Origin: Candidatus Thorarchaeota archaeon
GTDB lineage: Archaea > Asgardarchaeota > Thorarchaeia > Thorarchaeales > Thorarchaeaceae
Direction of reading: 5' to 3'
NCBI GenBank assembly: GCA_003345595.1
Contig: PRDI01000075.1
Coordinates: 11,276 to 75,275, forward strand
DNA: 64,000 nt
Every line of letters begins with the position of its first letter. Within the stretch, counting starts at the first letter, position 1. Below, one piece after another: positions 1 through 64,000 of this stretch. The notes under the pieces are model-generated. The model had not been told where the DNA came from. It saw only the letters and a program-made list of their open reading frames with translations, and made no database searches. The translations under genes and the position numbers were made by a program.

Positions 1-155
1 GAAACAATCGATTCGACAGATAGTCAGAGAAGGAAGATGCATGTTGTATGGAGAAGGACTGACTAGACGGTCCTGGAAACACGCCCGCTGAGGATAACTT
101 TAAAAAACGCCCTCTGATGACGCTGGCTATCTAAGCATCTAGGTCGAACTGAGCA

Positions 156-1250
156 ATGCTGCGGCTTGATAACATGTCCAAAATCTGTACGGCCGTGATT
201 ACGCTCATGGTAGTCTTATCCTGTTTAGAGAGTACCGCAAGCGCTCAGACCCCCCTTGACCCGGTCGTCATCCTGTACGATGCCTCCCACGGACCACAGT
301 TTGCGGCGGACGACGCAGACAAGGGCCTCAAACTCATGCTTGACCTGGTCAATGCGTCAACAAGATACATGGTCCGTGTCAACGAGGTTTCTCCCATCAA
401 TGACACCATATTGAAGGATGTAGACGTCCTAATTCTCGCGTCCCCCGATCGAACTTATGAGTTCACCAAATCGGAAGCATTGTCAATCGTAGAGATGCTG
501 AACAACGGTAGTTCATTGATGATACTCGGTGATCCTGCCATCAGCTCGAACTCCACGTATTGGTCGGGTGAGCCGGCTTTCCAAGACTTGGGGGACAATA
601 TTGCAGTCAATCGGCTCTTGGACCTACTAAACATCACCGGTGTTGGGTTCAGTATCAATGCGACTGGTGACGACAACTTCTGGCCGGACACAATGTTTGA
701 CTATGAACGCGCCTTGAACAACACATATCCCTGGGTGATACGGCTCGATCCTACGACATGGGAATCAAGCCATCCAATCTTCAAAGACATCAACGAACTG
801 ATTCTGATGACCGCCTCTCTAAAGCCAGTGTCCCTAGTCAGTTCGATCGCACATGGTGCGAAGACCTCATTTGCCCAGTTCAGAAAGGGTCCTAACACCT
901 TCGCCAACTATTCCTTTCCAAACATGAGCTTGGCCGAGTTTGAAGAACGCCCGCTCTCCTACTCGGCAATTAACGGCACACTCCCACCATGGCTCTCCGC
1001 CTTTGAGTACAACAACAGCAGGGTTGTGATATCAGGCTCCACAATCATGTTCACAGGACGTCTTCTTGATTTGCCCAAAGCCGAGGTCAAATGGTTCTAT
1101 GCAGCAGATAACTCCCGGCTTTTCATGAACATACTCGGCTGGCTCTCAGAAGACTTCGTCGAACCCGAGACCGCCGTTATGCCCATGCTGTTGATCTCAT
1201 CCGCGATTCTTGTAATCGGTGTTGTCTTCTATTTGGCTAAGAAGAGGTAA
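156..1250 (+). CDS. Type I membrane glycoprotein with GIFT (GldG/IFT52/Wbp1-OST48-like) domain
   Basis: N-terminal signal peptide; ILYDASHG, DVDVLILASP and NNSRVVISGS...DNSRLFMNILGWL motifs; C-terminal TM helix plus KKR tail; 11 N-X-S/T sequons in the mature part. Confidence 0.7.
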   Translation: MLRLDNMSKICTAVITLMVVLSCLESTASAQTPLDPVVILYDASHGPQFAADDADKGLKLMLDLVNASTRYMVRVNEVSPINDTILKDVDVLILASPDRTYEFTKSEALSIVEMLNNGSSLMILGDPAISSNSTYWSGEPAFQDLGDNIAVNRLLDLLNITGVGFSINATGDDNFWPDTMFDYERALNNTYPWVIRLDPTTWESSHPIFKDINELILMTASLKPVSLVSSIAHGAKTSFAQFRKGPNTFANYSFPNMSLAEFEERPLSYSAINGTLPPWLSAFEYNNSRVVISGSTIMFTGRLLDLPKAEVKWFYAADNSRLFMNILGWLSEDFVEPETAVMPMLLISSAILVIGVVFYLAKKR

Positions 1251-1264
1251 GCTGTGGAAAACGC

Positions 1265-1873
1265 TTACCAGGTGGGTATCTGCAGGCCCTCAGCCTGCAA
1301 GACTCTCTCTATCTCGTTCCTGAGCTCAACGATATTCGTCCCCTGCTTAGCCGAAAGTGGGACAATCACGGGAGCAAGTCCCTTCTGTGGAATCTTGTCA
1401 TGCAGATAGTCTATCTCTTCTGCTCTGTTACCACTTGGCAGCTTGTCAATCTTGTTAGCGACTACTATCACGTGTTGAGATATCTCAGAAAGGAAGGTAT
1501 AGAATTCCATATCGATTGGAATCTCTCCCTTGTTTTCCCATCTCTCGACGAGCTCTCGGAAGAGCGAGATGTCTATGACGAGGACCGCCAAGACTAGGCG
1601 ACCGCTCCAAGACTCAAGCTTTTGCACGAGTGCGGTCTTTGCCCGTTCAATGGCCTTCCTTCCCTGTCCAGCCATGTGGCCAAAGCCCGGTGTATCAACA
1701 AAGAGCACGGCTCCGAGATCAATACTCTTCTCCCATCGTGTGGTCCCTGGACGCTTGCCTACCTTGAGTCTTCGGCCTGTGAGTGCTCTCATCACGCTAC
1801 TCTTACCCACGTTGCTTCGTCCAGCGAAAACGACCATGGGTTTCTCATTCCCAGAATGGTCTTGTTCTGGCAT
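1265..1873 (-). CDS. engB: GTP-binding protein EngB/YihA
   Basis: GRSNVGKS, DTPGFG and NKID motifs; start uncertain (ATG at 1873 or 1837). Confidence 0.9.
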   Translation of the reverse strand: MPEQDHSGNEKPMVVFAGRSNVGKSSVMRALTGRRLKVGKRPGTTRWEKSIDLGAVLFVDTPGFGHMAGQGRKAIERAKTALVQKLESWSGRLVLAVLVIDISLFRELVERWENKGEIPIDMEFYTFLSEISQHVIVVANKIDKLPSGNRAEEIDYLHDKIPQKGLAPVIVPLSAKQGTNIVELRNEIERVLQAEGLQIPTW

Positions 1874-4685
1874 AGTTCCGCTCCGCCTCTGCAATCTGCC
1901 TGAGCAGACTGACTCTGTCTGTCATTCCCGGACGCAGTATACGAGATGCTGTCGTCGGTCCAATTCCACGTCCGGCCAGCGCTAGTAGGGCAATCCTGCC
2001 ATACGTTGCCACAAGTTCTGCTGTCAGGACGCCTGCAGCATAGAGCTTTCTCTTGTCCTTAGGTACCCTTCGGCCGGCTTTCACTGATTTCACTGTTCCT
2101 GAAAGCTCCGAGTCGTCCGGAGAAACTGCTGCAATCATTCTTGATCCACAGCTTGGACAGGACACTATCTCGTCCAAAGTGGATACTGTCCGAACCGAGT
2201 TCCAATCTCCATTGGCCATACACACGAGTCTGAACTGTTTTGCGAGAAGTCTGGCCTCCATAAGCCGAAGAATCTCGTTCTCATCAGTGATTTCACCTAG
2301 CACCTCGAAGCGGCTCTTTTCCTCAATTATCAGGCGTGCGAGTGGCGAGGGTTTGTCGGTTACTACAGTATAGACGTCCACAGTCCCAGATGAGATTCGG
2401 TCGAATAGGTCGACGACCATATTCTCGTCCAGTTTGTCGTGCAGCACCTCTCTCATCGCCTCTTCGTAGACAGGTCCGTCCTGAAAGACATCTATCAGGC
2501 GTCTGACCGGGATGTCCTTGACCCTTATGTCTCTTCTAATCACACCCATTCTACGGGCGACATGGATGAATCGGGACGCGAATGTCTGCGTGTGTTTCAC
2601 TGCTAGTCGAAGTATCGTCGAAACCTGATTGCCTGTATATCCCTTGAGCGTGTCAACAACACGATTCAAGTCAAGCCGTGCCGTCGAAGTCAGAAGAATT
2701 CGGTAGGGATCTCTCTCAACACCCACGTCTGCTCCGATGCTCGTTGTCAGTAGAGCTGCTACGACAATGCCGAGGGTTTCATTTGCCTTGGTGCCGAACG
2801 GGGTATGAATGACCAAACCCGATCCGAAGTCCTCAACCAAGACAGAGTCCGCAGACGGCAACCTGCCCAATGACTCATGGCTCTGCACCACGGTTCGAAT
2901 CATGTAGTCTTGTGTTGTTTCATCTATCCCGTAGTGAGTCTGTAGCCAATTCCGGGCTTCAGCATTCGGTTCTCTCAGTGTGGAGTTCCAGAGCTTGGCA
3001 ACCTCCGATGCAACCTCATATGGGACCGGGATCATCTCACCAATCCAATGTGGTGCCTCGGTGTCAACGCTGGTTGCTGGTGCACAGAGGACCTCTTCTT
3101 CATCCACACTTACAACAGTCCAAGACTTACCCCTTATGACAAGCAGCGAGCCGCCTTGCAGATTCTGTGTGACATAGTCTTCGTCCAATACACCTATGGA
3201 TGTCCTCGTAGTCATGTCTAGGGCGTTCAGTTGTCTAACATCTGGAATTGTGCTCAAGTGCTCGTAGTAGAAGACCCGTGTCTTCCTGCTAGCTGAGATT
3301 CTTGAGTTCTGTATGCGTACAATTCCTCTCTCGGCCATAAAGTCCAGCACTGAGCCGAGTTCCTCATCAGTCACCTCCACGAACGGGTATGCTCCGTGTA
3401 TCAATGCTGTGAGATCCTTGCGGTCTATCTGATGCGTGTCAATGACAACCCCAGCTATCTGATGACATAGAACGTCCCAAGCCTTCTTGTGTATGCTTGC
3501 GTCCTCGACCTTGTTCGACAGGGCACGTCTAAGTATCACCGCTGACTCAGTCACGTCGTCGAGATTAACGGTTGCCAGAAACACCCCCTCTGCGATCTTG
3601 TCGAGTCCATGGCCGGCGCGCCCAGTACGCTGCAAGGCGCGGGCCACTTCTCGAGGGGACGAATACTGGACGACTAGGTCTGCCTGTCCGATGTCTATGC
3701 CAAGTTCCAGACTTGACGTAGCGATGATTGCCCTTGAGAGTCCCTGTTTCAAACGAGTTTCAGCAGCCACTCGGGTGTCCTTTGAGAGTGACCCATGGTG
3801 GACATCAAACTCAAATGGAGGTTTGAGAGCGTGCATCTTGGCGCCAAGGACTTCCGCGAACGACCTAGTGTTAGTGAACACTATTGTCGAGGTATGTGAT
3901 TGCACTAGATCAACGATTCTTCGAAGCCTCGCTGTGGAGTTCACGGGATAGGAGATTCTCTTGGAAGTTTCAATATCCTCAGTAGTGGGTTGTGGCATTT
4001 CCACTCTCAAGTTCATCTTCCGTAGTCCATATCCCTCCCACAGGATTCTTGTTTCACCCTTCGGCCCGCTCAAAAGGGCCATAACAGCCCTAGGGTTCCC
4101 GACGGTTGCGGACAGCCCTATTCGTTGTACTCGCCCCCCTACGGCTTGGTCCAGCCGTTCAAGACCAAGACTGAGCTGTGTCCCTCTTTTGCTGTCGGCC
4201 AGTTCGTGTACCTCGTCGACAACCACGGCAAACACAGTCTTGAGATGGTATCTGAGCCTCGGCGCTGGCAGGATTGCCTGAAGCGACTCGGGCGTCGTTA
4301 TTAGCAGGTGAGGTGGTGTGATGGCCTGCTGTCTTCGCACATATTGTGTTGTATCACCGTGCCGGACAGCCACTGTGAAACCCAATTTGCCACAGAGGCC
4401 CTCCACTCTTCCAAACACGTCCCTGTTGAGTGCTCTTAGCGGCGTTATGTACAGGATGTAGACCCCAAACAGGTCTCGTTTCTGCTGTTTTTCTCCAAGG
4501 AGTTTCAGTAGTGGTAAGAGGGCCGCTTCAGTCTTGCCGCTGCCTGTGGGGGCGAGTAGAAGCATGTCGCTGCGTTCAGTCAGTATTGCTGGAATCGCCT
4601 TCTCTTGGATCGGTGTGGGCTTCTGGATACCACGAGCTGACAGGAATTCGGAAATCTCTGGACCTAGAGAATCAAAAGCACTCAT
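1845..4685 (-). CDS. lhr: Lhr-like SF2 DEAD/DEAH helicase
   Basis: APTGSGKT, PLRALNRD, TTPESL, DEVH, SAT, HHGSLS, LELGIDIG, QRTGRAGH; C-terminal Cys cluster. Confidence 0.93.
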   Translation of the reverse strand: MSAFDSLGPEISEFLSARGIQKPTPIQEKAIPAILTERSDMLLLAPTGSGKTEAALLPLLKLLGEKQQKRDLFGVYILYITPLRALNRDVFGRVEGLCGKLGFTVAVRHGDTTQYVRRQQAITPPHLLITTPESLQAILPAPRLRYHLKTVFAVVVDEVHELADSKRGTQLSLGLERLDQAVGGRVQRIGLSATVGNPRAVMALLSGPKGETRILWEGYGLRKMNLRVEMPQPTTEDIETSKRISYPVNSTARLRRIVDLVQSHTSTIVFTNTRSFAEVLGAKMHALKPPFEFDVHHGSLSKDTRVAAETRLKQGLSRAIIATSSLELGIDIGQADLVVQYSSPREVARALQRTGRAGHGLDKIAEGVFLATVNLDDVTESAVILRRALSNKVEDASIHKKAWDVLCHQIAGVVIDTHQIDRKDLTALIHGAYPFVEVTDEELGSVLDFMAERGIVRIQNSRISASRKTRVFYYEHLSTIPDVRQLNALDMTTRTSIGVLDEDYVTQNLQGGSLLVIRGKSWTVVSVDEEEVLCAPATSVDTEAPHWIGEMIPVPYEVASEVAKLWNSTLREPNAEARNWLQTHYGIDETTQDYMIRTVVQSHESLGRLPSADSVLVEDFGSGLVIHTPFGTKANETLGIVVAALLTTSIGADVGVERDPYRILLTSTARLDLNRVVDTLKGYTGNQVSTILRLAVKHTQTFASRFIHVARRMGVIRRDIRVKDIPVRRLIDVFQDGPVYEEAMREVLHDKLDENMVVDLFDRISSGTVDVYTVVTDKPSPLARLIIEEKSRFEVLGEITDENEILRLMEARLLAKQFRLVCMANGDWNSVRTVSTLDEIVSCPSCGSRMIAAVSPDDSELSGTVKSVKAGRRVPKDKRKLYAAGVLTAELVATYGRIALLALAGRGIGPTTASRILRPGMTDRVSLLRQIAEAERNYARTRPFWE

Positions 4686-4921
4686 CCAAACGACTTCCTT
4701 AGTCGGAGCGTGTGACGAATGGCACTCACTAGGATGCGGATGTCGGTTCTGAGTGTAGCATCAGCATCGCATGCCCTGTTCTCAAGCAGTTCTATGGCCT
4801 CGTTCGGAGAGGAGATCTGTTTCATTATCTCCTCGACCAGTGACTGCACTATGTCAAGATTGGACAGGTGCGGTGCAGATCTCTCGAATGCCTGTTGGAC
4901 TATTTCTTCAGTGTTCATCAT
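4682..4921 (-). CDS. Hypothetical small helical protein
   Basis: 79-aa ORF whose stop overlaps the lhr start (ATGA), suggesting translational coupling. Confidence 0.7.
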   Translation of the reverse strand: MMNTEEIVQQAFERSAPHLSNLDIVQSLVEEIMKQISSPNEAIELLENRACDADATLRTDIRILVSAIRHTLRLRKSFG

Positions 4922-4941
4922 GAGGTGGCTCTGGACGTGCC

Positions 4942-5046
4942 TTACTCTTCCTCTTCCTCACCGTATGCGACGTAGCCCAAGACAAGGAGAAGGGCCACGA
5001 TTCCCAAGACGTACAAGACAATATCGATGACTGGGATTATCTGCAT
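4942..5046 (-). CDS. 34-aa single-pass membrane micro-protein, candidate Ost4-like
   Basis: Hand-translated MQIIPVIDIVLYVLGIVALLLVLGYVAYGEEEEE*; ATG start; TTATAA box about 30 nt upstream; fills the gap between elf1 and the 79-aa ORF; below the ORF-track length cutoff. Confidence 0.7.
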   Translation of the reverse strand: MQIIPVIDIVLYVLGIVALLLVLGYVAYGEEEEE

Positions 5047-5113
5047 AGGTATCAGATGGCTCCGTCTGAGTGTCACTTATAATCATTGCTGACTGAAAAG
5101 ATTGATGCAGTGG

Positions 5114-5365
5114 CTATTCCTCTGTCTTTGCGCTCTCGTAGAATCGGTCAATGAAGCTGCCGTAGACATCTACAGGCTCGGTGAGCGAAGTGACATCGTC
5201 AATAGTCATCTCAAGTCCACAGGAGCCGCACTTAACAGTGGCGACTTTCTTTTCTCTAAGCAGTTCTATCTTGATTGCCGCATTACCACAGCTTGGGCAT
5301 TGATAAACGTCAGGAATCCGCTTTTGTGGTCGTCGTCGGATTTTCTGCCTTCTTCTTCTTCCCAT
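5114..5365 (-). CDS. elf1: Transcription elongation factor Elf1
   Basis: MGRRRR N-terminus, CPSC...CGSC zinc ribbon, EPVDVYGSFID; SD-like AGGTGAGG upstream. Confidence 0.93.
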   Translation of the reverse strand: MGRRRRQKIRRRPQKRIPDVYQCPSCGNAAIKIELLREKKVATVKCGSCGLEMTIDDVTSLTEPVDVYGSFIDRFYESAKTEE

Positions 5366-5520
5366 GATTCCTCACCTTTGCCTATTTCGCACAGACCGAG
5401 CTACAAGGCACGGAGAAACAGAGCGACTCCGGCCTCGGCTGGGATTCATTTAAGCGTTGCGTTAAGTCCCGATGAGTTTGGGGTTCGAAGGCTTCTTATT
5501 GCAGCTGCCGTGCGACATGA

Positions 5521-5757
5521 GTGATGTCCGCCTTGTCAAGAAATGCTCAGTGCGTATTGCAGATACTACAGGCCACAGGTACCCTGACGACATCCGAGAT
5601 ACTTGAGATGGCAAGGAGAACTGAGTACGCTGAGATCTGCAAAGACTGTGCAGGTGGTGACACTTTTGTCGCCGCTGCCAACCAGCTTGTCGAACAGGGG
5701 CTTGTCACGAAGAAACTGGGTAAAGGCGGATACCACTGGCAAATTGTGAGGCGATGA
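5521..5757 (+). CDS. Small winged-helix-like protein with CxxC
   Basis: Helix pattern with ICKDC, LVEQGLV...GYHWQI wing; directly upstream of the cysteine desulfurase. Confidence 0.6.
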   Translation: MMSALSRNAQCVLQILQATGTLTTSEILEMARRTEYAEICKDCAGGDTFVAAANQLVEQGLVTKKLGKGGYHWQIVRR

Positions 5758-5761
5758 GAGA

Positions 5762-7024
5762 ACGGACACTGAGTACTGGGCGCGTATCAGGGACGACTTC
5801 CCTGTCCTCAAGCGTACGGTCAATGGTCATCCACTGGTCTATCTAGACAGTGCATGCATGGCATTGAAACCCCGTCAGGTTCTTGAGGCGATGAACGAAT
5901 ACTACGAGCAATACCCTGCCTGTGCTGGCCGCAGTATCCACAAGTTAGGACAAGAGGCCTCAGCTGCCTATTCAAGAGCTAGGGAGAAGATTGCTCGATT
6001 CATCAATGCCAGTGAACCAGCTGAGTGTATCTGGACGCGAAACGCAACAGAGGCGCTCAACATGGTTGCAAGTGGTCTCAAGATTTCCAAGGGCTCGAAA
6101 ATCCTGACGACTAGCCTAGAACACCACAGTAGTTCGCTTCCTTTTGTGGAAAGAGCGAGAAGGAGCGGTATGAGGATTGAGGTCCTCAGGGCGCACAATG
6201 ATGGGACTTTCGATATTGAAGACTGGAAGAAAGCCATTGACCGCACTACGAGAGTTGTTTCTGTTGCTCACTCTTCAAACGTCACTGGTACTGTCACACC
6301 CCTCAGGGACATAGTCGAGATTGCACATGATCGAGGTGCATTGGTTGTTTCAGACGACGCCCAGTATGCTCCGCATCACCCACTTGATGTACAGAGCCTC
6401 GACATTGACTTCTCAGCCATCTCGGTACACAAAATGTGTGGCCCAACGGGAATGGGCATTCTCTACGGAAAAATGGAACTACTAGAGTCATTGAACATGT
6501 TCCTTGTCGGTGGCGATACCGTCAGCGATGTGAGGTTTGAGAAGGGCCGCATACTGCCCCAATATCTGCCGCCACCGGCAAAGTTTGAGGCTGGACTGCA
6601 GAACTATGCAGGTGCTATAGGTGCCGGCGCGGCCGCAGAATACCTTCAATCGATTGGCATGATCGAAGTCGAAAAACGAGAGCGGGAACTTCTGACAATC
6701 ATGCTCAAGGGCTTGAAGGAACTGGAACACGTCAATGTGCTTGGGCCTGAGGATGTCAGGGTTCGAAGTGGGCTCGTGACATTCTATGTGGACACAGTCA
6801 CATCAGCACATGACATCGCATCTTTCTTGAGCGACGAGTATGGAGTGATGATAAGGAGCGGGTTCCATTGTGCAGGGCCTTTTCACTACCAGCTGGGAAT
6901 CCCTCCCGCAAGAGGGACTGCACGGGCTTCAATATACATCTATAACAACGAAGCAGAAGTCAGTAGGCTCCTAGAAGGTCTTCATGCACTGATTGTTACA
7001 AGCTCACAGGAAGAAACTCACTGA
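5762..7024 (+). CDS. sufS: Cysteine desulfurase, SufS-type (probable ACG start)
   Basis: In-frame RIRDDFPVL...VYLDSA lies upstream of the first ATG (5858); SVHKMCGPTG PLP lysine; RSGFHCA catalytic Cys. Confidence 0.88.
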   Translation, partial: TDTEYWARIRDDFPVLKRTVNGHPLVYLDSACMALKPRQVLEAMNEYYEQYPACAGRSIHKLGQEASAAYSRAREKIARFINASEPAECIWTRNATEALNMVASGLKISKGSKILTTSLEHHSSSLPFVERARRSGMRIEVLRAHNDGTFDIEDWKKAIDRTTRVVSVAHSSNVTGTVTPLRDIVEIAHDRGALVVSDDAQYAPHHPLDVQSLDIDFSAISVHKMCGPTGMGILYGKMELLESLNMFLVGGDTVSDVRFEKGRILPQYLPPPAKFEAGLQNYAGAIGAGAAAEYLQSIGMIEVEKRERELLTIMLKGLKELEHVNVLGPEDVRVRSGLVTFYVDTVTSAHDIASFLSDEYGVMIRSGFHCAGPFHYQLGIPPARGTARASIYIYNNEAEVSRLLEGLHALIVTSSQEETH

Positions 7025-7078
7025 GGACGCGAAACTTGGAACTGAGCTGGTCCGGAACCTCTTGTTCGTTGCCTGTAT

Positions 7079-8872
7079 TCAGCCGACGAGTTTGGTGACA
7101 CTCTCTCTCAGGCGTTTGGCTTCTTCCATCGGATCGACGAGAATCAACTCGTTCGCCGATATCTCTAGTGCCTCTCTGAATTTCACGACGCGCCCGCGTA
7201 CTGCGACATACCTACCAAGCACTTTGTCAGAGTTCTTTTCAATTGGCAGTGTCTTGTTACCTGACTTGACTATCAGTTCTTGAGCTTCCTGAGCTGTCAT
7301 CTGGAGAAGGTCTTCTCCAGTCTTCCCAAAGAGTGTCACACGTATCGATCCCGACCCATCGTCAACAGTAACCTTGTATAGCATACGGTACTCGGGTTTC
7401 TCGACTTTGCCACAGTTCACACAGAAGTACTTTCCCTCTTTCTCCTCAATCTTTTTCCTACACTTCGGACACGAGGCGTAGACTGGGCTTGTACGGGACG
7501 GCACGACAATAATACCACAGATCTCAACGGTCTTTCCCTCCCCAGCATCATCAATATCACTTACCATGACTCTTCCTGCTTGGACAACGGGTCTTGCTGT
7601 TATCTCGGAGAGGTCCAGCTGATCAAGATGTGTGTCACTAGGATTGATTTGTATGTCGGACCGACGCCCTGCATGATACTCGACTCCACCGCGGAAGCCC
7701 TCCTTCGCGTAGCCGTGTTGTATCCGGATGACATCACCCTCTTGCAGGTCCTTTACCTTCTCGACATCTTCATTCCAGAACGTGACACGGACAGTCCCTG
7801 ACTCGTCACCAATCACTATGTTCTGAACCTTGCCCTGCTTTCCTTCTCTCTCAAAGGATGTGGGCGGGAAGACTTTGGCAACTTTTCCCTCTACGTCTAC
7901 GTCTTTCATCTCCACAGACAGGTCTACGATGCTCTTCCTACCCATCGCCTCAGCCACAGACTTGGTTCCTGCCGCCTTTGCAGGAGCTTTTGCCGCAGAT
8001 ATCTTCTGCTTTAGGCCTCTCTCTATCTTGGTACTTCTCCCGGTATGAACCTCTATCTCGCCGTTTCGCCCTGTCTTCGTATAGGCCCTACTGAGTCTTA
8101 TGACTTCTCCCGGCTTTGCGTCTTTCATCTCTTCCGCATACTGATGCCAGAAGACAACCCTGACGCTACCTGTATCATCGGTCAGCGTAGCATTTGCAAC
8201 CTTCCCCTCTGCTCCATCAGACTTCCGAGTGAATGTAGATATACCATAGAGCGCGTCCAGTCGTGCAGTCAGGGTCACATCAAACATTCTGTCTTGAAGA
8301 TCCGATATCTGGACGCTCTTTGACTCAGTCGTCTTGATGTCCAAGTCCGCTGCTTCGTATTCGTCTAGTACCGTAATCCCTCCCATTCTGCCCAAGTTCA
8401 ACTCAAGGGCATCTCTTAGTCCCTTCTTCACGTACGCTCCTCTGATCTGGACTACGCTCCCAATAGCTATCGGGCCATCCTCTATCGCATCTACCATTTC
8501 ATCCCAGAGCGCGACTCTAATCTGGCCAGTTTCGTCGGCCACAATGATGCTCGCTACTTTCCCTTCGCCTCCACTAGGCTTCGAGAAGGTTCGTAAGGCT
8601 CCAACGTTGACAACCTTAGCAGTGAGCGTTACGCTCCTGCTGCTCTCGGTTATGTCTTCCACCCTCATTCGCGCCTTAGGCGAAACCTGCTGTAGGTCAA
8701 TCCCAAGCTCCCGGGCCACAATCATTGCAGCTGATTCCTCATTGACGACCTCCGGACCAAGTTCCTCTCGCTTTTCGTCAATCAGTTTTAAAATGCCTTT
8801 GCGGTCGTACTCCGTGGAATGCTTCAGAATCAACTCAATGGTTTCTTCAAGTGTAAGCACGGTCAATTCCAT
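7079..8872 (-). CDS. rpa: Replication protein A large subunit (multi-OB fold plus zinc finger)
   Basis: Repeated OB motifs (DETGQIRVALW, DDTGSVRVVFW, DESGTVRVTFW, DDGSGSIRVTLF) and CPKC...CVNC. Confidence 0.92.
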   Translation of the reverse strand: MELTVLTLEETIELILKHSTEYDRKGILKLIDEKREELGPEVVNEESAAMIVARELGIDLQQVSPKARMRVEDITESSRSVTLTAKVVNVGALRTFSKPSGGEGKVASIIVADETGQIRVALWDEMVDAIEDGPIAIGSVVQIRGAYVKKGLRDALELNLGRMGGITVLDEYEAADLDIKTTESKSVQISDLQDRMFDVTLTARLDALYGISTFTRKSDGAEGKVANATLTDDTGSVRVVFWHQYAEEMKDAKPGEVIRLSRAYTKTGRNGEIEVHTGRSTKIERGLKQKISAAKAPAKAAGTKSVAEAMGRKSIVDLSVEMKDVDVEGKVAKVFPPTSFEREGKQGKVQNIVIGDESGTVRVTFWNEDVEKVKDLQEGDVIRIQHGYAKEGFRGGVEYHAGRRSDIQINPSDTHLDQLDLSEITARPVVQAGRVMVSDIDDAGEGKTVEICGIIVVPSRTSPVYASCPKCRKKIEEKEGKYFCVNCGKVEKPEYRMLYKVTVDDGSGSIRVTLFGKTGEDLLQMTAQEAQELIVKSGNKTLPIEKNSDKVLGRYVAVRGRVVKFREALEISANELILVDPMEEAKRLRESVTKLVG

Positions 8873-9022
8873 CCTAGTCTTGAGTGCCGGATGCAGAATA
8901 GTCTTTTTGCACGCCTTTAAAGGGCTCTTCTCAGAATCCGAGCTTCTCTCAGACGCCTACAATCGCAGGAGCCTGAGCGAAAACACAAAAAGCCAACGCT
9001 CAGTGGCATTCCATGATATCCA

Positions 9023-12000
9023 GTGAGTGATTCCGAGCCTAGTCTGCCAAAACACAGTGTGAGCTATGGAGAGTACTTCTCGTCTATCAAGACAGACGTA
9101 GAACGTATCTACGAGGTCGCTGAACGCGCGAGAGCCAAAGGCTTCGATCCGGTGACTAAGGTCGAGATACCTCCGGCACATGATGTGGCAGCAAGGGTGG
9201 AGGCCACTCTTGATGGCCCCGTTGGAGTAGCCAAAAGAATCCGTGAACTCCAACAGACCTTCTCTAGGGAGGAAGTGGCTTTTGCAGTCGCTAGGGAGAT
9301 AGCGACTGGAGATCTTGGAGGGATCTCAGATCGTGAGAAGGCCGCAGACAAGGCAGTACGTGTCGCATTGGCAGTCATGACGGAGAGTATCACTGCAGCA
9401 CCCTTGGAAGGCATTGCCAAGGTTCGGATACGTGGTTCAGGAGAGGGCGAGTATCTGGCGCTCTATCTTGCTGGCCCGATTCGTGCTGCTGGAGGCACGG
9501 ACGCCGCTATGACCGTGCTTGTCACAGATCAGGTACGGCAAGTATTGCACATTCCAGCATTCAAGACAACTGATGACGAAGTGGAACGAGCAGTTGAGGA
9601 GGTCGAGCTGTACTCCCGTGCGTCACACTTGCAATACCCGGTGTACCCAGACCTGATCAGGTTTGCAGCAGCGAGACTACCCATAATGCTGACTGGTGAG
9701 CCGACTGAAGAGTATGAAGTCTCAGGTGGCCGCGACCTTGACCGTATCGAAACCAATAGGGTCAGGAGTGGTTTTGTTCTCGTCCTAAGTGACGGGGTTG
9801 TCGGCCGGTCTGCGAAGCTTGCAAAGATGGTGAGCAAGGTCAATGTTCCTGGGTGGGAGTGGCTTAGCGAGATTGCTGCCAAGACATCGAAGGCCAAGTC
9901 TCCAGAGGCAGATGAGTCTGCTCTCAAGAAGCTTGCACCGAAACCCGAATACTTGGCCGATGTGATAGGCGGAAGGCCTGTGTTCTCTCACCCATCTCGT
10001 ATTGGTGGTTTCAGGCTCAGGTACGGTCGGTCACGCAACACCGGCCTGGCGGGTGTCGGCATCAGTCCTGCCACGATGTTCCTAGTCGACGAGTTTCTAG
10101 CCCCCGGAACTCACATTCGTACAGAGCGACCGGGCAAGGGGGCAATTGTAGCTCCTGTAGACACTATCGAGGGACCGATAGTCCTGCTCAGAGATGGCTC
10201 AGTGAAACAGGTCAACACTGCTGAGGAAGCTCAAAGGCTCGAAGGAAAAGTGGAACGTATCATCTTTCTGGGCGATATCTTGGTGGCGCTGGGTGAGTTC
10301 CTGGAGAACAATCACCCACTGGTACCCTCCGGATACTGCGAAGAGTGGTGGTCACACGACCTTGACAAGGCTTGCTCTCGTCTGAGTGCAAAGCATGTTG
10401 ACAAGCATCTGTCCGACTCCGGAATCACACACGATGATCTCAAGGCCTTCATCGAGTCTCCACTCTCCAAGATTCCAACACCAACTCAAGCACTACGTCT
10501 TTCAGAGCATTTTCAAGTGCCATTACACCCAAGGTACTTGTACCGATGGGCGGTTCTCAATGCAGCAGAGGTTTCCGAACTGAGGACATGGCTTCTGTCC
10601 AAGTACAAGACAGAACAGACTCCTGAAGGCGAAACTCTTACAGTCCCAAGTGATCCGCACTACAAGGGCCTCCTAGAACGACTTGGCGTTCCTCACATTG
10701 TGAGCCGCGACAAGACGTACATCACTCTTACTGACAGTCCCGAAACTGTCCTTGTGCAGTTGGGCTCTAGAAGCAAGTCGCTCAGTGGTACAGATCCTCT
10801 TCAGATGCTTAACTCTGTCACAAGCGTGCCGCTCAGAGACAAAGCAGGTTTCTTCATAGGAGCAAGAATGGGTCGGCCCGAGAAGGCTGAGGAGCGGAAG
10901 ATGCACCCTCCAGTCCAAGTCCTCTTTCCTGTGGGTCGGACTACCGCAAGTGAGAGGAGATTGGAGAGAGTTGCCAAGACCACACAAGCCGTTTCCATTC
11001 TCTCATCTTTTGATGATCTGACAGACGGACAGTCAAGCTATGCTGAAACATATGGGCCAGACATTGAAATGGTATCACGCGTGTGCCCTGAATGCCAAAC
11101 CCTGACATTCGAGTCACGTTGCCCCAAGTGTCTGGTACACACCGAAGTGAGCCGATGGTGTTCTCAGGACGGTTGCGGTCGTCCAATAGATGCGAACACC
11201 GGGATGTGTCCTCTGAGCCACGACGTGAACATGGTCCGGGCCACAAGAAGGTATGTTGTTGACATTCAGATGCTTCTTGATCGCATAAAGACCGAGATCG
11301 GTGAATCACAGGCCTACAATCCACGAGGCGTGCTTGGATTGACGAATGAGTTCAAGATCCCTGAATACGCTGGGAAGGGTATGCTCCGCGCCAAGCACGA
11401 CGTATACTGCTATCGAGATGGTACTGCGCGGTTTGACTCGACAGACGCTCCCCTGACTCACTTCTTCCCTCGTGAAGTAGGCGTTTCAGTCGAACGTCTA
11501 CGTGACCTGGGCTATCGCACTGATTACAATGGCAGCCCTCTTGTTTCAGACGACCAAATCGTGGAACTCAAGGTGCAAGACCTAGTTGTATCGGAGAACT
11601 GTGCTGAGTATCTGTTCAGAGTAGGATGTTTTGTCGATGACTGCCTTGAGAGAGTATATGGACTGGAGCCGTTCTACAAGTTCGAAACGCAAGATGATGT
11701 CTTGGGGCAGCTCGTCATAGGGCTCGCGCCACACACGTCGGCAGGGATAATCGGTAGGATCATCGGTTTCACCGATGCGAGTGTCTGTTATGCGCATCCA
11801 TACTGGCATGCCGCCAAGAGAAGAAACTGTGATGGCGATGAAGATGCAGTGATGCTAGTCTTGGAAGCTCTTCTCAACTTCTCAAGAGCCTATCTTCCTG
11901 CAGGTAGAGGGGGTTTCATGGATGCGCCACTTGTCCTCTCGGTTATCCTTAACCCCTCTGAGGTAGACGCCGAAGCGCACAACATGGATGTGTGCAGACG

Positions 12001-12571
12001 CTATCCTGCACAATTCTTTGAGATGGCTGCTGAGGCTCGTCACCCCAAGGAAGTCGAACGCCTAGTTGACATTGTGGCATCTAGGTTGAACACAGAGAAC
12101 CAGTATGAGGGATTCGGTTTTACTCATGGGACTTCTTTGATTGATGCAGGTCCGCGTAATACAAGGTACAAGACCTTGGGCAGTATGGAAGAGAAGCTGG
12201 ATGCTCAACTCCGACTGGCTGGCATAATCGATGCAGTAGATGCAAAAGACGTCGCTGAGCGTGTCCTATCGCATCATTTCATTCGTGACATTAGAGGAAA
12301 CCTGAGAGCCTACTCCACTCAGAAGATTCAGTGCATAAGGTGTCACAGAATCTATCGCAGAGTCCCGCTATCTGGAAGGTGTGATTGTGGTTCCAAGCTC
12401 TCGCTGACAGTCAGACGCAAGAACATCTCAAAGTATCTTGCCATAGCTCAGAGAGTGATTGACGAACATGGCCTTGGCCAGTATCTGAAGGATGGGCTAA
12501 GGTTGATCAACTCTGCTATGGACTCCCTCTTTCAGTCTGAGCAGACTTCTCTGACAGACTTTGTAGACTGA
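9023..12571 (+). CDS. polC: DNA polymerase D large subunit DP2
   Basis: AGPIRAAGGT, RLRYGRSRNTG, RMGRPEK, KRRNCDGDED catalytic motif, C-terminal zinc finger and PIP box QTSLTDFV. Confidence 0.97.
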   Translation: MSDSEPSLPKHSVSYGEYFSSIKTDVERIYEVAERARAKGFDPVTKVEIPPAHDVAARVEATLDGPVGVAKRIRELQQTFSREEVAFAVAREIATGDLGGISDREKAADKAVRVALAVMTESITAAPLEGIAKVRIRGSGEGEYLALYLAGPIRAAGGTDAAMTVLVTDQVRQVLHIPAFKTTDDEVERAVEEVELYSRASHLQYPVYPDLIRFAAARLPIMLTGEPTEEYEVSGGRDLDRIETNRVRSGFVLVLSDGVVGRSAKLAKMVSKVNVPGWEWLSEIAAKTSKAKSPEADESALKKLAPKPEYLADVIGGRPVFSHPSRIGGFRLRYGRSRNTGLAGVGISPATMFLVDEFLAPGTHIRTERPGKGAIVAPVDTIEGPIVLLRDGSVKQVNTAEEAQRLEGKVERIIFLGDILVALGEFLENNHPLVPSGYCEEWWSHDLDKACSRLSAKHVDKHLSDSGITHDDLKAFIESPLSKIPTPTQALRLSEHFQVPLHPRYLYRWAVLNAAEVSELRTWLLSKYKTEQTPEGETLTVPSDPHYKGLLERLGVPHIVSRDKTYITLTDSPETVLVQLGSRSKSLSGTDPLQMLNSVTSVPLRDKAGFFIGARMGRPEKAEERKMHPPVQVLFPVGRTTASERRLERVAKTTQAVSILSSFDDLTDGQSSYAETYGPDIEMVSRVCPECQTLTFESRCPKCLVHTEVSRWCSQDGCGRPIDANTGMCPLSHDVNMVRATRRYVVDIQMLLDRIKTEIGESQAYNPRGVLGLTNEFKIPEYAGKGMLRAKHDVYCYRDGTARFDSTDAPLTHFFPREVGVSVERLRDLGYRTDYNGSPLVSDDQIVELKVQDLVVSENCAEYLFRVGCFVDDCLERVYGLEPFYKFETQDDVLGQLVIGLAPHTSAGIIGRIIGFTDASVCYAHPYWHAAKRRNCDGDEDAVMLVLEALLNFSRAYLPAGRGGFMDAPLVLSVILNPSEVDAEAHNMDVCRRYPAQFFEMAAEARHPKEVERLVDIVASRLNTENQYEGFGFTHGTSLIDAGPRNTRYKTLGSMEEKLDAQLRLAGIIDAVDAKDVAERVLSHHFIRDIRGNLRAYSTQKIQCIRCHRIYRRVPLSGRCDCGSKLSLTVRRKNISKYLAIAQRVIDEHGLGQYLKDGLRLINSAMDSLFQSEQTSLTDFVD

Positions 12572-12593
12572 AATCATCCAGTCGCAGAGTCCT

Positions 12594-13475
12594 TTACTCT
12601 CGCTTCTCTGCCCTTGGACTCGGAGCAAGACGTTTGGCAACCAATTTGAGGAGGTCCTGGTCTTCAATCATGCCGACGAGAGCACCTGCGGCAGACAGGA
12701 CGGGTGCCTGATCAATCTCACTCTTCCTTAGCGTCTTCACGCAATCTGAAACAGTGGCGACCTCACTCACACTGATCAGGTTCTTGGTCATCACTTGACT
12801 GACCGGCACGTTTGGAAGCTTCAGGAGTTTCTTGGTCACCAATAGGAAGTCCTTGGAAGTCCAACCCCACTCCACCGAGGATTCGGTCCCACTGTAAGTC
12901 TTGGAGACATTGTCTTCATGCGTTTCTTCTGAGAGGCGGATGTAGTCACTGACAGACATCATCCCTGTCACTCCGCCTATTTCGTTGACAATCACCACAG
13001 CAGTCTTGTGCGCCATCTCCATGATCATGAATGTGAGGGGCAGCGGGGTTTCTTCCCAAATCGCAGTCACACTTCTATTCACATGGTCTGCGATACTCGC
13101 GGACTGGAAATGCTTGTCCTCCTCCAGCACTGCTCCAAGAATATCCGGAACCGACACGATGCCAACCAAGTCCCCGCTTTTCACGACCGGTACTCTTCTG
13201 AAACCCCTATCGAGCATGAGGTCGACGACTTTCCTAGCATCAGTTTCCGGTGTGACTGTGACAGGGTCCCTGACCATCAGCAAGGCCAGCTGATTCTCAT
13301 CTGGTTTCCGAAGCAGGTCGTGCCTCGTAATCATTCCTACTAGGGTCTTTGTACCCTTCTTACAGACCGGAAAACCACTGATCTGAGTTTCAGCCATCAG
13401 CTGTAGCACATCTTCTCTCGTACCCGGCACTGTAACGTACCGAACATCTGATTGCATGAATTCAGATACCTTCAT
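12594..13475 (-). CDS. CBS-domain protein (4 CBS)
   Basis: Tandem CBS repeats (GFPV...LVGMIT, RRVPVV...LVGIVS); likely start MKVSEF. Confidence 0.9.
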   Translation of the reverse strand: MKVSEFMQSDVRYVTVPGTREDVLQLMAETQISGFPVCKKGTKTLVGMITRHDLLRKPDENQLALLMVRDPVTVTPETDARKVVDLMLDRGFRRVPVVKSGDLVGIVSVPDILGAVLEEDKHFQSASIADHVNRSVTAIWEETPLPLTFMIMEMAHKTAVVIVNEIGGVTGMMSVSDYIRLSEETHEDNVSKTYSGTESSVEWGWTSKDFLLVTKKLLKLPNVPVSQVMTKNLISVSEVATVSDCVKTLRKSEIDQAPVLSAAGALVGMIEDQDLLKLVAKRLAPSPRAEKRE

Positions 13476-13670
13476 TGTTGAAGCAACTCCGGTATGGGAT
13501 AGAAGGGCGGCGGATTCTAGCACACATGCCATACAGGCAATTGTGGTGGCATCTGAGCCAGAACAAGACTAAGGTCCTGTCTTACCTTTTATGTCTATCT
13601 TTTGGAGGGCGTAGTGAGCCGATCACTCGCATCATGCTCCTGTGAATGTTGTGGCTGGTTGCTACTCATG

Positions 13671-14231
13671 CTACCAAGGATGGTCCTTGAGGCCCAGAAG
13701 GTAGCCAAGAGCGTTACTCAGCCAGTGCACGAAGAGAGTTGTCAGTATCAGAACAATAGCATATTGTGAAGCCGGATGCAGAAATGGCGACGCTATAATC
13801 AGGGCCACGATTATGAAGCCCAGCTGGTCGAGTATGGGTGACGGGTCTCCGCTCCTTATGCCTGCTCGTCTCTTGGAGAATGATCCGAGGAGATCACCAG
13901 TCAGTGCTCCCAAGGATAGCAGGAATGCGGAAGGCAGCGTCATGAACAGGACAACTTCCATATCTGGTGTTACTGTAACAAACATGCTGAGCAAAGGGCG
14001 CAAGTATGGGGCAACAATGGTCTGAGCCGCACCCACCAGAGTGCCACAGATGACACCTAGTACAAATCCTCTGATCGTCTTGCTGTTACCAAAGAGTCTG
14101 TGTCCATCTCGTAGGACAAGTCCCCTGTCTATTGGGGCACCTCCACCAAGGATGACAGGTGTGGAGTTCGCTACCCATGCAGGTAGGCCCAACCATACAG
14201 CGAGTTCGAGAAGAGCCAGTGCTTCATACAT
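13671..14231 (-). CDS. carS: CDP-archaeol synthase
   Basis: PAWVANSTPV, PIDRG, GNSKTIRG, GDLLGSFSKRR, LDQLGF, LGLKDHPW. Confidence 0.93.
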   Translation of the reverse strand: MYEALALLELAVWLGLPAWVANSTPVILGGGAPIDRGLVLRDGHRLFGNSKTIRGFVLGVICGTLVGAAQTIVAPYLRPLLSMFVTVTPDMEVVLFMTLPSAFLLSLGALTGDLLGSFSKRRAGIRSGDPSPILDQLGFIIVALIIASPFLHPASQYAIVLILTTLFVHWLSNALGYLLGLKDHPW

Positions 14232-14973
14232 CTGGGGTGCTTCCTTGCTGAGTCCTCTCCTCAGACCATTTACCTGTTTCTGCTGGCTCAGGAGTTGAAG
14301 ACAAGCCTCTCCGAGTAAGATACAGCACAGCGGTCTTCCTATCACCTTCAGGTCTCGTTCTTTCGATAAATCTCTGTGCCCGAGATTGTCCTATACGCAT
14401 CTGCATTACATAGTCCGCCCAATAGTCCAAGATGTTTTTGGCAACAGGCTCAAAGGCGCTGTAGTCACCCGGCACGCCTCGTACTTGGTTGAGAACCAAG
14501 ACCGCCATGTCACCCAGTCTTGCAAGCCCCTTCAAGAAGCCTGTCTGCCTGTTCAATTCTCGATGGGCGACATAGTTTGTGGCCTTGTCCTCTAGCACAC
14601 TCCTATACAATCGAGTGAGAGTATCAACCACCACGAGTCTAGTTCCCTCTCTCGCATAGAGCTCAAGATCATCTATTATTGCGCCCTGTTCATCAAAGCT
14701 CTTTGGTATGAGAATTCTGACCATGTCCTCAATCTGGCTGAACCTCTTGTCAATAATCTGCTCAAGTCTCTCTATTGGCGAAGAACTCTCTGAGTTGACA
14801 TACACAGTCCGGACGCCAATCCTACAAGCGGAGTTCACAAACTGAAGGCCTAGGGTGGTCTTGCCAGAAGCGGCCTCACCGTACACATGTGTAATTGTTC
14901 CTGTGTGCAGGCCGCCGTCTAGGACTCGGTCCAAGGGCAAAATGCCTGACGGAACAGTAAGTCCGCGTTTCAC
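14224..14973 (-). CDS. radB: DNA repair protein RadB-like
   Basis: LDRVLDGG, GEAASGKT, VVVDTLTRLYR, LNQV; no RadA N-terminal domain. Confidence 0.85.
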   Translation of the reverse strand: MKRGLTVPSGILPLDRVLDGGLHTGTITHVYGEAASGKTTLGLQFVNSACRIGVRTVYVNSESSSPIERLEQIIDKRFSQIEDMVRILIPKSFDEQGAIIDDLELYAREGTRLVVVDTLTRLYRSVLEDKATNYVAHRELNRQTGFLKGLARLGDMAVLVLNQVRGVPGDYSAFEPVAKNILDYWADYVMQMRIGQSRAQRFIERTRPEGDRKTAVLYLTRRGLSSTPEPAETGKWSEERTQQGSTPDV

Positions 14974-15027
14974 TACTCTTGTTTCGTACCAGATGAGTCA
15001 TAAGCATAACGGGCGACTGACTGACCA

Positions 15028-15798
15028 ATGGCGCAGAATGAGATTGCCATCGCTACTCGTGACCCAAAGGCCCTCTATCACGCTGTGAAGATACTCAAGG
15101 GGCTGAAGATTGGCTTCACAATATGCGCCCCTAACGACTTTGAGTGTGATATTGCAAAGGTCGTCATAACGACTGAGGCTGAGGAACCACAGAACCAGGA
15201 TACACGAACCGTTTTAGTCGGGACTGATCCGGATCCAGATTCAGTTGCGATTGACATCATGGTCCGGCTCCTCGAGATTCATAACCCTGCATGTATCATC
15301 ATCGGCATCGATCCTGGTATGCGAAACGGACTGGCGTTAGTGATTGACGGGAAGTCTGTGCACACGAGGAACTCATCTTCACCAATTGACGCTGTTCAAC
15401 GCACTCTGAGCTGGATTGACCATGTCAGGCAGCTGTACCACGACAGTGTGATCATAGTCCGGGTCGGAACTGGCTCTCCTCTTTATTCTGCTCTCTATCT
15501 ACGTGGAATCCTCGGCAGAGGCAATGTGTCCGCGGTGGAACTCGTGAATGAACACCATACGACGCTCGCTGGTTCGCTACATTCCGACCAATCTTCTGCG
15601 TCTATGATTGCAGCTCGTCACGGACGTGCTCCCAGTGAGTCAGATGTCACAATTGAGCCAAAGGATGGTCACGTTAGGTCCTTGAAACGGCTTGTCGCTC
15701 GAATCACTGATGGCAGACGGTCTTTGACAACGGAAGAGGCGCAGTCAATCCTAGTTGGGACATCATCACTCGAGAGCATCATAAACGGAGTCGCCTAG
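15028..15798 (+). CDS. Conserved archaeal protein with RNase H-like (GIDPG) domain
   Basis: IIGIDPG...GLAL, VRVGTG, VNEHHTT, D..SA..IA motifs. Confidence 0.65.
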   Translation: MAQNEIAIATRDPKALYHAVKILKGLKIGFTICAPNDFECDIAKVVITTEAEEPQNQDTRTVLVGTDPDPDSVAIDIMVRLLEIHNPACIIIGIDPGMRNGLALVIDGKSVHTRNSSSPIDAVQRTLSWIDHVRQLYHDSVIIVRVGTGSPLYSALYLRGILGRGNVSAVELVNEHHTTLAGSLHSDQSSASMIAARHGRAPSESDVTIEPKDGHVRSLKRLVARITDGRRSLTTEEAQSILVGTSSLESIINGVA

Positions 15799-17723
15799 TT
15801 TGAGAAGAAGGCTGCCACCTGCTCTGCTACCGCAGAGGGGTCGTCCGGCATTGTTCTTGTCACTTTGTCCAACCATGACGGCATGAATCTGCGAAGGTAG
15901 CGTGTCGCAAAGCGCTTGTCCAAAAAGACAATCACTCCTCGGTCAGATGGTCTTCGAACAGGTCTGCCGGCCGCTTGAATGGCCCTTGTCATTGAGGGCA
16001 GGACGTAAGCGTATTGTCTTCCTCTGCCGTTGAAGCGTCTGTCAAAGTACTCTATTAGTGCTTCAGTGCGGGGTGTCGGTTTTGCATAGGGTACTCCAAC
16101 AACTACAACGCTCTCCATGGCCGGGCCGGGGAAATCGCCCCCTTCAGAGTTGCGACCACCCTGTACACCGAGAAGCACAGCTCCCCCTTTGTCACCTCTG
16201 CTCTTGAAATCCTCAATCATTATGTCGTTCTCACTTGTCTTCATTCCCTGCCTCTCAACAAACAGTCTTCTATTCAGCTTCTTCTCAAGACCTGCCTTGA
16301 GCAGTGACTCGGCGATGGAGTAGCTCGATGCAAAAACCCCCGTGTTGCCGGGTGTAGCATTCACAACCGCTACACAATGCTCTACCATGTGTTGAAACAG
16401 TGTTTCATTTCTGCCTTCATAGGAAGTGTCCAGTCCCTCGACAATGATTCCGAGCCTGCTCTCAGCTCCAAAGGGACTTTGAAAGGCGACTTTCACAGTT
16501 TCGGGTCCAAGACCAAGCATGTCGGTATACGCATCAAGAGGTGACAACGTGCCTGAAACTGCAACGGAGCTGTGAACAAGCTTCAAGATAGGACTGGTGA
16601 CACTGGTTGGGTCAAGAGCCAAGAGGTCGAGTGAAACCTTCCTGCTATCCCCCGTGCCCCGCTCAGATGCGATTATGAATGCATAGTCGTCACGTTCAGC
16701 GCATCGCAGCCATTTGCCGAGGAACTCTGCCACTCGGTGAATTGCTGAACGCGGGAGCTTCCCTGCTCTCAGCAACCCCTTCTTGATCTTCAATCCGGTT
16801 TCAGCCATATGGGAGACGATTTGAGTTTCACCAGCCAGCTCCGACGCCTTCACAGCGGCATTGTAGATGTCTGTAGGTTTGATAGTTCTCTCTTCGTTCT
16901 CTTCCATCCCGCTCGATATCTCAAGGATCACCTTTGCCAGCCCACGACAGAAGACTCTTGAAACAGGGTCGCTGTACGTTTCGGCCTCCTTCATTGCCTG
17001 TCTTACTGTACCCACTGGAAGTGAGTCACTTGCTGAGTCGAGTGCCGTGAAAGGGACGTTGTGTGCTTCGTCTTCAATCAAGACAACTTTCGACATCGGC
17101 ACCCCAAGATCAGGCATGAATGATTCGAATATGAACGGATCAAAGACGTAGAGATATGACAGGGCCACGACATCGGCGCCCCTTGCAAGTGACTTCGCCA
17201 TTTCGTATGGGCAGACTGACCATCCCTTTGCTATCCCAACCACATCGGATGCAGTGAGAATCCTTTTTGGCATGTCCTCGAATGGGTCGTCTGATGCGAT
17301 CAGTTTCTTCATGTGTTCGTGATACGCGCATTTTCCAGTCGCTTTGAGCTGTCCACAGACCTCACTCAAGGGTGCTACGAAGTCTGCATTCTCAAGCACA
17401 AACTGGTTCAGGCACATGTGCTGTCGTCCTCTGAAGGAGATGCCAGTCACATCATGGCGACCAGATATTGCATCCAGCTCCTCCATCACCCGGTCCAGTT
17501 GCCTGTGTGTACGGGCACAGTATAGCATTTTGGCCTTGTTCTCTTTGACCCAAGGCAGAACGCTACACAGTGTCACACATGTCTTTCCGAATCCATTGGG
17601 TGCTTCGCAGCATATGTTCTTTCCCGCTCTGACAGAGCTCTCTATCACCTGCATCATCTCCTCCTGCCCTTTCCGCTTCTCTGGGTATGGAAAGAAACTC
17701 ATGTAGGAGAGGATGTCGCTCAT
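15795..17723 (-). CDS. xpd: XPD/Rad3-family Fe-S DNA helicase
   Basis: FPYP, APNGFGKT, RTHRQL, Fe-S cysteines, DEAHN, SGTL, SEGGDF, QAAGRPVR. Confidence 0.93.
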   Translation of the reverse strand: MSDILSYMSFFPYPEKRKGQEEMMQVIESSVRAGKNICCEAPNGFGKTCVTLCSVLPWVKENKAKMLYCARTHRQLDRVMEELDAISGRHDVTGISFRGRQHMCLNQFVLENADFVAPLSEVCGQLKATGKCAYHEHMKKLIASDDPFEDMPKRILTASDVVGIAKGWSVCPYEMAKSLARGADVVALSYLYVFDPFIFESFMPDLGVPMSKVVLIEDEAHNVPFTALDSASDSLPVGTVRQAMKEAETYSDPVSRVFCRGLAKVILEISSGMEENEERTIKPTDIYNAAVKASELAGETQIVSHMAETGLKIKKGLLRAGKLPRSAIHRVAEFLGKWLRCAERDDYAFIIASERGTGDSRKVSLDLLALDPTSVTSPILKLVHSSVAVSGTLSPLDAYTDMLGLGPETVKVAFQSPFGAESRLGIIVEGLDTSYEGRNETLFQHMVEHCVAVVNATPGNTGVFASSYSIAESLLKAGLEKKLNRRLFVERQGMKTSENDIMIEDFKSRGDKGGAVLLGVQGGRNSEGGDFPGPAMESVVVVGVPYAKPTPRTEALIEYFDRRFNGRGRQYAYVLPSMTRAIQAAGRPVRRPSDRGVIVFLDKRFATRYLRRFMPSWLDKVTRTMPDDPSAVAEQVAAFFSN

Positions 17724-17863
17724 GGGAGTCGGTTTTCAGTGATTGGTTGACGACTGATAATGATGTTGTTTGCTATTGCCAAAAGCCCGGTTGAGGTATT
17801 GTATCGTGGGCCATTCGGCATTGATTTATCGTCGACCTGTTGTCCATCTAGCCGGGGCTACGA

Positions 17864-18208
17864 ATGGAATCAGGCGAGATTCAGGACTTTGAAAGCGAAA
17901 CAGAACGTGCTCGGCTGAAAGTGCGAGTCATGCATCTTGAAAACGGGCTCTTGATTCTAATCTCAGATTCAGAGCGGTTTCGCTTGGGCCTCTCGGCTGT
18001 AGCAGTCCCAGGTGGATCTGGTAGACCGGAGCCCAGTTCCACAGGGTTCCTGTCTGTCGGAGAGGAGGCTGTACAAGTGCGCATTCTGGCCGAAACTGTT
18101 GCGAAACGTACAGGCCAGATGTGCATGGTGGTAGTCGCTGTCAAAGAGCTAAGCCGTGCCTTCCTGATGGACATCACTAGGACTCTGAGGGAACATGTCC
18201 CGAAGTGA
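17864..18208 (+). CDS. Proteasome assembly chaperone 4 (PAC4/PSMG4)-like protein
   Basis: LGLSAVAVP...SSTGFL...ILAETVAKRTGQMCMV pattern resembles PAC3/PAC4 family. Confidence 0.6.
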   Translation: MESGEIQDFESETERARLKVRVMHLENGLLILISDSERFRLGLSAVAVPGGSGRPEPSSTGFLSVGEEAVQVRILAETVAKRTGQMCMVVVAVKELSRAFLMDITRTLREHVPK

Positions 18209-18407
18209 CGTAGTCAATCACTTCCTGAACCCACGGTCCGAGTCCCTCGACGTGGCGTAGTGCGGCAAGATAGTCCATCCAGCCAATCTCCAGCGCTCTC
18301 TTCCATCTGTCAAATGCGATGTGTAGTCTGTCAAGGGCCTCTCGGTGAAATCTGCATAGCTCGCTGTTGTCTACCGATTCACGGCCGCAGAGTGGGCAGT
18401 CTGTCAG
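18177..18407 (-). CDS. 76-aa zinc-binding (CxxC...CxxH) protein downstream of topA, CTG start
   Basis: Hand-translated (M)TDCPLCGRESVDNSELCRFHREALDRLHIAFDRWKRALEIGWMDYL...GPWVQEVIDYV; perfect GGAGGTGA SD 6 nt upstream; CTGA overlap with the topA stop; absent from the ORF track. Confidence 0.8.
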   Translation of the reverse strand: MTDCPLCGRESVDNSELCRFHREALDRLHIAFDRWKRALEIGWMDYLAALRHVEGLGPWVQEVIDYVTSGHVPSES

Positions 18408-20539
18408 AGTTCGTCACCTCCATAGGATTGGTCCTTAGTTTCTCTGTCAGTCCTTCGTTTCTCGAGGAGTTCAAGGTCCTGTTGGCGGCCTGGGCACTTT
18501 GTCCAATTCAGACATGTTTCCCACGCCCTCTTCCCGGACTGAATCTTGATCATGCGATGTCCGCAATGAGGGCAGATCCTGTCCAGGGGCATCAGCTTGC
18601 CTTTCTGCGGCAAAGGAAAGGTCACGTTACACGTTCCCCTCTTATAGTTCGAACACCCCACAAACCTCTTTCGGGTCTTTGGTGAGTAAACGACAACTAG
18701 AGTTCCATCAGCGCAACTGGGACAAGGCCCTATTTCCTGCTCCTCTCTCCAGTACCTTCGCAGTCCCTTCGCTAGGGCTTGGCCTATGTCTTCCTCCTGC
18801 GATTTGAAGTCCTGCAGTAGTTTCGCGAGCTCAGTCTTAGCGTCAGAAAGCACGCTTTCTCTTTGCCCAACGCCTTGCTGAATCTCCTCCATCTTCAGTT
18901 CGAGCCGGCGTGTCATATCAGCGGACAACATGTCGGGCACGTGTAGTTGGAGAGTTTCAAAGGCCGCATAGCCCAGCGCGGAGAGTTCAAACCGACCGCC
19001 GAGCGTGTACCCTCTAGAGTTGATGGAGTCGATAATCCCGGCACGAGTGGATTTTGTACCCAAGTTCTCCTTCTCCAGTAATTTCAGTAGACTGGATGGA
19101 TTGAAACGAGCAGGGGGCGGCGTATACTTCTCATCAGCATGAACCGACGTTAGGTCAATCAAATCGCCTTCGCTGAGCGGGGGCATTGCTTTCTCGTTCG
19201 TAATAGCATAGGGGCCGTAGAAGCTAGTCCATCCAGCCTCGAGGACTCCCAAGCTCCTCAGGTAGAAGAGGTGTCCATCGCATCTGATGTCGGCTCTCAC
19301 GACTTGTTTCACAGCAGGCTCTCCGAACAAAGCGAGGAACCTGCGCACCACCAAGTCATACACCTTCTCTTCGTTTGCTGCCAGCTTCTTAGTGGGTAGA
19401 TTTCCCGTCGGCAGTATCGCGGGATGTGCTGGGTCTTCCATCTCACCCTGCACTGGTACCAAGCTCTTGCGCTGAAGAAGACGTCCAACAAGTGGAATGT
19501 ACTTGCTCATCTTTCCAATGTCTTCGAGCGTCTGTCTGATATTCAGAGCAGATGGCACCTTTTGGCTGTTAGTCCTAGGATATGTGATGAGAGCATCAAG
19601 ATACAATCCCTGTGCAATCTGCAGGGTTCGGCTTGGTCGGAGTTCGAAATGCCTGTACGCCTCCGCCTGGAGGTCACTGAGATTGAAGGGGGGCGGGGGG
19701 TTCTGTGAGAAGGTTCTGCTTGTGATCGAGCTCACGCGACCAGTTCGACCAAGCAGACTCTTTACCAGGATGTCTGCTTGTGTCTTTGTTTCAATCCTTC
19801 TCTTGCTGTACTCCAGACTTATTTGCTGTCCATCTAGAACCGCTGTAGTAGACAAGGTCCAGAACGGTATCGGTACAAAGAGATTGATCTGCTGATCGCG
19901 TTCCGCCACAAATGCTAGTGTGGGACCTTGAACTCTTCCTGTCGAAACAATCCTGAACAGTCCTGTTGCGTTCTTTATGGCGAGCGTGAGCGCGCGTGTG
20001 AGATTGATGCCATACAGCCAGTCCACTTCATGTCTCACGCAGCCTGACTTGATCATAGGAAAATCGAGAGTCGGCATCAGGGTTTCATAGGCTCTCTGCA
20101 ATTCTGGTTTAGTCAGGGACGAGAAGGCCATCCTCTGTGCTCTTGAGGGGTCGATACCACAGACATGTTTGACAATCAAGTAGCCAATCAGACTTCCTTC
20201 GATATCGTAGTCCGTGGCCACAACAAACTTGTCAGCATCCACAGAGAGGCGTCTTATCAGTTCGATGACCGGCTTGGTGTTGCCTGCGTTCCTTTCGACT
20301 TCATATTTGGGTGCCCACTCTGTATCGAGTCGTGGATACGTCCATCCTCTCTCAGTCTGCCGAAGCTCATACAGATGTCCAAGAGCGTAGACAACGGTGA
20401 GAGAGTCACCCCGGCATTTGCACTCATAGTATGAGGCTTTTCCACTCTTGACTTCATGGGAGCCAGAGTGATCATCGAGTGCCTCAGCTATTCTCTTAGC
20501 CGCATTTGGTTTTTCCGAGATCACAAGGACCCGGGACAG
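18404..20539 (-). CDS. topA: DNA topoisomerase IA (probable CTG start; ORF-track TTG at 20593)
   Basis: VISEKP, GHL, ATDYDIEG, STGRVQGPTL, ITYPRT active Tyr, C-terminal zinc ribbons. Confidence 0.95.
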   Translation of the reverse strand: MSRVLVISEKPNAAKRIAEALDDHSGSHEVKSGKASYYECKCRGDSLTVVYALGHLYELRQTERGWTYPRLDTEWAPKYEVERNAGNTKPVIELIRRLSVDADKFVVATDYDIEGSLIGYLIVKHVCGIDPSRAQRMAFSSLTKPELQRAYETLMPTLDFPMIKSGCVRHEVDWLYGINLTRALTLAIKNATGLFRIVSTGRVQGPTLAFVAERDQQINLFVPIPFWTLSTTAVLDGQQISLEYSKRRIETKTQADILVKSLLGRTGRVSSITSRTFSQNPPPPFNLSDLQAEAYRHFELRPSRTLQIAQGLYLDALITYPRTNSQKVPSALNIRQTLEDIGKMSKYIPLVGRLLQRKSLVPVQGEMEDPAHPAILPTGNLPTKKLAANEEKVYDLVVRRFLALFGEPAVKQVVRADIRCDGHLFYLRSLGVLEAGWTSFYGPYAITNEKAMPPLSEGDLIDLTSVHADEKYTPPPARFNPSSLLKLLEKENLGTKSTRAGIIDSINSRGYTLGGRFELSALGYAAFETLQLHVPDMLSADMTRRLELKMEEIQQGVGQRESVLSDAKTELAKLLQDFKSQEEDIGQALAKGLRRYWREEQEIGPCPSCADGTLVVVYSPKTRKRFVGCSNYKRGTCNVTFPLPQKGKLMPLDRICPHCGHRMIKIQSGKRAWETCLNWTKCPGRQQDLELLEKRRTDRETKDQSYGGDEL

Positions 20540-20687
20540 TTCTATTCGCCTCTGGTTCTCTTGCTGTCGTCGATACTCGCGTGTTTTTAACAATGACTCT
20601 GTGCCACGCTTATGTCATGGTACAGGCCTACATCTCACGATATTTTTAAAAGCAGACCTACCGACCTCGCTCGCTGAGGTTTGCCAG

Positions 20688-21101
20688 TTGCCTGTATGGT
20701 GGCCGCGATTCATAATTAAGCCGCAAGTACGACTCACGAGGCCCCGTTTTGGAATGCCTGCACGTCCTCCCGACATAGTCCTCTTTGGAGGCCTGTTGCT
20801 GGTGGTCCTGTTTATTATGGGTGGCAACATTTACACGCTAGTCAAGACCCCACCCGCGATTGCTGCTGACTCATCAGGAAATCCAATCCTTATTGCGCCA
20901 GGTATTGATGTCCAGCTTGGACTGGAGGGGATTGTGGCCTCGGTCGTCATTTTCATAGGAACTGTTGGTGTTGGTCTCGTCTATCTGTCCTCAAAGTATG
21001 TTTTCCAGCCCGGCTACGCAACACGTCTGATGGTTCTTGGTGCAATACTTGCAGGGGGCGCATTCTTAGTCATAAGCTACCTCTATGGTCTTAAGACGTA
21101 G
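20688..21101 (+). CDS. DC2/OSTC-like (OST3/OST6 family) oligosaccharyltransferase subunit
   Basis: Three TM helices; FIMGGNIY..V..PP...QLGLEGIVAS motif; TTG start with GAGGT SD and TTTTTAAA box. Confidence 0.8.
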   Translation: MPVWWPRFIIKPQVRLTRPRFGMPARPPDIVLFGGLLLVVLFIMGGNIYTLVKTPPAIAADSSGNPILIAPGIDVQLGLEGIVASVVIFIGTVGVGLVYLSSKYVFQPGYATRLMVLGAILAGGAFLVISYLYGLKT

Positions 21102-21193
21102 GGGACGCGGCAGGTCCGCAGAACGTGCCGGCAGCGCTCCAGTCAGACAGAGCACGAAGAAAGAGAATTTCCATTTGCCCCATAACGAGTCAC

Positions 21194-21907
21194 TCATCTG
21201 AGCTGAGTATAGGGCACATTAGTTTCTGCAAGCAGAGCCGAAACAAGTTCTTTGGCAATCTCAAGCTTAATCTTCTTCCTGTCATCCGCCTGATAATGAA
21301 ACGCCCTGTCCGGTTTTGACCAGCGTCCAACCACGGTTCCGAAATCCATTCCCGCAAGGACTATGTGTCTTGGCACGTAGTGCAGCGCAATGTGACACGC
21401 CCTGTCTCCATCAGTGAACCCACCCCAGAGAAACGCTCTGTCAGTAGGCTCTACCTGAGTGCTCCCGAGTGCCTCCTTCAGTGTGGGAACGAACTGCTTG
21501 ACTCTGTCCATGTTGTCGCCATGCGCGTGTACTATTGGTAATGCTCCGTTCTTTATGACACGCTCCAAATCCCCTCTGTTTCCATCGAGGTCTGTCACAA
21601 GCACATCACAGTGTCGATCCTGTTCTAAGAATGCAGTGGCTGCACCGTCAGCAGCGATATAAGCGGCGTCTTTGAGCTCTGCCATCTGAGCGGTTTCTCT
21701 GAGATGCCGTTCGAGAGAGGGTCCTGCCCCACAGACAACGACTTCATGATTGTAGATTCGGTTTCTGAGGCGAAACAGGATTGGGGCGGGGTCTATGCCT
21801 CTGAGTAACGACGTGAGCAGAACAGTTGCATTTCTGTCGGCCTCAACACTCAGTGCCAGTCTTCCGACTATGTCAAGATAGACTGGCTGCCAAGAGCTCC
21901 ACTCCAT
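21194..21907 (-). CDS. mptE: 6-hydroxymethyl-7,8-dihydropterin pyrophosphokinase MptE
   Basis: GAGPSL, AADGA, VTDLDG, HAHGDN, GGFTDGDRA, GMDFG. Confidence 0.92.
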   Translation of the reverse strand: MEWSSWQPVYLDIVGRLALSVEADRNATVLLTSLLRGIDPAPILFRLRNRIYNHEVVVCGAGPSLERHLRETAQMAELKDAAYIAADGAATAFLEQDRHCDVLVTDLDGNRGDLERVIKNGALPIVHAHGDNMDRVKQFVPTLKEALGSTQVEPTDRAFLWGGFTDGDRACHIALHYVPRHIVLAGMDFGTVVGRWSKPDRAFHYQADDRKKIKLEIAKELVSALLAETNVPYTQLR

Positions 21908-21913
21908 GACAAA

Positions 21914-23128
21914 TCACCCGACTTGACGACTGCGGTCGGCCATTAGTGACTGTATTCCCTTGGCGATATCTATGAGTCGAAAGTACTGCATCTTGGATAT
22001 CCTCTTTGTCATTCTTCCAAGCTGAAGAGGTGTTCCCATTATCAGGATGTCCGTGTGATCAGTGCGATGATCTATGACATCGTGATGATAGGCTGCATCT
22101 CCTCCAACCGCTAGCATCTCCTGCTTGATTATGAGCGCCGCGGAGGTCGGAGCCTCCCTGATCCGGAAGCTGAGCATGACTGCCTTTTCAGCCAATGGAT
22201 GAACGATTTCTGCATCTGCACCCAGTTGCTCGATCACGAGTGCAGCCTCTCTCTCATTAGAGAGATCCATTAGCTCAATGTTATCTCTTGTCATCAATGA
22301 GGAGTGCCTGAGAGCACGTCCGATTATCGCCGCCATACGAGCTTCTTCCACGTCGTGCGCGCGAATCATGTCCGCACCGTTTGCGACTGCCAGGGATGTG
22401 GCAGCAATTGTGCCAACGATACGCGCCGCCGGGTCGGGTTGGCCAAGCAGTTGGCCTATGAACGCCTTTCTCGACACTCCCACAAGGAGTGGACGTTCCA
22501 ATAATGTGAACCGCCTGAGGTTTCTAATAATCGACAAATCAACGTCAGTAGGTTTTCCGAAGCCAATACCCGGGTCCACGACAATCCGTTCATATCCAAT
22601 CCCCTCCTCAATTGCTTTCTTCATGCTTGTCTTGAGTGTGTCCAGTGTTGCATCCAGACCTAGACACGGTTCTCCACAGTCCGCCATCAGTATGATTGGC
22701 ACATCTGCATCTGCGACCAGCTTTCCCATTTTGTTGTCCGTACGAAGGCCTGAAACATCGTTGACAAGGGCTGCGCCAAGGTCCAGTGCCGCATGTGCAA
22801 CAGTGGCGGAAGTCGTGTCGATAGATACCGGAAGATGTGTGTTGTCAACGATTGATTTGAACGCCTCTGAAACTCTTGTCAGCTCCTGATCCGCACCTAC
22901 TCTAGTTGTACCGTAGATGCTCTTTGGCGCACTGGAAGCGGCGCCCACATCGATGATGTCTGCACCTTCCCGTTCTATCTCCTGAACTTGTCGAACTATC
23001 TCGTCCCTTGAGGTCGCCACAGATCCGCCATAGAACGACTCAGGAGAGAGATTGATTACACCCATGACCCTGGTTGGGTTTTCGCGTCCAACCTTGAGTC
23101 CGTCGATGTCGGTTTCGCAAAGGCCCAT
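21914..23128 (-). CDS. folP: Dihydropteroate synthase with additional C-terminal domain
   Basis: MGVINLSPESF, IDVGA, SIDT, NDVSG, DPGIGFGK, GVSRK, RAHDV. Confidence 0.92.
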   Translation of the reverse strand: MGLCETDIDGLKVGRENPTRVMGVINLSPESFYGGSVATSRDEIVRQVQEIEREGADIIDVGAASSAPKSIYGTTRVGADQELTRVSEAFKSIVDNTHLPVSIDTTSATVAHAALDLGAALVNDVSGLRTDNKMGKLVADADVPIILMADCGEPCLGLDATLDTLKTSMKKAIEEGIGYERIVVDPGIGFGKPTDVDLSIIRNLRRFTLLERPLLVGVSRKAFIGQLLGQPDPAARIVGTIAATSLAVANGADMIRAHDVEEARMAAIIGRALRHSSLMTRDNIELMDLSNEREAALVIEQLGADAEIVHPLAEKAVMLSFRIREAPTSAALIIKQEMLAVGGDAAYHHDVIDHRTDHTDILIMGTPLQLGRMTKRISKMQYFRLIDIAKGIQSLMADRSRQVG

Positions 23129-23216
23129 GACTGGCTTTCCTCGGCTAGCCGATAGTATGGAAGAAGATAAAACCTAGGGGATGCGACAACCCCAACACCT
23201 GAGGCGGTGAACGGAG

Positions 23217-24362
23217 ATGAGCGAAAACCTAGGCAGAACACACCTCTACGATTGGCACAAGTCACACGGAGATGTAATCCCATTTGCAGGCTGGGAGATG
23301 CCCGTTCGATACACGGACATCCGTGAGGAGCATATGGCTGTAAGAAAGTCCGTTGGCATATTCGACACCACACATATGTTTCGCTTTCTCATAAGTGGTC
23401 CTCAAGCACCCGATTTGCTGCAGACTGTCACTACAAACAGCATCTCCAAACTGGGGATGAATGAAGGGCACTACTCGACTTGTCTTAATGAAAAGGCAGG
23501 GATTCATGACGACCTCATGATATACAGAATTGGTGAGCAGAAGTACATCTGGATAACTAACGCATCAAATGGTCCAAAGATCAAGGCGCACCTAGCAGCA
23601 CATGCCAAGCAGTTCAAGGTCAGTGTCGAGGACAAGTCACGAGACATTGTGATGATAGCAGTACAGGGACCACAGGCATTGACGCTGCTATCAAAGATGG
23701 CTGGAGAGGACCTCAGAAAGCTTGCCCGGTTTAGCTGTAATCCCATTAGGTTTGCGGGTCGCGACTGTTACTTATGTCGTACGGGCTATACAGGAGAGGA
23801 AGGCGGAGAGATACTGCTACTGGACACGCCGTTTAGTGAGGCTGGAAAGAAGAAGGCTATCTCATTCTGGGAAGAGATACTCAGACAGGGAAAGGACCTT
23901 GATGTGAAGCCCTGCGGGCTCGGCGCCAGAGACTCGACAAGACTTGAGGCCGGATTCGTACTTTACGGACACGAGCTCAACGAGGAGATTACTCCACTTG
24001 AGGCTCGGATTTCCTATGCAGTCAAGTTCAAGGTCGAGCCGCACTACATAGGCTACGATGCACTGCTGAAGCAGAAGCAGGAGGGTGTCACTAGAACACG
24101 TATTGGACTGCTGATGATAGACAAAGGTGTTCCACGTGAGCAATACCCCATCATGCTTGGCAACCAGCAGATAGGGGCCGTGACAAGCGGCGGCATGTCG
24201 CCTGTGCTCGACTGTGGTATTGCGTTGGCCCTCGTCAAAGCCGATGCCGTGAAGGAAGGTGACACTGTTGAAGTGGACATAAAGGGGCGACTACGAAAGG
24301 CCCGAGTGACAGGCTGGCCCTTTTACAATCCTGACGAGTACGGGGAGAACAGAACCCATTGA
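23217..24362 (+). CDS. gcvT: Glycine cleavage system T protein
   Basis: FAGWEMPVRY, EHMAVR, RTGYTGE, GLGARDSTRLEAG, VTSG. Confidence 0.96.
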   Translation: MSENLGRTHLYDWHKSHGDVIPFAGWEMPVRYTDIREEHMAVRKSVGIFDTTHMFRFLISGPQAPDLLQTVTTNSISKLGMNEGHYSTCLNEKAGIHDDLMIYRIGEQKYIWITNASNGPKIKAHLAAHAKQFKVSVEDKSRDIVMIAVQGPQALTLLSKMAGEDLRKLARFSCNPIRFAGRDCYLCRTGYTGEEGGEILLLDTPFSEAGKKKAISFWEEILRQGKDLDVKPCGLGARDSTRLEAGFVLYGHELNEEITPLEARISYAVKFKVEPHYIGYDALLKQKQEGVTRTRIGLLMIDKGVPREQYPIMLGNQQIGAVTSGGMSPVLDCGIALALVKADAVKEGDTVEVDIKGRLRKARVTGWPFYNPDEYGENRTH

Positions 24363-24419
24363 TACACAAATTAATTAAAGGGTTCTCGTTCCCACAGCAG
24401 GAACAGAAGGTGCGCGTAG

Positions 24420-24833
24420 ATGTCGAAAGGCACTTCCAAGGCAACCAAAGTCATCGATGGTCTATACTACACGAAGGAACACGAATGGGCTAGGGTTGAG
24501 GGCGACCTAGTAGTAGTTGGAATCACCGACTATGCTCAGCACGCTCTCCACGAGATTACCTTTGTTGAGATCATGCAGTCCGGCACAACTCTCAACGCCG
24601 GCGAGGAATGTGGCCTCGTTGAGTCGATGAAAGCCTCTTCGGATGTCTTCTCGCCAGTTTCTGGTCAGATAGTTGAGGTCAATACGTCGCTCGAAGACTC
24701 TCCTGAAACTGTGAACGAGGATCCGTACGGAAAAGGTTGGATGTACAAGATACGCCCCTCGAATCTCAAGGCGGACCTGAAGAAGCTCATGGACAGCAAG
24801 GCCTATGCCTCCTTTGTCGCTTCCAAGACTTAG
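24420..24833 (+). CDS. gcvH: Glycine cleavage system H protein
   Basis: HEW, GITDYAQ, VESMKA lipoyl-lysine, NEDPYGKGW. Confidence 0.96.
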   Translation: MSKGTSKATKVIDGLYYTKEHEWARVEGDLVVVGITDYAQHALHEITFVEIMQSGTTLNAGEECGLVESMKASSDVFSPVSGQIVEVNTSLEDSPETVNEDPYGKGWMYKIRPSNLKADLKKLMDSKAYASFVASKT

Positions 24834-25053
24834 GCAGAGAGTCAGTGCCGCATCGGCAGGGAGAGTCTGCCTTCAGAGGTAGAAGGTCTCGTGACCCGGT
24901 AAGTCCTTTGGATGTTGACTGAAGACTCTTGCATCCGATTCCAAGTTGTCGTATGGATGACTGGAGCCGTACAATCGATTTACGAACAGCAACCTTTTTA
25001 GCGTATCCAAGAATCGCTCGGCCGGATGCGCCCTTAATCGGAGACGTCACTCT

Positions 25054-27846
25054 ATGCCGAGCCTGAGTCACTTCAAAAGATCCGCTAGCAGGTTCCTTCA
25101 TCAAGTCTTTCACAAACCAAAAGCAAAGATATCTCGAGGATCGGTCCTTCTCATCGTTGCTCTTTGTATCATAGTCGTTTCTGCTATAGCGGTTCGTCTA
25201 GAGCCACTGCTCGACTCACAACCGATTGTCCATGAGTTTGACTCGTGGTATCAGCTTAGAGTGACTCAGTATATTGCTGCAAATGGATATGCATCATTCT
25301 TCAGCTGGTACGACCACATGAGTTGGGTGCCCTTCGGTCGCGACATAGCGGTCTCAACCTACATTGGTGTGCCGTTCACAGCCGCCACATTCTACTTTCT
25401 TCTTAATGGAATAGGTATCAGCGTGGATTTGGTGGTTGTCTGCATCATGATGGCTGGGTTCATGGGCGGCTTCGCGACACTGGCCACATTCTTTCTGGGG
25501 AAGGAGTTGTCGAACAAGTCAGTCGGACTCCTGAGCGCTCTCTTCGTGGCACTCATGCCTGCGTATATTCAGAGGACAACAGCCGGCTTTTTTGACAACG
25601 AGTCTATAGGCGTCTTTGCCATTGTGATTACCCTCCTCTTCTTCATGCGCTCTCTGAAGAGGGGTTCTCTGCCCTCTGCAGTGGCCGCAGGCCTATCTCT
25701 AGGCTATCTACAACTGTCTTGGGGAGCAGCAGACTTTCTTACGGACCTGTTTGCTCTCTATGCGTTCTTCATGTTAGTCACAGGTCGATACAGTAGTCGT
25801 CTTCTCTCAAGCTACTTGATCACGTTGAGCTTGGGTCTCTTCATTGCAAATCTGCTGCCTCGTAACAGTTTCCTGAACTCGGGGGCACTCACTTCTCTCA
25901 CATTCCTTGCTCCGGTAGGGGTGGGTGTCTTGCTTGCAGGCTATGAGGTCTGGTTGCGGGTTTCAAAGTACCGTGAGGCCACAGCAGGTGCACTGGCTCC
26001 TCATATGAAGCCAATCTTGCTAGGGATAATCGCTCCAGTCCTTGGTGTGACGGCCTATTCCGTATTTGCAGCTGGTCAAAACCTGCAGATTTCAACACTC
26101 ACTTCTAACCCCATAACTTTCGTCGGTGGTAAGTTTCTCGCTGTCATTAACCCCTTCTATCGACTTGACCAGCGTATCTTCGCATCGGTAGCCGAGCATC
26201 TCCCTGCTCCCTGGGCGAGTTTCTATCAGACGCTGATTGTGCTGATATTCTTCTTCCCGGTTGGAATGTACTTCCTGTTCAAGAGGGGCCGCGATGAAGA
26301 CTGGTTGGTAGTCCTCTTTGGAGTCACTGCAGTGTACTTCACGGGTAGTATGATCCGTCTTGGCCTGATCCTAGCACCCGCAGTTGCACTACTTGCTGCT
26401 GTCGCCGTGAACGGTGTCTTGACGCCATTCGCAAGGGTTGTTTCTCAGAAGTCCGTTTTCGAACGTCGCAGGTTTCGAATCAGCTCGTCCCTTACTTCAG
26501 AACACACGATTGCTGTCTTTACGCTCATAGGACTGCTGCTTTCGGTCAATGTCTATCTTGGAGTTCAGTACGCTGTCCAAGTAGGTGCTCCTGAGTTCGC
26601 GCCCTCAAAGCTCAGTGACACGAGCCAGTTTCTCGACTGGCAGACTGCAATGACATACGTCCGTAATGTCGTTCCCAAATCGGCAACAATAGCCAGCTGG
26701 TGGGACTATGGATACTGGATAACGTGTGCTGGCGCGGGACGGTCGATTGTAGACAATGCCACCTTCAATGCCACCCAGATAGCTCTTATGGGCTATGCCC
26801 TGATGGCTCTCAATCTCACTGAGTCACTGAAGACCTTCAAGCTGTGGAATGCATCACATGTACTGGTATACTGGGGACACGAGCTCTCGTTCTTTGGTGG
26901 GGACGAAGGAAAGTGGCCCTGGATGGTCCGCATAGCTGAAGACTATCTCGGGTCGTCAGTCATAGATGACCGTACGTACCTCGGGGACAATCTTGCGACC
27001 ACGAATACAATCGAGACTGACTACACCCTCGATCCTTTCTACTCCTCGACCCTGTATAGACTGATGTCATACGGTGAACCACTCACCTCAACCGAAGCCG
27101 ATGAGTGGGGTCTGCCGAGTGGAAGGAAATCGGTTGACTTCTATCAACCTCAAGGATACAGTTCTCCAATCAGTTATACGGGCGACACGAGATGGACCTC
27201 TCATATGCCTATCGACCTACACGGGGCGTTCAAGGGCCCCTACTATAGCTCAGACTATGGCACAGTCAAAATCTACGAGATCGACTACACCATGTATGAG
27301 CAGTATCTCAATAGGACTGCCGCTCAGTGGGCCCCCAAGGAGGGCACATTGACTGGTGTCAAAGCCGACGGCGTTCTCTCTGCCAGTGAGAAGGCCTTCC
27401 AGAGCTTCGATGGAGTTCTTGGAGGCGGCTTTGATGCCAAAGTCTACGTACAGGCCAACTCCACACAACTGTACTTTGGTCTTGAGATGGATGATTACCA
27501 AGTCGGCAATGACGCCTTCGGCATACAGATTGCGCCGCTGGGCCCGGTCACGGCATCAGACATCCGCATAGTGAACTATGCAGGCCATCAGTTCTATGAC
27601 GGTCATATTGACTACAACGGTGATTGGGCCTTCGACTCAAGTGGGGCCAATGCAACGTTGTTTGGAACAGGAGAGAACGTCACCGAGCTGATATTTCCGC
27701 TCAACTCTCTCGATCCTCAGGACCTGAACCTGAAACCGGGAATGAACTATCAGATACGGCTGCTGTTCTGGGACAATGTTGACTCAGGAGAACCGACACT
27801 CGCGACCGATTGGCGAACCATCTGGGTGCCTGTGAGCTTGTACTGA
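25054..27846 (+). CDS. aglB: Oligosaccharyltransferase catalytic subunit STT3/AglB with C-terminal DOMON/CBM9-like extension
   Basis: IVHEFDSW, DNE, SVAEH, WWDYG, DNATFN, GDEGKWPWMVRI; many TM helices. Confidence 0.95.
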   Translation: MPSLSHFKRSASRFLHQVFHKPKAKISRGSVLLIVALCIIVVSAIAVRLEPLLDSQPIVHEFDSWYQLRVTQYIAANGYASFFSWYDHMSWVPFGRDIAVSTYIGVPFTAATFYFLLNGIGISVDLVVVCIMMAGFMGGFATLATFFLGKELSNKSVGLLSALFVALMPAYIQRTTAGFFDNESIGVFAIVITLLFFMRSLKRGSLPSAVAAGLSLGYLQLSWGAADFLTDLFALYAFFMLVTGRYSSRLLSSYLITLSLGLFIANLLPRNSFLNSGALTSLTFLAPVGVGVLLAGYEVWLRVSKYREATAGALAPHMKPILLGIIAPVLGVTAYSVFAAGQNLQISTLTSNPITFVGGKFLAVINPFYRLDQRIFASVAEHLPAPWASFYQTLIVLIFFFPVGMYFLFKRGRDEDWLVVLFGVTAVYFTGSMIRLGLILAPAVALLAAVAVNGVLTPFARVVSQKSVFERRRFRISSSLTSEHTIAVFTLIGLLLSVNVYLGVQYAVQVGAPEFAPSKLSDTSQFLDWQTAMTYVRNVVPKSATIASWWDYGYWITCAGAGRSIVDNATFNATQIALMGYALMALNLTESLKTFKLWNASHVLVYWGHELSFFGGDEGKWPWMVRIAEDYLGSSVIDDRTYLGDNLATTNTIETDYTLDPFYSSTLYRLMSYGEPLTSTEADEWGLPSGRKSVDFYQPQGYSSPISYTGDTRWTSHMPIDLHGAFKGPYYSSDYGTVKIYEIDYTMYEQYLNRTAAQWAPKEGTLTGVKADGVLSASEKAFQSFDGVLGGGFDAKVYVQANSTQLYFGLEMDDYQVGNDAFGIQIAPLGPVTASDIRIVNYAGHQFYDGHIDYNGDWAFDSSGANATLFGTGENVTELIFPLNSLDPQDLNLKPGMNYQIRLLFWDNVDSGEPTLATDWRTIWVPVSLY

Positions 27847-27890
27847 AAGACATACTTGCAGTGGTCTGTTGAGCAATCAGTCGTCTACGG

Positions 27891-28091
27891 TCAGGACTCT
27901 CTGGTTTCAATACCCGTTTCAGTCGCCACTCTACGCGAACTTCTCTTCGCTCTTCGACGATAGTCCCCATACTTGTCTTCGATGGAAAACCTCGCAGGCT
28001 GAGGGTCCTTGACTCGTCCTCCACAGATCGGGCAGGTCTTGTCATGAAGAGTGTATTTGCCGCACGCAATGCACTTGAAGAGATGGGTCAC
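27891..28091 (-). CDS. nop10: H/ACA RNP protein Nop10
   Basis: CIACGKYTL...CPICG, PARFSIEDKYGDYR; GTG start; follows eIF2a. Confidence 0.93.
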   Translation of the reverse strand: MTHLFKCIACGKYTLHDKTCPICGGRVKDPQPARFSIEDKYGDYRRRAKRSSRRVATETGIETRES

Positions 28092-28104
28092 GTCGGATGA
28101 ACTC

Positions 28105-28899
28105 CTACTTCCGGCTGAGGCTGACCGATCCTCCATTGCCCTCAACGCTCTTCTTGACGATACTCATGATGCTCTGAAGCAGATCTTCTGCGTCCTTGTA
28201 TGTTGGACCAACGATATGGAGTTTGTAACGAGGAGCGCCCAAGGCATAGATTTCAACCGAGAGTCTCTTGTCGTCCTTTCCCTGCTCAAGCGCATCCGAC
28301 AGAGCCCTCTTAATCACTTCTATTCCCGCTGGCCCGGGCACAACAACAGACAACTCACCGTCTATGTCTACTGAAGGTATCTCGATACGCACCTTTGCCA
28401 GGTCCGCTATCTGTTTCTTCAGCTTCTTGTCGGCATTCACTTCTTCCAAGGCTTCCGGGCCGCCCTCTGCCGCGCGTTCAAGTCCTTTGTAGATCTCTCC
28501 ATACGCGTCCTCAAGAGGCCATCCCAGCTGCTCATAGATCTGGTCAAGTGTTATCCCGTTCTCGTTAGCCACACTCTCGAGGAGCTTCTCAGCTTTCTGG
28601 GCGCGTTTCCATTCGTTGTTCTTTGCCCTCTTCGCCTCTGCAGACACCCTTCTGAGGGAGCAGTCGATATGTTTCTTCTGTGTGTCTACCTGAAGCACTT
28701 TCACGACGGTTCTCATGTTTTCATGTATGTGGTTTCGAATGTTTCGCACCCATGTGCTGCTGATTTCAGAGATATGGATGAACCCCTCCTTGTCGCCATA
28801 CTCTGGCAGTGTCACATAGGCTCCATAAGATGCCACCTTTGTAGCGACAGCCACTGCATAGTCATCAGGCTGCGGCCACTCAGCGCGCTTCTTGACCAT
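28105..28899 (-). CDS. eif2a: Translation initiation factor 2 alpha subunit
   Basis: S1 domain YGAYVTL.EY...IHISEIS, IDCSLRRV, GAPRY. Confidence 0.96.
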   Translation of the reverse strand: MVKKRAEWPQPDDYAVAVATKVASYGAYVTLPEYGDKEGFIHISEISSTWVRNIRNHIHENMRTVVKVLQVDTQKKHIDCSLRRVSAEAKRAKNNEWKRAQKAEKLLESVANENGITLDQIYEQLGWPLEDAYGEIYKGLERAAEGGPEALEEVNADKKLKKQIADLAKVRIEIPSVDIDGELSVVVPGPAGIEVIKRALSDALEQGKDDKRLSVEIYALGAPRYKLHIVGPTYKDAEDLLQSIMSIVKKSVEGNGGSVSLSRK

Positions 28900-28939
28900 G
28901 TATCACTGCCCTCCCAATCAAGTCATGACGTGATGGCAT

Positions 28940-29140
28940 CTACTGAAGGGACTCGACTTCCCTAGCATTGGTTTCAAGTCTGGCTTTTCCACCGCTTGGC
29001 TTCGCCAATACCTTTCCACACTTCAGACACTTGACTTCGGTTGATGCATAAGCGAAGATGATTTGTTCGTTTTCGCAGTCCAGACATTTCACTTTCAGGA
29101 ACCGCGACTTGGGTTGCTGAACAATCTCTCGTCTGGCCAA
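28940..29140 (-). CDS. rps27e: 30S ribosomal protein S27e
   Basis: PKSRFLKVKCLDC...CLKCG..LAKPSGGKA; likely TTG start. Confidence 0.96.
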   Translation of the reverse strand: MARREIVQQPKSRFLKVKCLDCENEQIIFAYASTEVKCLKCGKVLAKPSGGKARLETNAREVESLQ

Positions 29141-29333
29141 TACCGTCACCGCTCTAATTCAAACATAATCGTCGCCGCAGTTGGGAAAACGATGCCCGAC
29201 TTTGGGACTTGTTAGGGCCGGGTTGAGCTTTCATTATAACTCTATCGACACAACGTCGAACTTCCGCCTCAAGAAACCATGAATGCACATCTCACCGAAT
29301 GAGTATCGGAATGAGATCTTGCTGTTGGCTGGT

Positions 29334-29615
29334 CTATGCACGAACAACCTCAAGTTTCTTCAGTCTCATGCCCTTGGTCATGAAGACGAATCCACAGACC
29401 TTGCACTTGTAATTGAGTGCAGTCTTCTTGGTTGTCTTGGCAAACTTGTGTTGGATTGGCTTTGGAAAAGAACCGTAGCCTTTCGTCTTTCTGACCAGTC
29501 TTCGCTTGCCCTGCGCCATTGTCCGGTCTTGTCCCTTCTTGTAGGTTGATATGGTGTGTTCTGTATATTTGTGGCATTTGGGACAGTATTTGTTCATCGA
29601 CCCCTTGATGTTCAT
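29334..29615 (-). CDS. rpl44e: 50S ribosomal protein L44e
   Basis: YCPKCHKYTEH, GYGSFPKP, KTTKK, CKVCG. Confidence 0.96.
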   Translation of the reverse strand: MNIKGSMNKYCPKCHKYTEHTISTYKKGQDRTMAQGKRRLVRKTKGYGSFPKPIQHKFAKTTKKTALNYKCKVCGFVFMTKGMRLKKLEVVRA

Positions 29616-29705
29616 CTCAGAATCACCGGCGTTCGGGCCGTCGGAAACGGCTGTGAGTTGTTTATAACCGTTGGGGCGCGTCGCATCCTCTTCTGAGTAT
29701 TGCGA

Positions 29706-29885
29706 CTACAGAATATGAGCTATAATGGTGGCGACTACAAGTATGGATGCGAATACCACGACCACCGTCGGGCCTATCTTCACACCTGGAGTCTCGTCTT
29801 CAAAGAACCTGATCAGCCCTGCACCACCTGAGGGCATCGGTCCTTCACCCTTCTTGCTCTTGCGCTTCTTGGCGGTCTTCGGCAT
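29706..29885 (-). CDS. secG: Protein translocase subunit Sec61beta (59 aa)
   Basis: Hand-translated MPKTAKKRKSKKGEGPMPSGGAGLIRFFEDETPGVKIGPTVVVVFASILVVATIIAHIL*; GAGG SD; below the ORF-track cutoff. Confidence 0.93.
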   Translation of the reverse strand: MPKTAKKRKSKKGEGPMPSGGAGLIRFFEDETPGVKIGPTVVVVFASILVVATIIAHIL

Positions 29886-29972
29886 CCTTTTGCCTCCTCG
29901 GTTGAGGACCCAGCTAGTCCTGACCTTTTAATTCTTTTGACGCATCCAGCTAAAACGTGTAGGCCGGAGCCG

Positions 29973-30269
29973 CTACGGCTCTTGCACACATTCACAAGGA
30001 GCCTTATGGCATCGAGAGCATACACCGTTATACTTACTTCGCAGGGCAGTTGAGAGATCGATGTCAAGAAGATTGGCCAGTGAACACAGCCACGCAAAGA
30101 CATCTGCCATCTCGTCAGAAACTTCGTTTCGACCTTTATGTCTGAGAACCGCGTCGCTGAGCTCGGCAAGTTCCTGCATTGTCCTCAACAGGGTTCTGTC
30201 GACTCCTCTCGCTTTGTCTCTCTGGTAGTAGATAAGGCGCATGAGTTCCTGTGCTTCTCTAATATCCAT
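29973..30269 (-). CDS. MazG-like nucleotide pyrophosphohydrolase
   Basis: IYYQRDKARG, QELAEL, DEMADVFAWL, C-terminal CSRC..PCEC. Confidence 0.9.
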   Translation of the reverse strand: MDIREAQELMRLIYYQRDKARGVDRTLLRTMQELAELSDAVLRHKGRNEVSDEMADVFAWLCSLANLLDIDLSTALRSKYNGVCSRCHKAPCECVQEP

Positions 30270-30297
30270 CGAAATTCCACTCGGGAGTCAATGTGTG

Positions 30298-31629
30298 CTA
30301 CTTGAATCTCAGATGAGCATAGGCAGGTGTTACAGTGTCGAAGGCGAAGTGGACCTTCTGGTAGCTCTTTCTGAAGGCCTCAACCTCGGCAGATATCTTC
30401 TTGACGTTCTCGCCCTTCACAACAACACGGTGCATGAATTCTGCAATGGTGTCCATTTCAGATTCCTTCATGCCTAGCCTAGTCATCTCACTGGTCCCCA
30501 GGCGAATACCACCCGGTTTCTTATAATCGCGTCCCATCTTCTTATCCCAAGGCAGGAGGTTGCGATTGATGATTATGTTCGCTTTCTCAAGTTCTTCTTC
30601 GACAGTCCGTCCATTCTTCATCGGAGTGTCTGATACATCGATGAGTATCGTATGCGATTCCGTGAAGCCCTTGTGGGCTGCTACGACCTTCCAACCTTTG
30701 TCGTAGAGTGCCTGTGCAAGCGCTTTCGCGTTCTTAATGATCTGGTCCGCATACTGTTCCCCGAACTCCGTCATCTCAGCTAGTGCAACGGCAAGTCCGG
30801 CCACATTGTGTAGATGGTGGTTACTCATCATGGCAGGGAATGCCGCCTGCTTGACCTTCTCAGCGTATTCGGCCTTCGAGAGGACCATACCGTGCTGTGG
30901 CCCCGGCATTGTCTTGTGCGTTGATGCAGTCACAATGTCTGCGCCTTCTCTCAGAGGGTCCTGAAACCGTCCTGCAGCAATGAGCCCAGAAACATGTGCA
31001 GAATCGTAACCGATGTGCATACCATACTCATCAGCAACTTCACGGAACTCTTTCACTGGGTGAGGAAAAGGGAAGACACTCCCTCCGAAGAGCAGAAACT
31101 CCGTGTGCTTTCCTTCTGCTTCTAGGCTTCTGATTTCCTTGATGCTAGCATCGACATCGATGTTGAACTCCTTCTCGTCGAAAGCGTAGTTGCGGACCTT
31201 GTGTCCCCTTACCGCCCCCGCGGTACCGCCAAGGTCTCCTCTGGCGTGAGAGATATGGCCACCATGTGCAATGGACAGGGCAACCATCCTGGCGCCTGGC
31301 TCCATCATGGCAGTGTACATCATCAGGTTGGCGACCACTCCAGACACTGGACGCACGTCAGCAAACTCGGCTCTAAACAGCTTCTTCGCCAAGTCGATAC
31401 AGATCAACTCGACTTGGTCGATGTACACACATCCGGCATACACTCGTTCACCCGGCCATCCTTCTGCGTAGCGGTCTCTGAAGTCACAGACTATTGCTGA
31501 TCTTACAGCAGGCGACGACACATTTTCCGATGCGATCAGATTGATAGTCTTGGTCATCCAGTCATCGTGTTGCTCTATGAGACTGAACACCTTGTCATAC
31601 AGCTTTTTGTGCTCACTCAATTTCTGCAC
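30298..31629 (-). CDS. glyA: Serine hydroxymethyltransferase (archaeal type)
   Basis: NLIASEN, RYAEG, GGHISH, STHKT, GIRLGT; start may be the TTG 9 nt downstream. Confidence 0.96.
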   Translation of the reverse strand: MQKLSEHKKLYDKVFSLIEQHDDWMTKTINLIASENVSSPAVRSAIVCDFRDRYAEGWPGERVYAGCVYIDQVELICIDLAKKLFRAEFADVRPVSGVVANLMMYTAMMEPGARMVALSIAHGGHISHARGDLGGTAGAVRGHKVRNYAFDEKEFNIDVDASIKEIRSLEAEGKHTEFLLFGGSVFPFPHPVKEFREVADEYGMHIGYDSAHVSGLIAAGRFQDPLREGADIVTASTHKTMPGPQHGMVLSKAEYAEKVKQAAFPAMMSNHHLHNVAGLAVALAEMTEFGEQYADQIIKNAKALAQALYDKGWKVVAAHKGFTESHTILIDVSDTPMKNGRTVEEELEKANIIINRNLLPWDKKMGRDYKKPGGIRLGTSEMTRLGMKESEMDTIAEFMHRVVVKGENVKKISAEVEAFRKSYQKVHFAFDTVTPAYAHLRFK

Positions 31630-31751
31630 TTCCAGTCTGGAGTGGTGGTCCTGAAGTCGGAGAGCCTCCCTTCGTTATATGACTTGCGTCAACACAGATT
31701 GGCGTAGAACCGGAATCTCTATAAACTGAAGCTGGGCTCCGGGCGTTTTGT

Positions 31752-31892
31752 GGGCCAGTGGCTAAGCCAGGTATAGCGACAGGCTCTTACGTTTCTCAGT
31801 GGCCCCGCTGGGAGATGGAGATACCTGTTGGTCGGGGGTTCGAAAACCCCCCATATTCCATGGGGCGATCGACTATCCCCCCTGGCCCGCCA
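31752..31892 (+). tRNA. tRNA-Lys(CTT) with two introns (37/38 and T-loop)
   Basis: Cloverleaf restored after removing 31790-31822 and about 31845-31875; acceptor GGGCCAG/CTGGCCC, anticodon stem ACAGG/CCTGT, encoded CCA. Confidence 0.9.
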
Positions 31893-31900
31893 TTTACTTC

Positions 31901-33142
31901 TCATCTACGTTGGGGGTCAGTTTCGGCAGCGAATGAAACGGCGCTCTGCAGATTTTGATACAGCTGAAGCAGCAACATTGAGTGTTTTTGTAGGTCAAAG
32001 CGCTTTTCGACAGTGTTGCGGGCGTTTTTTCCTAGTTTCACCCGCAGTGCGAAGTCCGACATAATCCGACGGACCGCCTTCGTGAGTTCATCGACATCTC
32101 CGGGCGACACAGTGAAACCGTCATAGGCGTGGGTGACAATCTCGCTGGGGCCGTGAATGTTCGAGGTGATGACAGGGACTCCACAGGCCATTGCCTCAAT
32201 AACAGAAAGCCCAAACGGTTCCTCTCTGGATGGGTACAGGAAGACTCGGATACTGTTCATGAGACTCGGAATCCTATCAATTGGTACGACACCCAAGTAA
32301 TCTACTTGCTCAATCACATTCATTCTCCCGAAATCATTAAAGACTTCCCTACGAATTGATCCATCCCCAGTAATCACAAGACGAATGTCAGGGAAGTGGG
32401 GCTTCAGAGCTGACAGCATCTCGGGAAAGAGGTCCACTGCCTTCATTCGTTCAAGTCTTCCAAAGAACCCTAAATCCCACTTTCTCTTGAGCCCTGTCTG
32501 TGGCTGGAATATTGAGAGATCCACTCCAAGGTAGAGTACATTTACTCTCTTTCTCAGACGTTTCGAGAGATGAGCTTGTAGTGCAACCTCTACGGCTCTG
32601 CTGACTGCAATGATTCTATCAAATGGACATGATTCTGCGAGCTGCCTGTAGTCTGTGGTTTTCTCTCCGTTGGGAAGGACTAGGGCCTTGGGGAGACCGT
32701 GAATGGTCGCAAGCACTGGCACGTTGACAAGTCTGTTCTTACGTAGTTTCTCAATCACTCTGTTGAAGACCACATACGTGCTGTGTGCGTGAATTATGTC
32801 AGGGGAAATGTCGTGGACTAGAGAGTTGAGTTGACCTGCCAATATCTCAACATCACTAGCAACATCATCCTGCCTAAAGATGCGACCAGCAGCCTTCGCC
32901 CGTTCTTCTTCGGGTAATGAGAGAAAGTCCCACTTCCGCGCCTCTAGGAGATTCCCCGGAAGGTGAAAGAGCGTGTAGTATGGCCGTTTCACTGATTCTG
33001 GAGAGTTCGTACCCGGCGGTTGAGTCACGATGAATGACTCGTGTCCCTGCGATTCAAGTGCCCTTGAGAGATAGTGCAGGTAGGACTCATAGCCTCCAAC
33101 GCCTGAAGGGTTGAGGCTATCGCAGACATGGAGAATCCTCAT
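31901..33142 (-). CDS. Glycosyltransferase family 4
   Basis: GGYE, IIHAHS, FFGRL...K, EPFGLSVIEAMACG. Confidence 0.93.
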   Translation of the reverse strand: MRILHVCDSLNPSGVGGYESYLHYLSRALESQGHESFIVTQPPGTNSPESVKRPYYTLFHLPGNLLEARKWDFLSLPEEERAKAAGRIFRQDDVASDVEILAGQLNSLVHDISPDIIHAHSTYVVFNRVIEKLRKNRLVNVPVLATIHGLPKALVLPNGEKTTDYRQLAESCPFDRIIAVSRAVEVALQAHLSKRLRKRVNVLYLGVDLSIFQPQTGLKRKWDLGFFGRLERMKAVDLFPEMLSALKPHFPDIRLVITGDGSIRREVFNDFGRMNVIEQVDYLGVVPIDRIPSLMNSIRVFLYPSREEPFGLSVIEAMACGVPVITSNIHGPSEIVTHAYDGFTVSPGDVDELTKAVRRIMSDFALRVKLGKNARNTVEKRFDLQKHSMLLLQLYQNLQSAVSFAAETDPQRR

Positions 33143-33229
33143 CTAGCGGGCTCCTTTGGTTCGTCTGCCAGGCATCAGCTTAATCTGTCTAGCTCTTAGC
33201 ACGTTTGAATCATCAAGAGGGCGCATGGC

Positions 33230-34312
33230 TTGATACCAAGTGCTCATGACGGACTGCCCAAGTATGTAAGAGACCGCGACATAGTCCATGACAAGAATGG
33301 CCGTGTCTTTGTTGCTCTGGGCCACATTCAACCAGTCGAACGCATACTATCTTTTCTCAAATATGTACCGGACCCGGGGGGCGAATGGCGTAGTGGCAAT
33401 AACAGGTACCGACGTGTGTTCTGGGGTGGGGTCGACTCTGTCACTAGGGGTATGGCCATGGTACCCCCTCACTATATAGTGGATGATACTCACTTTGGCA
33501 CCAGCCTATTGGAGCCGCCCAGAGAGAGCATCTCAAAGTACTTCAGTCCCGAGTTACGACTGAGTGAGATTTCTCGCGAAGGCCCCCGTGACGAACTTGA
33601 GTCATCTGCCAAGCATCTAGCTGAGCTGATTCATGACGCACTTGGCATTCCTCTTGAACGCATTGGGGTCACCGGGAGCATTTGTTGGAAGGCGCATGAT
33701 CCAGCACGTTCAGACATTAACATGAATGTCTACGGTTATAGAGAGGCGTGGCGCCTTCAGTGTGGTTTCGAACAACTCGCAGACCAGAACAAGCATGTGA
33801 CTCTGAGAGGCCACTCGGACTGGGGCCCCGCTCTATGCCGAACGATGCAGCGGTTTCCTCAGCTGCCGGCTAGCGTAATCGAGAATCTGTTTCGCCGACG
33901 TAATGAACTGTGTGTTGATGGTAAGTGCATCGGGATAATGCCCGTACTCCTGCCAAGTGAGGTACCGATACAACATGGTAGCGAACATTACGTTTCAATG
34001 ACCAATGACCCTGTGAGCATCACAATGAACATCAGTGATGCAAGATACGGTATCTTCATGCCTGCAATGTACCAAGGCATATCAGAACCCGTGAACGCAA
34101 TACATGGTGCCCGAATCAGTCGTATAATGGTCTATGACGGCATGTTCAGAGGTCTACTGCGTACCGGTGATCGCGTTGAAGCGGTAGGGGCTCTTCAAAG
34201 AGTCAAGTCCGGGTCAGAGGCAGACGACGGGCACGAGTCTTATCAGATTATGATAGGTACCAAGAATGGCTACGGACATGAGTTCATTCGCGTGGTCAAG
34301 GCCAGCTCCTAG
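33230..34312 (+). CDS. Predicted nucleotidyltransferase (COG1665-like)
   Basis: RDRD..., LKYVP, IGVTGS...SDIN motif, C-terminal OB-like VEAVG. Confidence 0.75.
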   Translation: MIPSAHDGLPKYVRDRDIVHDKNGRVFVALGHIQPVERILSFLKYVPDPGGEWRSGNNRYRRVFWGGVDSVTRGMAMVPPHYIVDDTHFGTSLLEPPRESISKYFSPELRLSEISREGPRDELESSAKHLAELIHDALGIPLERIGVTGSICWKAHDPARSDINMNVYGYREAWRLQCGFEQLADQNKHVTLRGHSDWGPALCRTMQRFPQLPASVIENLFRRRNELCVDGKCIGIMPVLLPSEVPIQHGSEHYVSMTNDPVSITMNISDARYGIFMPAMYQGISEPVNAIHGARISRIMVYDGMFRGLLRTGDRVEAVGALQRVKSGSEADDGHESYQIMIGTKNGYGHEFIRVVKASS

Positions 34313-34380
34313 TGGTCACATGAATCGGACGACACAGATTCATCGGAAGTGTCTTAGGCACTAAACAGTAGTTGCACTTG

Positions 34381-35442
34381 ATGTACTCCCCTAGACCCTT
34401 TCTCAGAATACCTGAAAGTGACGGAGATTGGGTAAGGAAGGCCCTCTTGACTGCCAATCTGCTCGACAAGGACTTCAGAATTGAATCGAGAGATGGTATG
34501 CTGTTCATTCCTCTGAGGCATGAGGTGGAACACGAGAGGATTCGAGAAATCCTTGGGGTCGTCGCCTTCGAAACCGGAAGGAAGGACTTCGACCCGCTTT
34601 CCAAGTGTCCAAGAACACTCAAAGACGCATTGGCTGGCACGATGGGCGCCGAGCAAATGGCGTTGCTTCCCAGAGCGTACGATATGGTGGGTGACATAGC
34701 GGTGCTTGAGCTGCCAGAAGAGATAGCATCATATGGAAAGCAAATTGGCGAGGCATTCTTGGCAGTCCACAGCAGCTTCATGACAGTCCTAGCCAAAAGA
34801 GGCGCCGTGTCAGGTACTTCCAGAACGCGACAGTATGAATTCCTTGCAGGCCAGAGAAAGACAAAGACTGTTCATACAGAATACGGTTGCAGAATTGCCG
34901 TGGACTTGGCAAAGGCCTACTTCAGTCCTCGGCTGCTTGAAGAGCACAGCAGGATTGCCAAACAGGTGAATGATGACGAGCTCATCATAGACATGTTCAC
35001 CGGTGTCGGCTGCTTCCCTCTCCACATTACAAGAGCGCACGATTCTCGTGTGGTGGCAATAGACATCAACCCAGACGCAATCCGCTTGCTGAGAGAGAGC
35101 ATGAGCATGAACCGGCTCAGAGGCGAGATTGTCCCGGTAGTGGCAGACTCAGGAGTCTACGTCCGGGCCAACTTCTTCAAGAATGCCGATCGCATCATAA
35201 TGAATCATCCCTCAGGGGCTCTGGAATTCGTTTCAGAGGCTTGTCATGCAATCAGGGACAATGGGGTAATTCACTACCACGCATTCACGGGAGCAGACAA
35301 TTCGGACGAAGAGATGATCGAGAAGGTCACTCAAGTAATCAGCAAGAGCGGCCGGGATCTTGTTGAGATAGCACAACTGAAGCGTGTTCGCGAGAGTGCT
35401 CCTCACGAATACCAGATGGTTGCAGACTTGATTATCCGCTGA
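34381..35442 (+). CDS. trm5: tRNA (guanine-37-N1) methyltransferase Trm5
   Basis: YDMVGDIAV, YFSPRL..E, DMFTGVG, DINPDA, DRIIMNHP. Confidence 0.92.
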   Translation: MYSPRPFLRIPESDGDWVRKALLTANLLDKDFRIESRDGMLFIPLRHEVEHERIREILGVVAFETGRKDFDPLSKCPRTLKDALAGTMGAEQMALLPRAYDMVGDIAVLELPEEIASYGKQIGEAFLAVHSSFMTVLAKRGAVSGTSRTRQYEFLAGQRKTKTVHTEYGCRIAVDLAKAYFSPRLLEEHSRIAKQVNDDELIIDMFTGVGCFPLHITRAHDSRVVAIDINPDAIRLLRESMSMNRLRGEIVPVVADSGVYVRANFFKNADRIIMNHPSGALEFVSEACHAIRDNGVIHYHAFTGADNSDEEMIEKVTQVISKSGRDLVEIAQLKRVRESAPHEYQMVADLIIR

Positions 35443-35857
35443 TGTAGATGAGTTCACAATCCAGCACGGCATCAGGCCGTTTGAGCCTATCCACAAAACC
35501 ACGGTCCAATCCCGATGCCGCTTTGTCCGCCTGGACGAGCACAGTACGTCCGCACTCAAACGAGCTGGTCCGTGCAACCATGCTTGTGGTGTCAGTGTAC
35601 GTGAGACCTATACTGCCTCGACCCACTACTTCCTCGGTCATGTCATCTACCGACAATTTGAGGACTATCTTCGTGTTTCTGTTTCTAGCCATGGCCTTTA
35701 TCTCATCATCCAAGTTTCGCAGAGTCTGGTTGGCGCAGATGCCAACAATGCAGGTGCCCCGTCTTGTGACACCTCTCTCAGTCGTTATCTCAAGCGTGGT
35801 ATCATGTCTGCCTACTATGTTGCTGTGGCCTGCTGCCCGAAAGCGGACACTACGCAT
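35432..35857 (-). CDS. DUF371 family protein
   Basis: GHSNI...HDTTLEIT...RGTCIVG, ADKAA..LDR. Confidence 0.88.
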   Translation of the reverse strand: MRSVRFRAAGHSNIVGRHDTTLEITTERGVTRRGTCIVGICANQTLRNLDDEIKAMARNRNTKIVLKLSVDDMTEEVVGRGSIGLTYTDTTSMVARTSSFECGRTVLVQADKAASGLDRGFVDRLKRPDAVLDCELIYISG

Positions 35858-35916
35858 GCCCCATTGATTGCTCTCAAGGCTTTTATCATTGCACGTATCT
35901 CCACTTTACGATTGGT

Positions 35917-36594
35917 ATGCCTGAGAGCCGCATGAAGAGTGAAAAGGAGGGTCTGGTTCAGCGGCTAAAGGCCAGTGGCTATCTTGCAAGCGAACAAGTG
36001 GAACGAGCATTAAGAAGAGTACCACGCGAGGAGTTTGTATTGCCTGAGCTTCGGGACGAGGCATACCGAGATACACCCCTCCCGATATGTTGTGGACAGA
36101 CGATATCTGCGCCCCATATGTGCGTGATTATGTGTGAAGCATTGGAGCTTGGAGAAGGGCTCAGAGTGTTGGAGGTAGGTGCGGGATCTGGTTACCACGC
36201 CGCTCTCTGTGCCGAGATAATTGCACCTACGGACGCACAAACGCCCGGTCATGTATATACTGTAGAGATTATGGATGGGCTCATCAACTTCGCACGAGGG
36301 AATCTCGAGCGGACTGGTTATGCCAGTAGGGTGACCTTGATTCACGGTGACGGCGGGAAAGGTCTTCCCCAATATGCGCCTTTCGACAGGGTAATTGTCA
36401 CGGCGGCTGCTCCATCTGTACCTCCGCCATTGGTAGAGCAGCTTGTTCCTGGAGGCACGATGCTGATACCGGTAGGTGGACGTGGTTTCTTCCAAGAGCT
36501 GCTGGTCCTGAGGAAAGACCCAAAGGGCAGAATCAGCACAAAGAACTGGGGTGGTGTCGCATTTGTGCCTCTCACAGGTGAGTATGGACACTGA
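35917..36594 (+). CDS. pcm: Protein-L-isoaspartate O-methyltransferase
   Basis: VPREEF, AYRDTPL, QTISAPHM, LEVGAGSGY, APFDRVIVTAA, FVPL. Confidence 0.95.
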   Translation: MPESRMKSEKEGLVQRLKASGYLASEQVERALRRVPREEFVLPELRDEAYRDTPLPICCGQTISAPHMCVIMCEALELGEGLRVLEVGAGSGYHAALCAEIIAPTDAQTPGHVYTVEIMDGLINFARGNLERTGYASRVTLIHGDGGKGLPQYAPFDRVIVTAAAPSVPPPLVEQLVPGGTMLIPVGGRGFFQELLVLRKDPKGRISTKNWGGVAFVPLTGEYGH

Positions 36595-36596
36595 GC

Positions 36597-37277
36597 TCAC
36601 GTCACAAGGTGAAGTGGCACCACCCTGAGGACAAGGGCCTCATCGACACCTAGGCCGAGCTTCTTCCTCAGGTTCACAGGCGCAATCACCTCAAGAATGT
36701 CCTGACTGTGATGTGTCCTCTGAGCAATGACGACCGCGCCTTCAATCTTGTCGTTGACTCTCACTCTGTAGCAGATCACATCACCGAATGTCCTTCCTTC
36801 TCTAGTGAAGCCAGTTACAACCAGTGGTGGAGTATGCTTCATCCTGCTGACTGCTCTCTGCGACTCTTCGTCAGCGACTTTGACATTCAGAGTACCAGAG
36901 AAAGGAGCGAAACCAAGTGCGCTCCTGAATCTCGAGGAGTAGGCATCAACGTAATACGCTCCTTCACCTAGGCCGTCCACAACCTTACCGCGAATCAGAA
37001 TCTCGTTTCCAGTCTGCGCTAGGGCGGTTTCTAGGCCTCCGAGAATCTGCAGCAACTCATTGCGACCCTGCTCCGTAAGCTCGACCCCCATACCATTCGC
37101 AGTGAGGGTCCGGCTTATGTATCCACTCTCAGCACAGTGAGCCACACGACGTGATGCAGTCTGCTGGCTTACTCCCATGAAATTGCCGAGTTGACGAGTA
37201 GTCAAGGTCACCCGCTCATGTATTGCTCCAAGTTGTGCCAATGAGTAGAGGGTGAACCATGTTTCGGGTTCAATCAA
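36597..37277 (-). CDS. ribK: CTP-dependent riboflavin kinase with N-terminal wHTH
   Basis: SQQTASR HTH; GLGEGAYY, PFSGTLN, EVIAPVNLR; TTG/GTG start overlapping the nfi stop. Confidence 0.92.
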   Translation of the reverse strand: MIEPETWFTLYSLAQLGAIHERVTLTTRQLGNFMGVSQQTASRRVAHCAESGYISRTLTANGMGVELTEQGRNELLQILGGLETALAQTGNEILIRGKVVDGLGEGAYYVDAYSSRFRSALGFAPFSGTLNVKVADEESQRAVSRMKHTPPLVVTGFTREGRTFGDVICYRVRVNDKIEGAVVIAQRTHHSQDILEVIAPVNLRKKLGLGVDEALVLRVVPLHLVT

Positions 37278-37942
37278 CACGCGCTGCCTCCATGAAGTGT
37301 TTGTACCCACGACTTTGCGATGCTATGAGCTCTGCGGAGTGGTTCGGGAAAGCCATGAATGGAAGTCTTCCTGACAACATCAAGGGCGGTTTCAAGACTG
37401 ACTCTGTGTCCAATTGACACAAAGACCGGCTTTTTCTTGCCATTGAGCCACAGTGCCGAACCGACGGTCTGCCCCGCATCTACGACTTCAGCTGTGTCAC
37501 CAGAACGAGCCTGAATCTCCCCCTGTAGAAGAGTCTTGGTGACGCCGACTGTCTGCCTATCCATCGTAACTCCCAAGTATGAGGCGAGACCAAGTCTGCG
37601 GGGATGAAGGACGCCGTTGCCGTTGATCAAGACGGGTCCTGTTGGCTCCAATTCACCAAGAATGGAAGCCACTATTGGTCCCTCACGCAACTGAAGGAAT
37701 CCCGGCAGGTAGGGCGTCCTACACTCACATGTTCTCTTTACAATCTGCACTACAGCCTGATTATGGAGGTTCATCACCACAGCGCAGCCCAATGCCTCAG
37801 TGTCCGTGTAAGCAACATCTATGCCAGTGACAAGTAGGCCATTGAATGGTGGCTCGTCACGGGCGATGACTCTTTTCGCGAGTTCCATCTGCTGAGTTTC
37901 AGCCTGTGCTATTGCCTGAATGAGCTCAGCGTTTGCGCTCAT
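37274..37942 (-). CDS. nfi: Endonuclease V
   Basis: GIDVAY, PYLPGFL..RE, G.LHPRRLGLAS, PVFVSIGH, PEPLRRAH; DG motif reads NG. Confidence 0.9.
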   Translation of the reverse strand: MSANAELIQAIAQAETQQMELAKRVIARDEPPFNGLLVTGIDVAYTDTEALGCAVVMNLHNQAVVQIVKRTCECRTPYLPGFLQLREGPIVASILGELEPTGPVLINGNGVLHPRRLGLASYLGVTMDRQTVGVTKTLLQGEIQARSGDTAEVVDAGQTVGSALWLNGKKKPVFVSIGHRVSLETALDVVRKTSIHGFPEPLRRAHSIAKSWVQTLHGGSAC

Positions 37943-38582
37943 CTCTGGCGCGCTCCTCGAAGTCCCTCAGCTCTCCTATGAGCTTGGACTGTTGTACGCC
38001 GGCGGTGAGATCTCCGCGGGTTCGTTCCACGAGCGACCTAGCGACATCGCACTTTCTGCGAAGGTCCGGGACCAAGGCATTTGGGAAGTCGAATGATAAT
38101 AGCCCCTCTAAGGTTTCTTCCATAAATCCCAAGAGTTGCTCAGCCCGCTCGACCTCGTCTGCGCGTAGAGAGTCGAGTACTGCCCTTCTGAGTTCTCCAA
38201 TCGCATCTGCGAGCCCTGTAAGGAATGGCCTGATAGGTATGCCATGCTGCTGAGGTGGAGTGAACGTGCCCTCACTAAGTAGAGAAACCACGTTTGCCGC
38301 CTCTGCTATCTCTTGGTAAGCGCTGTCCAACAGTCTAGAGGAAAGCATGAACTCGCTCTGTGAGCACTCTCTGCTTGCCTCGGTCAGGATGTCTTGGGCT
38401 TCATAGACCAGCCCAGATGCATCAGCATACTCTCTTCTGTGTGCGCACTTCACTGACTCGGCACACTTTCTTACAGCCTCTCTTGCCAGAGGTAGGACTC
38501 TCTCACGAATGTGATCATCGTTCTCAATCTCAGTCTTGAGGGGTTCTAGAATCCTGTCAAGCTCCATATGGTCCACCATCAC
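37926..38582 (-). CDS. Translin/TRAX family protein
   Basis: RE.VL.LARE, QEIAEA, GLADAIGELRR, LRRKCD. Confidence 0.9.
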   Translation of the reverse strand: MMVDHMELDRILEPLKTEIENDDHIRERVLPLAREAVRKCAESVKCAHRREYADASGLVYEAQDILTEASRECSQSEFMLSSRLLDSAYQEIAEAANVVSLLSEGTFTPPQQHGIPIRPFLTGLADAIGELRRAVLDSLRADEVERAEQLLGFMEETLEGLLSFDFPNALVPDLRRKCDVARSLVERTRGDLTAGVQQSKLIGELRDFEERARDERKR

Positions 38583-39550
38583 AGTGACTGTATACTCTCT
38601 GGATGCCGCTCTCGAGATAGAAGCACAACACGGCTTTCAACTTGTTCATCGAGAGTGATATATCCAGTGATTGCTGATATCTTCTCTGCAAACGCACGTA
38701 TGTCTTGGTGAGAGGGAACGTTGTGGAGGCTCAGCCTTCCTCTTGATGAGCCTAGGGGCATGTACCCCTTAACCTCCACGAAGTCTGGGTTTCCCTTCAG
38801 AATCATGCTTCCATAGGCCCTTGGATTGTGCATGTTGCGGCCTGAAACCATTGTGAGTCTGTTGACACGTCTGCAGTTGAGTGACCTGAGCAAGTCCTGC
38901 GTTTCGTTGATTAGCTCCCACGAATGGGGATCCGCTGGTCTGCACAGAAACCTGTAGGTCTGTTCATCGGGTGCGGCAAGTGTGACGTACAACTGAGTGG
39001 GGAGTGACATTTCTCTTATGACCTCGGGGCGCGTACCATTAGTAACGAGGAATGATGTCATCTTTCGATGACGAATCTCATCAATCAATAGCCCAATCAT
39101 AGGATACAGAGTAGGTTCTCCGGACAGTGAAATAGCCACATGCTTTGGGTTGCGTGCCTCCTTGTACTTGCTCTCCGGGACCCTTGCGCCCGCTTCGGGA
39201 TTGTAGCCTCCCAGTGCTCGCTGGTTCGCCATCAATGCGGCATCCAAGAGCTCTCGTGGAGGTAGCGCATCCTCTTCCGCCACTTCTGTCTGATTCCAAG
39301 CAATGCCAACGTCAGTCGGCGTCACGCGCCAACAGAACTCACATTGCTGAGTACACTTGTCGACCAGTGGAGTCATCTGGACGCATCTGTGCGACTCAAT
39401 CCCGTAGAATCGCTGTTTGTAACAGACATCACCAAAGAGGAGGCTCTTCTTCTGCCACTGACAGGCCTTGAATGCTCCTCTCTCCCCAAGAATGTCATAC
39501 CCCTGATGCTCAAGCTTCTCCCTGAGCTGGGCCGGCATCTCAGTACTCAA
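38579..39550 (-). CDS. taw1: 4-demethylwyosine synthase Taw1/TYW1
   Basis: CYKQRFYGIESHRCVQMTP, CTQQCEFCWR, HVAISLSGEPTLYP, FVEVKGYM. Confidence 0.95.
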   Translation of the reverse strand: MSTEMPAQLREKLEHQGYDILGERGAFKACQWQKKSLLFGDVCYKQRFYGIESHRCVQMTPLVDKCTQQCEFCWRVTPTDVGIAWNQTEVAEEDALPPRELLDAALMANQRALGGYNPEAGARVPESKYKEARNPKHVAISLSGEPTLYPMIGLLIDEIRHRKMTSFLVTNGTRPEVIREMSLPTQLYVTLAAPDEQTYRFLCRPADPHSWELINETQDLLRSLNCRRVNRLTMVSGRNMHNPRAYGSMILKGNPDFVEVKGYMPLGSSRGRLSLHNVPSHQDIRAFAEKISAITGYITLDEQVESRVVLLSRERHPESIQSL

Positions 39551-39648
39551 GTTCGGCTCTCCTAGTTCAGAAAGGCTGGTATCTTATGAGCCTTTGGCAA
39601 TAGTCACCGATTCAGAAGCCTTTGTTCAGATATGGACCCAATTCACGC

Positions 39649-40914
39649 TCATATACATCGAGAGGACAGCTTCTGGGCCAAGCGCTCCTGTGTGCCCCAT
39701 GACCCAGTGAGGTATCCCCGTTTAGCAAGTCTACCCAACGTTGTTCTTGTTTCTTCACTAAGGTGACCCGGCGGCATGTTCTCATAGGCGCTTCCGGGTA
39801 ATGGCAGGAACACGTGTGCGTGAATCTTTGCGCCCATCTCTATCAGAGTCAGACATGTTTCTATGTTAGCCCTCACATCGTCGTCCCTCTCACCGGGTAG
39901 ACCGAAGATCATATCCACATGAGGCACAAAACCGCTGTCCAGAGTCGTCCTGACAGCCATCATACCCTCCTCGACAGTATGCTTTCTGTTGATGGCTTCC
40001 AGAATGCGGTCACTACCCGACTGCAGCCCTATCTGGAGAGTTTCGTTGGATACGTATCGTCGCAGTATCTGCAGAGTGTCACGAGTTACAAAGTCGGGTC
40101 TCACTTCTGAGGGGAAGGCTCCGAAGAACACTTCCTCAAGCCCCTCTATCGAGGTTGTTTCGCTTAGGAGTTGTTTCAGTTTCTCTGGTGCCGCACGTCC
40201 TCCTGAACCCCCAAAGGAGAGGGCGTTCGGAGACAGGAACCAGGTCCGCTTGAAGTTCCTCTTCTGAACTGCAAGACGAAGCCAACTGACTATGGACTCC
40301 ACGGACCTGTGTTTCACTGTTCCTCCAGCGAGGAAGGGGGTGCAACAGAACTTACATGCGAAAGGACAGCCACGGGTAACCTCGACGGGACCGACAATGT
40401 TTAGGTCCAGTGCAAACGGTGGATAGTCGTCGAGATTCACTTTCGGTAAATCGCGGGGCTTTGGGTATGTTTCCATATGCTCAGACACCACACCCTCCAC
40501 TCCTCTCACATCACTTCCATTCATCAATCGCCATACCATCTCTGGAAAGGCCCGTTCGCCCTCACCAATCAAGACATGATCGAATCCAGCGTCAATCAAC
40601 TCCCAAGGTCTTGCACTCGCATGTGGTCCTCCTGCGAGCAGAGTCACTGTGTTCCCAAACTGACTGCGGATTTCCCTGACCTCGTCAGATACTCGATCCA
40701 CCTGTGTCGACATGACGGAGTATGCGACTGTGACGTGCCCCTGTCTGAGATACTTCTTGATAATCTCGTTTGGAGGAATGGGGGGTGCAAGGACTCTCAG
40801 ACTGCTCAGTTTCGGGTCTGACTCAAGTGCACCAAGCAGGGCGGCTGCACTATAGCGCGATTGTTGGTAGAAGCGGAAAATCAGTGTGTGGTCAAACACG
40901 TGTCGCACGCGCAC
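39649..40914 (-). CDS. B12-binding domain radical SAM protein (TIGR04013-like)
   Basis: GGPHAS, GEGE, EVTRGCPFACKFC, FPSEVRPD. Confidence 0.9.
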   Translation of the reverse strand: MRVRHVFDHTLIFRFYQQSRYSAAALLGALESDPKLSSLRVLAPPIPPNEIIKKYLRQGHVTVAYSVMSTQVDRVSDEVREIRSQFGNTVTLLAGGPHASARPWELIDAGFDHVLIGEGERAFPEMVWRLMNGSDVRGVEGVVSEHMETYPKPRDLPKVNLDDYPPFALDLNIVGPVEVTRGCPFACKFCCTPFLAGGTVKHRSVESIVSWLRLAVQKRNFKRTWFLSPNALSFGGSGGRAAPEKLKQLLSETTSIEGLEEVFFGAFPSEVRPDFVTRDTLQILRRYVSNETLQIGLQSGSDRILEAINRKHTVEEGMMAVRTTLDSGFVPHVDMIFGLPGERDDDVRANIETCLTLIEMGAKIHAHVFLPLPGSAYENMPPGHLSEETRTTLGRLAKRGYLTGSWGTQERLAQKLSSRCI

Positions 40915-41510
40915 TAGTTGAGTACTTTCTCCTGTACTCCTTCTTTCGTGACAGACATGATCCGGATGTCACCACCAGACTGGACGTCCCGTGCAATCCC
41001 TGCCTTGACTGCCTTCACTGCTACATCTTCTGCCTCTTTCACAGTAAGCCCCTGTTTGTACTCTCTCTCAAGAACACCGTATGCCATCTGCATTCCTGAC
41101 CCTGCAGCGGTGTACTCGTCAGGAATCAATGAACCACCCATGTCCAGGGTATAGAGGGCAGGGCCATTCTTGTCGACACCTACAATCACCGTTTGGACGT
41201 AGAGCGGGTCGACTCTTCTCGCGTAAAGCGTGTTTGCTACTATCTTGGAGAGCGTCTTCACTGTGATCGGTTTCTTCTCACTGAGTTCATACAGTTTGAT
41301 CTGAACGTGAAGGCGGTTGACGAGCATCTGGTAGTCAGAGGTCAGTCCGGCGGAAGCCAAGACAATAGTGTCTGTAAGCTTGAATGCCTTGATGCCTTTC
41401 TCGCTCAAGACGAATGTACCCCAGCTCACCAATGAATCTGTTGCCACTATTGCTCCGTCGCTGCACTTGATGCCGACAACGGTCGCGCCTGTTGGTATTG
41501 ACATTGTCAA
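40914..41510 (-). CDS. psmB: Proteasome beta subunit (probably non-catalytic)
   Basis: GATVVGI, SAGL.SD, GSG..AYGVLE, RDVQSG; Thr1 position is Ala. Confidence 0.93.
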   Translation of the reverse strand: MTMSIPTGATVVGIKCSDGAIVATDSLVSWGTFVLSEKGIKAFKLTDTIVLASAGLTSDYQMLVNRLHVQIKLYELSEKKPITVKTLSKIVANTLYARRVDPLYVQTVIVGVDKNGPALYTLDMGGSLIPDEYTAAGSGMQMAYGVLEREYKQGLTVKEAEDVAVKAVKAGIARDVQSGGDIRIMSVTKEGVQEKVLN

Positions 41511-41621
41511 GATGCCTCCGTCCGAGGAACTCTGGTACAGCTATGGTCAATTACGGTCCTTTTAAAACGCTTTTGAACTGTTCCTATCAGCACCAGACAT
41601 GCCTTAGGAGTAGTTTCTCAA

Positions 41622-42698
41622 GTGCCATCTCTGAATCCATTCACAGACATTCCAGTATTGATGACCTCGGAGGAGATAATCGAATATGCGCACAACAGAT
41701 CAGTGAGAAAGAGTGCGAAGAGTCCCGTACGGATGTCCAAGCTTGAGAAGACTCGCATAAGGGAGATAGCTAGGACTCAGGAGTTCACCAAGCAAGTGAG
41801 GGCTAAGCTAAAGGCGACCGTTGAGTCCTTTCCGTCTCTGGACCGACTCCATCCGTTCTATCTCGAGTTGACTGAGATACTCATAGGTGTGGACAAGTTG
41901 AAACAAGCACTGGGAGCCATTTTCAACTGCATTGGCCCGATAGATAGGATAGCAGACTCACAGATTGCAGCCATGAAGCGTGCAGACGAACTCGGTGAGA
42001 TCAAGAAGTTGCGGAGCGCCACAAAAGGACGCATCTCCTCAATCGTACGTGGAACAGCCAATAACCTCGACACGGTCATTGAGGCAAGAAAGGTCTTGAG
42101 TGGTTTGCCCGGAGTGAATCCGAGTTCGCCCACAGTCGTGTGTGCAGGTTTTCCCAATGTGGGTAAGTCTACTCTCGTGAAGGCGGTTTCGACGGCGGAA
42201 CCCGAGATTGCCTATTATCCATTCACAACTCGTGAGGTGATAATCGGACACATGACTGTAGACAACCAAGTCATTCAGGTGGTTGACACGCCGGGCATCC
42301 TAGACCGGCCGATGAGTCAGAGAAATCAGATTGAGAGGCAGGCCATTGCCGCCCTGAAGTATCTCGCGAGTGTCATCATATTCATGATGGACCCATCAGA
42401 GGCTTGCGGGTGGACTTTCGACGAACAGATTCATCTGCATGATGAGGTACGTAGAATGTTTCCGGTGAACCCTGTCATCGTTGTGTTCAACAAAGTGGAC
42501 ATAACCCCTCAGGATCGTCTTGAGGCAGCAAGAGCAAGGATTCCCGGGGCCCGCGAGATTGTGGCTTCACAAGGGATCGGCCTCCAAGAGCTCATGAGAG
42601 AGGTAATTGAAGCCGTGGATTTGTCGTCACTGCAGGAAGTCATAGACGCGTACCTTTCAGCGCTGCCCAAGAGCGAATCCCATTCCTCGGATGCGTAA
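41622..42698 (+). CDS. Nog1-family GTPase
   Basis: FPSLDRLHPFY, GFPNVGKS, YPFTT, DTPGILDRP, NKVD. Confidence 0.93.
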   Translation: MPSLNPFTDIPVLMTSEEIIEYAHNRSVRKSAKSPVRMSKLEKTRIREIARTQEFTKQVRAKLKATVESFPSLDRLHPFYLELTEILIGVDKLKQALGAIFNCIGPIDRIADSQIAAMKRADELGEIKKLRSATKGRISSIVRGTANNLDTVIEARKVLSGLPGVNPSSPTVVCAGFPNVGKSTLVKAVSTAEPEIAYYPFTTREVIIGHMTVDNQVIQVVDTPGILDRPMSQRNQIERQAIAALKYLASVIIFMMDPSEACGWTFDEQIHLHDEVRRMFPVNPVIVVFNKVDITPQDRLEAARARIPGAREIVASQGIGLQELMREVIEAVDLSSLQEVIDAYLSALPKSESHSSDA

Positions 42699-43727
42699 CA
42701 CTCCTGGTCCTCCGACTTCTCCTTCAATCTCTGCATTAACACCCAAGATATGCTGAGCGACCCAGACGTTAGTTTCTAGATGCGATGTCACTTCGGTCAC
42801 TCCAATCCGACTATCTCCTGATGCCACAGCCATGTATGGCACCAGCATGTCACTCAGGTGTGAATCAACGGCTTTTCCTGCGGAAAGCTCGTGAATGAGA
42901 TCATGAGCTGCCTCCGAACCAACATTCTCAGCACTCTTCCCTCTCTCTCCCAAGCTATCAGAACCTAGCCTGACACCGTTTTCCGACTCTGCCCAGAGTA
43001 CAATACCGCTACCTGGCCCCAGATGTGGATCCCTAGCTTTGGGATACGTTTCTCGTGAGATATTGACTCTCTGAATGCTGTGACTGCGTAGCATCTGTTC
43101 TGCAGATGCCGCCTGTCTCTCGGCCACATGCGATGGAAGTTTAACACAGTGGGACACTCCGCCTATCTCCCTAAGGCGTCCGAACTCAATCAGCTCAAGT
43201 GGCGAAACCACTCGGACTGAGCCTATTGTGCACGAAACCCTGCCTCCTCCTGCAGGGTAATGACCACGCTGTTCCTGCACCAATTTTACTACCGGCCCCA
43301 TACGTCGAAGCGTGTACAGGAACACTTCGCGCAGATAATCGACAGGGGGACTCCAAGCGACATCAGTGCCGCCCACTAAATGAAAGCTGATGGGGTCGTT
43401 AGACAGAATTGCAGGCGGCAGGACTGTCTGAAGAACAAGCGATATTGACCCTGCTGTTCCAACGTCAAATACGAAATCGCCGCCGCCTCTCCGGACGGGT
43501 TCAAACCGGACTTCAGTGCTACCTACTTTCAGACCACTCACTTTTGCACTAACGATTCTTGCAGCCAGTTCCACTCCTGCAATGTGCTGGCTCTTCAGGC
43601 CGGGATCTGGCCTGTTTGCACGTATGTTGAATACTCTCACCGGCCGCATGGCAAGTGCTGACAACGAGACTGCTGTGCGCAGTATTTGCCCACCGCCCTC
43701 GCCATGGGAACCATCAACGTCAATCAT
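42657..43727 (-). CDS. rtcA: RNA 3'-terminal phosphate cyclase
   Basis: DGSHGEGGGQILRT, GGTDV, RGHYPAGGG, VDSHLSD, TSHLETN. Confidence 0.95.
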   Translation of the reverse strand: MIDVDGSHGEGGGQILRTAVSLSALAMRPVRVFNIRANRPDPGLKSQHIAGVELAARIVSAKVSGLKVGSTEVRFEPVRRGGGDFVFDVGTAGSISLVLQTVLPPAILSNDPISFHLVGGTDVAWSPPVDYLREVFLYTLRRMGPVVKLVQEQRGHYPAGGGRVSCTIGSVRVVSPLELIEFGRLREIGGVSHCVKLPSHVAERQAASAEQMLRSHSIQRVNISRETYPKARDPHLGPGSGIVLWAESENGVRLGSDSLGERGKSAENVGSEAAHDLIHELSAGKAVDSHLSDMLVPYMAVASGDSRIGVTEVTSHLETNVWVAQHILGVNAEIEGEVGGPGVLRIRGMGFALGQR

Positions 43728-43882
43728 ACTGGTTCACTTGTGGACGACGGGATGTGTCGGTGGTTAAGGTCTTTGGTGCTTAAACTGCTGCTGACAAGGA
43801 GCAAGGTTGTTCAACGTTTCCTGAGTTGTGCACGAGGTCCCAACGCTTATTTGCCATTTGAGTCACAGGTCGACGGATTGAG

Positions 43883-44404
43883 ATGCGGTCACTGTTTGTA
43901 GGGCGTTTTCAGCCGTTACACAAGGGTCACATATACACTGTCAAACAGATAATCGACAGAGGAGAAGACCTAGTCATTGCCATAGGCAGTGCTCAGTACT
44001 CCCATACTCCCGACAACCCCTTCACGGGAGGCGAGAGGCTGATGTTCTGGAAACGCGCCATCATAGATGAAGGTCTCCCGCTTGAGCGTATTGACATTGT
44101 ACCGGTACCTGACATCGGCATCCATCCACTGTGGGTTTCGCACCTCCGGTCATTAGTACCGCACTTCGACATGGCATACAGTCACAACCCCCTTGTAAGG
44201 AGGCTTCTAAAAGATGCTGGGTTCGAAGTGGCTGAAACCGGGCTTCTTGAGCGAGGAACATACAGTGGCAGGCATATCCGGGATCTGATGAGATGGGGCG
44301 GCGAATGGGAGCCTCTGGTACCTGACGGAGTAGTAGAGATAATCAAGGGGCTCCAGCTTGACGAGCGTGTCAGGGAGATTGGTGAGGTCACAATCGTACG
44401 ATGA
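43883..44404 (+). CDS. nadM: Nicotinamide-nucleotide adenylyltransferase
   Basis: GRFQPLHKGH, IGSAQYSH..DNPFTGGER, SG..IR, WEPLVP. Confidence 0.95.
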   Translation: MRSLFVGRFQPLHKGHIYTVKQIIDRGEDLVIAIGSAQYSHTPDNPFTGGERLMFWKRAIIDEGLPLERIDIVPVPDIGIHPLWVSHLRSLVPHFDMAYSHNPLVRRLLKDAGFEVAETGLLERGTYSGRHIRDLMRWGGEWEPLVPDGVVEIIKGLQLDERVREIGEVTIVR

Positions 44405-44555
44405 AGGCCACATTCAGTATGACTTAAATACTGAAAGCTGAGGACTCTCCACTGGTGAGCGAGCGATGCTAGGTGAGCGCGTTCCGCATTATCAATAGAC
44501 CGCTTCTGAGTCCTAGCCAGTTTCTTGCATTTCAGTCAAATCAGAGGATACTACA

Positions 44556-46040
44556 ATGAGCGACGGTGAAACCCATGGGACCGAGGCTGAGGTCATATTT
44601 CACATCAGCAAGAAGGATCGGTTTCCAGACTGGTATGGAGAAATATGCAGAGTTGCAGAATTGGCTGACATAAGGTATGGTGTGAAGGGCTTCACTCCAT
44701 TCCTGCCATGGAGCGTCATGACCATGGAGGTCATGTTCGACATTCTCGAGAGAGTCCTGCAGCGCAAGGGTCACCTGCCAATGCTGTTTCCAAGTGTCAT
44801 TCCAGAGAGCAATCTGACAAGGGAAACCGAGCATGTACAGGGTTTCACTCCGCAAGTGTTCTGGATAAGCGAGTACGGTGAGGGTGTGAAGCTGGAGGAG
44901 CGGCTTGCTCTGAGACCCACAAGTGAAACCGCAATATACCCAATGTACTCCTTGTGGATTCGGAGCTGGCGCGACCTGCCTCTGAAGAGATACCAGCGGT
45001 GCACAGTATTCAGGTCAGAGGTCAAGAGTACTAGGCCTTTCCTCAGGGGTCGTGAGTTCCTGTGGATTGAAAGTCATAACGTGTTTGCCACACACGAAGA
45101 GGGTCTTGCACAAGTCAAGGAAGACCTTGAAACCACTAAGGAGGTCATCACGGAGGAGTACGGCATCCCAGTGATGGTGTTCAAGCGCACTCAATGGGAC
45201 AAATTCCCAGGAGGAGTGAACACATATGCCGCAGATACACTCATGCCAGATGGAAAAGTGCTGCAGCTGCCCTCCACACACGATCTGGGGGACAACTTCG
45301 CAAGGTCATTTGACGTGAAGTATGTGAACAAGGACAACGAAACAGTATACGCGTTTCAGACCTGCTATGGTCCTGCCATCTCCAGAATCTACGGCGGAAT
45401 GATATCGGTACACGGGGACGACAACGGTCTTCGACTGCCGTTCAAACTGGCACCATACCAGGTGGTGATTGTACCGATATTCAAAGGCAAGAACATGAAC
45501 GAGATCGTGCAGCACTGCCGTGCTATCGAGTCATCGCTGAAGGAAGCAGGAATGAGGGTCTATCTCGATGACCGCGATGCCACACCCGGTTGGAAGTACA
45601 ACTACTGGGAGATGAAAGGAGTCCCAATCAGAGTTGAGGTCGGACAGCGCGAAGTAAAGCAAGGGAAGGTGGCAGTCTTTCGCAGAGACAGAATGAGTCG
45701 CGAAACAGTTGCTCTCGAGGGTCTGACAAAGAGAGTGAGGGCACTTGGTTCCGAGATAGATCATGCGCTCAGATCCGAAGCTGAGGCGAGGTTCGAGGGT
45801 CTAGTAGTCGATGCAGAGTCACTAGGTCAAGTTGAGGACGCTCTAGACAAGGGCAAGATTGTACGAGTCCCATTCTGTACGAGCCAGATGGATGGAATGA
45901 GCTGTGGGGAGGAGATCAAGAACAAGACCGGTGGCGAAGTCCGCGGCACAAGAATCGATGTCGAGGAGAAACCCACAGGTGTCTGCGTCGTCTGCGGGAA
46001 GGTCGCACAGGAGTTTGTCTATGTGGCACGCTCATACTGA
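44556..46040 (+). CDS. proS: Proline--tRNA ligase (archaeal/eukaryotic type)
   Basis: LRPTSET, FRSE..TRPFLRGREFLW, HDLGDNF, WEMKGVPIR, C-terminal ARSY. Confidence 0.96.
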   Translation: MSDGETHGTEAEVIFHISKKDRFPDWYGEICRVAELADIRYGVKGFTPFLPWSVMTMEVMFDILERVLQRKGHLPMLFPSVIPESNLTRETEHVQGFTPQVFWISEYGEGVKLEERLALRPTSETAIYPMYSLWIRSWRDLPLKRYQRCTVFRSEVKSTRPFLRGREFLWIESHNVFATHEEGLAQVKEDLETTKEVITEEYGIPVMVFKRTQWDKFPGGVNTYAADTLMPDGKVLQLPSTHDLGDNFARSFDVKYVNKDNETVYAFQTCYGPAISRIYGGMISVHGDDNGLRLPFKLAPYQVVIVPIFKGKNMNEIVQHCRAIESSLKEAGMRVYLDDRDATPGWKYNYWEMKGVPIRVEVGQREVKQGKVAVFRRDRMSRETVALEGLTKRVRALGSEIDHALRSEAEARFEGLVVDAESLGQVEDALDKGKIVRVPFCTSQMDGMSCGEEIKNKTGGEVRGTRIDVEEKPTGVCVVCGKVAQEFVYVARSY

Positions 46041-46138
46041 GTGTTGTATGTTTCGCCAGAGTTGCTGTGACTTGGAGTAAGGCTTTAAGGAGGACCCCTC
46101 TGAGGGGTGAAGACAGTCTTGGCTCAGGGGAATCGAGA

Positions 46139-48325
46139 GTGAGCGTTTCAAACATCTCGGACATTCCAGGCGTCGGCGACAAAATCAAGAAAGCACTGAT
46201 AGACCACTTCGGGAGCGAAGCAGTCGCTCTGAAGGTGATACTGGACTCTCGTGTAGACTTGGTTGCAGCCGTGCCGGGCATCGGTGATAAGCAGGCAGTC
46301 AACATTGTGAAGGCCGCTTTCGAAACTCAGTTCGGGGCAAGTGCCAACATGATTCTTCGGAGCCCAGACCTGAGAAAGATCTTCGATTCAACTATGGACA
46401 TAATCCGAAGCTATGCCAACACGGGCTACGCTAAGGACAAGCTTCTTCTGTACTTTCCCCTTCCCCCGGAGAAGCTCGATGTGATACTTGAGCGGCAGAG
46501 ATACTTCAGTGACGCTGCAGACATGGCCCGGAAACTCAGTGCGGAACAACGCGAAACCCTGAGGAGTCTGCTCGGGCAAGTCCGTGGACTTCACAGGAAG
46601 GTCCAGCAGCGAAGGCTAGAGGGACGGGTAATAATCACTGACGACGACAAAGTGTTTGATGCACTTGTCAAGGATGGCGTTGACAAGTGGTGCCCTGTGT
46701 ATGTCCTCTCTCAGGGTGAGAGTGGTGCTGACTACGCTCAGGGCTATGACCTCGTGATGTTCATCTCACCCACAGGCGCCTATGACGAGTCCATTGACGC
46801 ACTTGACAATGTGGAGATCATAGGGAAAGGATGGACTGTTGATGACGTCCTTCCTGAGAAGACTGTAGGCTTCTATGGCAAGAACTACAGGGTGATTGAC
46901 GCTGCATGCAAGCTAGCAAAGGAGTTTGGGTCTCTCCCATCTAACGACTCCCTCGCTACCTTTCTAAAGGGGCTGGACTTTCAGAGGCTAGAAGAAGCAG
47001 GCGAGGTACTGAAATGCTTGGACGAGGAGGGCGATGTTGCGGAGGGTGTGGATCCCGAGCTCGACAGATTCAGGAAGGCTGTCAAGGCTTTTCCAACAGC
47101 AATTGCAGAAATTGAGTCTTGGCTCAATGAAGAGATCACATCGAGAATCTCGAAGAGCCAAGTCACCCTCGGGGGTCAGCAGATAATAAGCATCCTACAG
47201 TCTGCAGATGTTGAGGGAGCTGATGTCAGTGTACTAAGAAACATGCTGCCCGCCGAGATAGTCGAAACATTCACACACACTGTCCAAGAGGCCGAAGACA
47301 GGCTGGTTCAGATGCTTAGCCTGAATGCAAAAGAAGCAGACTGGGTGACAGGACTGATCGGTGAAGAGATAACCCTACCTGTCAAAATGATGACAAACAG
47401 CATAAACGAACTGGAGGACAGGTTGAGACGGATTCTCGCCGAGCGCAAGTTCAAGTTGATGAAGAAGTTCGCTGGTCAGCTTGATAAGCTTAAGACAGTC
47501 GTGACTGACGCAGTTCAAACCCTTCTGGAGTTCGACCTTTTTCTCGCTGTTGGGTTGTTTGCATGTGACTACGAGCTTCAGACACCTGACATATCCGGTG
47601 ACTATAATGGAGTGGGAGTTCAGGGCGCACGCAACCTCTTCCTTGTCGAAAACATGTTGAAGGGAAGACATGGGCCAGTCCAGCCGATTGATTATGCCAT
47701 TGGCGAAACCCCGTTTAGACCGAAAGGCACCAATGGCGAGAATTGTGCTGTTCTCTCTGGCGCCAATAGCGGCGGAAAGACAACAACAATTCAAACTCTA
47801 GCTCAGGTAGCGACTTTGGCACAGACAGGTCTACCTGTTCCTGCGAGGAAGGCATACATTAAGGTGTTCGAAGAGATATACTTCTTCTACAAGAGCCGGG
47901 GCGTGGTCAGTGCAGGTGCGTTTGAAACCACTTTGAAGCAGTTCGCAGAGATTGTGGTTTCTAACAAGTCTAAGTTAGCTTTGTTTGATGAAATCGAGGC
48001 AATCACAGAGCCGGGCAGTGCGGCAAATGTGATAGCCGGACTGATTGAGATCCTGCAGCGAGACCCTAAGAGTTGCACAGTCATCTGCAGCCATTTGTCC
48101 CGTGAGATAAAGGAGGTCACCAATGTGCCCGTGAGGATAGATGGCATAGAGGCCCGAGGTCTCGATGAGAATCTCGATCTGATAGTGGACAGAACTCCTC
48201 GGTTTGGTGTCATTGCGCGAAGCACACCCGAGCTGATTGTCGAACGTCTTGCCAAGCTCTCCAAGGGTGAGAAGAAGGAGGTCTACCTGAAGATTCTCGA
48301 GAATCTGGGTAGAGCACACCCATAG
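46139..48325 (+). CDS. Archaeal MutS-like ATPase with N-terminal HhH motifs
   Basis: IPGVG/VPGIG HhH; SGANSGGKTT, SAGAFE, DEIE, SH; no mismatch-binding or Smr domain seen; likely GTG start. Confidence 0.85.
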   Translation: MSVSNISDIPGVGDKIKKALIDHFGSEAVALKVILDSRVDLVAAVPGIGDKQAVNIVKAAFETQFGASANMILRSPDLRKIFDSTMDIIRSYANTGYAKDKLLLYFPLPPEKLDVILERQRYFSDAADMARKLSAEQRETLRSLLGQVRGLHRKVQQRRLEGRVIITDDDKVFDALVKDGVDKWCPVYVLSQGESGADYAQGYDLVMFISPTGAYDESIDALDNVEIIGKGWTVDDVLPEKTVGFYGKNYRVIDAACKLAKEFGSLPSNDSLATFLKGLDFQRLEEAGEVLKCLDEEGDVAEGVDPELDRFRKAVKAFPTAIAEIESWLNEEITSRISKSQVTLGGQQIISILQSADVEGADVSVLRNMLPAEIVETFTHTVQEAEDRLVQMLSLNAKEADWVTGLIGEEITLPVKMMTNSINELEDRLRRILAERKFKLMKKFAGQLDKLKTVVTDAVQTLLEFDLFLAVGLFACDYELQTPDISGDYNGVGVQGARNLFLVENMLKGRHGPVQPIDYAIGETPFRPKGTNGENCAVLSGANSGGKTTTIQTLAQVATLAQTGLPVPARKAYIKVFEEIYFFYKSRGVVSAGAFETTLKQFAEIVVSNKSKLALFDEIEAITEPGSAANVIAGLIEILQRDPKSCTVICSHLSREIKEVTNVPVRIDGIEARGLDENLDLIVDRTPRFGVIARSTPELIVERLAKLSKGEKKEVYLKILENLGRAHP

Positions 48326-48372
48326 TGTTTCTGTGACATATGCTAATCGTTACCTAGCAGGGAGGACAAACA

Positions 48373-48945
48373 TTGAAGCGGGTCTTGGTATTGGGTGACA
48401 CTCATATTCCGAAGCGCCGGGACTCCATACCTCCCGCTTTCTTTGAACACATCCGTATGAGCAGCTACGACTTGGCCCTCATCACAGGTGACCTCGTACG
48501 CGAGAGTGACATGAGAAAGGCGATGCCTCCGTTGCCCCAATGCGTCATAGTTCGTGGCAACATGGACCTAGAAACGAAATACAATCTGCAGGAATTGGTT
48601 CAGATTGACGACTTCCGTATTCTTTTGCTCCACGGGACTCAAGTAGACCCGCGTGGGGACCTCTCTCAGCTTGGAGAGATTGCCCGTGAGAGCGATGCTG
48701 ATGTCACTGTCCACGGTCATACGCATGAAGAAGCGATAGACCTGCTCGATGGGCGGCTGTTCCTGAATCCGGGAACGATCTCTGGTTCTACAGGCGGCTG
48801 GGCGGGACGAGTAGACGCGAGTTTCATGGAGCTCGTCGTTTCACCCGGCCATATAGGAGTGACTCTCTATCACACCGACTGGGTCGACATTAGAGAATCG
48901 AAGACTGCCTACCTCAAGACCAGCAAAGGAATATCCAAGGCATGA
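48373..48945 (+). CDS. Vps29-like/YfcE metallophosphoesterase
   Basis: VLGDTHIP.R, TGDL, VRGNMD, HG.QV.PRGD, GHTH, NPG, SF. Confidence 0.88.
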   Translation: MKRVLVLGDTHIPKRRDSIPPAFFEHIRMSSYDLALITGDLVRESDMRKAMPPLPQCVIVRGNMDLETKYNLQELVQIDDFRILLLHGTQVDPRGDLSQLGEIARESDADVTVHGHTHEEAIDLLDGRLFLNPGTISGSTGGWAGRVDASFMELVVSPGHIGVTLYHTDWVDIRESKTAYLKTSKGISKA

Positions 48946-48956
48946 ATGAAACTCGG

Positions 48957-49604
48957 CTACCCTTCATCGCTCTTCTCGATATTCAATCCCCAAGGATCAG
49001 GACTCAACAGACCTGCGAATAGCTGCTTGAGTACTCTCACACTCTCAGCCAATGCTGCACTGATGACCTTTTCATTAAGCACACCGGTTTCATCCATACG
49101 GGAACCAAAGTTCTGTGAGAGAGGTGAGTCATATCGTTCACGCGAGGAGGAACCTGCAGTCCTTGTTACTGGCCCTAGTGACTTGACAGCCTCTTCTATC
49201 TCCTCCACTGGGGAAACGTCACGGTTGAATCTGAGTCGCTTAAAGAAGTGCATGAGGGCCTGTTTGACCGCTGGCCCTGTCAAGGACTCATCTCCAAGTC
49301 TCGATACTAGGCTCAATGCTCCGTGTTTCAGTTGCTCCCCTACGATGCTCTGTACCCTTTCGGCAAACGTCCGGTCCCCACCGCAGGCTATGCCAATGGC
49401 AATCAGGAGCATTCGTATTCTGTCGAGGAAGACACCAGCATCAGGGGCTGTGTTCGCGTGCCCTCTCATGGATGCACGCCAGTCATCATAAGCCTGGCTT
49501 ATCCTCTCGAGCTGACCTCTATATCCGGTCAGCTTCTGGAGGTCCTCGAATGGTATCAGAGGACACCATACCGGAGCTGAGTTGTGTTCAGGCTCGGGGG
49601 TCAT
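48957..49604 (-). CDS. Hypothetical helical protein
   Basis: 215-aa ORF with ATG start and TATA-like element upstream; no family recognised. Confidence 0.65.
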   Translation of the reverse strand: MTPEPEHNSAPVWCPLIPFEDLQKLTGYRGQLERISQAYDDWRASMRGHANTAPDAGVFLDRIRMLLIAIGIACGGDRTFAERVQSIVGEQLKHGALSLVSRLGDESLTGPAVKQALMHFFKRLRFNRDVSPVEEIEEAVKSLGPVTRTAGSSSRERYDSPLSQNFGSRMDETGVLNEKVISAALAESVRVLKQLFAGLLSPDPWGLNIEKSDEG

Positions 49605-49743
49605 GGCAATCTTCGGTGTGACTGAGCATTATGAGTCTTTGGCGTACGTTGCTGCTTTCGGTTCATGTGTGCAGGCCAATAATACATGAATCGACTTGCG
49701 TCAGCCGAATGTCTTGTAACCATATGAGTAGAGTCAACTGGCA

Positions 49744-50046
49744 GTGATGAAAGTGGGAAAGAAAACAGTCACAATAGAGGTCATGAGCATACTAGGCGAA
49801 GGCAAGTGTTCTCTTGGGCAGAGAGTCGGTGATATCTTTAGATATCCCCAGGATCTGAACAGGCTTTGCCCCAATGCCTTTCACATCTTATATCCGTGGA
49901 TACTGGTTCTGGAATCGGGCGGTACTTTTCCTTTCTTTGGTGACAATGGTGACAGTGTGACTCTCGGTTGTTCTGACTACAGACACCAGGTAGTCTTTAG
50001 AATCACTCGAACGCGGTCGCGGGAACCAACAGAGAGAAGAGAGTAA
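49744..50046 (+). CDS. TIGR04076 family protein
   Basis: GKC..G..VGD, LCPNAF..LYP, GG, C.D...VVFRI. Confidence 0.8.
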   Translation: MMKVGKKTVTIEVMSILGEGKCSLGQRVGDIFRYPQDLNRLCPNAFHILYPWILVLESGGTFPFFGDNGDSVTLGCSDYRHQVVFRITRTRSREPTERRE

Positions 50047-50152
50047 TGGCGCCGCCGAGAGGGCTCGAACCTCTGACCAACAACTGTCTGGCGTTCGCTT
50101 TGACTAGCAGGACGGTAACAGGCTGTCGCTCTGCCGACTGAGCCACGGCGGC
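50047..50152 (-). tRNA. tRNA-Asn(GTT) with 30-nt canonical intron
   Basis: GCCGCCG/CGGCGGC acceptor, ACAGC/GTTGT anticodon stem, intron 50086-50115 at 37/38, encoded CCA. Confidence 0.92.
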
Positions 50153-50269
50153 CTTCTTGCGGAGTCGTGACCACGGTCACACAATATTAACATTGCTGTC
50201 TAGTTCGATGGAGTGGGCTCGGCTTCGAGCTTGACCCTCATGGCTCTTCTGGCGCGAACTCCCGCAGAC

Positions 50270-50570
50270 CGGTCATCTAGTATCATCATCACAAAACGAA
50301 TCATCGGATTCATCGTAGCGGCTCTCTCAAAGCCTTCCGCGCGAATCCTGGGAATCGCTTCATTACTCACGACAGAAACCATTGCTCCAGTCGCAAATGC
50401 CAACTCATACAGGAGCAAATGGAGAGAGTGCGACGATTGACACCTAGACGAATCTCCAGATCCTGTCAAGCAGTATGCGGGTGGCGCTCAACCCTGTCGC
50501 CCCACCTGCAATCCGACTGTCTAGAAGGTCAGTTGCCATTATGTCGGACAAGAACAGCATGGCCTTCTAC
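50270..50570 (-). pseudogene. Degraded ZIP/ZupT metal transporter fragment
   Basis: LAFATGAMVSVVSNEAIP...ERAAT...FVMMILD resembles the ZIP C-terminus; upstream part has stops/frameshifts; boundaries approximate. Confidence 0.65.
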
Positions 50571-50631
50571 CGCCCGTCACTGAAAATCGTCAGGGAGTAT
50601 GAAGCAGTTGTCCGACTGTCATAGTAGATTG

Positions 50632-50737
50632 TGGTGGGCCCGGGGGGACTTGAACCCCCGGCGGGCAGGTTATGAGCCTGCTGCTTACGGCGCTCGCTCT
50701 GGAACGAGTGGGCTCTACCAAGCTGAGCTACGGGCCC
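50632..50737 (-). tRNA. tRNA(CAT), probably Ile2, with 29-nt D-arm intron
   Basis: GGGCCCG/CGGGCCC acceptor (Ile-type), GCAGG-CTCATAA-CCTGC, intron about 50686-50714, encoded CCA. Confidence 0.85.
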
Positions 50738-50975
50738 CTGTCGCTTGCCGATTAGCAGACAACAGCCGCTGCAATCGTGATATTAACATTACGAAAGTGG
50801 GCGCCAGTGCGACTATTCCGGACGCTGATTGAGTTCATCCTGTGCTGTCTCTTGTATGTCGTGCAGGCCATACGCGACGAGGATTGCGCAATCCTTGGCG
50901 CAGAATCCACTTGTCTTCTTCCGACTTTATATGAAACGGTCAACACTATGAGAAAAGCCGACTCTGGTAATTCGA

Positions 50976-51434
50976 ATGATTCTCCTATTCACCTCCGAAC
51001 ATTGCACCATGTGTGATATGGTCAAAGACATGCTGGAAGAAGAGAAGGGCACTCTGTTTGACGGCACCACCATATACGAGGTGAATGTGGAGAAACACCA
51101 TCACATTGCAGAGGTCTATGGTGTTGTGATGGTGCCCACACTTGTGGCGGGCTCTAGCGTGCTGTCAGGTGTGCCCTGCCCGAACGAACTGAGGTCGTTT
51201 CTTCTTCAAGCTGTCATTGGCAGTCATTCTTACGATGAGGACGAGGACGCGGGATCTGTCTTGACTCCAGTGGTTCATCTGCAACAGCTGGAGTCCTCTT
51301 CGAAGACTCGTAGGGCTCGCAAGATACTGAAGTCAAGAACCACGCTAGTTTCGAATCGACGCGGAGGTCTAGCAGAGACTGCGGGTTTCAAGGGATGCAG
51401 AGAGGAGCCGCCAGGGCCTGCACTCCGCCAATGA
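50976..51434 (+). CDS. Thioredoxin-family protein with C-terminal extension
   Basis: LFTSEHCTMC, YGV..VPTL cis-Pro motif. Confidence 0.75.
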   Translation: MILLFTSEHCTMCDMVKDMLEEEKGTLFDGTTIYEVNVEKHHHIAEVYGVVMVPTLVAGSSVLSGVPCPNELRSFLLQAVIGSHSYDEDEDAGSVLTPVVHLQQLESSSKTRRARKILKSRTTLVSNRRGGLAETAGFKGCREEPPGPALRQ

Positions 51435-51495
51435 GTGGCACTGCTGTCATTTCTGCATAACCTTAATAACTGCTTCAAGAAGTCCGGTCGTCTGC

Positions 51496-51573
51496 GCCCC
51501 GGTGGTGTAGTCCGGCCCAGCATTGGGGACTTTCGCTCCCCCGACCCGGGTTCGAATCCCGGCCGGGGCACCA
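51496..51573 (+). tRNA. tRNA-Glu(TTC)
   Basis: GCCCCGG/CCGGGGC acceptor, GGGGA-CTTTCGC-TCCCC, GTTCGAATC, CCA; TTAATAA box upstream. Confidence 0.95.
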
Positions 51574-51605
51574 ATGTCTTCTGGGAAACGACGTGGTGCT
51601 CTGTT

Positions 51606-52463
51606 TCAGGCCAGTGTCAGACTCATACTGAAGTCGGACGACGTGTATGAGTGCGTGAGTGCGCCTGATGAAATCACGTCGACTCCGCTCTTCGCAAATG
51701 CTCTTGCATTGCTCTCATCAATTCCTCCAGAGGCTTCCAGAATCACTCTCGCGCGTAATCCTCTCTGAGTGAGGACAGTGTGTACGTTCTCGATCTCCTT
51801 AGGAGTGAAGTTGTCGAGAAGGACTATGTCCACACCTGTTTCAGCGGCCTGAATCGCCTCTTGTAGGTTCCTCACTTCGCACGAGATCTTCTTCGTGAAT
51901 GATACGCGTTCTCTTGCTGCACGTATCGCTTGGGCTACACCCCCTACAACCGCGATATGATTGTTCTTGATGATCACCATATCATCGAGCGCGTAGCGGT
52001 GTGGGTCGCCGCCTCCTACTTCCACAGCGCGCTTCTCGAAGTACCTGAAGCCTGGTGTGGTCTTTCGAGTGGCTGCCACAATGACCTTTGGGTTCTCCTT
52101 CCTTGCGGACTGTACCATGTTGTACGTTGTTGTGGCTATGCCGCTCATACGCATGACTATGTTGAGCACTACTCTCTCCACGACCAGCAAGGTCTTTGCA
52201 GGTCCTTTGAAGCGAATCACAGGTTCCCTCGGTCCAACCCAGTTTCCCTCGAAGGCCAAGACCTCACAGGTGATCCCGTATAGGTCTGCGATTGCAGCAG
52301 CCTCCTCGACACCAGCCAGAATCGTCCTGCTCTTGGCGATTACTGTGGCGATGCCTGTCGCATTCAAAGGTCCCAAGGCTTCCGTGGTTATGTCCCCGGA
52401 CCTGATGTCCTCCTCCAAGAACATCTTCAACTTCTCAATGATAGCAGGAGGAAGTCCTTTCAT
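51606..52463 (-). CDS. nadC: Nicotinate-nucleotide diphosphorylase (carboxylating)
   Basis: EDIRSGDIT, ATRKTTPG, HRYAL, LLDNF, EASGGI, ISSGALTHS. Confidence 0.96.
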   Translation of the reverse strand: MKGLPPAIIEKLKMFLEEDIRSGDITTEALGPLNATGIATVIAKSRTILAGVEEAAAIADLYGITCEVLAFEGNWVGPREPVIRFKGPAKTLLVVERVVLNIVMRMSGIATTTYNMVQSARKENPKVIVAATRKTTPGFRYFEKRAVEVGGGDPHRYALDDMVIIKNNHIAVVGGVAQAIRAARERVSFTKKISCEVRNLQEAIQAAETGVDIVLLDNFTPKEIENVHTVLTQRGLRARVILEASGGIDESNARAFAKSGVDVISSGALTHSYTSSDFSMSLTLA

Positions 52464-52479
52464 TCATAGTCCTCCTTCA

Positions 52480-53109
52480 TTATACTCTCGGGTGCTGCGG
52501 ATTCCTCACCACATTACCACGCGGCTTTTCTTCTCCGAAGATCTCCGCTTGGAACGACATGAACTCGGTCTTGGGGTCCAACCACATATTAGCAGGAAGA
52601 CCTGCCTTGTTGCATGTCTGTTCCAAGAATTCCTTGACGCCCCATCCCCACTCTACTGGCACTTGAGGTAGGAGCAGTCCTCTTCTTCCTCCTCTGCTCA
52701 CTATGAGACCGTCACGACCAATCTCAACAAGATCTAGGAGGTCTGTTGGGTCTGAGCACTTTATCTTCTGTGGAGGAGTCAGGATGCTCAGTTCAACCAG
52801 TATTGAGTCGAATTCTTTCACAGAAACTGGACTGAAGCGAAAATCATTGGACGCAGCATCCACCGCCGAGTCAATTGTAGCTTCGACAAGTGGTTGAGTC
52901 GGGTACGGCCGGCCGATGCACCCTCTCAGCGTTACACTATCACCCCTGGTCGCATTCAAGGTCACGAAGACACCCGATTCCTTCCTCAGGTGGCTTGGAG
53001 TATCGGCAGGCACATCAGGCTTCCTTCGAAGCCGCACGTAGTCTTCAACAGTCTGTCTGGCGAGCTTGACAAGGAATACCCCGTCAGCGTCCGAGTACAC
53101 ATGTGACAA
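52480..53109 (-). CDS. AMMECR1/TIGR00296 family protein
   Basis: GVFVTL, LRGCIG, GRDGL, GLLLPQV, FQAEIF. Confidence 0.93.
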   Translation of the reverse strand: MSHVYSDADGVFLVKLARQTVEDYVRLRRKPDVPADTPSHLRKESGVFVTLNATRGDSVTLRGCIGRPYPTQPLVEATIDSAVDAASNDFRFSPVSVKEFDSILVELSILTPPQKIKCSDPTDLLDLVEIGRDGLIVSRGGRRGLLLPQVPVEWGWGVKEFLEQTCNKAGLPANMWLDPKTEFMSFQAEIFGEEKPRGNVVRNPQHPRV

Positions 53110-53167
53110 GTGGCATCAACTCGTTGTGTCGGTGGTAGCATGGTATGCCGTTATCCTTTTCGCATCT

Positions 53168-54484
53168 TCATCTGGTAGCTCTGACGGGTACTCTTCCCGC
53201 TGTCCCTTGGCCCACCATGAATTTTCCGTAGCTATACACGAGTTCGCCACCCACGAAGGTCATGACAGGGCGTGCGAGCACCCGTCTTCCCTCAAATGGG
53301 GTGACTCTTGCCTTTGACTGGAAGTCTGCGCCACGAATAACAGTCTCCTCTCTCTGGACTACCGTAATGTCTGCATCATAGCCCTTTGTCAGCACTCCCT
53401 TGTTACCGATCCGTAGTACCCATGCAGGAGCCGAACAACAGCATCTCAAGTAGTCCACCCACGGCAACCGGCCATCAAAGACCTCTGTCAACATAAGCGG
53501 CACAAGTGTTTCCAGCCCAGGTATGCCCGAGGCCGCCTTCAGAAACGGTACGAGCTTCTCTTGGTCGGTGTGGGGTGCATGATCGGACACTACACAGTCA
53601 ATAGAACATTGACCGGAGAGAGCATGTCTAAGCCACTCACTGTCCTGTCGTGTACGAAGTGGGGGAAGCACTTTTGCAGTGCCATCTGAATCTATGAAGT
53701 CGCTACCCGCCAGAAGCAGATGGTGTGGCGTGACTTCTGCTGTCAAGCTCTTCTCTGCCCTGTGCTCTCCTATCAGTCGGGCCGCACTCTCGCAGCTGAC
53801 GTGACACACGTGCAGACGTCCCCCAATCTCAGAATGAGCGCTCAGAAACAGCTTTATCGACTTGGCCTCATTATCACAGCTATGAAGGGCGAGAAAGTCA
53901 TTCAGGTCTTCTGGTACAGCACCCGGCTTTGAAGAGTCAGGATGGAACAACAGTGGCAAATCCAGTTCGAAGCAGATTCTCATACAGTCAAGGGCCCGCT
54001 GCGGGCCAGTTCGCGTCCCCTGTACCAGTGGGGAATGAGGGTACTCTTTTACGCCGAGTATGTTGGGGGTAATGGACGCATCGAAGTCCGCGGCCTTCTT
54101 TGGCACACCCGCATAGAAGCCGACATTGACAAAGCGTTTCTCTTGTGCACTAGTGATTTTCTCCTCAAGCACTCTCGATGTGAGGACAGGTGGATCCGAG
54201 TTTGGCATGTCGACAACAGTCGTCACGCCGCCTGCAGCGGCGGCTCTAGTCCCAGTCATATAGTCCTCCTTGTTTGATTGCCCCAAGTCACGTAGATGCA
54301 CATGGATGTCGATTGCCCCGGGAAGGACATATAGACCGCTACAATCGACTGTTTCCTGAGCGGCGGGCTCATTGCCAACTACATAGACCGCCTCGATTTT
54401 GCCTGCCTTGACACCAAGCGAACGTGCCGTTTCCTTTCCATCAACTATCACAGTACCGTTCTTCAGGAGGAGGTCTACAGACAT
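53168..54484 (-). CDS. pyrC: Dihydroorotase-family cyclic amidohydrolase
   Basis: PGAIDIHVHLRD, AAAGGVTT, DMPN, HVCHVS, EVTPHHL, PPLR, SDHAPH. Confidence 0.85.
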   Translation of the reverse strand: MSVDLLLKNGTVIVDGKETARSLGVKAGKIEAVYVVGNEPAAQETVDCSGLYVLPGAIDIHVHLRDLGQSNKEDYMTGTRAAAAGGVTTVVDMPNSDPPVLTSRVLEEKITSAQEKRFVNVGFYAGVPKKAADFDASITPNILGVKEYPHSPLVQGTRTGPQRALDCMRICFELDLPLLFHPDSSKPGAVPEDLNDFLALHSCDNEAKSIKLFLSAHSEIGGRLHVCHVSCESAARLIGEHRAEKSLTAEVTPHHLLLAGSDFIDSDGTAKVLPPLRTRQDSEWLRHALSGQCSIDCVVSDHAPHTDQEKLVPFLKAASGIPGLETLVPLMLTEVFDGRLPWVDYLRCCCSAPAWVLRIGNKGVLTKGYDADITVVQREETVIRGADFQSKARVTPFEGRRVLARPVMTFVGGELVYSYGKFMVGQGTAGRVPVRATR

Positions 54485-54526
54485 CTGCGGTGGACGCCAC
54501 CCCTGTACAGTACAGAATGGACCCTG

Positions 54527-55351
54527 TTAAGTCTGCTTCGGCGGCACTGGCACCTTGAACTTGTTCGCCACAAAGCGCGTGAAGTCTGTTGCACCGACTA
54601 TGCCGACGAGCTTGTTGCCCTTAGTGACGACTGGGAGCGTGTTCAGGTAAGCATCGAGCATCCTAGTGGCCGCTTTGGATATTGGCTCCTCAGGGTCTGC
54701 CACTGGGGGTTGCTGCATCATAGCATCTACCACTCGAATCATTCTCACTTGGTTAGCACGGTACTTGTCTGGCACTTCCACGCTAAATCTGGCTAGAGCC
54801 TGTGCCACAGTCTTCTCAGTGAGGAGACCAAGGACACGGTCCTTTTCTGTGACAGGCATCCCAGAATAGCCAGCTGTAAGCATGTCCGAACGAGCTCTTA
54901 TGAGTCGTTCCACAGGTCCGACAGTCAGAAGCCCCTGCTTTGTCATGAGCTCCTTGACCTTCACATTCTCAATCTTCTTGACAAGTGCAGAGATTTCAGC
55001 CTTCGTTATCACGCCGACCAGCTTGCCTTCCTTGTCAATGACTGGACATCCACTCATGCCCCTATCTACCATCAGTTGCGCTACATCCGTGATATCGTCT
55101 GTAGGCGATGCAGTGATCACAGTTTCAGTCATTGCGCTTGACACATGAAGCCTTCCAATAGAAACAGCTACGACCTTGCTTACTCCGAGTCGGTCGGCAA
55201 TGTCCGCATACGTGAGAATCCCCCTCAGTTCATTGCCTTCAGTCACAATCAACCTGTCAACACGTTTCTTCTCAAGGAGATCGAGGGCATAGGACAGTCT
55301 CTGGTCTTTTGCAATAGTCACTGGTTCAGTCATTATCTGAGATACTTCCAC
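54527..55351 (-). CDS. CBS-domain protein (4 CBS)
   Basis: Tandem CBS repeats; LHVSSAMT motif. Confidence 0.9.
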   Translation of the reverse strand: MEVSQIMTEPVTIAKDQRLSYALDLLEKKRVDRLIVTEGNELRGILTYADIADRLGVSKVVAVSIGRLHVSSAMTETVITASPTDDITDVAQLMVDRGMSGCPVIDKEGKLVGVITKAEISALVKKIENVKVKELMTKQGLLTVGPVERLIRARSDMLTAGYSGMPVTEKDRVLGLLTEKTVAQALARFSVEVPDKYRANQVRMIRVVDAMMQQPPVADPEEPISKAATRMLDAYLNTLPVVTKGNKLVGIVGATDFTRFVANKFKVPVPPKQT

Positions 55352-55410
55352 TACATGGGCCTCCTACATCATACTTGGGTGCGCACATCACGTGGCACTG
55401 TTCAACCAAT

Positions 55411-55983
55411 TCAGCTACGACACGCTTCGCAGAGGTACCGACCATCTTCCATGACCAAGTCCGTCGAGTACTCGCCACAGTTGTCGCATATGCCTCCATA
55501 AGCCACCACTTCGTCCTCCTCCTCCTCTTCATCAAACGGTCTTTGCATCCCATCTGCTTTCATTCTGAGCGATTCAACTAGGATGTCAATCAGCTCTGGC
55601 GACCATCGGAGGATGTCTCTCGAAGTCACAATGCCTACGAGGGAGTCATTCTTGAGCACAGCGACTCGACGAATCCCGCTTCTGGCCATCACCCGCATGG
55701 CCTCGGTCAGAGAAGTGTCCATTGTAACGTGAATCAGTGGCGAGCTCATGATTTGATTCGCCTTGGTCGTCTGGGGGTCCAGCTCCCTTGCTATCACCCT
55801 GCGCACAAGATCTTCTTCAGTAATGATACCTACTGGTCGTTCCCTGCTCACCACAATGATTGAGCTGATATCTGCCTTGGTCATTGACTTGGCAACATCA
55901 AGGGCCGTCGCGTCGGGTGGCATCGTGACTACTTGAGAAGTCATGATGTCCCTCACGGACATATCGTGCGCCGATCCAGCCAT
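55411..55983 (-). CDS. CBS-pair protein with C-terminal zinc ribbon
   Basis: Two CBS domains, acidic linker, GICDNCG...LCEAC. Confidence 0.9.
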   Translation of the reverse strand: MAGSAHDMSVRDIMTSQVVTMPPDATALDVAKSMTKADISSIIVVSRERPVGIITEEDLVRRVIARELDPQTTKANQIMSSPLIHVTMDTSLTEAMRVMARSGIRRVAVLKNDSLVGIVTSRDILRWSPELIDILVESLRMKADGMQRPFDEEEEEDEVVAYGGICDNCGEYSTDLVMEDGRYLCEACRS

Positions 55984-56141
55984 AGAAGCGACCTCAGTTC
56001 ATTAGGAAGTCGGTCCGACACTCCGGGTCAGAGAGCTTCTCTGACCTACCCTCCGGGCCAACTTATTAAATCTGTCTGTGCAAATGACCTGCAGCAAGGC
56101 TGATCCATCAACACTGCTCAGCACTTGCAGTCTTGCTTGTT

Positions 56142-58157
56142 TCATGATAGTAGGTCGCCATTTCCTGGAGGAAGCATGCGCATCAAGTCTTCTTCAGGCA
56201 TGCGTGAAATGAGGCGTGCTCGGTCATCTTCCAGCATTCGTCCAATGTGGCCCAAAATCTCCTTGACAAGCTGTCCCTTGCTCGTTCTTCCTGGGACTAC
56301 TCTGACATGATATGGAGTAGAAACAGACACGGCAGAAGTCGGTCCCGAAACAGGCAGCACGTAGTCCTCCTCAAACACCACTCCCACCGCAATCTCAACA
56401 GGAACGCCCCTGATGTAGTTCTTCGTTCCGTAGAGCATGACTGCTCCTTGGGGCAAATACTCCCCTGTGGGTGGAGTGAAGCTCACCTGTTCAGGGTTAA
56501 CCCAGTACGCATCACCAGTAGACAAACCGTCCTGCCAAGCACTTGAGAACGACACTGCAAACTGGGCTGCTTCCAACAGAGTCTGCTGTCCTGGCGGTTG
56601 ATCTGGGACTTTGATAACGACATATGGGGCTCCGTGCAGTGCGGCATGAAGGAAGACATCGTTTGCAGCCATTTGCCTCTTTGCCAGAAGTTCGTTGCTC
56701 TTAGCGTCGCGGCCCCCAAGCACGAGGAAGCCCTCTGATGAGAAGAACCAACGAAATCTCTCGTACCATTTCTGTTTTCTGGCCCTGAGTGGGCCTCTCG
56801 TTTCTGGAGCCTTCTCCACAGTTTTCTGCATCTCTACAAGCTGGACCTGTGTCTTCTCAATCTGGCTCTCAGCTCCCTCTGCTTTCGCTTCTGCTCTCTT
56901 TGCCTGTTCATAGGCGGCTGCAGCATTGTCCTGAGCACTCAGTCGTACATCGAGTGTCACGCTCGTGCCACTCAGGTCCATGACAATCTGAGCCTCCGAA
57001 GGCATTATTCTCTTGATTATGGCCGCTGACTTGAGGCTCTTCTTCTTTCCCTTCTCGATTCTCTGGACTATCTCCTCCCAAGAGAGCCCGCCAGCCCGCG
57101 CCTTTGTGATTGTTTCGAGCACTTCTTGGACTGTTTGGAGATGAGCGTAGATGAGTTCGCCAGATACTCTCAATTCCTCCGCCTTTGTCCTGAGAGTCGA
57201 AACGCTCTCCTGTTGCTTATCAATGATTGTCTGTAGTCGGTTTCTCTCCTTCGCCAGAGCACCATCAGTCTCCTCCTCTGGCTTCTCTGATTCCGTGACA
57301 CCGAAGAAGTTGTCAATAGCTTGGCTGAACGTATCGAACCCTTTTACTGGGTGCCCCCGGTAGAACTGGAATTCGAAAGGGAGGAATGCTATGGGGCTTT
57401 GTTCAGTCTGTCCTTCATCGGGTTCCTCCAAAACCACGCGGGGCTCTCTCACACCTGCTTTGAGTCTGTCGGCATACTGTTGAAGCCCTGCTCTGAGATC
57501 CGCAAGCGTTTTCTCATCGAGGTCAGAGGCCATCGCTTTCGAGGATACACCTGCCAAGGTGCAGATCTCTTCGCAGCTGAGAGCATCCAAGTTGAGCCTG
57601 CTGGCGAGCGTGCGGACCACGTTTGCCTTTGAATCAGACATGACGTCTTGGAGGGAGTAGTTGTCTAAGGCGAGTACATCAACCCCTCGCGGTGGTGGGA
57701 GATCGTATTTCGCCTTTGGTACAAGATCACGGTCTCGCATTCTCTTGTAGTGCTGTGCCACAAAGATCCTGTCATCGGAGTCTAGCAGTATCAGATTGCC
57801 GTCACCAAAGAGTTCGGCCACGAGCTTGTGTGTCCCGGAATCATCTCCCACTTCCAGTACCACAATCCTGTCGAGGTCATGCTGTTTCAGACTGATGACT
57901 CTCTTGTCACGTAAGTACTTCCGAAGGACGGTCACGAACTTCGAAGGGGTCTTCGGGGCCACTCTCTGAAACTCCGTGAGATGAATCCGGCGGCCTGGTT
58001 CAATGAGTAGTTGACTGTTTCCAACAATCGGCTGGTAGAGCTTCAATATGAATACCTGACCATGGCTGTAGATGTTTTTGATGAAGGCTCCTTCTGACGC
58101 TTTCCGCGCTTCTGGAAGGACTAACATGATGTCTGTGTTGCTCATCGCGTCTTTCAT
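56142..58157 (-). CDS. rqcH: Ribosome quality control factor Rqc2/NEMF (NFACT)
   Basis: LRKYL, DRI, ELFGDGN, WYERFRWF, GGRDAKSNE, HA..HGAP, PEQVS. Confidence 0.94.
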   Translation of the reverse strand: MKDAMSNTDIMLVLPEARKASEGAFIKNIYSHGQVFILKLYQPIVGNSQLLIEPGRRIHLTEFQRVAPKTPSKFVTVLRKYLRDKRVISLKQHDLDRIVVLEVGDDSGTHKLVAELFGDGNLILLDSDDRIFVAQHYKRMRDRDLVPKAKYDLPPPRGVDVLALDNYSLQDVMSDSKANVVRTLASRLNLDALSCEEICTLAGVSSKAMASDLDEKTLADLRAGLQQYADRLKAGVREPRVVLEEPDEGQTEQSPIAFLPFEFQFYRGHPVKGFDTFSQAIDNFFGVTESEKPEEETDGALAKERNRLQTIIDKQQESVSTLRTKAEELRVSGELIYAHLQTVQEVLETITKARAGGLSWEEIVQRIEKGKKKSLKSAAIIKRIMPSEAQIVMDLSGTSVTLDVRLSAQDNAAAAYEQAKRAEAKAEGAESQIEKTQVQLVEMQKTVEKAPETRGPLRARKQKWYERFRWFFSSEGFLVLGGRDAKSNELLAKRQMAANDVFLHAALHGAPYVVIKVPDQPPGQQTLLEAAQFAVSFSSAWQDGLSTGDAYWVNPEQVSFTPPTGEYLPQGAVMLYGTKNYIRGVPVEIAVGVVFEEDYVLPVSGPTSAVSVSTPYHVRVVPGRTSKGQLVKEILGHIGRMLEDDRARLISRMPEEDLMRMLPPGNGDLLS

Positions 58158-58328
58158 GAAGCATCCACCTGCACGCTAAATCTTTCAGTCATACTCCAGT
58201 TCTCGCAACTCGTTTCTGACATCCAACCGAAAATAACTGAGGTCATCTGTGTACAGTATTGTCAGTTCTGAACGATACGATTATAACTTGGTCGATTGCT
58301 CTGGCATTTGCCCGGCGGTTGGTCAGAC

Positions 58329-58676
58329 ATGAGTTTTCTCAAGGCTCCTCTCAAGAACATCTTCCAGCGCATGTTTGGTCGATGGGACAAGAGCCCACAG
58401 GACCAAATCTTCTATGTCAAGGCTTTCTTTGCCATCGTAAGCGCTCTGGTCTGTACGGCCGGGGGACAGGCGTTTGCTGGCGTGAGAGGTCTGATGTTTG
58501 GCCTTCTGGTGTATGTCTTGACGCTTTTCGTCATCGTCTACTTGATGGATGTGGACCCAGACTCGATTGGAGGCAGGACGAAGTTGATCACCAATGCTCT
58601 TCCGTCATACCTATTGCTATGGGTAGTCCTGTGGACTCTATTCTATGCATTTGTAGTGCCAGTCAGTCTTCTTTAG
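58329..58676 (+). CDS. EMC6/Rab5ip-like three-TM membrane protein
   Basis: Three TM helices; GLMFGLLVY and C-terminal SYLLLWVVLWTLFY resemble the EMC6 FVLFWTFLY motif. Confidence 0.7.
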   Translation: MSFLKAPLKNIFQRMFGRWDKSPQDQIFYVKAFFAIVSALVCTAGGQAFAGVRGLMFGLLVYVLTLFVIVYLMDVDPDSIGGRTKLITNALPSYLLLWVVLWTLFYAFVVPVSLL

Positions 58677-58895
58677 GGCCCATGTCTTGTCTGTTCACTG
58701 GCGTGAGTGTCTTGTAGTGGGAGTATTATCACCTCCGCGGAAAACCCATGCATAACCGATAGAGAGCAGATGACTCTTCAAGCCCATTCAATCTCACTAG
58801 TGGTTATCACAACAAGTTTCATCTTCATTGCGAACCTCACAAGTGAGAGAACGGTTGGAACCTCTTCACGTCGCTATAAGGGGTGACCCCTAGCT

Positions 58896-59381
58896 ATGGA
58901 CCAGCTTGACCGGGAACTCATTAGGCTACTGCAGAAGGACTCTCGTCTGTCCTTTACCAGCATAGCGAAGGAGCTCAAGAAGCCAGACACAACGGTTCAT
59001 TTCAGAATGCGCAGACTGATAAAAGACGGGATTGTGTCGAGGTTCAGCGCACTTGTGAAACCGGAGGCCTTCGGTTATGGCTGTGCCGGTCTATTCAGGA
59101 TTGAGATTGGTGGACATATTCTCCCGGAGATAAGCAAGGAAAGGGCCTCCACATTTGCCAGAGAGATTGCTGAAGATGAGTCATACCTCCTCGTAGCCGT
59201 CGATGAGGAGCCGATGACGATCCACGCTGTCGTGATGGGCGCCAACGTCGAGGAAATTGAGAAGCGGGCGGATGTGCTCAGGAAATCACCAGATGTGGTC
59301 AAGGTCACGGTTACCCGTATCGACAAGATCGTGAAAGGCTGGGAACTCACCGGAGAATCATTGGCGGAGAGTAGAACATGA
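58896..59381 (+). CDS. Lrp/AsnC family transcriptional regulator
   Basis: DQLDRELIRLLQKDSRLSF..IAKEL...TV..R..RL..DGIV. Confidence 0.92.
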   Translation: MDQLDRELIRLLQKDSRLSFTSIAKELKKPDTTVHFRMRRLIKDGIVSRFSALVKPEAFGYGCAGLFRIEIGGHILPEISKERASTFAREIAEDESYLLVAVDEEPMTIHAVVMGANVEEIEKRADVLRKSPDVVKVTVTRIDKIVKGWELTGESLAESRT

Positions 59382-60136
59382 CGAAGGCGATGACAGGCAT
59401 TCCTGGGCTGGATGATCTCATAGGTGGTGGATTTGTCGAGGGAAGCACAGTCCTTCTGTCTGGCTGCACGGGCACTGGCAAGACAATCTTTGGTCTTCAG
59501 TTCCTTTACAGCGGCGCGAAGCATTTTGGCGAACCGGGTATCTTCGTTACACTTGAAACCCGCCCGAAGGAACTGAGATCTGAGGCGCTACAGTTTGGCT
59601 GGGACCTCAAGGATCTTGAGGAGCAGAAGAAGATCATCATAATCGATGCCGCATCAAGCAAGGCTGGACTGCCAACTTCGGAGAAGTACACATTGCGGCG
59701 CGGGTTCGACATGAGCAACCTTGCAGAGGAGGTCTACCGTGCTGTAGAAGAGATAAAGGCACGGCGGCTGGTGATTGATAGTCTGTCAGGACTTGGTGTC
59801 CGGTTCAGCGAGCCCTCAGAGGTCAGGAATGATCTGTTCAGGATTGGAGCACTGTTGGGAGAACTCAATGTCACATCTCTGGTCATAGGCGAAGTGAATG
59901 ACCCTGCCACTCTTAGCAGGGCTGGGGTTGAGCAGTTCGTCGTCCAAGGTCTGATTGTGCTCAGTCTGTCTGAGGTGGAAGGGGTCCTTCAAAGGAATCT
60001 TCTGATTTGGAAGATGCGGCAGACAACTCACAGCATGAAGAAGCATTCAATAGTGATCACAAACAAGGGCATTGAAATAGGTGTCAGCAAGCCGGAGCGC
60101 AAGAAGCCTAGGGCTCATAGGACTGCAAGTAACTGA
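59378..60136 (+). CDS. KaiC/RAD55-like single-domain ATPase
   Basis: TGIPGLD, GCTGTGKT, RLVIDSL, KMRQT.HS; ATGA overlap with the Lrp gene. Confidence 0.9.
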   Translation: MTKAMTGIPGLDDLIGGGFVEGSTVLLSGCTGTGKTIFGLQFLYSGAKHFGEPGIFVTLETRPKELRSEALQFGWDLKDLEEQKKIIIIDAASSKAGLPTSEKYTLRRGFDMSNLAEEVYRAVEEIKARRLVIDSLSGLGVRFSEPSEVRNDLFRIGALLGELNVTSLVIGEVNDPATLSRAGVEQFVVQGLIVLSLSEVEGVLQRNLLIWKMRQTTHSMKKHSIVITNKGIEIGVSKPERKKPRAHRTASN

Positions 60137-60618
60137 GCTGCCAGATATCCCACTAACAGGAACGGAAGCAAGGGAGGCCTGCTATCGGCGGCTTTTCCAA
60201 TACTCTGTTGGCTCTTAGAGTGCTGTGAGCAGAGATACCCTCCTAACAACATGACTGCCATCTGAAGAGCAGCCGACAACACGGCCTCATACAAAGGGCT
60301 TCCGAGTACCGAGAGCTCTGCGCCCGGACTAATGAGAGCGACTGCGCACAGGAGCTTGACATCCGCTCCTCCCAACGCCCCGAGTCTAAAGAGGACATAC
60401 GATAGTGGGGCAACAAAGAGTACAGAGGACAGGCGCAGTATGGGCTCAACTAGGAGTCGGCCTGCGAGCAGCGCCACGGCCAGACCGGTCAGATAGGTCA
60501 TCACAACGATTCGGTTGGTGACTTTCCGGCTACGGATGTCCATTATGCTGCAGACGATAAGAAGAAGCATCACTGTGAGGAACACGACCAGCGATCCAAT
60601 TGACAGATCGAGCACCAT
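60115..60618 (-). CDS. Prepilin peptidase A24 family
   Basis: MDIRSRKVTN and LGGADVK aspartate motifs, PLLPFL, TM helices. Confidence 0.88.
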   Translation of the reverse strand: MVLDLSIGSLVVFLTVMLLLIVCSIMDIRSRKVTNRIVVMTYLTGLAVALLAGRLLVEPILRLSSVLFVAPLSYVLFRLGALGGADVKLLCAVALISPGAELSVLGSPLYEAVLSAALQMAVMLLGGYLCSQHSKSQQSIGKAADSRPPLLPFLLVGYLAAQLLAVL

Positions 60619-60815
60619 GTTCTGCTGAGTTCTCCTCGTTTGTCTTCATGTACAGGTCTTGCCAATATAATCATCCCCTGATTACAGGTGTGGTGTCTGT
60701 CCGCCTTGAAACGGCATATAGCAACACAGATTAGGTGGCTATTGAACGCGGCAGACCTCGTGCGTGGACATAGCACCCAATCTCCTCGCAGACCTACAGA
60801 ACGGAACTGATCATC

Positions 60816-61700
60816 ATGAAAGACCCCTCACAAGTGATCCATGACTGCGCAGTACGACTGCTGAAGATGGCAGTGACCAAGCTTCCGAAGGATGTTGAGG
60901 CGGCTCTGAGAGCTGCTGAGAAGAGTGAGGACGACCCGACAGCCAAGACTCAGCTCTCAGCTATTCTATCTAATCTGGAGCTTGCTGCCACTGGCGTGCC
61001 AATGTGTCAAGACACTGGTGTCATTATCTACTACGTTAAGGTCGGTGACAAGTTTCCATACTCCGGAATGATTCAAGACGCGCTTGTGAAAGCCACAAGA
61101 AGGGCTACAGAAGAGATACCCTTGCGGCCAAATGCGGTCCATCCATTTACCGGAGTCAATTCGGGCGACAACACAGGTGAGAAGATCCCCTGGGTCAACT
61201 GGGAGATTGTGCCCGGCGACTCTGTTGAGATCACTGTGTTTCCGAAGGGTGGTGGCAGTGAGAACGTGTCAATCGTGGGGATGCTCAAGCCCGGGGTTGG
61301 CTTGTCTGGAGTGAAGAAGTTGATAGTGGATAATGCAATGAAGTACATGGGTGAGGCCTGCTCGCCAAACATAATCGGTGTAGGAATAGGCGGTGGTGCT
61401 GACATAGCCATCAAGATTGCCAAGCAACAGCTCCTCAGGCCTCTAGATGACACTCATCCCGAGCCCGCAGTCGCTAAGATGGAGAAGGAGCTAATGGAAG
61501 CTCTCAACATGACGGGGATTGGGCCTATGGGCCTAGGAGGCAAAACAACCGTACTCGGCGTGAAGATTGGATATGCAATGCGTCACCCCGCCAGCCTCCC
61601 CGTTGGAGTTGCAGTTCAATGTTGGGCTGCACGAAGGAGCACAGCAGTCATCTCAAAAGACTTGAAGATCGAGTATCTGACACACCCAGGAGGCAAGTGA
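60816..61700 (+). CDS. Fe-S fumarate hydratase alpha subunit
   Basis: PMCQDTG, LRPNAV, KGGGSEN, ACSP..IGVGIGG, GPMGLGG, HPAS, CWAAR. Confidence 0.93.
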   Translation: MKDPSQVIHDCAVRLLKMAVTKLPKDVEAALRAAEKSEDDPTAKTQLSAILSNLELAATGVPMCQDTGVIIYYVKVGDKFPYSGMIQDALVKATRRATEEIPLRPNAVHPFTGVNSGDNTGEKIPWVNWEIVPGDSVEITVFPKGGGSENVSIVGMLKPGVGLSGVKKLIVDNAMKYMGEACSPNIIGVGIGGGADIAIKIAKQQLLRPLDDTHPEPAVAKMEKELMEALNMTGIGPMGLGGKTTVLGVKIGYAMRHPASLPVGVAVQCWAARRSTAVISKDLKIEYLTHPGGK

Positions 61701-61701
61701 A

Positions 61702-62310
61702 ATGGCCGAGTATCATCTCACTACTCCCATCTCAGAGGCAGATGCCAGAAAACTGAAAGTCGGTGACATCGTGTACGTTTCCGGCGATCGCGTGTACACT
61801 GCCAGAGACGCGGCTCACGAGCGCGCCCTGGAGCTCTTGAAGAAGGGCGAGAAGCCGCCAGTTGACTTCAGTGGAAGCGTTGTGTATCATGTAGGCCCCG
61901 TCGCATGGAAGAAAGCAGGCAAGTGGCAAATCGTGTCAGCAGGTCCAACGACAAGCACTCGGATGGAGCTGTTCGAGGACGAGTTCCTGCGCGGGTACAA
62001 GGCGAGGATAATAGTCGGAAAGGGTGGAATGGGTCCGAAGACACTTGCGGCGCTGAAAGAGGTCGGCGCTGTATACTGTAGCTACACGGGTGGTTGTGGG
62101 GCACTTGCAGCCAAGGGTCTAAAGGAGGTCCGAGCTTACGAGTGGCAGGACTTGGGGATGCCCGAGGCTCTCTGGGTGATAACTGCTCAGGATTTCGGTC
62201 CTCTTCTTGTGACAATGGACTCGCATGGCAATAGCCTGCACGAAGTGGTTTCGAAGAAGGTCGAGGCGAAGAAGACCGAGGTCTACGCGAAAATCGGTGT
62301 AAAGCCCTAG
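61702..62310 (+). CDS. Fe-S fumarate hydratase beta subunit
   Basis: TARDAAH, YHVGP, AGPTTSTRM, GKGGM, LGMPEA, DSHGNSL. Confidence 0.93.
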   Translation: MAEYHLTTPISEADARKLKVGDIVYVSGDRVYTARDAAHERALELLKKGEKPPVDFSGSVVYHVGPVAWKKAGKWQIVSAGPTTSTRMELFEDEFLRGYKARIIVGKGGMGPKTLAALKEVGAVYCSYTGGCGALAAKGLKEVRAYEWQDLGMPEALWVITAQDFGPLLVTMDSHGNSLHEVVSKKVEAKKTEVYAKIGVKP

Positions 62311-62407
62311 GCTGAGTCTTCAGACATTGTACTACAGCCTACTGTGCTGTCCATATTGCCTCTGCAAGACGCAGAAGCCCTCTCAAACCCCATCTCAGAC
62401 TAGTGAC

Positions 62408-62509
62408 TCACGTCCGTAGCGCAACCAAGATTGGCACAGTTATGCCGTAAACCGTGACAATGATCAAGACGAGTAACGCTATGACCATGAGGGCATCTTC
62501 GGTGTCCAT
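62408..62509 (-). CDS. 33-aa single-pass membrane micro-protein
   Basis: MDTEDALMVIALLVLIIVTVYGITVPILVALRT*; ATG with GGGTG SD-like motif. Confidence 0.5.
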   Translation of the reverse strand: MDTEDALMVIALLVLIIVTVYGITVPILVALRT

Positions 62510-62732
62510 GGTTGAGCACCCTGAACTCTGGTTTCGCCTTTCCACGAAGCCATTTAGAGATAAGGTGTCCAGAGTTTTCTCTTGGAAATTTGGCGCCAAA
62601 CGGCTAAAACCCCTGTGTTCTCAGCAATGGTGAGAGGGAGAAGACGTCTAATCGCTAGACAGCAAGGTATAAACGGCGCCCAACGAGCGACCCGGTCCGA
62701 TTCGGAGAAACCTCTCTTCAGGAGGACTGTGT

Positions 62733-64000
62733 TTGGACTACAAAACCATTGTCTGCGATGTTCTGGTTGTTGGTGCCGGCGGGGCGGGTTGTCGTGCCGC
62801 AATAGAGGCGGCCAAGAACAACTTGGATGTTGTAATGCTAAGTAAGGAACTGCTCGGAAAGGCTCATACCTCTATGGCTGAGGGTGGCTACAATGTCGCT
62901 ATCGGAAATGTGGACCCCGCAGACAATCCCGAGACCCATTTTAAGGACACAGTTGTGGGTGGCAACTACCTGAACAACCAGAAGCTTGTAGAGGTTCTGG
63001 TGAGGGATGCAGCCGAGAGAATCTACGACCTCGAAGAGTTCGGTGCTGTCTTTGATAGGACCCCTGAGGGAAAGATTGCTCAGAGAGCATTCGGCAAGCA
63101 GACGTGGCGGAGGACTGCTTATGCCTCGGACAGGACTGGTTCAGAGATAATGGTCACTCTGACTGAGGCAATCAGGAAGACCTCCGTGAGAGTGTTCGAC
63201 GAGATTTTCGCCACAAGACTGCTTCTTACCGATGGCAGAGTTGCTGGTGTGGCTGCCATTGACTTGAAGTATGGCGACTATCTGGTATTCCGAGCTAGGT
63301 CGGTAGTACTTGCGACAGGTGGAGCCGGCCGCATCTACAAGGTCACAAGCAATGCCCAGCTCGATGTCGGTGACGGCTACGCGATGGCTTACGAGGCAGG
63401 CTGCGAGATGGTTGACATGGAACATGTACAGTTCCACCCAACAGGTCAAGTCAAGCCCGAGTCCGCCCGTGGGCGTCTTGTCACAGAGGCAGTACGTGGA
63501 GAGGGAGGAATCTTGCTCAACAATCGTGGCGAGCGCTTCATGCTCAAGTACTATCCCGAGGTGATCGAGCTTGCAGGCCGTGATCAGGTCACGCGTTCTA
63601 TCATGACCGAGATTATGCAGGGGCGGGGGACTCCTGATGGGGGTGTGTATCTGAGCCTTGCTCACCTTCCGCGGTCCATCATTGACTTCCGACTCGAGAG
63701 CATGGTCGAGCAGTTTGCGGACGCTGGCGTTGACATTCATGAAGAACCCATGGTGGTTTCCCCGACCGCTCATCATTTCATGGGTGGCATCAAGATCAAC
63801 GAGGAAGCAGCAACGAATATCCCTGGCCTGTACGCTGCAGGTGAATGCACTGGAGGCGTGCATGGCGGCAACAGGCTCGGTGGCAATGCCCTTGCAGACA
63901 CTCAGGTCTTCGGTGCGCTTGCTGGAGCGAAAGCAGCACAGTTCGCCAAGAGCAAGAGTCTGCCCGGTTTCAACAGAGACGAGGCAATGAGGGAGTTCGA
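62733..64000 (+). CDS. Fumarate reductase/succinate dehydrogenase flavoprotein (TfrA/SdhA-like), truncated by the window end
   Basis: TTG start after GGAGG; hand-read DVLVVGAGGAG, KAHTSMAEGG, QFHPTG, TEAVRGEGG, HHFMGG, GVHGGNRLGGNALADTQVFG. Confidence 0.93.
   Translation, partial: MDYKTIVCDVLVVGAGGAGCRAAIEAAKNNLDVVMLSKELLGKAHTSMAEGGYNVAIGNVDPADNPETHFKDTVVGGNYLNNQKLVEVLVRDAAERIYDLEEFGAVFDRTPEGKIAQRAFGKQTWRRTAYASDRTGSEIMVTLTEAIRKTSVRVFDEIFATRLLLTDGRVAGVAAIDLKYGDYLVFRARSVVLATGGAGRIYKVTSNAQLDVGDGYAMAYEAGCEMVDMEHVQFHPTGQVKPESARGRLVTEAVRGEGGILLNNRGERFMLKYYPEVIELAGRDQVTRSIMTEIMQGRGTPDGGVYLSLAHLPRSIIDFRLESMVEQFADAGVDIHEEPMVVSPTAHHFMGGIKINEEAATNIPGLYAAGECTGGVHGGNRLGGNALADTQVFGALAGAKAAQFAKSKSLPGFNRDEAMREF

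Follow-up and report, generated by a model that had tools for sequence, protein, structure and literature searches.

The window analysed here, 64,000 nucleotides from a Thorarchaeota metagenome-assembled genome (2.73 Mb, 83% complete), is best explained as an ordinary, syntenic piece of chromosome with six separately transcribed genes, in which a eukaryote-type STT3 and a homologue of DC2/OSTC probably provide the core of an oligosaccharyltransferase (OST); of the remaining genes, two serve other pathways and two encode possible OST partners. The probability of this reading is put at about 0.7. An earlier note on this DNA had interpreted the six genes as the parts of a possible near-eukaryotic, translocon-associated OST; its observation was partly confirmed and its interpretation is partly supported.

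Genomic context

All six open reading frames listed in the earlier note were found in the window at the positions it gave. As it had recognised, they do not constitute an operon, but are dispersed with housekeeping genes between them; neighbours include topoisomerase, folate and glycine-cleavage genes, and genes for eIF2-alpha, SHMT, NFACT, Lhr and Elf1. Synteny is kept in three other Thorarchaeota loci (L002-L004) and gene order is kept across the family; other Thor family genomes show identical distances separating the GIFT-domain gene, micro-ORF and DC2-like gene. The gene-order check never placed STT3 in an operon with any of the other five genes. The co-location of the six genes is inherited gene order. 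Gene distribution was surveyed in samples of 201 Asgard genomes, 43 genomes of the Thor family and one genome of its sister family.

The catalytic subunit and the DC2/OSTC homologue

The single STT3 gene of the genome (25054..27846, + strand) encodes a eukaryote-type STT3/AglB catalytic subunit of 930 aa (Pfam STT3, E 5.9e-54). The eukaryote-type motifs attributed to it are readable in the translation (HEFD, FFDNES, SVAEH, WWDYG and DEGKWPWM), and its best PDB sequence matches are human and canine STT3A (1.4e-86), STT3B (6.8e-77) and yeast Stt3 (3.1e-76), against only ~1e-5 for archaeal AglB. Residues ~745-930 make up an extra C-terminal CBM9/EB_dh (DOMON-like) beta-sandwich (EB_dh/CBM9 models, TM 0.60-0.65), common to a cluster of Thorarchaeota STT3 proteins; a Pfam search with residues 690-930 gave no match. 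This domain distinguishes the protein from its counterparts in human OST-A and yeast OST.

DC2/OSTC is a three-helix subunit that binds STT3A and contacts Sec61 in human OST-A; to our knowledge, its role at Sec61 is known from mammals only. The Thor homologue (20688..21101, + strand, TTG start) is 137 aa long and has three TM helices without a thioredoxin domain; its TTG is preceded, at a distance of ~40 nt, by a TTTTTAAAA element. It exceeds the cut-off of Pfam OST3_OST6 (E 7.2e-9, 35.9 bits), the match covering the TM part only (profile positions 185-288 of 294). The family profile (A7) matches human OSTC (6s7o_H) with E 1.8e-19 and 73 bits in a full-length alignment (profile 9-140 of 143, chain 10-144 of 149) that takes in the N-terminal segment before TM1, whereas MagT1 is matched at 0.0011 only. 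The identification of this gene as a DC2/OSTC-like three-TM protein was therefore correct and strong, which makes an STT3-DC2 core like eukaryotic OST subcomplex II plausible. ORFs of ~140-200 aa encode homologues in 184 of the 201 sampled Asgard genomes, and this is the Asgard protein labelled Ost3/6 until now; no naming of it as DC2/OSTC-type was found in the literature searched.

The systems used for comparison were human OST-A subcomplex II (STT3A-OST4-DC2-KCP2; 6S7O, 8B6L) and yeast Stt3-Ost4-Ost3/6 (6EZN, 6C26). The Thor proteins resemble the human subcomplex in that STT3 is nearest to STT3A and the three-TM protein matches OSTC over its full length; they differ from it in the absence of KCP2, as judged by Pfam.

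Most archaeal AglB enzymes are single-subunit, and Mg2+ transport has been proposed for MagT1/TUSC3, relatives of the DC2-like protein. STT3 could accordingly act alone in the AglB manner, with a different membrane role for the DC2-like protein and no relation to the remaining genes. The lack of an operon joining other genes to STT3 is consistent with this, as are the weak matches of Pfam OST3_OST6 to non-Asgard control genomes. However, the near-universality of the DC2-like family in Asgard, its end-to-end alignment with human OSTC, for which we know of no role outside OST-A, and the specifically eukaryote-like character of STT3 make solitary action improbable.

The GIFT-domain protein

The gene at 156..1250 (+ strand) had been described as encoding a Wbp1/OST48-like type I protein. 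This holds for its topology and GIFT fold but not for its affiliation, which is with a clade paralogous to the WBP1-like one, and Pfam OST48_N does not match it. The 364-aa protein comprises a signal peptide, a GIFT-fold ectodomain, a C-terminal TM helix and a KKR tail, and its best Pfam family is ABC_transp_aux (8.6e-11). The AF2 model (pLDDT 84) gave VIA Z scores of 22.7-23.4 with IFT52, 20.7-21.6 with OST48 (rmsd 2.7 over 231-233 residues) and 19.5 with Wbp1; the modelled fold is about equally similar to OST48 and IFT52. The class I glutamine-amidotransferase-like GIFT fold is common to this protein, OST48/Wbp1 and the GIFT domain of IFT52 (5FMR, 5FMS). Like OST48, the Thor protein is of type I with a short basic tail, but it lacks the part of OST48 located after the GIFT-like domain (364 aa versus 430-461 aa); unlike IFT52, it is exported and rich in sequons.

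A search with the Thor family profile gave no match to OST48 at E<=10, whereas OST48 is reached at 4.2e-13 from the WBP1-like clade; the two families are homologous to each other (hhalign 99.3%). A tree of GIFT proteins, built without eukaryotic OST48 sequences, separates the P and W clades with SH-aLRT 99, and they are considered paralogues because both occur together in genomes from three Asgard families. The tree places the Thor protein in the Asgard-wide P clade, a paralogue of the Heimdall/Njord WBP1-like W clade; no description of this second clade was found in the literature searched. Matches to OST48_N above the cut-off belong to proteins with relatives named Heimdall or Njord, and some members of the P clade have OST48_N as their best score, at 25-30 bits. 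The protein is present in 43/43 Thor and 152 of the 201 Asgard genomes.

The chances are about even that this protein is related to the OST as a substrate only, being a glycoprotein of the surface or envelope or else a GldG-like accessory of a transporter. ABC_transp_aux as its best family points in this direction, together with its 12 sequons (3.5 expected), of which 8 are conserved in 19/19 homologues, and the adjoining genes for a GTPase, the Lhr helicase and a metallophosphatase. The scarcity of the GIFT clade in one large Asgard family, with 7/40 genomes against 38/40 for DC2 and 29/40 for Ribophorin I, agrees with it. However, no ABC transporter genes occur near the GIFT gene, and the topology is like that of OST48, not of GldG, which has TM helices at both ends. 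The gene is also single-copy and vertically inherited throughout the 43 Thor family genomes, in the manner of a core housekeeping protein.

The microprotein and other OST subunits

The micro-ORF (4945..5046, - strand, ATG at 5046) had been proposed as an Ost4-like gene. It is a genuine gene limited to its order: the 34-aa product, with a single TM helix and an acidic C-terminal tail (EEEEE), is conserved as a protein in the three syntenic loci, in 43/43 genomes of the Thor family and in 1/1 of the sister family, and no credible match was found outside these two families in the sampled genomes. A TATA-like box (TTATAA, 5077..5082, - strand) lies ~30 nt upstream of the ATG, and TTATAAG occurs at the matching distance in three other Thorarchaeota loci. 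Neither Pfam Ost4 nor PDB OST4 was matched at E<=10, and nothing was found in the Atlas. Its likeness to Ost4 of human OST-A and yeast consists of size and one TM helix, while the sequence signal is missing and the tail is acidic instead of basic; the microprotein is an unproven candidate for the Ost4 position.

Pfam searches of the genome found no Ost1 (Ribophorin I), OST48_N, Ost2 (DAD1) or KCP2, so that the expression "near-eukaryotic" overstated the case. Single-genome absences are weak because the assembly is 83% complete; those of Ost1 and OST48_N are firmer, since family-wide Pfam results agree, with weak Ribophorin I matches in only 3/43 Thor family genomes. An Ost5-like protein of 65 aa is encoded elsewhere in the genome, at C82 (Pfam 22.6 bits, E 3.1e-4). 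Pfam models built from eukaryotes can overlook divergent small subunits.

It is unlikely that STT3, the DC2-like protein, the microprotein in the role of Ost4 and the GIFT protein in that of Wbp1 are all subunits of a single near-eukaryotic OST that docks on SecYE-beta. The OST48-like topology and fold of the GIFT protein, its homology to the WBP1-like clade, the OST48_N best scores within the P clade, and an Ost4-sized microprotein universal in its order are in line with such a complex; in another Asgard family, moreover, only 2-7 kb separate the GIFT gene from the DC2-like gene, although genes without relation to glycosylation intervene. Against it stand the paralogy of the P and W clades, the failure of the Thor profile to reach OST48, the missing OST48 segment, the microprotein without an Ost4 signal and the subunits not found by Pfam.

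The general idea of Asgard OST subunits is already published: Eme et al. 2023 (Nature 618:992, PMC10307638) reported STT3 and 'Ost3/6' from every Asgard lineage and Ost4 and Ost5 from the majority of classes, but WBP1, Ost2 and Swp1 from Heimdallarchaeia alone, a group that includes Njordarchaeales. Where they overlap, the present searches agree with the OST subunit homologues reported by Eme et al. 2023 and by Zaremba-Niedzwiedzka et al. 2017.

Sec61beta and the EMC6/OPTI-like protein

The Sec61beta gene (29706..29885, - strand) is genuine, as had been claimed; the tail-anchored protein of 59 aa (archaeal SecG/Sec-beta) exceeds the cut-off of Pfam Sec61_beta (9.4e-14, 51.6 bits) and scores 52.3 bits against a cut-off of 55 for NCBIfam PRK01253. 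The EMC6-like gene (58329..58676, + strand) encodes a small membrane protein of 115 aa, slightly below the cut-off of Pfam EMC6 (21.4 versus 23.3 bits), which 13 of 16 family members match. The family profile (A5) is nearer to human OPTI/C20orf24 (7tut_9, 8.2e-11) than to EMC6 (0.008-0.011), in agreement with the finding of Lewis & Hegde 2021 (PMC8675477) that C20orf24, rather than EMC6, is the nearer relative of the Loki homologue. Using one query, it was found in 43/43 Thor and 92 of the 201 Asgard genomes, and three EMC3_TMCO1 genes are located elsewhere in the genome. Archaeal EMC6-like proteins are predicted partners of YidC/Ylp1 (DUF106) (Lewis & Hegde 2021), and the Thor protein, with nothing notably different, is a further member. 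Its EMC6-like label stands, but as a component of the insertase pathway rather than of N-glycosylation; it and Sec61beta are universal archaeal insertion and translocation parts outside the OST (PMC8675477).

A proposed model of N-glycosylation in Thorarchaeota

In the preferred reading of an STT3-DC2 core, Sec61beta would serve the general translocon and the EMC6/OPTI-like protein a YidC-type insertase, while the GIFT protein would be a heavily N-glycosylated surface protein, either an accessory of the OST or a mere substrate. The analysis shows what the genes are, how they are conserved, and their fold and place in the phylogeny, whereas a physical complex, its docking on the translocon and action during translation are inferred. 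STT3 would transfer a lipid-linked glycan to Asn in N-X-S/T and most likely cooperates with the DC2/OSTC homologue, probably in a small OST core like eukaryotic subcomplex II, which the Ost5-like protein may join. DC2 may keep this core close to SecYE-beta, where nascent chains would be glycosylated as they emerge.

Genomic context of the candidate genes

The source MAG comprises 2.73 Mb in 129 contigs and is 83% complete. The nearest relatives of the window proteins bear the name Candidatus Thorarchaeota, and GC content is even along the window (51-54%). All six candidate ORFs were found where the earlier note had placed them. The order of genes for the GIFT-domain protein, a GTPase, Lhr helicase, a small gene, Elf1, an aminotransferase, RPA and PolD is common to three other loci from Thorarchaeota and Sifarchaeia assemblies. 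In other genomes of the family a single contig likewise carries the GIFT, micro-ORF and DC2-like genes (for example G093:C8 and G137:C442), at the spacings seen here, about 3.7 and about 20 kb. The co-location of the candidates is explained by family-wide synteny. The neighbours checked are housekeeping genes, namely those for topoisomerase, MptE-like and pterin-binding enzymes, glycine cleavage T and H proteins, eIF2-alpha, MazG, SHMT, NFACT/RqcH, an AsnC regulator, KaiC, a GTPase and Elf1; as the earlier note remarked, the candidate genes do not form an operon.

Catalytic subunit STT3

The only STT3 gene of the genome is that of the window (25054-27846). The product matches the full Pfam STT3 profile over residues 32-448 (E 5.9e-54) and contains the multi-TM N-terminal domain of the STT3 type. 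In a sequence search of the PDB the closest solved structures were human and canine STT3A (1.4e-86), followed by STT3B (6.8e-77) and yeast Stt3 (3.1e-76), while Pyrococcus AglB was matched only at about 1e-5 and only in its C-terminal core. As judged from these matches, the window STT3 is closer to eukaryotic STT3 than to the characterised archaeal AglB. The translation reads HEFD, FFDNES, SVAEH, WWDYG, DNATFNAT and DEGKWPWM; by comparison with yeast and human STT3, we take HEFD and FFDNES to carry the acidic EL1 residues, SVAEH to belong to EL5 and DxxKxxxM to be the DK motif. The presence of an STT3 with eukaryote-type motifs is thereby confirmed.

The last 190 or so residues of STT3 had no Pfam match. 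In an ESM Atlas model, residues ~745-930 (window 27280-27846) form an extra C-terminal domain resembling EB_dh/CBM9 (DOMON-like) beta-sandwiches, with TM scores of 0.60-0.65, and the same domain is common to a Thorarchaeota STT3 cluster in the Atlas.

DC2/OSTC-like protein

The 137-aa protein encoded at 20688-21101 has three TM helices and no thioredoxin domain, and is close in size to DC2/OSTC (about 150 aa). It scores above the cut-off for Pfam OST3_OST6, the match covering profile positions 185-288 of 294, that is, the TM part only. A gene of this type is present in 184 of the 201 sampled Asgard genomes; most of the ORFs listed are about 140-200 aa long and match only positions ~165-290 of the same profile.

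A single-sequence search of the PDB with the window protein gave no match, and only the family profile succeeded. This profile (A7), built from 23 Asgard members, matched human OSTC at E 1.8e-19 (73 bits) over profile positions 9-140 of 143 and chain residues 10-144 of 149, an alignment that takes in the basic segment before TM1. MagT1 was matched at 0.0011 (21.9 bits), and yeast Ost3/6 was absent from the profile matches in the PDB at E<=1. The full-length match to OSTC, set against the weak one to MagT1 and the lack of yeast Ost3/6, indicates that the earlier note was right in calling this protein DC2/OSTC-like. On profile evidence, DC2 identity extends to the whole Asgard phylum. In human OST-A, DC2/OSTC binds STT3A and contacts Sec61. 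An STT3-DC2 core in the Thor organism is plausible, and by analogy with human OST-A such a predicted core might dock on the translocon. In the literature this Asgard protein is named Ost3/Ost6 (Eme et al. 2023, PMC10307638); the literature searched makes no mention of a DC2/OSTC label for Asgard archaea.

Many Asgard genomes also contain, apart from the DC2-like gene, separate ORFs of about 130-170 aa whose match to OST3_OST6 is limited to its N-terminal thioredoxin part (profile positions ~5-140 or 46-105, some extending to ~180), such as G038:C1:1160823-1161083, G143:C14:16545-16709 and G115:C135:41603-42097. None was found in the window's own genome (83% complete). Eukaryotic Ost3/6 may be a fusion of a thioredoxin-type gene and a DC2-like gene.

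A hidden microprotein gene

An ORF on the reverse strand (5046-4945) encodes a protein of 34 aa with a single TM helix. It follows a homologue of the transcription elongation factor Elf1 (5114-5365, reverse strand; Pfam 5.1e-19), located directly upstream. The gene for a neighbouring 79-aa protein without a Pfam match (4682-4921, reverse strand) shares 4 nt with the beginning of the Lhr helicase gene, at an ATGA junction. The microprotein is conserved at the protein level in three other loci, being 38 aa long in relatives, with the core G-I/F-V/L-A-L-L-L-x-L-G/V-Y-x-V-Y-G followed by an acidic tail; a TTATAAG box precedes it by about 30 nt in each of the four loci. In profile searches, each of the family's 43 genomes and the single genome of the sister family gave one copy, with no credible match elsewhere in the Asgard phylum. 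This pattern of conservation marks it as a genuine gene confined to this order.

The earlier note considered this protein Ost4-like. Its size and single TM helix agree with those of Ost4 (about 36 aa, one TM), but no Ost4 match was obtained from Pfam, the PDB or the Atlas. Pfam Ost4 (PF10215) did not match the microprotein at E<=1, nor anything in the genome at E<=10; no OST4 chain was among the PDB matches of the microprotein profile at E<=10, which were generic TM matches only; and the best ESM Atlas score was 0.83, with no Ost4 cluster. Across the 201 Asgard genomes Pfam Ost4 gave nothing for Thor and, outside it, only sporadic, noise-like matches below threshold. A 38-aa Ost4 candidate in locus L080 was rejected, as it overlaps a zinc-ribbon ORF. 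In Ost4 the N-terminus is outside and the cytosolic C-terminus bears a basic tail, the protein packing against STT3. The tail of the microprotein is EEEEE, and the protein contains no basic residue. The likeness to Ost4 is confined to size and one TM helix, and the assignment is not established.

GIFT-domain protein

The 364-aa protein encoded at 156-1250, described earlier as Wbp1/OST48-like, has a signal peptide, an ectodomain, one C-terminal TM helix and a KKR tail. Sequence and model helices (4-23 and 341-363) agree on the type I topology of OST48. It contains 12 sequons, compared with 3.5 +/- 1.6 in shuffled sequences, and eight of them are kept without change in 19 homologues. All 43 Thor-family genomes carry a single copy of the gene, and homologues occur in 152 of the 201 Asgard genomes.

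Pfam assigned the protein to ABC_transp_aux (8.6e-11) and weakly to IFT52_GIFT; OST48_N did not match it at E<=1, nor any protein of the genome at E<=0.001, and its three weak matches in the 43 Thor-family genomes all fell in other, larger ORFs. An initial AF2 model from a shallow alignment was poor (pLDDT 58) and was superseded by one from a 67-sequence alignment (pLDDT 84). The modelled ectodomain was closest to the IFT52 GIFT domain (Z 23.4 / 22.7; rmsd 2.5 A over ~215 residues), followed by human OST48 residues 45-308 (Z 21.6-20.7; rmsd 2.7 A, 231-233 residues), yeast Wbp1 (Z 19.5), ThuA-like proteins (Z 13-15) and generic amidotransferases (Z ~12). The predicted fold is therefore the GIFT-like one of OST48_N, with IFT52 scoring equally high or higher. 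The GIFT domain spans residues 35-335 of the 364-aa protein, and the extra luminal segment that precedes the TM helix in OST48 is absent.

A different set of proteins, of 430-461 aa, is selected by OST48_N above cut-off; their relatives are named Heimdallarchaeota or Njordarchaeales, the groups in which WBP1 was likewise reported by Eme et al. 2023 (PMC10307638). In profile searches of the PDB, human OST48 was matched at 4.2e-13 by this WBP1-like Heimdall/Njord clade (W), at 0.0019 by the non-Thor members of the Asgard-wide clade that includes the Thor protein (P), and not at all at E<=10 by the Thor group. Profile comparison by hhalign nonetheless shows all three groups to be homologous, with probabilities of 99.3% between Thor and W and 100% between Thor and the remaining P proteins. 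A quick maximum-likelihood IQ-TREE run separated W (14 rows) from P (53 rows, Thor within) with an SH-aLRT of 99. Eukaryotic OST48 was left out of this tree: among the 38 proteins returned by an exhaustive phmmer search that started from a WBP1-like protein of Heimdall, the ten looked up were archaeal or unnamed. The clade split, together with the presence of both clades in families f4, f22 and f23, makes the Thor GIFT protein a paralogue of the WBP1-like proteins; neither the profile scores nor this tree, composed of archaeal proteins, supports its orthology with the OST48-matching clade. The Thor protein is thus OST48-like in topology and predicted fold, but lacks an OST48_N match and the extra luminal segment and belongs to a paralogous clade; its role as an OST subunit is not established.

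The GIFT-clade alignments A2 and A3 matched the cytosolic IFT52 GIFT domain (PDB 5FMR/5FMS) at 2.7e-13 and 1.5e-17, better than OST48 (0.0019 and 4.2e-13). This raises the question of the origin of the IFT52 GIFT domain; the better scores of both clades may reflect only slow evolution of IFT52.

In family f5 a P-clade GIFT gene and a DC2-like gene are 2-7 kb apart (L069 on G142:C80, L070 on G097:C5, G151:C1, G196:C52, G157:C9 and G074:C1). In the two loci examined, genes for NAD synthase and a Rad51-like ATPase lie in between, so this proximity was rejected as an OST cluster. In Thorarchaeia the gap is about 20 kb and the intervening genes differ from those of f5.

Sec61beta and EMC6/OPTI-like protein

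Sec61beta was clearly identified: the 59-aa protein has a C-terminal TM anchor and scores 51.6 bits against Pfam Sec61_beta (cut-off 27). The EMC6-like protein scores 21.4 bits against Pfam EMC6, just below the cut-off of 23.3; 13 of its 16 homologues match this profile. The family profile (A5) matches OPTI/C20orf24 at 8.2e-11 over residues 33-126 of 129, and EMC6 at about 0.01, so that the earlier EMC6-like label holds in the sense of an EMC6/OPTI family. Its gene adjoins that of a full-length NFACT/RqcH-type ribosome quality-control protein (56142-58157, reverse strand; NFACT_N 2.3e-55, NFACT-R_1 2.6e-30).

Each of nine archaeal proteomes queried by Lewis & Hegde 2021 (PMC8675477) contains one EMC6-like protein, that of Loki being closest to C20orf24; it is the predicted partner of archaeal YidC, a pairing predicted for M. 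jannaschii. In the genome studied here, three paralogues of EMC3/TMCO1 (DUF106, archaeal YidC-like; G000:C64:1220-1681, C20:23163-23630 and C57:1517-1939, loci L147-L149) were found against one EMC6/OPTI-like gene. Sec61beta and the EMC6-like protein are parts of translocation and insertion, not of OST, and are not Asgard-specific.

Other OST subunits

Pfam searches of the window's own genome (83% complete) found no Ribophorin I, OST48_N, DAD1, KCP2 or TRAP-gamma. TRAP-beta was matched, but control genomes match it too. Ribophorin I matches occurred in 3 of 43 family genomes, weakly and in large unrelated ORFs, as compared with 99 of 157 other sampled Asgard genomes. A candidate Ost5 of 65 aa with two TM helices is encoded on another contig (G000:C82, L005:1471-1668, forward strand) with a sub-threshold match to Pfam Ost5/TMEM258 (22.6 bits, E 3.1e-4). 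With these subunits missing, the proposal of a near-eukaryotic OST in this organism is overstated.

In at least four genomes of the Heimdall-type family f22, one contig carries the genes for both the WBP1-like protein and Ribophorin I, separated by about 5 kb (G130:C12:341506-347997, G184:C148:20198-26750, G139:C3:132301-139378 and G107:C31:29671-36105).

Implications for the origin of the OST complex

The eukaryotic ER is marked by N-glycosylation through a multi-subunit OST coupled to the translocon; that this machinery originated in Asgard archaea is already accepted in outline. The general claim of Asgard OST subunits is in print (Eme et al. 2023, PMC10307638). The interpretation offered by the earlier note is partly supported: taken loosely, five of its six labels hold, those of STT3, DC2, Sec61beta and EMC6/OPTI strongly, with the STT3-DC2 core plausible and the Wbp1 and Ost4 assignments not established.

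A broader reading, to which we give about one chance in five as a whole, runs as follows. What has been named 'Ost3/6' in Asgard archaea would be DC2/OSTC, accompanying an STT3A-like enzyme across the whole phylum. The ancestral form would then be an OST-A docked on the translocon, and eukaryotic Ost3/6 would be a later product of the fusion of a separate thioredoxin-plus-TM1 gene to a DC2-like gene. Thorarchaeia would complete the complex with parts specific to their lineage, the microprotein occupying the site of Ost4 and the P-clade GIFT protein serving as a luminal subunit like Wbp1.

The window adds detail and leaves the published picture unchanged: Thorarchaeia possess a second GIFT-domain clade, related to yet distinct from the WBP1 homologues, and a hidden gene for a microprotein occurs throughout the order. 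The predicted partner of STT3 that is widespread in Asgard archaea is of the DC2/OSTC type, not of the Ost3/6 type, which bears on whether co-translational glycosylation came first.

Follow-up and report, generated by a model that had tools for sequence, protein, structure and literature searches.

The window analysed here, a stretch of 64,000 nucleotides from a Candidatus Thorarchaeota archaeon (contig PRDI01000075.1, positions 11,276 to 75,275), carries on its minus strand a small open reading frame (smORF) at 4945-5046, with the stop codon at 4942-4944, whose translation is a single-pass membrane micro-protein of 34 amino acids. A first-pass annotation had likened this peptide to Ost4, a subunit of the eukaryotic oligosaccharyltransferase (OST). 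Two questions are raised by the locus: whether so short a frame is a gene at all, and whether its product may act as an Ost4-like subunit of AglB, the archaeal homologue of STT3. Oligosaccharyltransferases of archaea are regarded as consisting of one subunit, and the OST with its eight subunits as an invention of eukaryotes. If the micro-protein does sit in the Ost4 groove of AglB, it would be a concrete and clonable candidate with which it can be tested whether the Stt3-Ost4-Ost3 arrangement predates eukaryotes.

Read on the minus strand, 4942-5076 translates as VTLRRSHLIP and then, beginning with the ATG at 5046, as the 34 smORF residues up to the stop, in agreement with the translation quoted in the first-pass annotation. 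The peptide is comprised of one hydrophobic helix with G15 and Y25, and of an acidic tail, YGEEEEE. Conservation of the frame, on which the Ost4-like reading had been made to depend, is nearly complete: a profile search found the smORF as a single copy in 84 of the 85 Thorarchaeaceae genomes (E 1e-13 to 1e-19), and a weaker copy in the sole genome of the sister family (f2). A tblastn search around the elf1 gene in 24 other Thorarchaeaceae genomes (16 genera) placed the peptide at the same position. In the resulting alignment of 25 sequences, every Thorarchaeaceae copy starts with MQ and ends with an acidic run; M1, Q2, L19, Y25 and G29 are invariant, while L11, G15 and E34 are nearly so.

The pattern of nucleotide changes in the 25 orthologues is that of a coding sequence. 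Differences are distributed over codon positions 1, 2 and 3 as 31, 18 and 51%, and the synonymous share of single-base codon differences is 70%, compared with 24% expected. The smORF frame is the sole frame open in all 25 orthologues, indels occur in multiples of three, and the start and stop codons are kept. A search of the locus against Rfam gave no family match. An ORF of 103 aa on the plus strand (4719-5030), opposite the smORF and the 79-aa gene that follows it, was rejected as an antisense artefact.

The coding sequence is preceded by a conserved block on the minus strand (5078..5091) which has the form of an archaeal promoter, with a BRE-like element, cagcaaNga, followed by a TATA box, TTATAA. 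This box (5078-5083), already pointed out in the first-pass annotation as belonging to the smORF, ends 31 nt before the ATG. In 25 of 25 orthologous loci the block, cagcaaNgaTTATAAg, keeps a constant spacing of about 29-31 nt to the ATG, which indicates that the smORF has an archaeal promoter of its own. The transcript is predicted to start a few nucleotides before the ATG and would have a very short leader.

The amino acid sequence of the smORF is thus under purifying selection and the gene is separately promoted. It has to be considered that the frame is very short and hydrophobic, that it stands at the head of an operon, and that its “recognition” value in a protein language model falls under the usual mark, as might be the case for a chance ORF or for a non-coding element, for instance an upstream leader of the downstream genes. 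Such an explanation is nevertheless highly improbable in view of the strong purifying selection, the frame open in every orthologue with its conserved ends and three-multiple indels, the lack of an Rfam match, and the existence of relatives at 25-35% identity which share the architecture and have ribosome-binding sites. We consider it practically certain that the smORF is a genuine gene.

Relatives of the peptide extend beyond its own family. Of 30 Asgard families sampled with a profile of a 37-sequence alignment, at least 15 were found to contain the smORF family, at least 14 of them being families other than Thorarchaeaceae; with the same profile and sample, several large Asgard families gave no detection. 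Members are 31-41 aa long and have one hydrophobic stretch and an acidic tail, either (K)EE or EEEEE. Retention of G15 and Y25 among homologues was another point on which the first-pass annotation had staked its reading, and both are retained: M1 and the Tyr are invariant in the 37 sequences, and the Gly ten residues before the Tyr is present in 31 of them, being replaced by A, S or I in the rest. Outside the thorarchaeal group, the smORFs are mostly located behind GGAGG-type ribosome-binding sites.

The description of the gene as unannotated holds in part. Members have neither a name nor a Pfam domain, but several databases do call them, as “hypothetical protein”; all 68 such small proteins found in databases, among them a named example from Baldrarchaeia, bear the label “hypothetical” and are without a Pfam domain. 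A gene whose product is named only “hypothetical”, where it is called at all, turns out to belong to the core genes of an entire archaeal class.

The genomic surroundings of the smORF were examined for partners. Upstream, on the same strand, lies elf1 (5114..5365), a gene for a transcription elongation factor Elf1-like zinc ribbon (Pfam PF05129, Zn_ribbon_Elf1, E 5e-19). The proposed position of the smORF downstream of elf1 in Asgard genomes is confirmed within Thorarchaeaceae, in 25 loci, but the arrangement is lost in f2 and in other families, where the conserved partner is the gene on the other side. In the f2 locus (L062) the smORF is 2 kb from elf1 and on the opposite strand, and a homologue of the 79-aa gene still follows 20 nt after it. 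Because the link is lost outside Thorarchaeaceae, elf1 was rejected as a functional neighbour.

Two further proteins were noticed in the course of this comparison. A protein of about 124 aa with a SWIM-like CxC…CxH pattern and without a Pfam match is encoded directly upstream of the smORF in two Asgard families, f2 (L062, 5002-5376, minus strand) and f13 (L124, ~ 2390-2782, plus strand). At 156-1250 on the plus strand, the window also contains a gene for a secreted GIFT/ABC_transp_aux surface protein of 364 aa (ABC_transp_aux, E 9e-11), in which a TM helix is located near the C-terminus. The homologue in L062 (2850-3935, plus strand) comes directly after elf1 and also matches the IFT52 GIFT domain. 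The C-terminal TM segment and tail of the 364-aa protein (…LLVYLRGKKEE) are loosely similar to the smORF peptide.

Downstream, 20 nt past the smORF stop, begins the gene for a soluble four-helix-bundle protein of 79 aa (4682..4921, minus strand). Compared with the NMR structure of PF2048.1 from Pyrococcus furiosus (PDB 6e4j), its AF2 model (pLDDT 92) gives a Foldseek probability of 1.00, TM scores of 0.79/0.86 and an rmsd of 1.1 Å. The family profile matches 6e4j_A at E 2.2e-9, and the atlas cluster of the protein carries PF27357, “MJ1579”, a model absent from the Pfam set in which the protein found no match. With MJ1579/PF2048.1 (PDB 6e4j, 6ns8) the 79-aa protein shares the four-helix fold and a TDIRIL motif, at 25% identity. 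This family, in which 134 representative clusters were counted, has no known function (PMC7877757).

The spacing between the smORF and the 79-aa gene is 3-26 nt in thorarchaeal genomes and in other Asgard families. Among loci of 79-aa-protein relatives from other Asgard families, 8 of 11 have a TM smORF of 31-38 aa and the same architecture directly upstream, and one further pair was found in an unplaced MAG (L193). A scan of genome contigs with the MJ1579-like alignment and a narrow peptide pattern gave matches from Thorarchaeota only. The pairing is seen in Asgard archaea and in the one unplaced MAG, but not in Pyrococcus and Methanomicrobia: no smORF was found at the P. furiosus locus or at that of a Methanomicrobia MAG, in which the gene is located after an aminotransferase gene. 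In this manner PF2048.1, an orphan protein of structural genomics, becomes tied to a conserved gene pair.

In P. furiosus, PF2048.1 overlaps the end of a gene for a PrsW-family membrane protease by 10 nt (L187, 2303-3216, plus strand), a hint that in Thermococcales translation of the MJ1579 family is coupled to that of a membrane protein. The C-terminus of this protease was considered as a counterpart of the smORF peptide and rejected, as no resemblance was seen.

The 79-aa gene is followed by a gene for an Lhr-type helicase (1845..4685, minus strand; Pfam DEAD, Helicase_C, WH_Lhr and DEAD_assoc), with an overlap of 4 nt at the 79-aa gene's stop. Lhr is probably included in the transcription unit of the smORF, in Thorarchaeaceae only. 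In f2 its place directly after the MJ1579-family gene is occupied by an EngB-like GTPase, so Lhr looks inserted into an older smORF/MJ1579/GTPase cluster. In the window, an EngB-like GTPase gene (MMR_HSR1) is located after Lhr, at 1265-1894 on the minus strand.

In a few genomes the pair has been broken by decay of the downstream member. In one thorarchaeal genus (g2) both genomes have the 79-aa gene broken by frameshifts and stop codons, and in another (g7) two genomes out of three carry a degenerate copy. In the decayed loci (L008, L009, L016 and L050) the smORF and the downstream Lhr gene are intact. This natural experiment, in which the operon partner is lost and the peptide retained, indicates that the smORF has a function of its own, independent of the 79-aa protein.

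These observations bear on the explanation that the smORF encodes a membrane partner or anchor of the co-operonic MJ1579-family protein and is unrelated to AglB, its cytoplasmic acidic tail recruiting the 79-aa protein by way of a conserved basic segment, TL(R/K)TDI(R/K)IL, and a basic C-terminus. The closely spaced pair is indeed the unit that is conserved, in the thorarchaeal genomes and in at least seven other Asgard families, while other neighbours change, and the overlap with the PrsW-family gene in P. furiosus hints at partnership with a membrane protein. An anchor is difficult to reconcile with an intact smORF beside a decayed MJ1579-family gene in g2 and in most of g7, and with the occurrence of the MJ1579 family without such a smORF in Thermococci and Methanomicrobia. 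The predicted docking to AglB, described below, passed and also speaks against an anchor, and we regard this explanation as unlikely. The same genomic evidence weighs against the Ost4-like reading in one respect, as the conserved genomic partner of the smORF is a cytosolic MJ1579-family protein and not a glycosylation gene.

Similarity to Ost4 was assessed at the sequence level with the Pfam model PF10215, whose gathering cut-off is 25 bits. No match at E ≤ 10 was obtained for the 25 thorarchaeal smORF members, none in the window's own genome, and none over the cut-off in any of 151 Asgard genomes. The best score, 16.2 bits (E 0.0098), belongs to a relative from locus L123, residues 10-33 of which align with positions 9-32 of the profile, and the second, 12.2 bits, to one from L113, with residues 1-28 on positions 1-28. 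For these two distant members PF10215 is the sole Pfam match, in both cases in register. In 28 database relatives PF10215 matches one (E 0.17), compared with 6-9 each for DUF6366, the Lamp2 TM segment, Orf78 and MLANA. A score of 16 bits is at noise level among single-TM families. Weak matches of five members to DUF4500/SMIM19, the best at E 0.0017, were attributed to a generic TM segment and set aside.

Searches of the PDB with the thorarchaeal and the 37-sequence family profiles returned no Ost4 chain at E ≤ 10. The power of such comparisons is low, as verified yeast Ost4 and human OST4 align with each other at only 16 bits (E 0.08). Sequence statistics alone do not establish the smORF product as Ost4. 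The proposed comparison with the Pfam model does not show homology: no thorarchaeal member matches, and the two relatives score below the threshold. Taken as a whole, the Ost4-like reading came through on frame conservation, on G15 and Y25, and on docking, the three points at which it had been exposed to refutation, and failed to gain sequence homology to Ost4.

The details of the original alignment are accurate. The yeast Ost4 sequence used in the first-pass annotation is identical to that in PDB 1rkl/6c26/6ezn, and the identities at G15, I16, V17, L21, Y25 and A27 hold when checked against it. The differences that had been listed are equally real: thorarchaeal members start with MQ and not with the N-terminal I(S/T)D, have Y-(V/T/S/M) in place of a His after the Tyr, and carry an acidic tail. 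The YH dipeptide occurs in no member of the family.

Compared at the level of architecture, the family and eukaryotic Ost4 (36-37 aa, a component of subcomplex II, Stt3-Ost4-Ost3/6) are both small proteins with one TM helix. Both have a Gly in the middle of the helix and, ten residues further on at the cytoplasmic interface, a Tyr; this G-x9-Y spacing is as in yeast Ost4, and the pattern is short enough to arise by chance in TM helices. Many relatives outside the thorarchaeal group start with M-I-x-E/D and thus have an acidic residue near the N-terminus, as Ost4 does. The smORF tail (EEEEE) differs from that of Ost4, which is polar or basic. The smORF gene also differs in sharing an operon with the gene for a cytosolic MJ1579-family protein, and the binding of its product to AglB is a prediction.

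The predicted partner, an AglB/STT3 oligosaccharyltransferase of 930 aa (Pfam STT3, E 6e-54), is encoded in the window at 25054-27846 on the plus strand. For complex prediction, AglB residues 1-640 were combined with the 37-sequence alignment of the smORF family, and the AglB alignment was comprised of the window's protein and 36 thorarchaeal homologues. The smORF-AglB complex reached an ipSAE of 0.69, while the best of three controls had 0.00. Of 80 solved complexes 58 attain the mark used for this score, as do 2 of 110 mismatched pairs, counts that hold only roughly here because our own alignments were used in the prediction. Three runs shared at least 88% of contacts, with a partner pLDDT of at least 75. 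Two replacement control peptides were poorly folded (pLDDT 35-44) and are probably not TM helices, so that the control score of 0.00 is no measure against any hydrophobic helix. In addition, STT3-OST4 complexes have already been solved, and the pass may come from the memory of the model. What the docking shows is a likeness to STT3-OST4; it supports binding of this copy but does not show it.

The predicted interface on AglB consists of residues 28-54 (TM1), 155-167 (TM4), 452-463 (the cytoplasmic end of TM12) and 485-508 (TM13), with TM helices numbered by hydropathy. On the side of the peptide, residues 4-30 are predicted to be in contact, those with the lowest error being 15-26. In a review of cryo-EM structures, yeast Ost4 is described as sitting between TMH1 and TMH13 of Stt3, and charged substitutions at its residues 18-24 destabilise the Stt3-Ost4-Ost3 subcomplex (PMC7226087). 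The predicted smORF interface at TM1 and TM13 is the published Ost4 site, and the lowest-error region overlaps the region of the yeast mutations. The first-pass annotation had also allowed that a lack of docking in the Ost4 groove of STT3 would speak against it; the pose predicted with the window's AglB, at high model confidence, lies between TM1 and TM13.

In the model, residue 25 of the peptide is in contact with AglB residue 36, and residue 15 with AglB residue 43. This order predicts that the peptide is antiparallel to TM1 and oriented N-out/C-in, which is the topology of Ost4. As the smORF peptide has no basic residues, the positive-inside rule gives no independent support for the orientation.

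Covariation between the smORF and the AglB TM domain was measured as corrected mutual information in 67 paired thorarchaeal genomes (Neff 46). Interface columns score slightly above the other TM columns (p 0.10) and slightly above the full set of variable columns (p 0.06), a weak trend which has the predicted direction but is no evidence by itself; they hold 7 of the 25 best covarying pairs and account for 11% of variable columns. In most genomes of Thorarchaeia, that of the sister family included, the smORF and AglB genes share a contig and are about 20 kb apart (~ 20 thorarchaeal genomes). This linkage is block synteny and not an operon, the gene order being unusually stable over the block.

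The block also includes, at 20601..21101 on the plus strand, a gene for a short OST3/OST6-family membrane protein of 166 aa (Pfam PF04756, E 1.4e-8). The match is limited to the C-terminal TM part of the profile. The protein, which lacks a thioredoxin domain, may be a candidate for the third member of an Stt3-Ost4-Ost3-like subcomplex. AglB follows 4 kb downstream of this gene, and glycine-cleavage and pterin genes lie between the two.

The best-supported interpretation, to which we give about even credence, is that the smORF peptide is an Ost4-like accessory subunit of AglB, packed between TM1 and TM13. According to the model, the helix would be inserted with its N-terminus outside and its C-terminus inside, and would pack in the TM1/TM13 groove, with further contacts to TM4 and to TM12 at its cytoplasmic end. 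The contacts of the peptide would follow a conserved stripe of G15, A18/L19, L22 and Y25. The acidic EEEEE tail would then be cytoplasmic, beside conserved basic segments of AglB, namely K23, K25, R28 and the FERRRFR loop at 469-475. By analogy with yeast Ost4, the peptide could stabilise the catalytic subunit, and it might perhaps help to recruit the Ost3/6-like protein.

The docking could alternatively be a false positive of a generic helix, and the peptide could serve some other membrane machine as a small subunit or regulator, for instance a transporter, a P-type ATPase, the translocon or a respiratory complex. It would then resemble KdpF, MgtS, sarcolipin/DWORF or the small oxidase subunits; KdpF, MgtS and sarcolipin/DWORF are, like the smORF peptide, single helices of 30-40 aa, and they pack in the groove of a large multi-pass enzyme, as is predicted for the peptide. 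Some results fit such a role: the nearest language-model neighbours of the peptide are unnamed proteins of 31-41 aa together with MgtS-like and YldA-like ones, at low scores (0.80-0.83), weak Pfam matches are spread over many single-TM families including DWORF and Sarcolamban, and the AglB docking controls lacked TM helices. However, no such match is significant or consistent across smORF members, and the scores are at noise level. In contrast to KdpF, MgtS and sarcolipin/DWORF, the smORF has no link to ATPases or transporters in sequence or neighbourhood, no transporter or ATPase gene being found among its conserved neighbours. The predicted pose on AglB, for its part, is specific, reproducible and coincident with a known subunit site. 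A place in another machine thus appears rather unlikely.

The Ost4-like interpretation has to be distinguished from statements on ancestry. Common descent of the smORF and eukaryotic Ost4 is a tentative proposal, conceivable but on balance doubtful. We hold with similar reserve the extended version, in which the peptide would be a true Ost4 homologue, an Stt3-Ost4(-Ost3/6) subcomplex II would already be present in Asgard archaea, and MJ1579/PF2048.1 would be a coupled cytosolic glycosylation factor.

Homologues of Ost4 and Ost5 have been reported in most Asgard classes by distant-homology methods (Eme et al. 2023, Nature 618:992, PMC10307638), which renders outdated the earlier remark that no prokaryotic Ost4 had been described. 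In the portion of the text and supplements of that paper covered here, no Ost4 accession, sequence or cluster id is given, and the sole supplement match is to “Ost48”. The two sets come from the same phylum, “most classes” there being set against at least 15 of 30 sampled families here. The Asgard Ost4 of Eme et al. may be the smORF family or may be another one, for example an ORF of 43 aa in locus L072. An Asgard Ost4 has already been claimed, and the new details are the operon with the MJ1579-family gene, the acidic tail and the predicted AglB interface. In the covered portion the published claim takes up one sentence, to which coordinates, a 37-sequence alignment and a predicted interface and orientation are added here.

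The 43-aa ORF mentioned above was found at a contig end, with its downstream context missing, in genome G160 of family f23 (L072, 1459-1590, plus strand). It contains …TLGIIVVILVLIYH…, has a basic tail, KRIRERRKST, and scores 15 bits with PF10215 at a per-genome E of 0.045. It has a YH dipeptide and, by eye, looks closer to eukaryotic Ost4 than the thorarchaeal peptide does.
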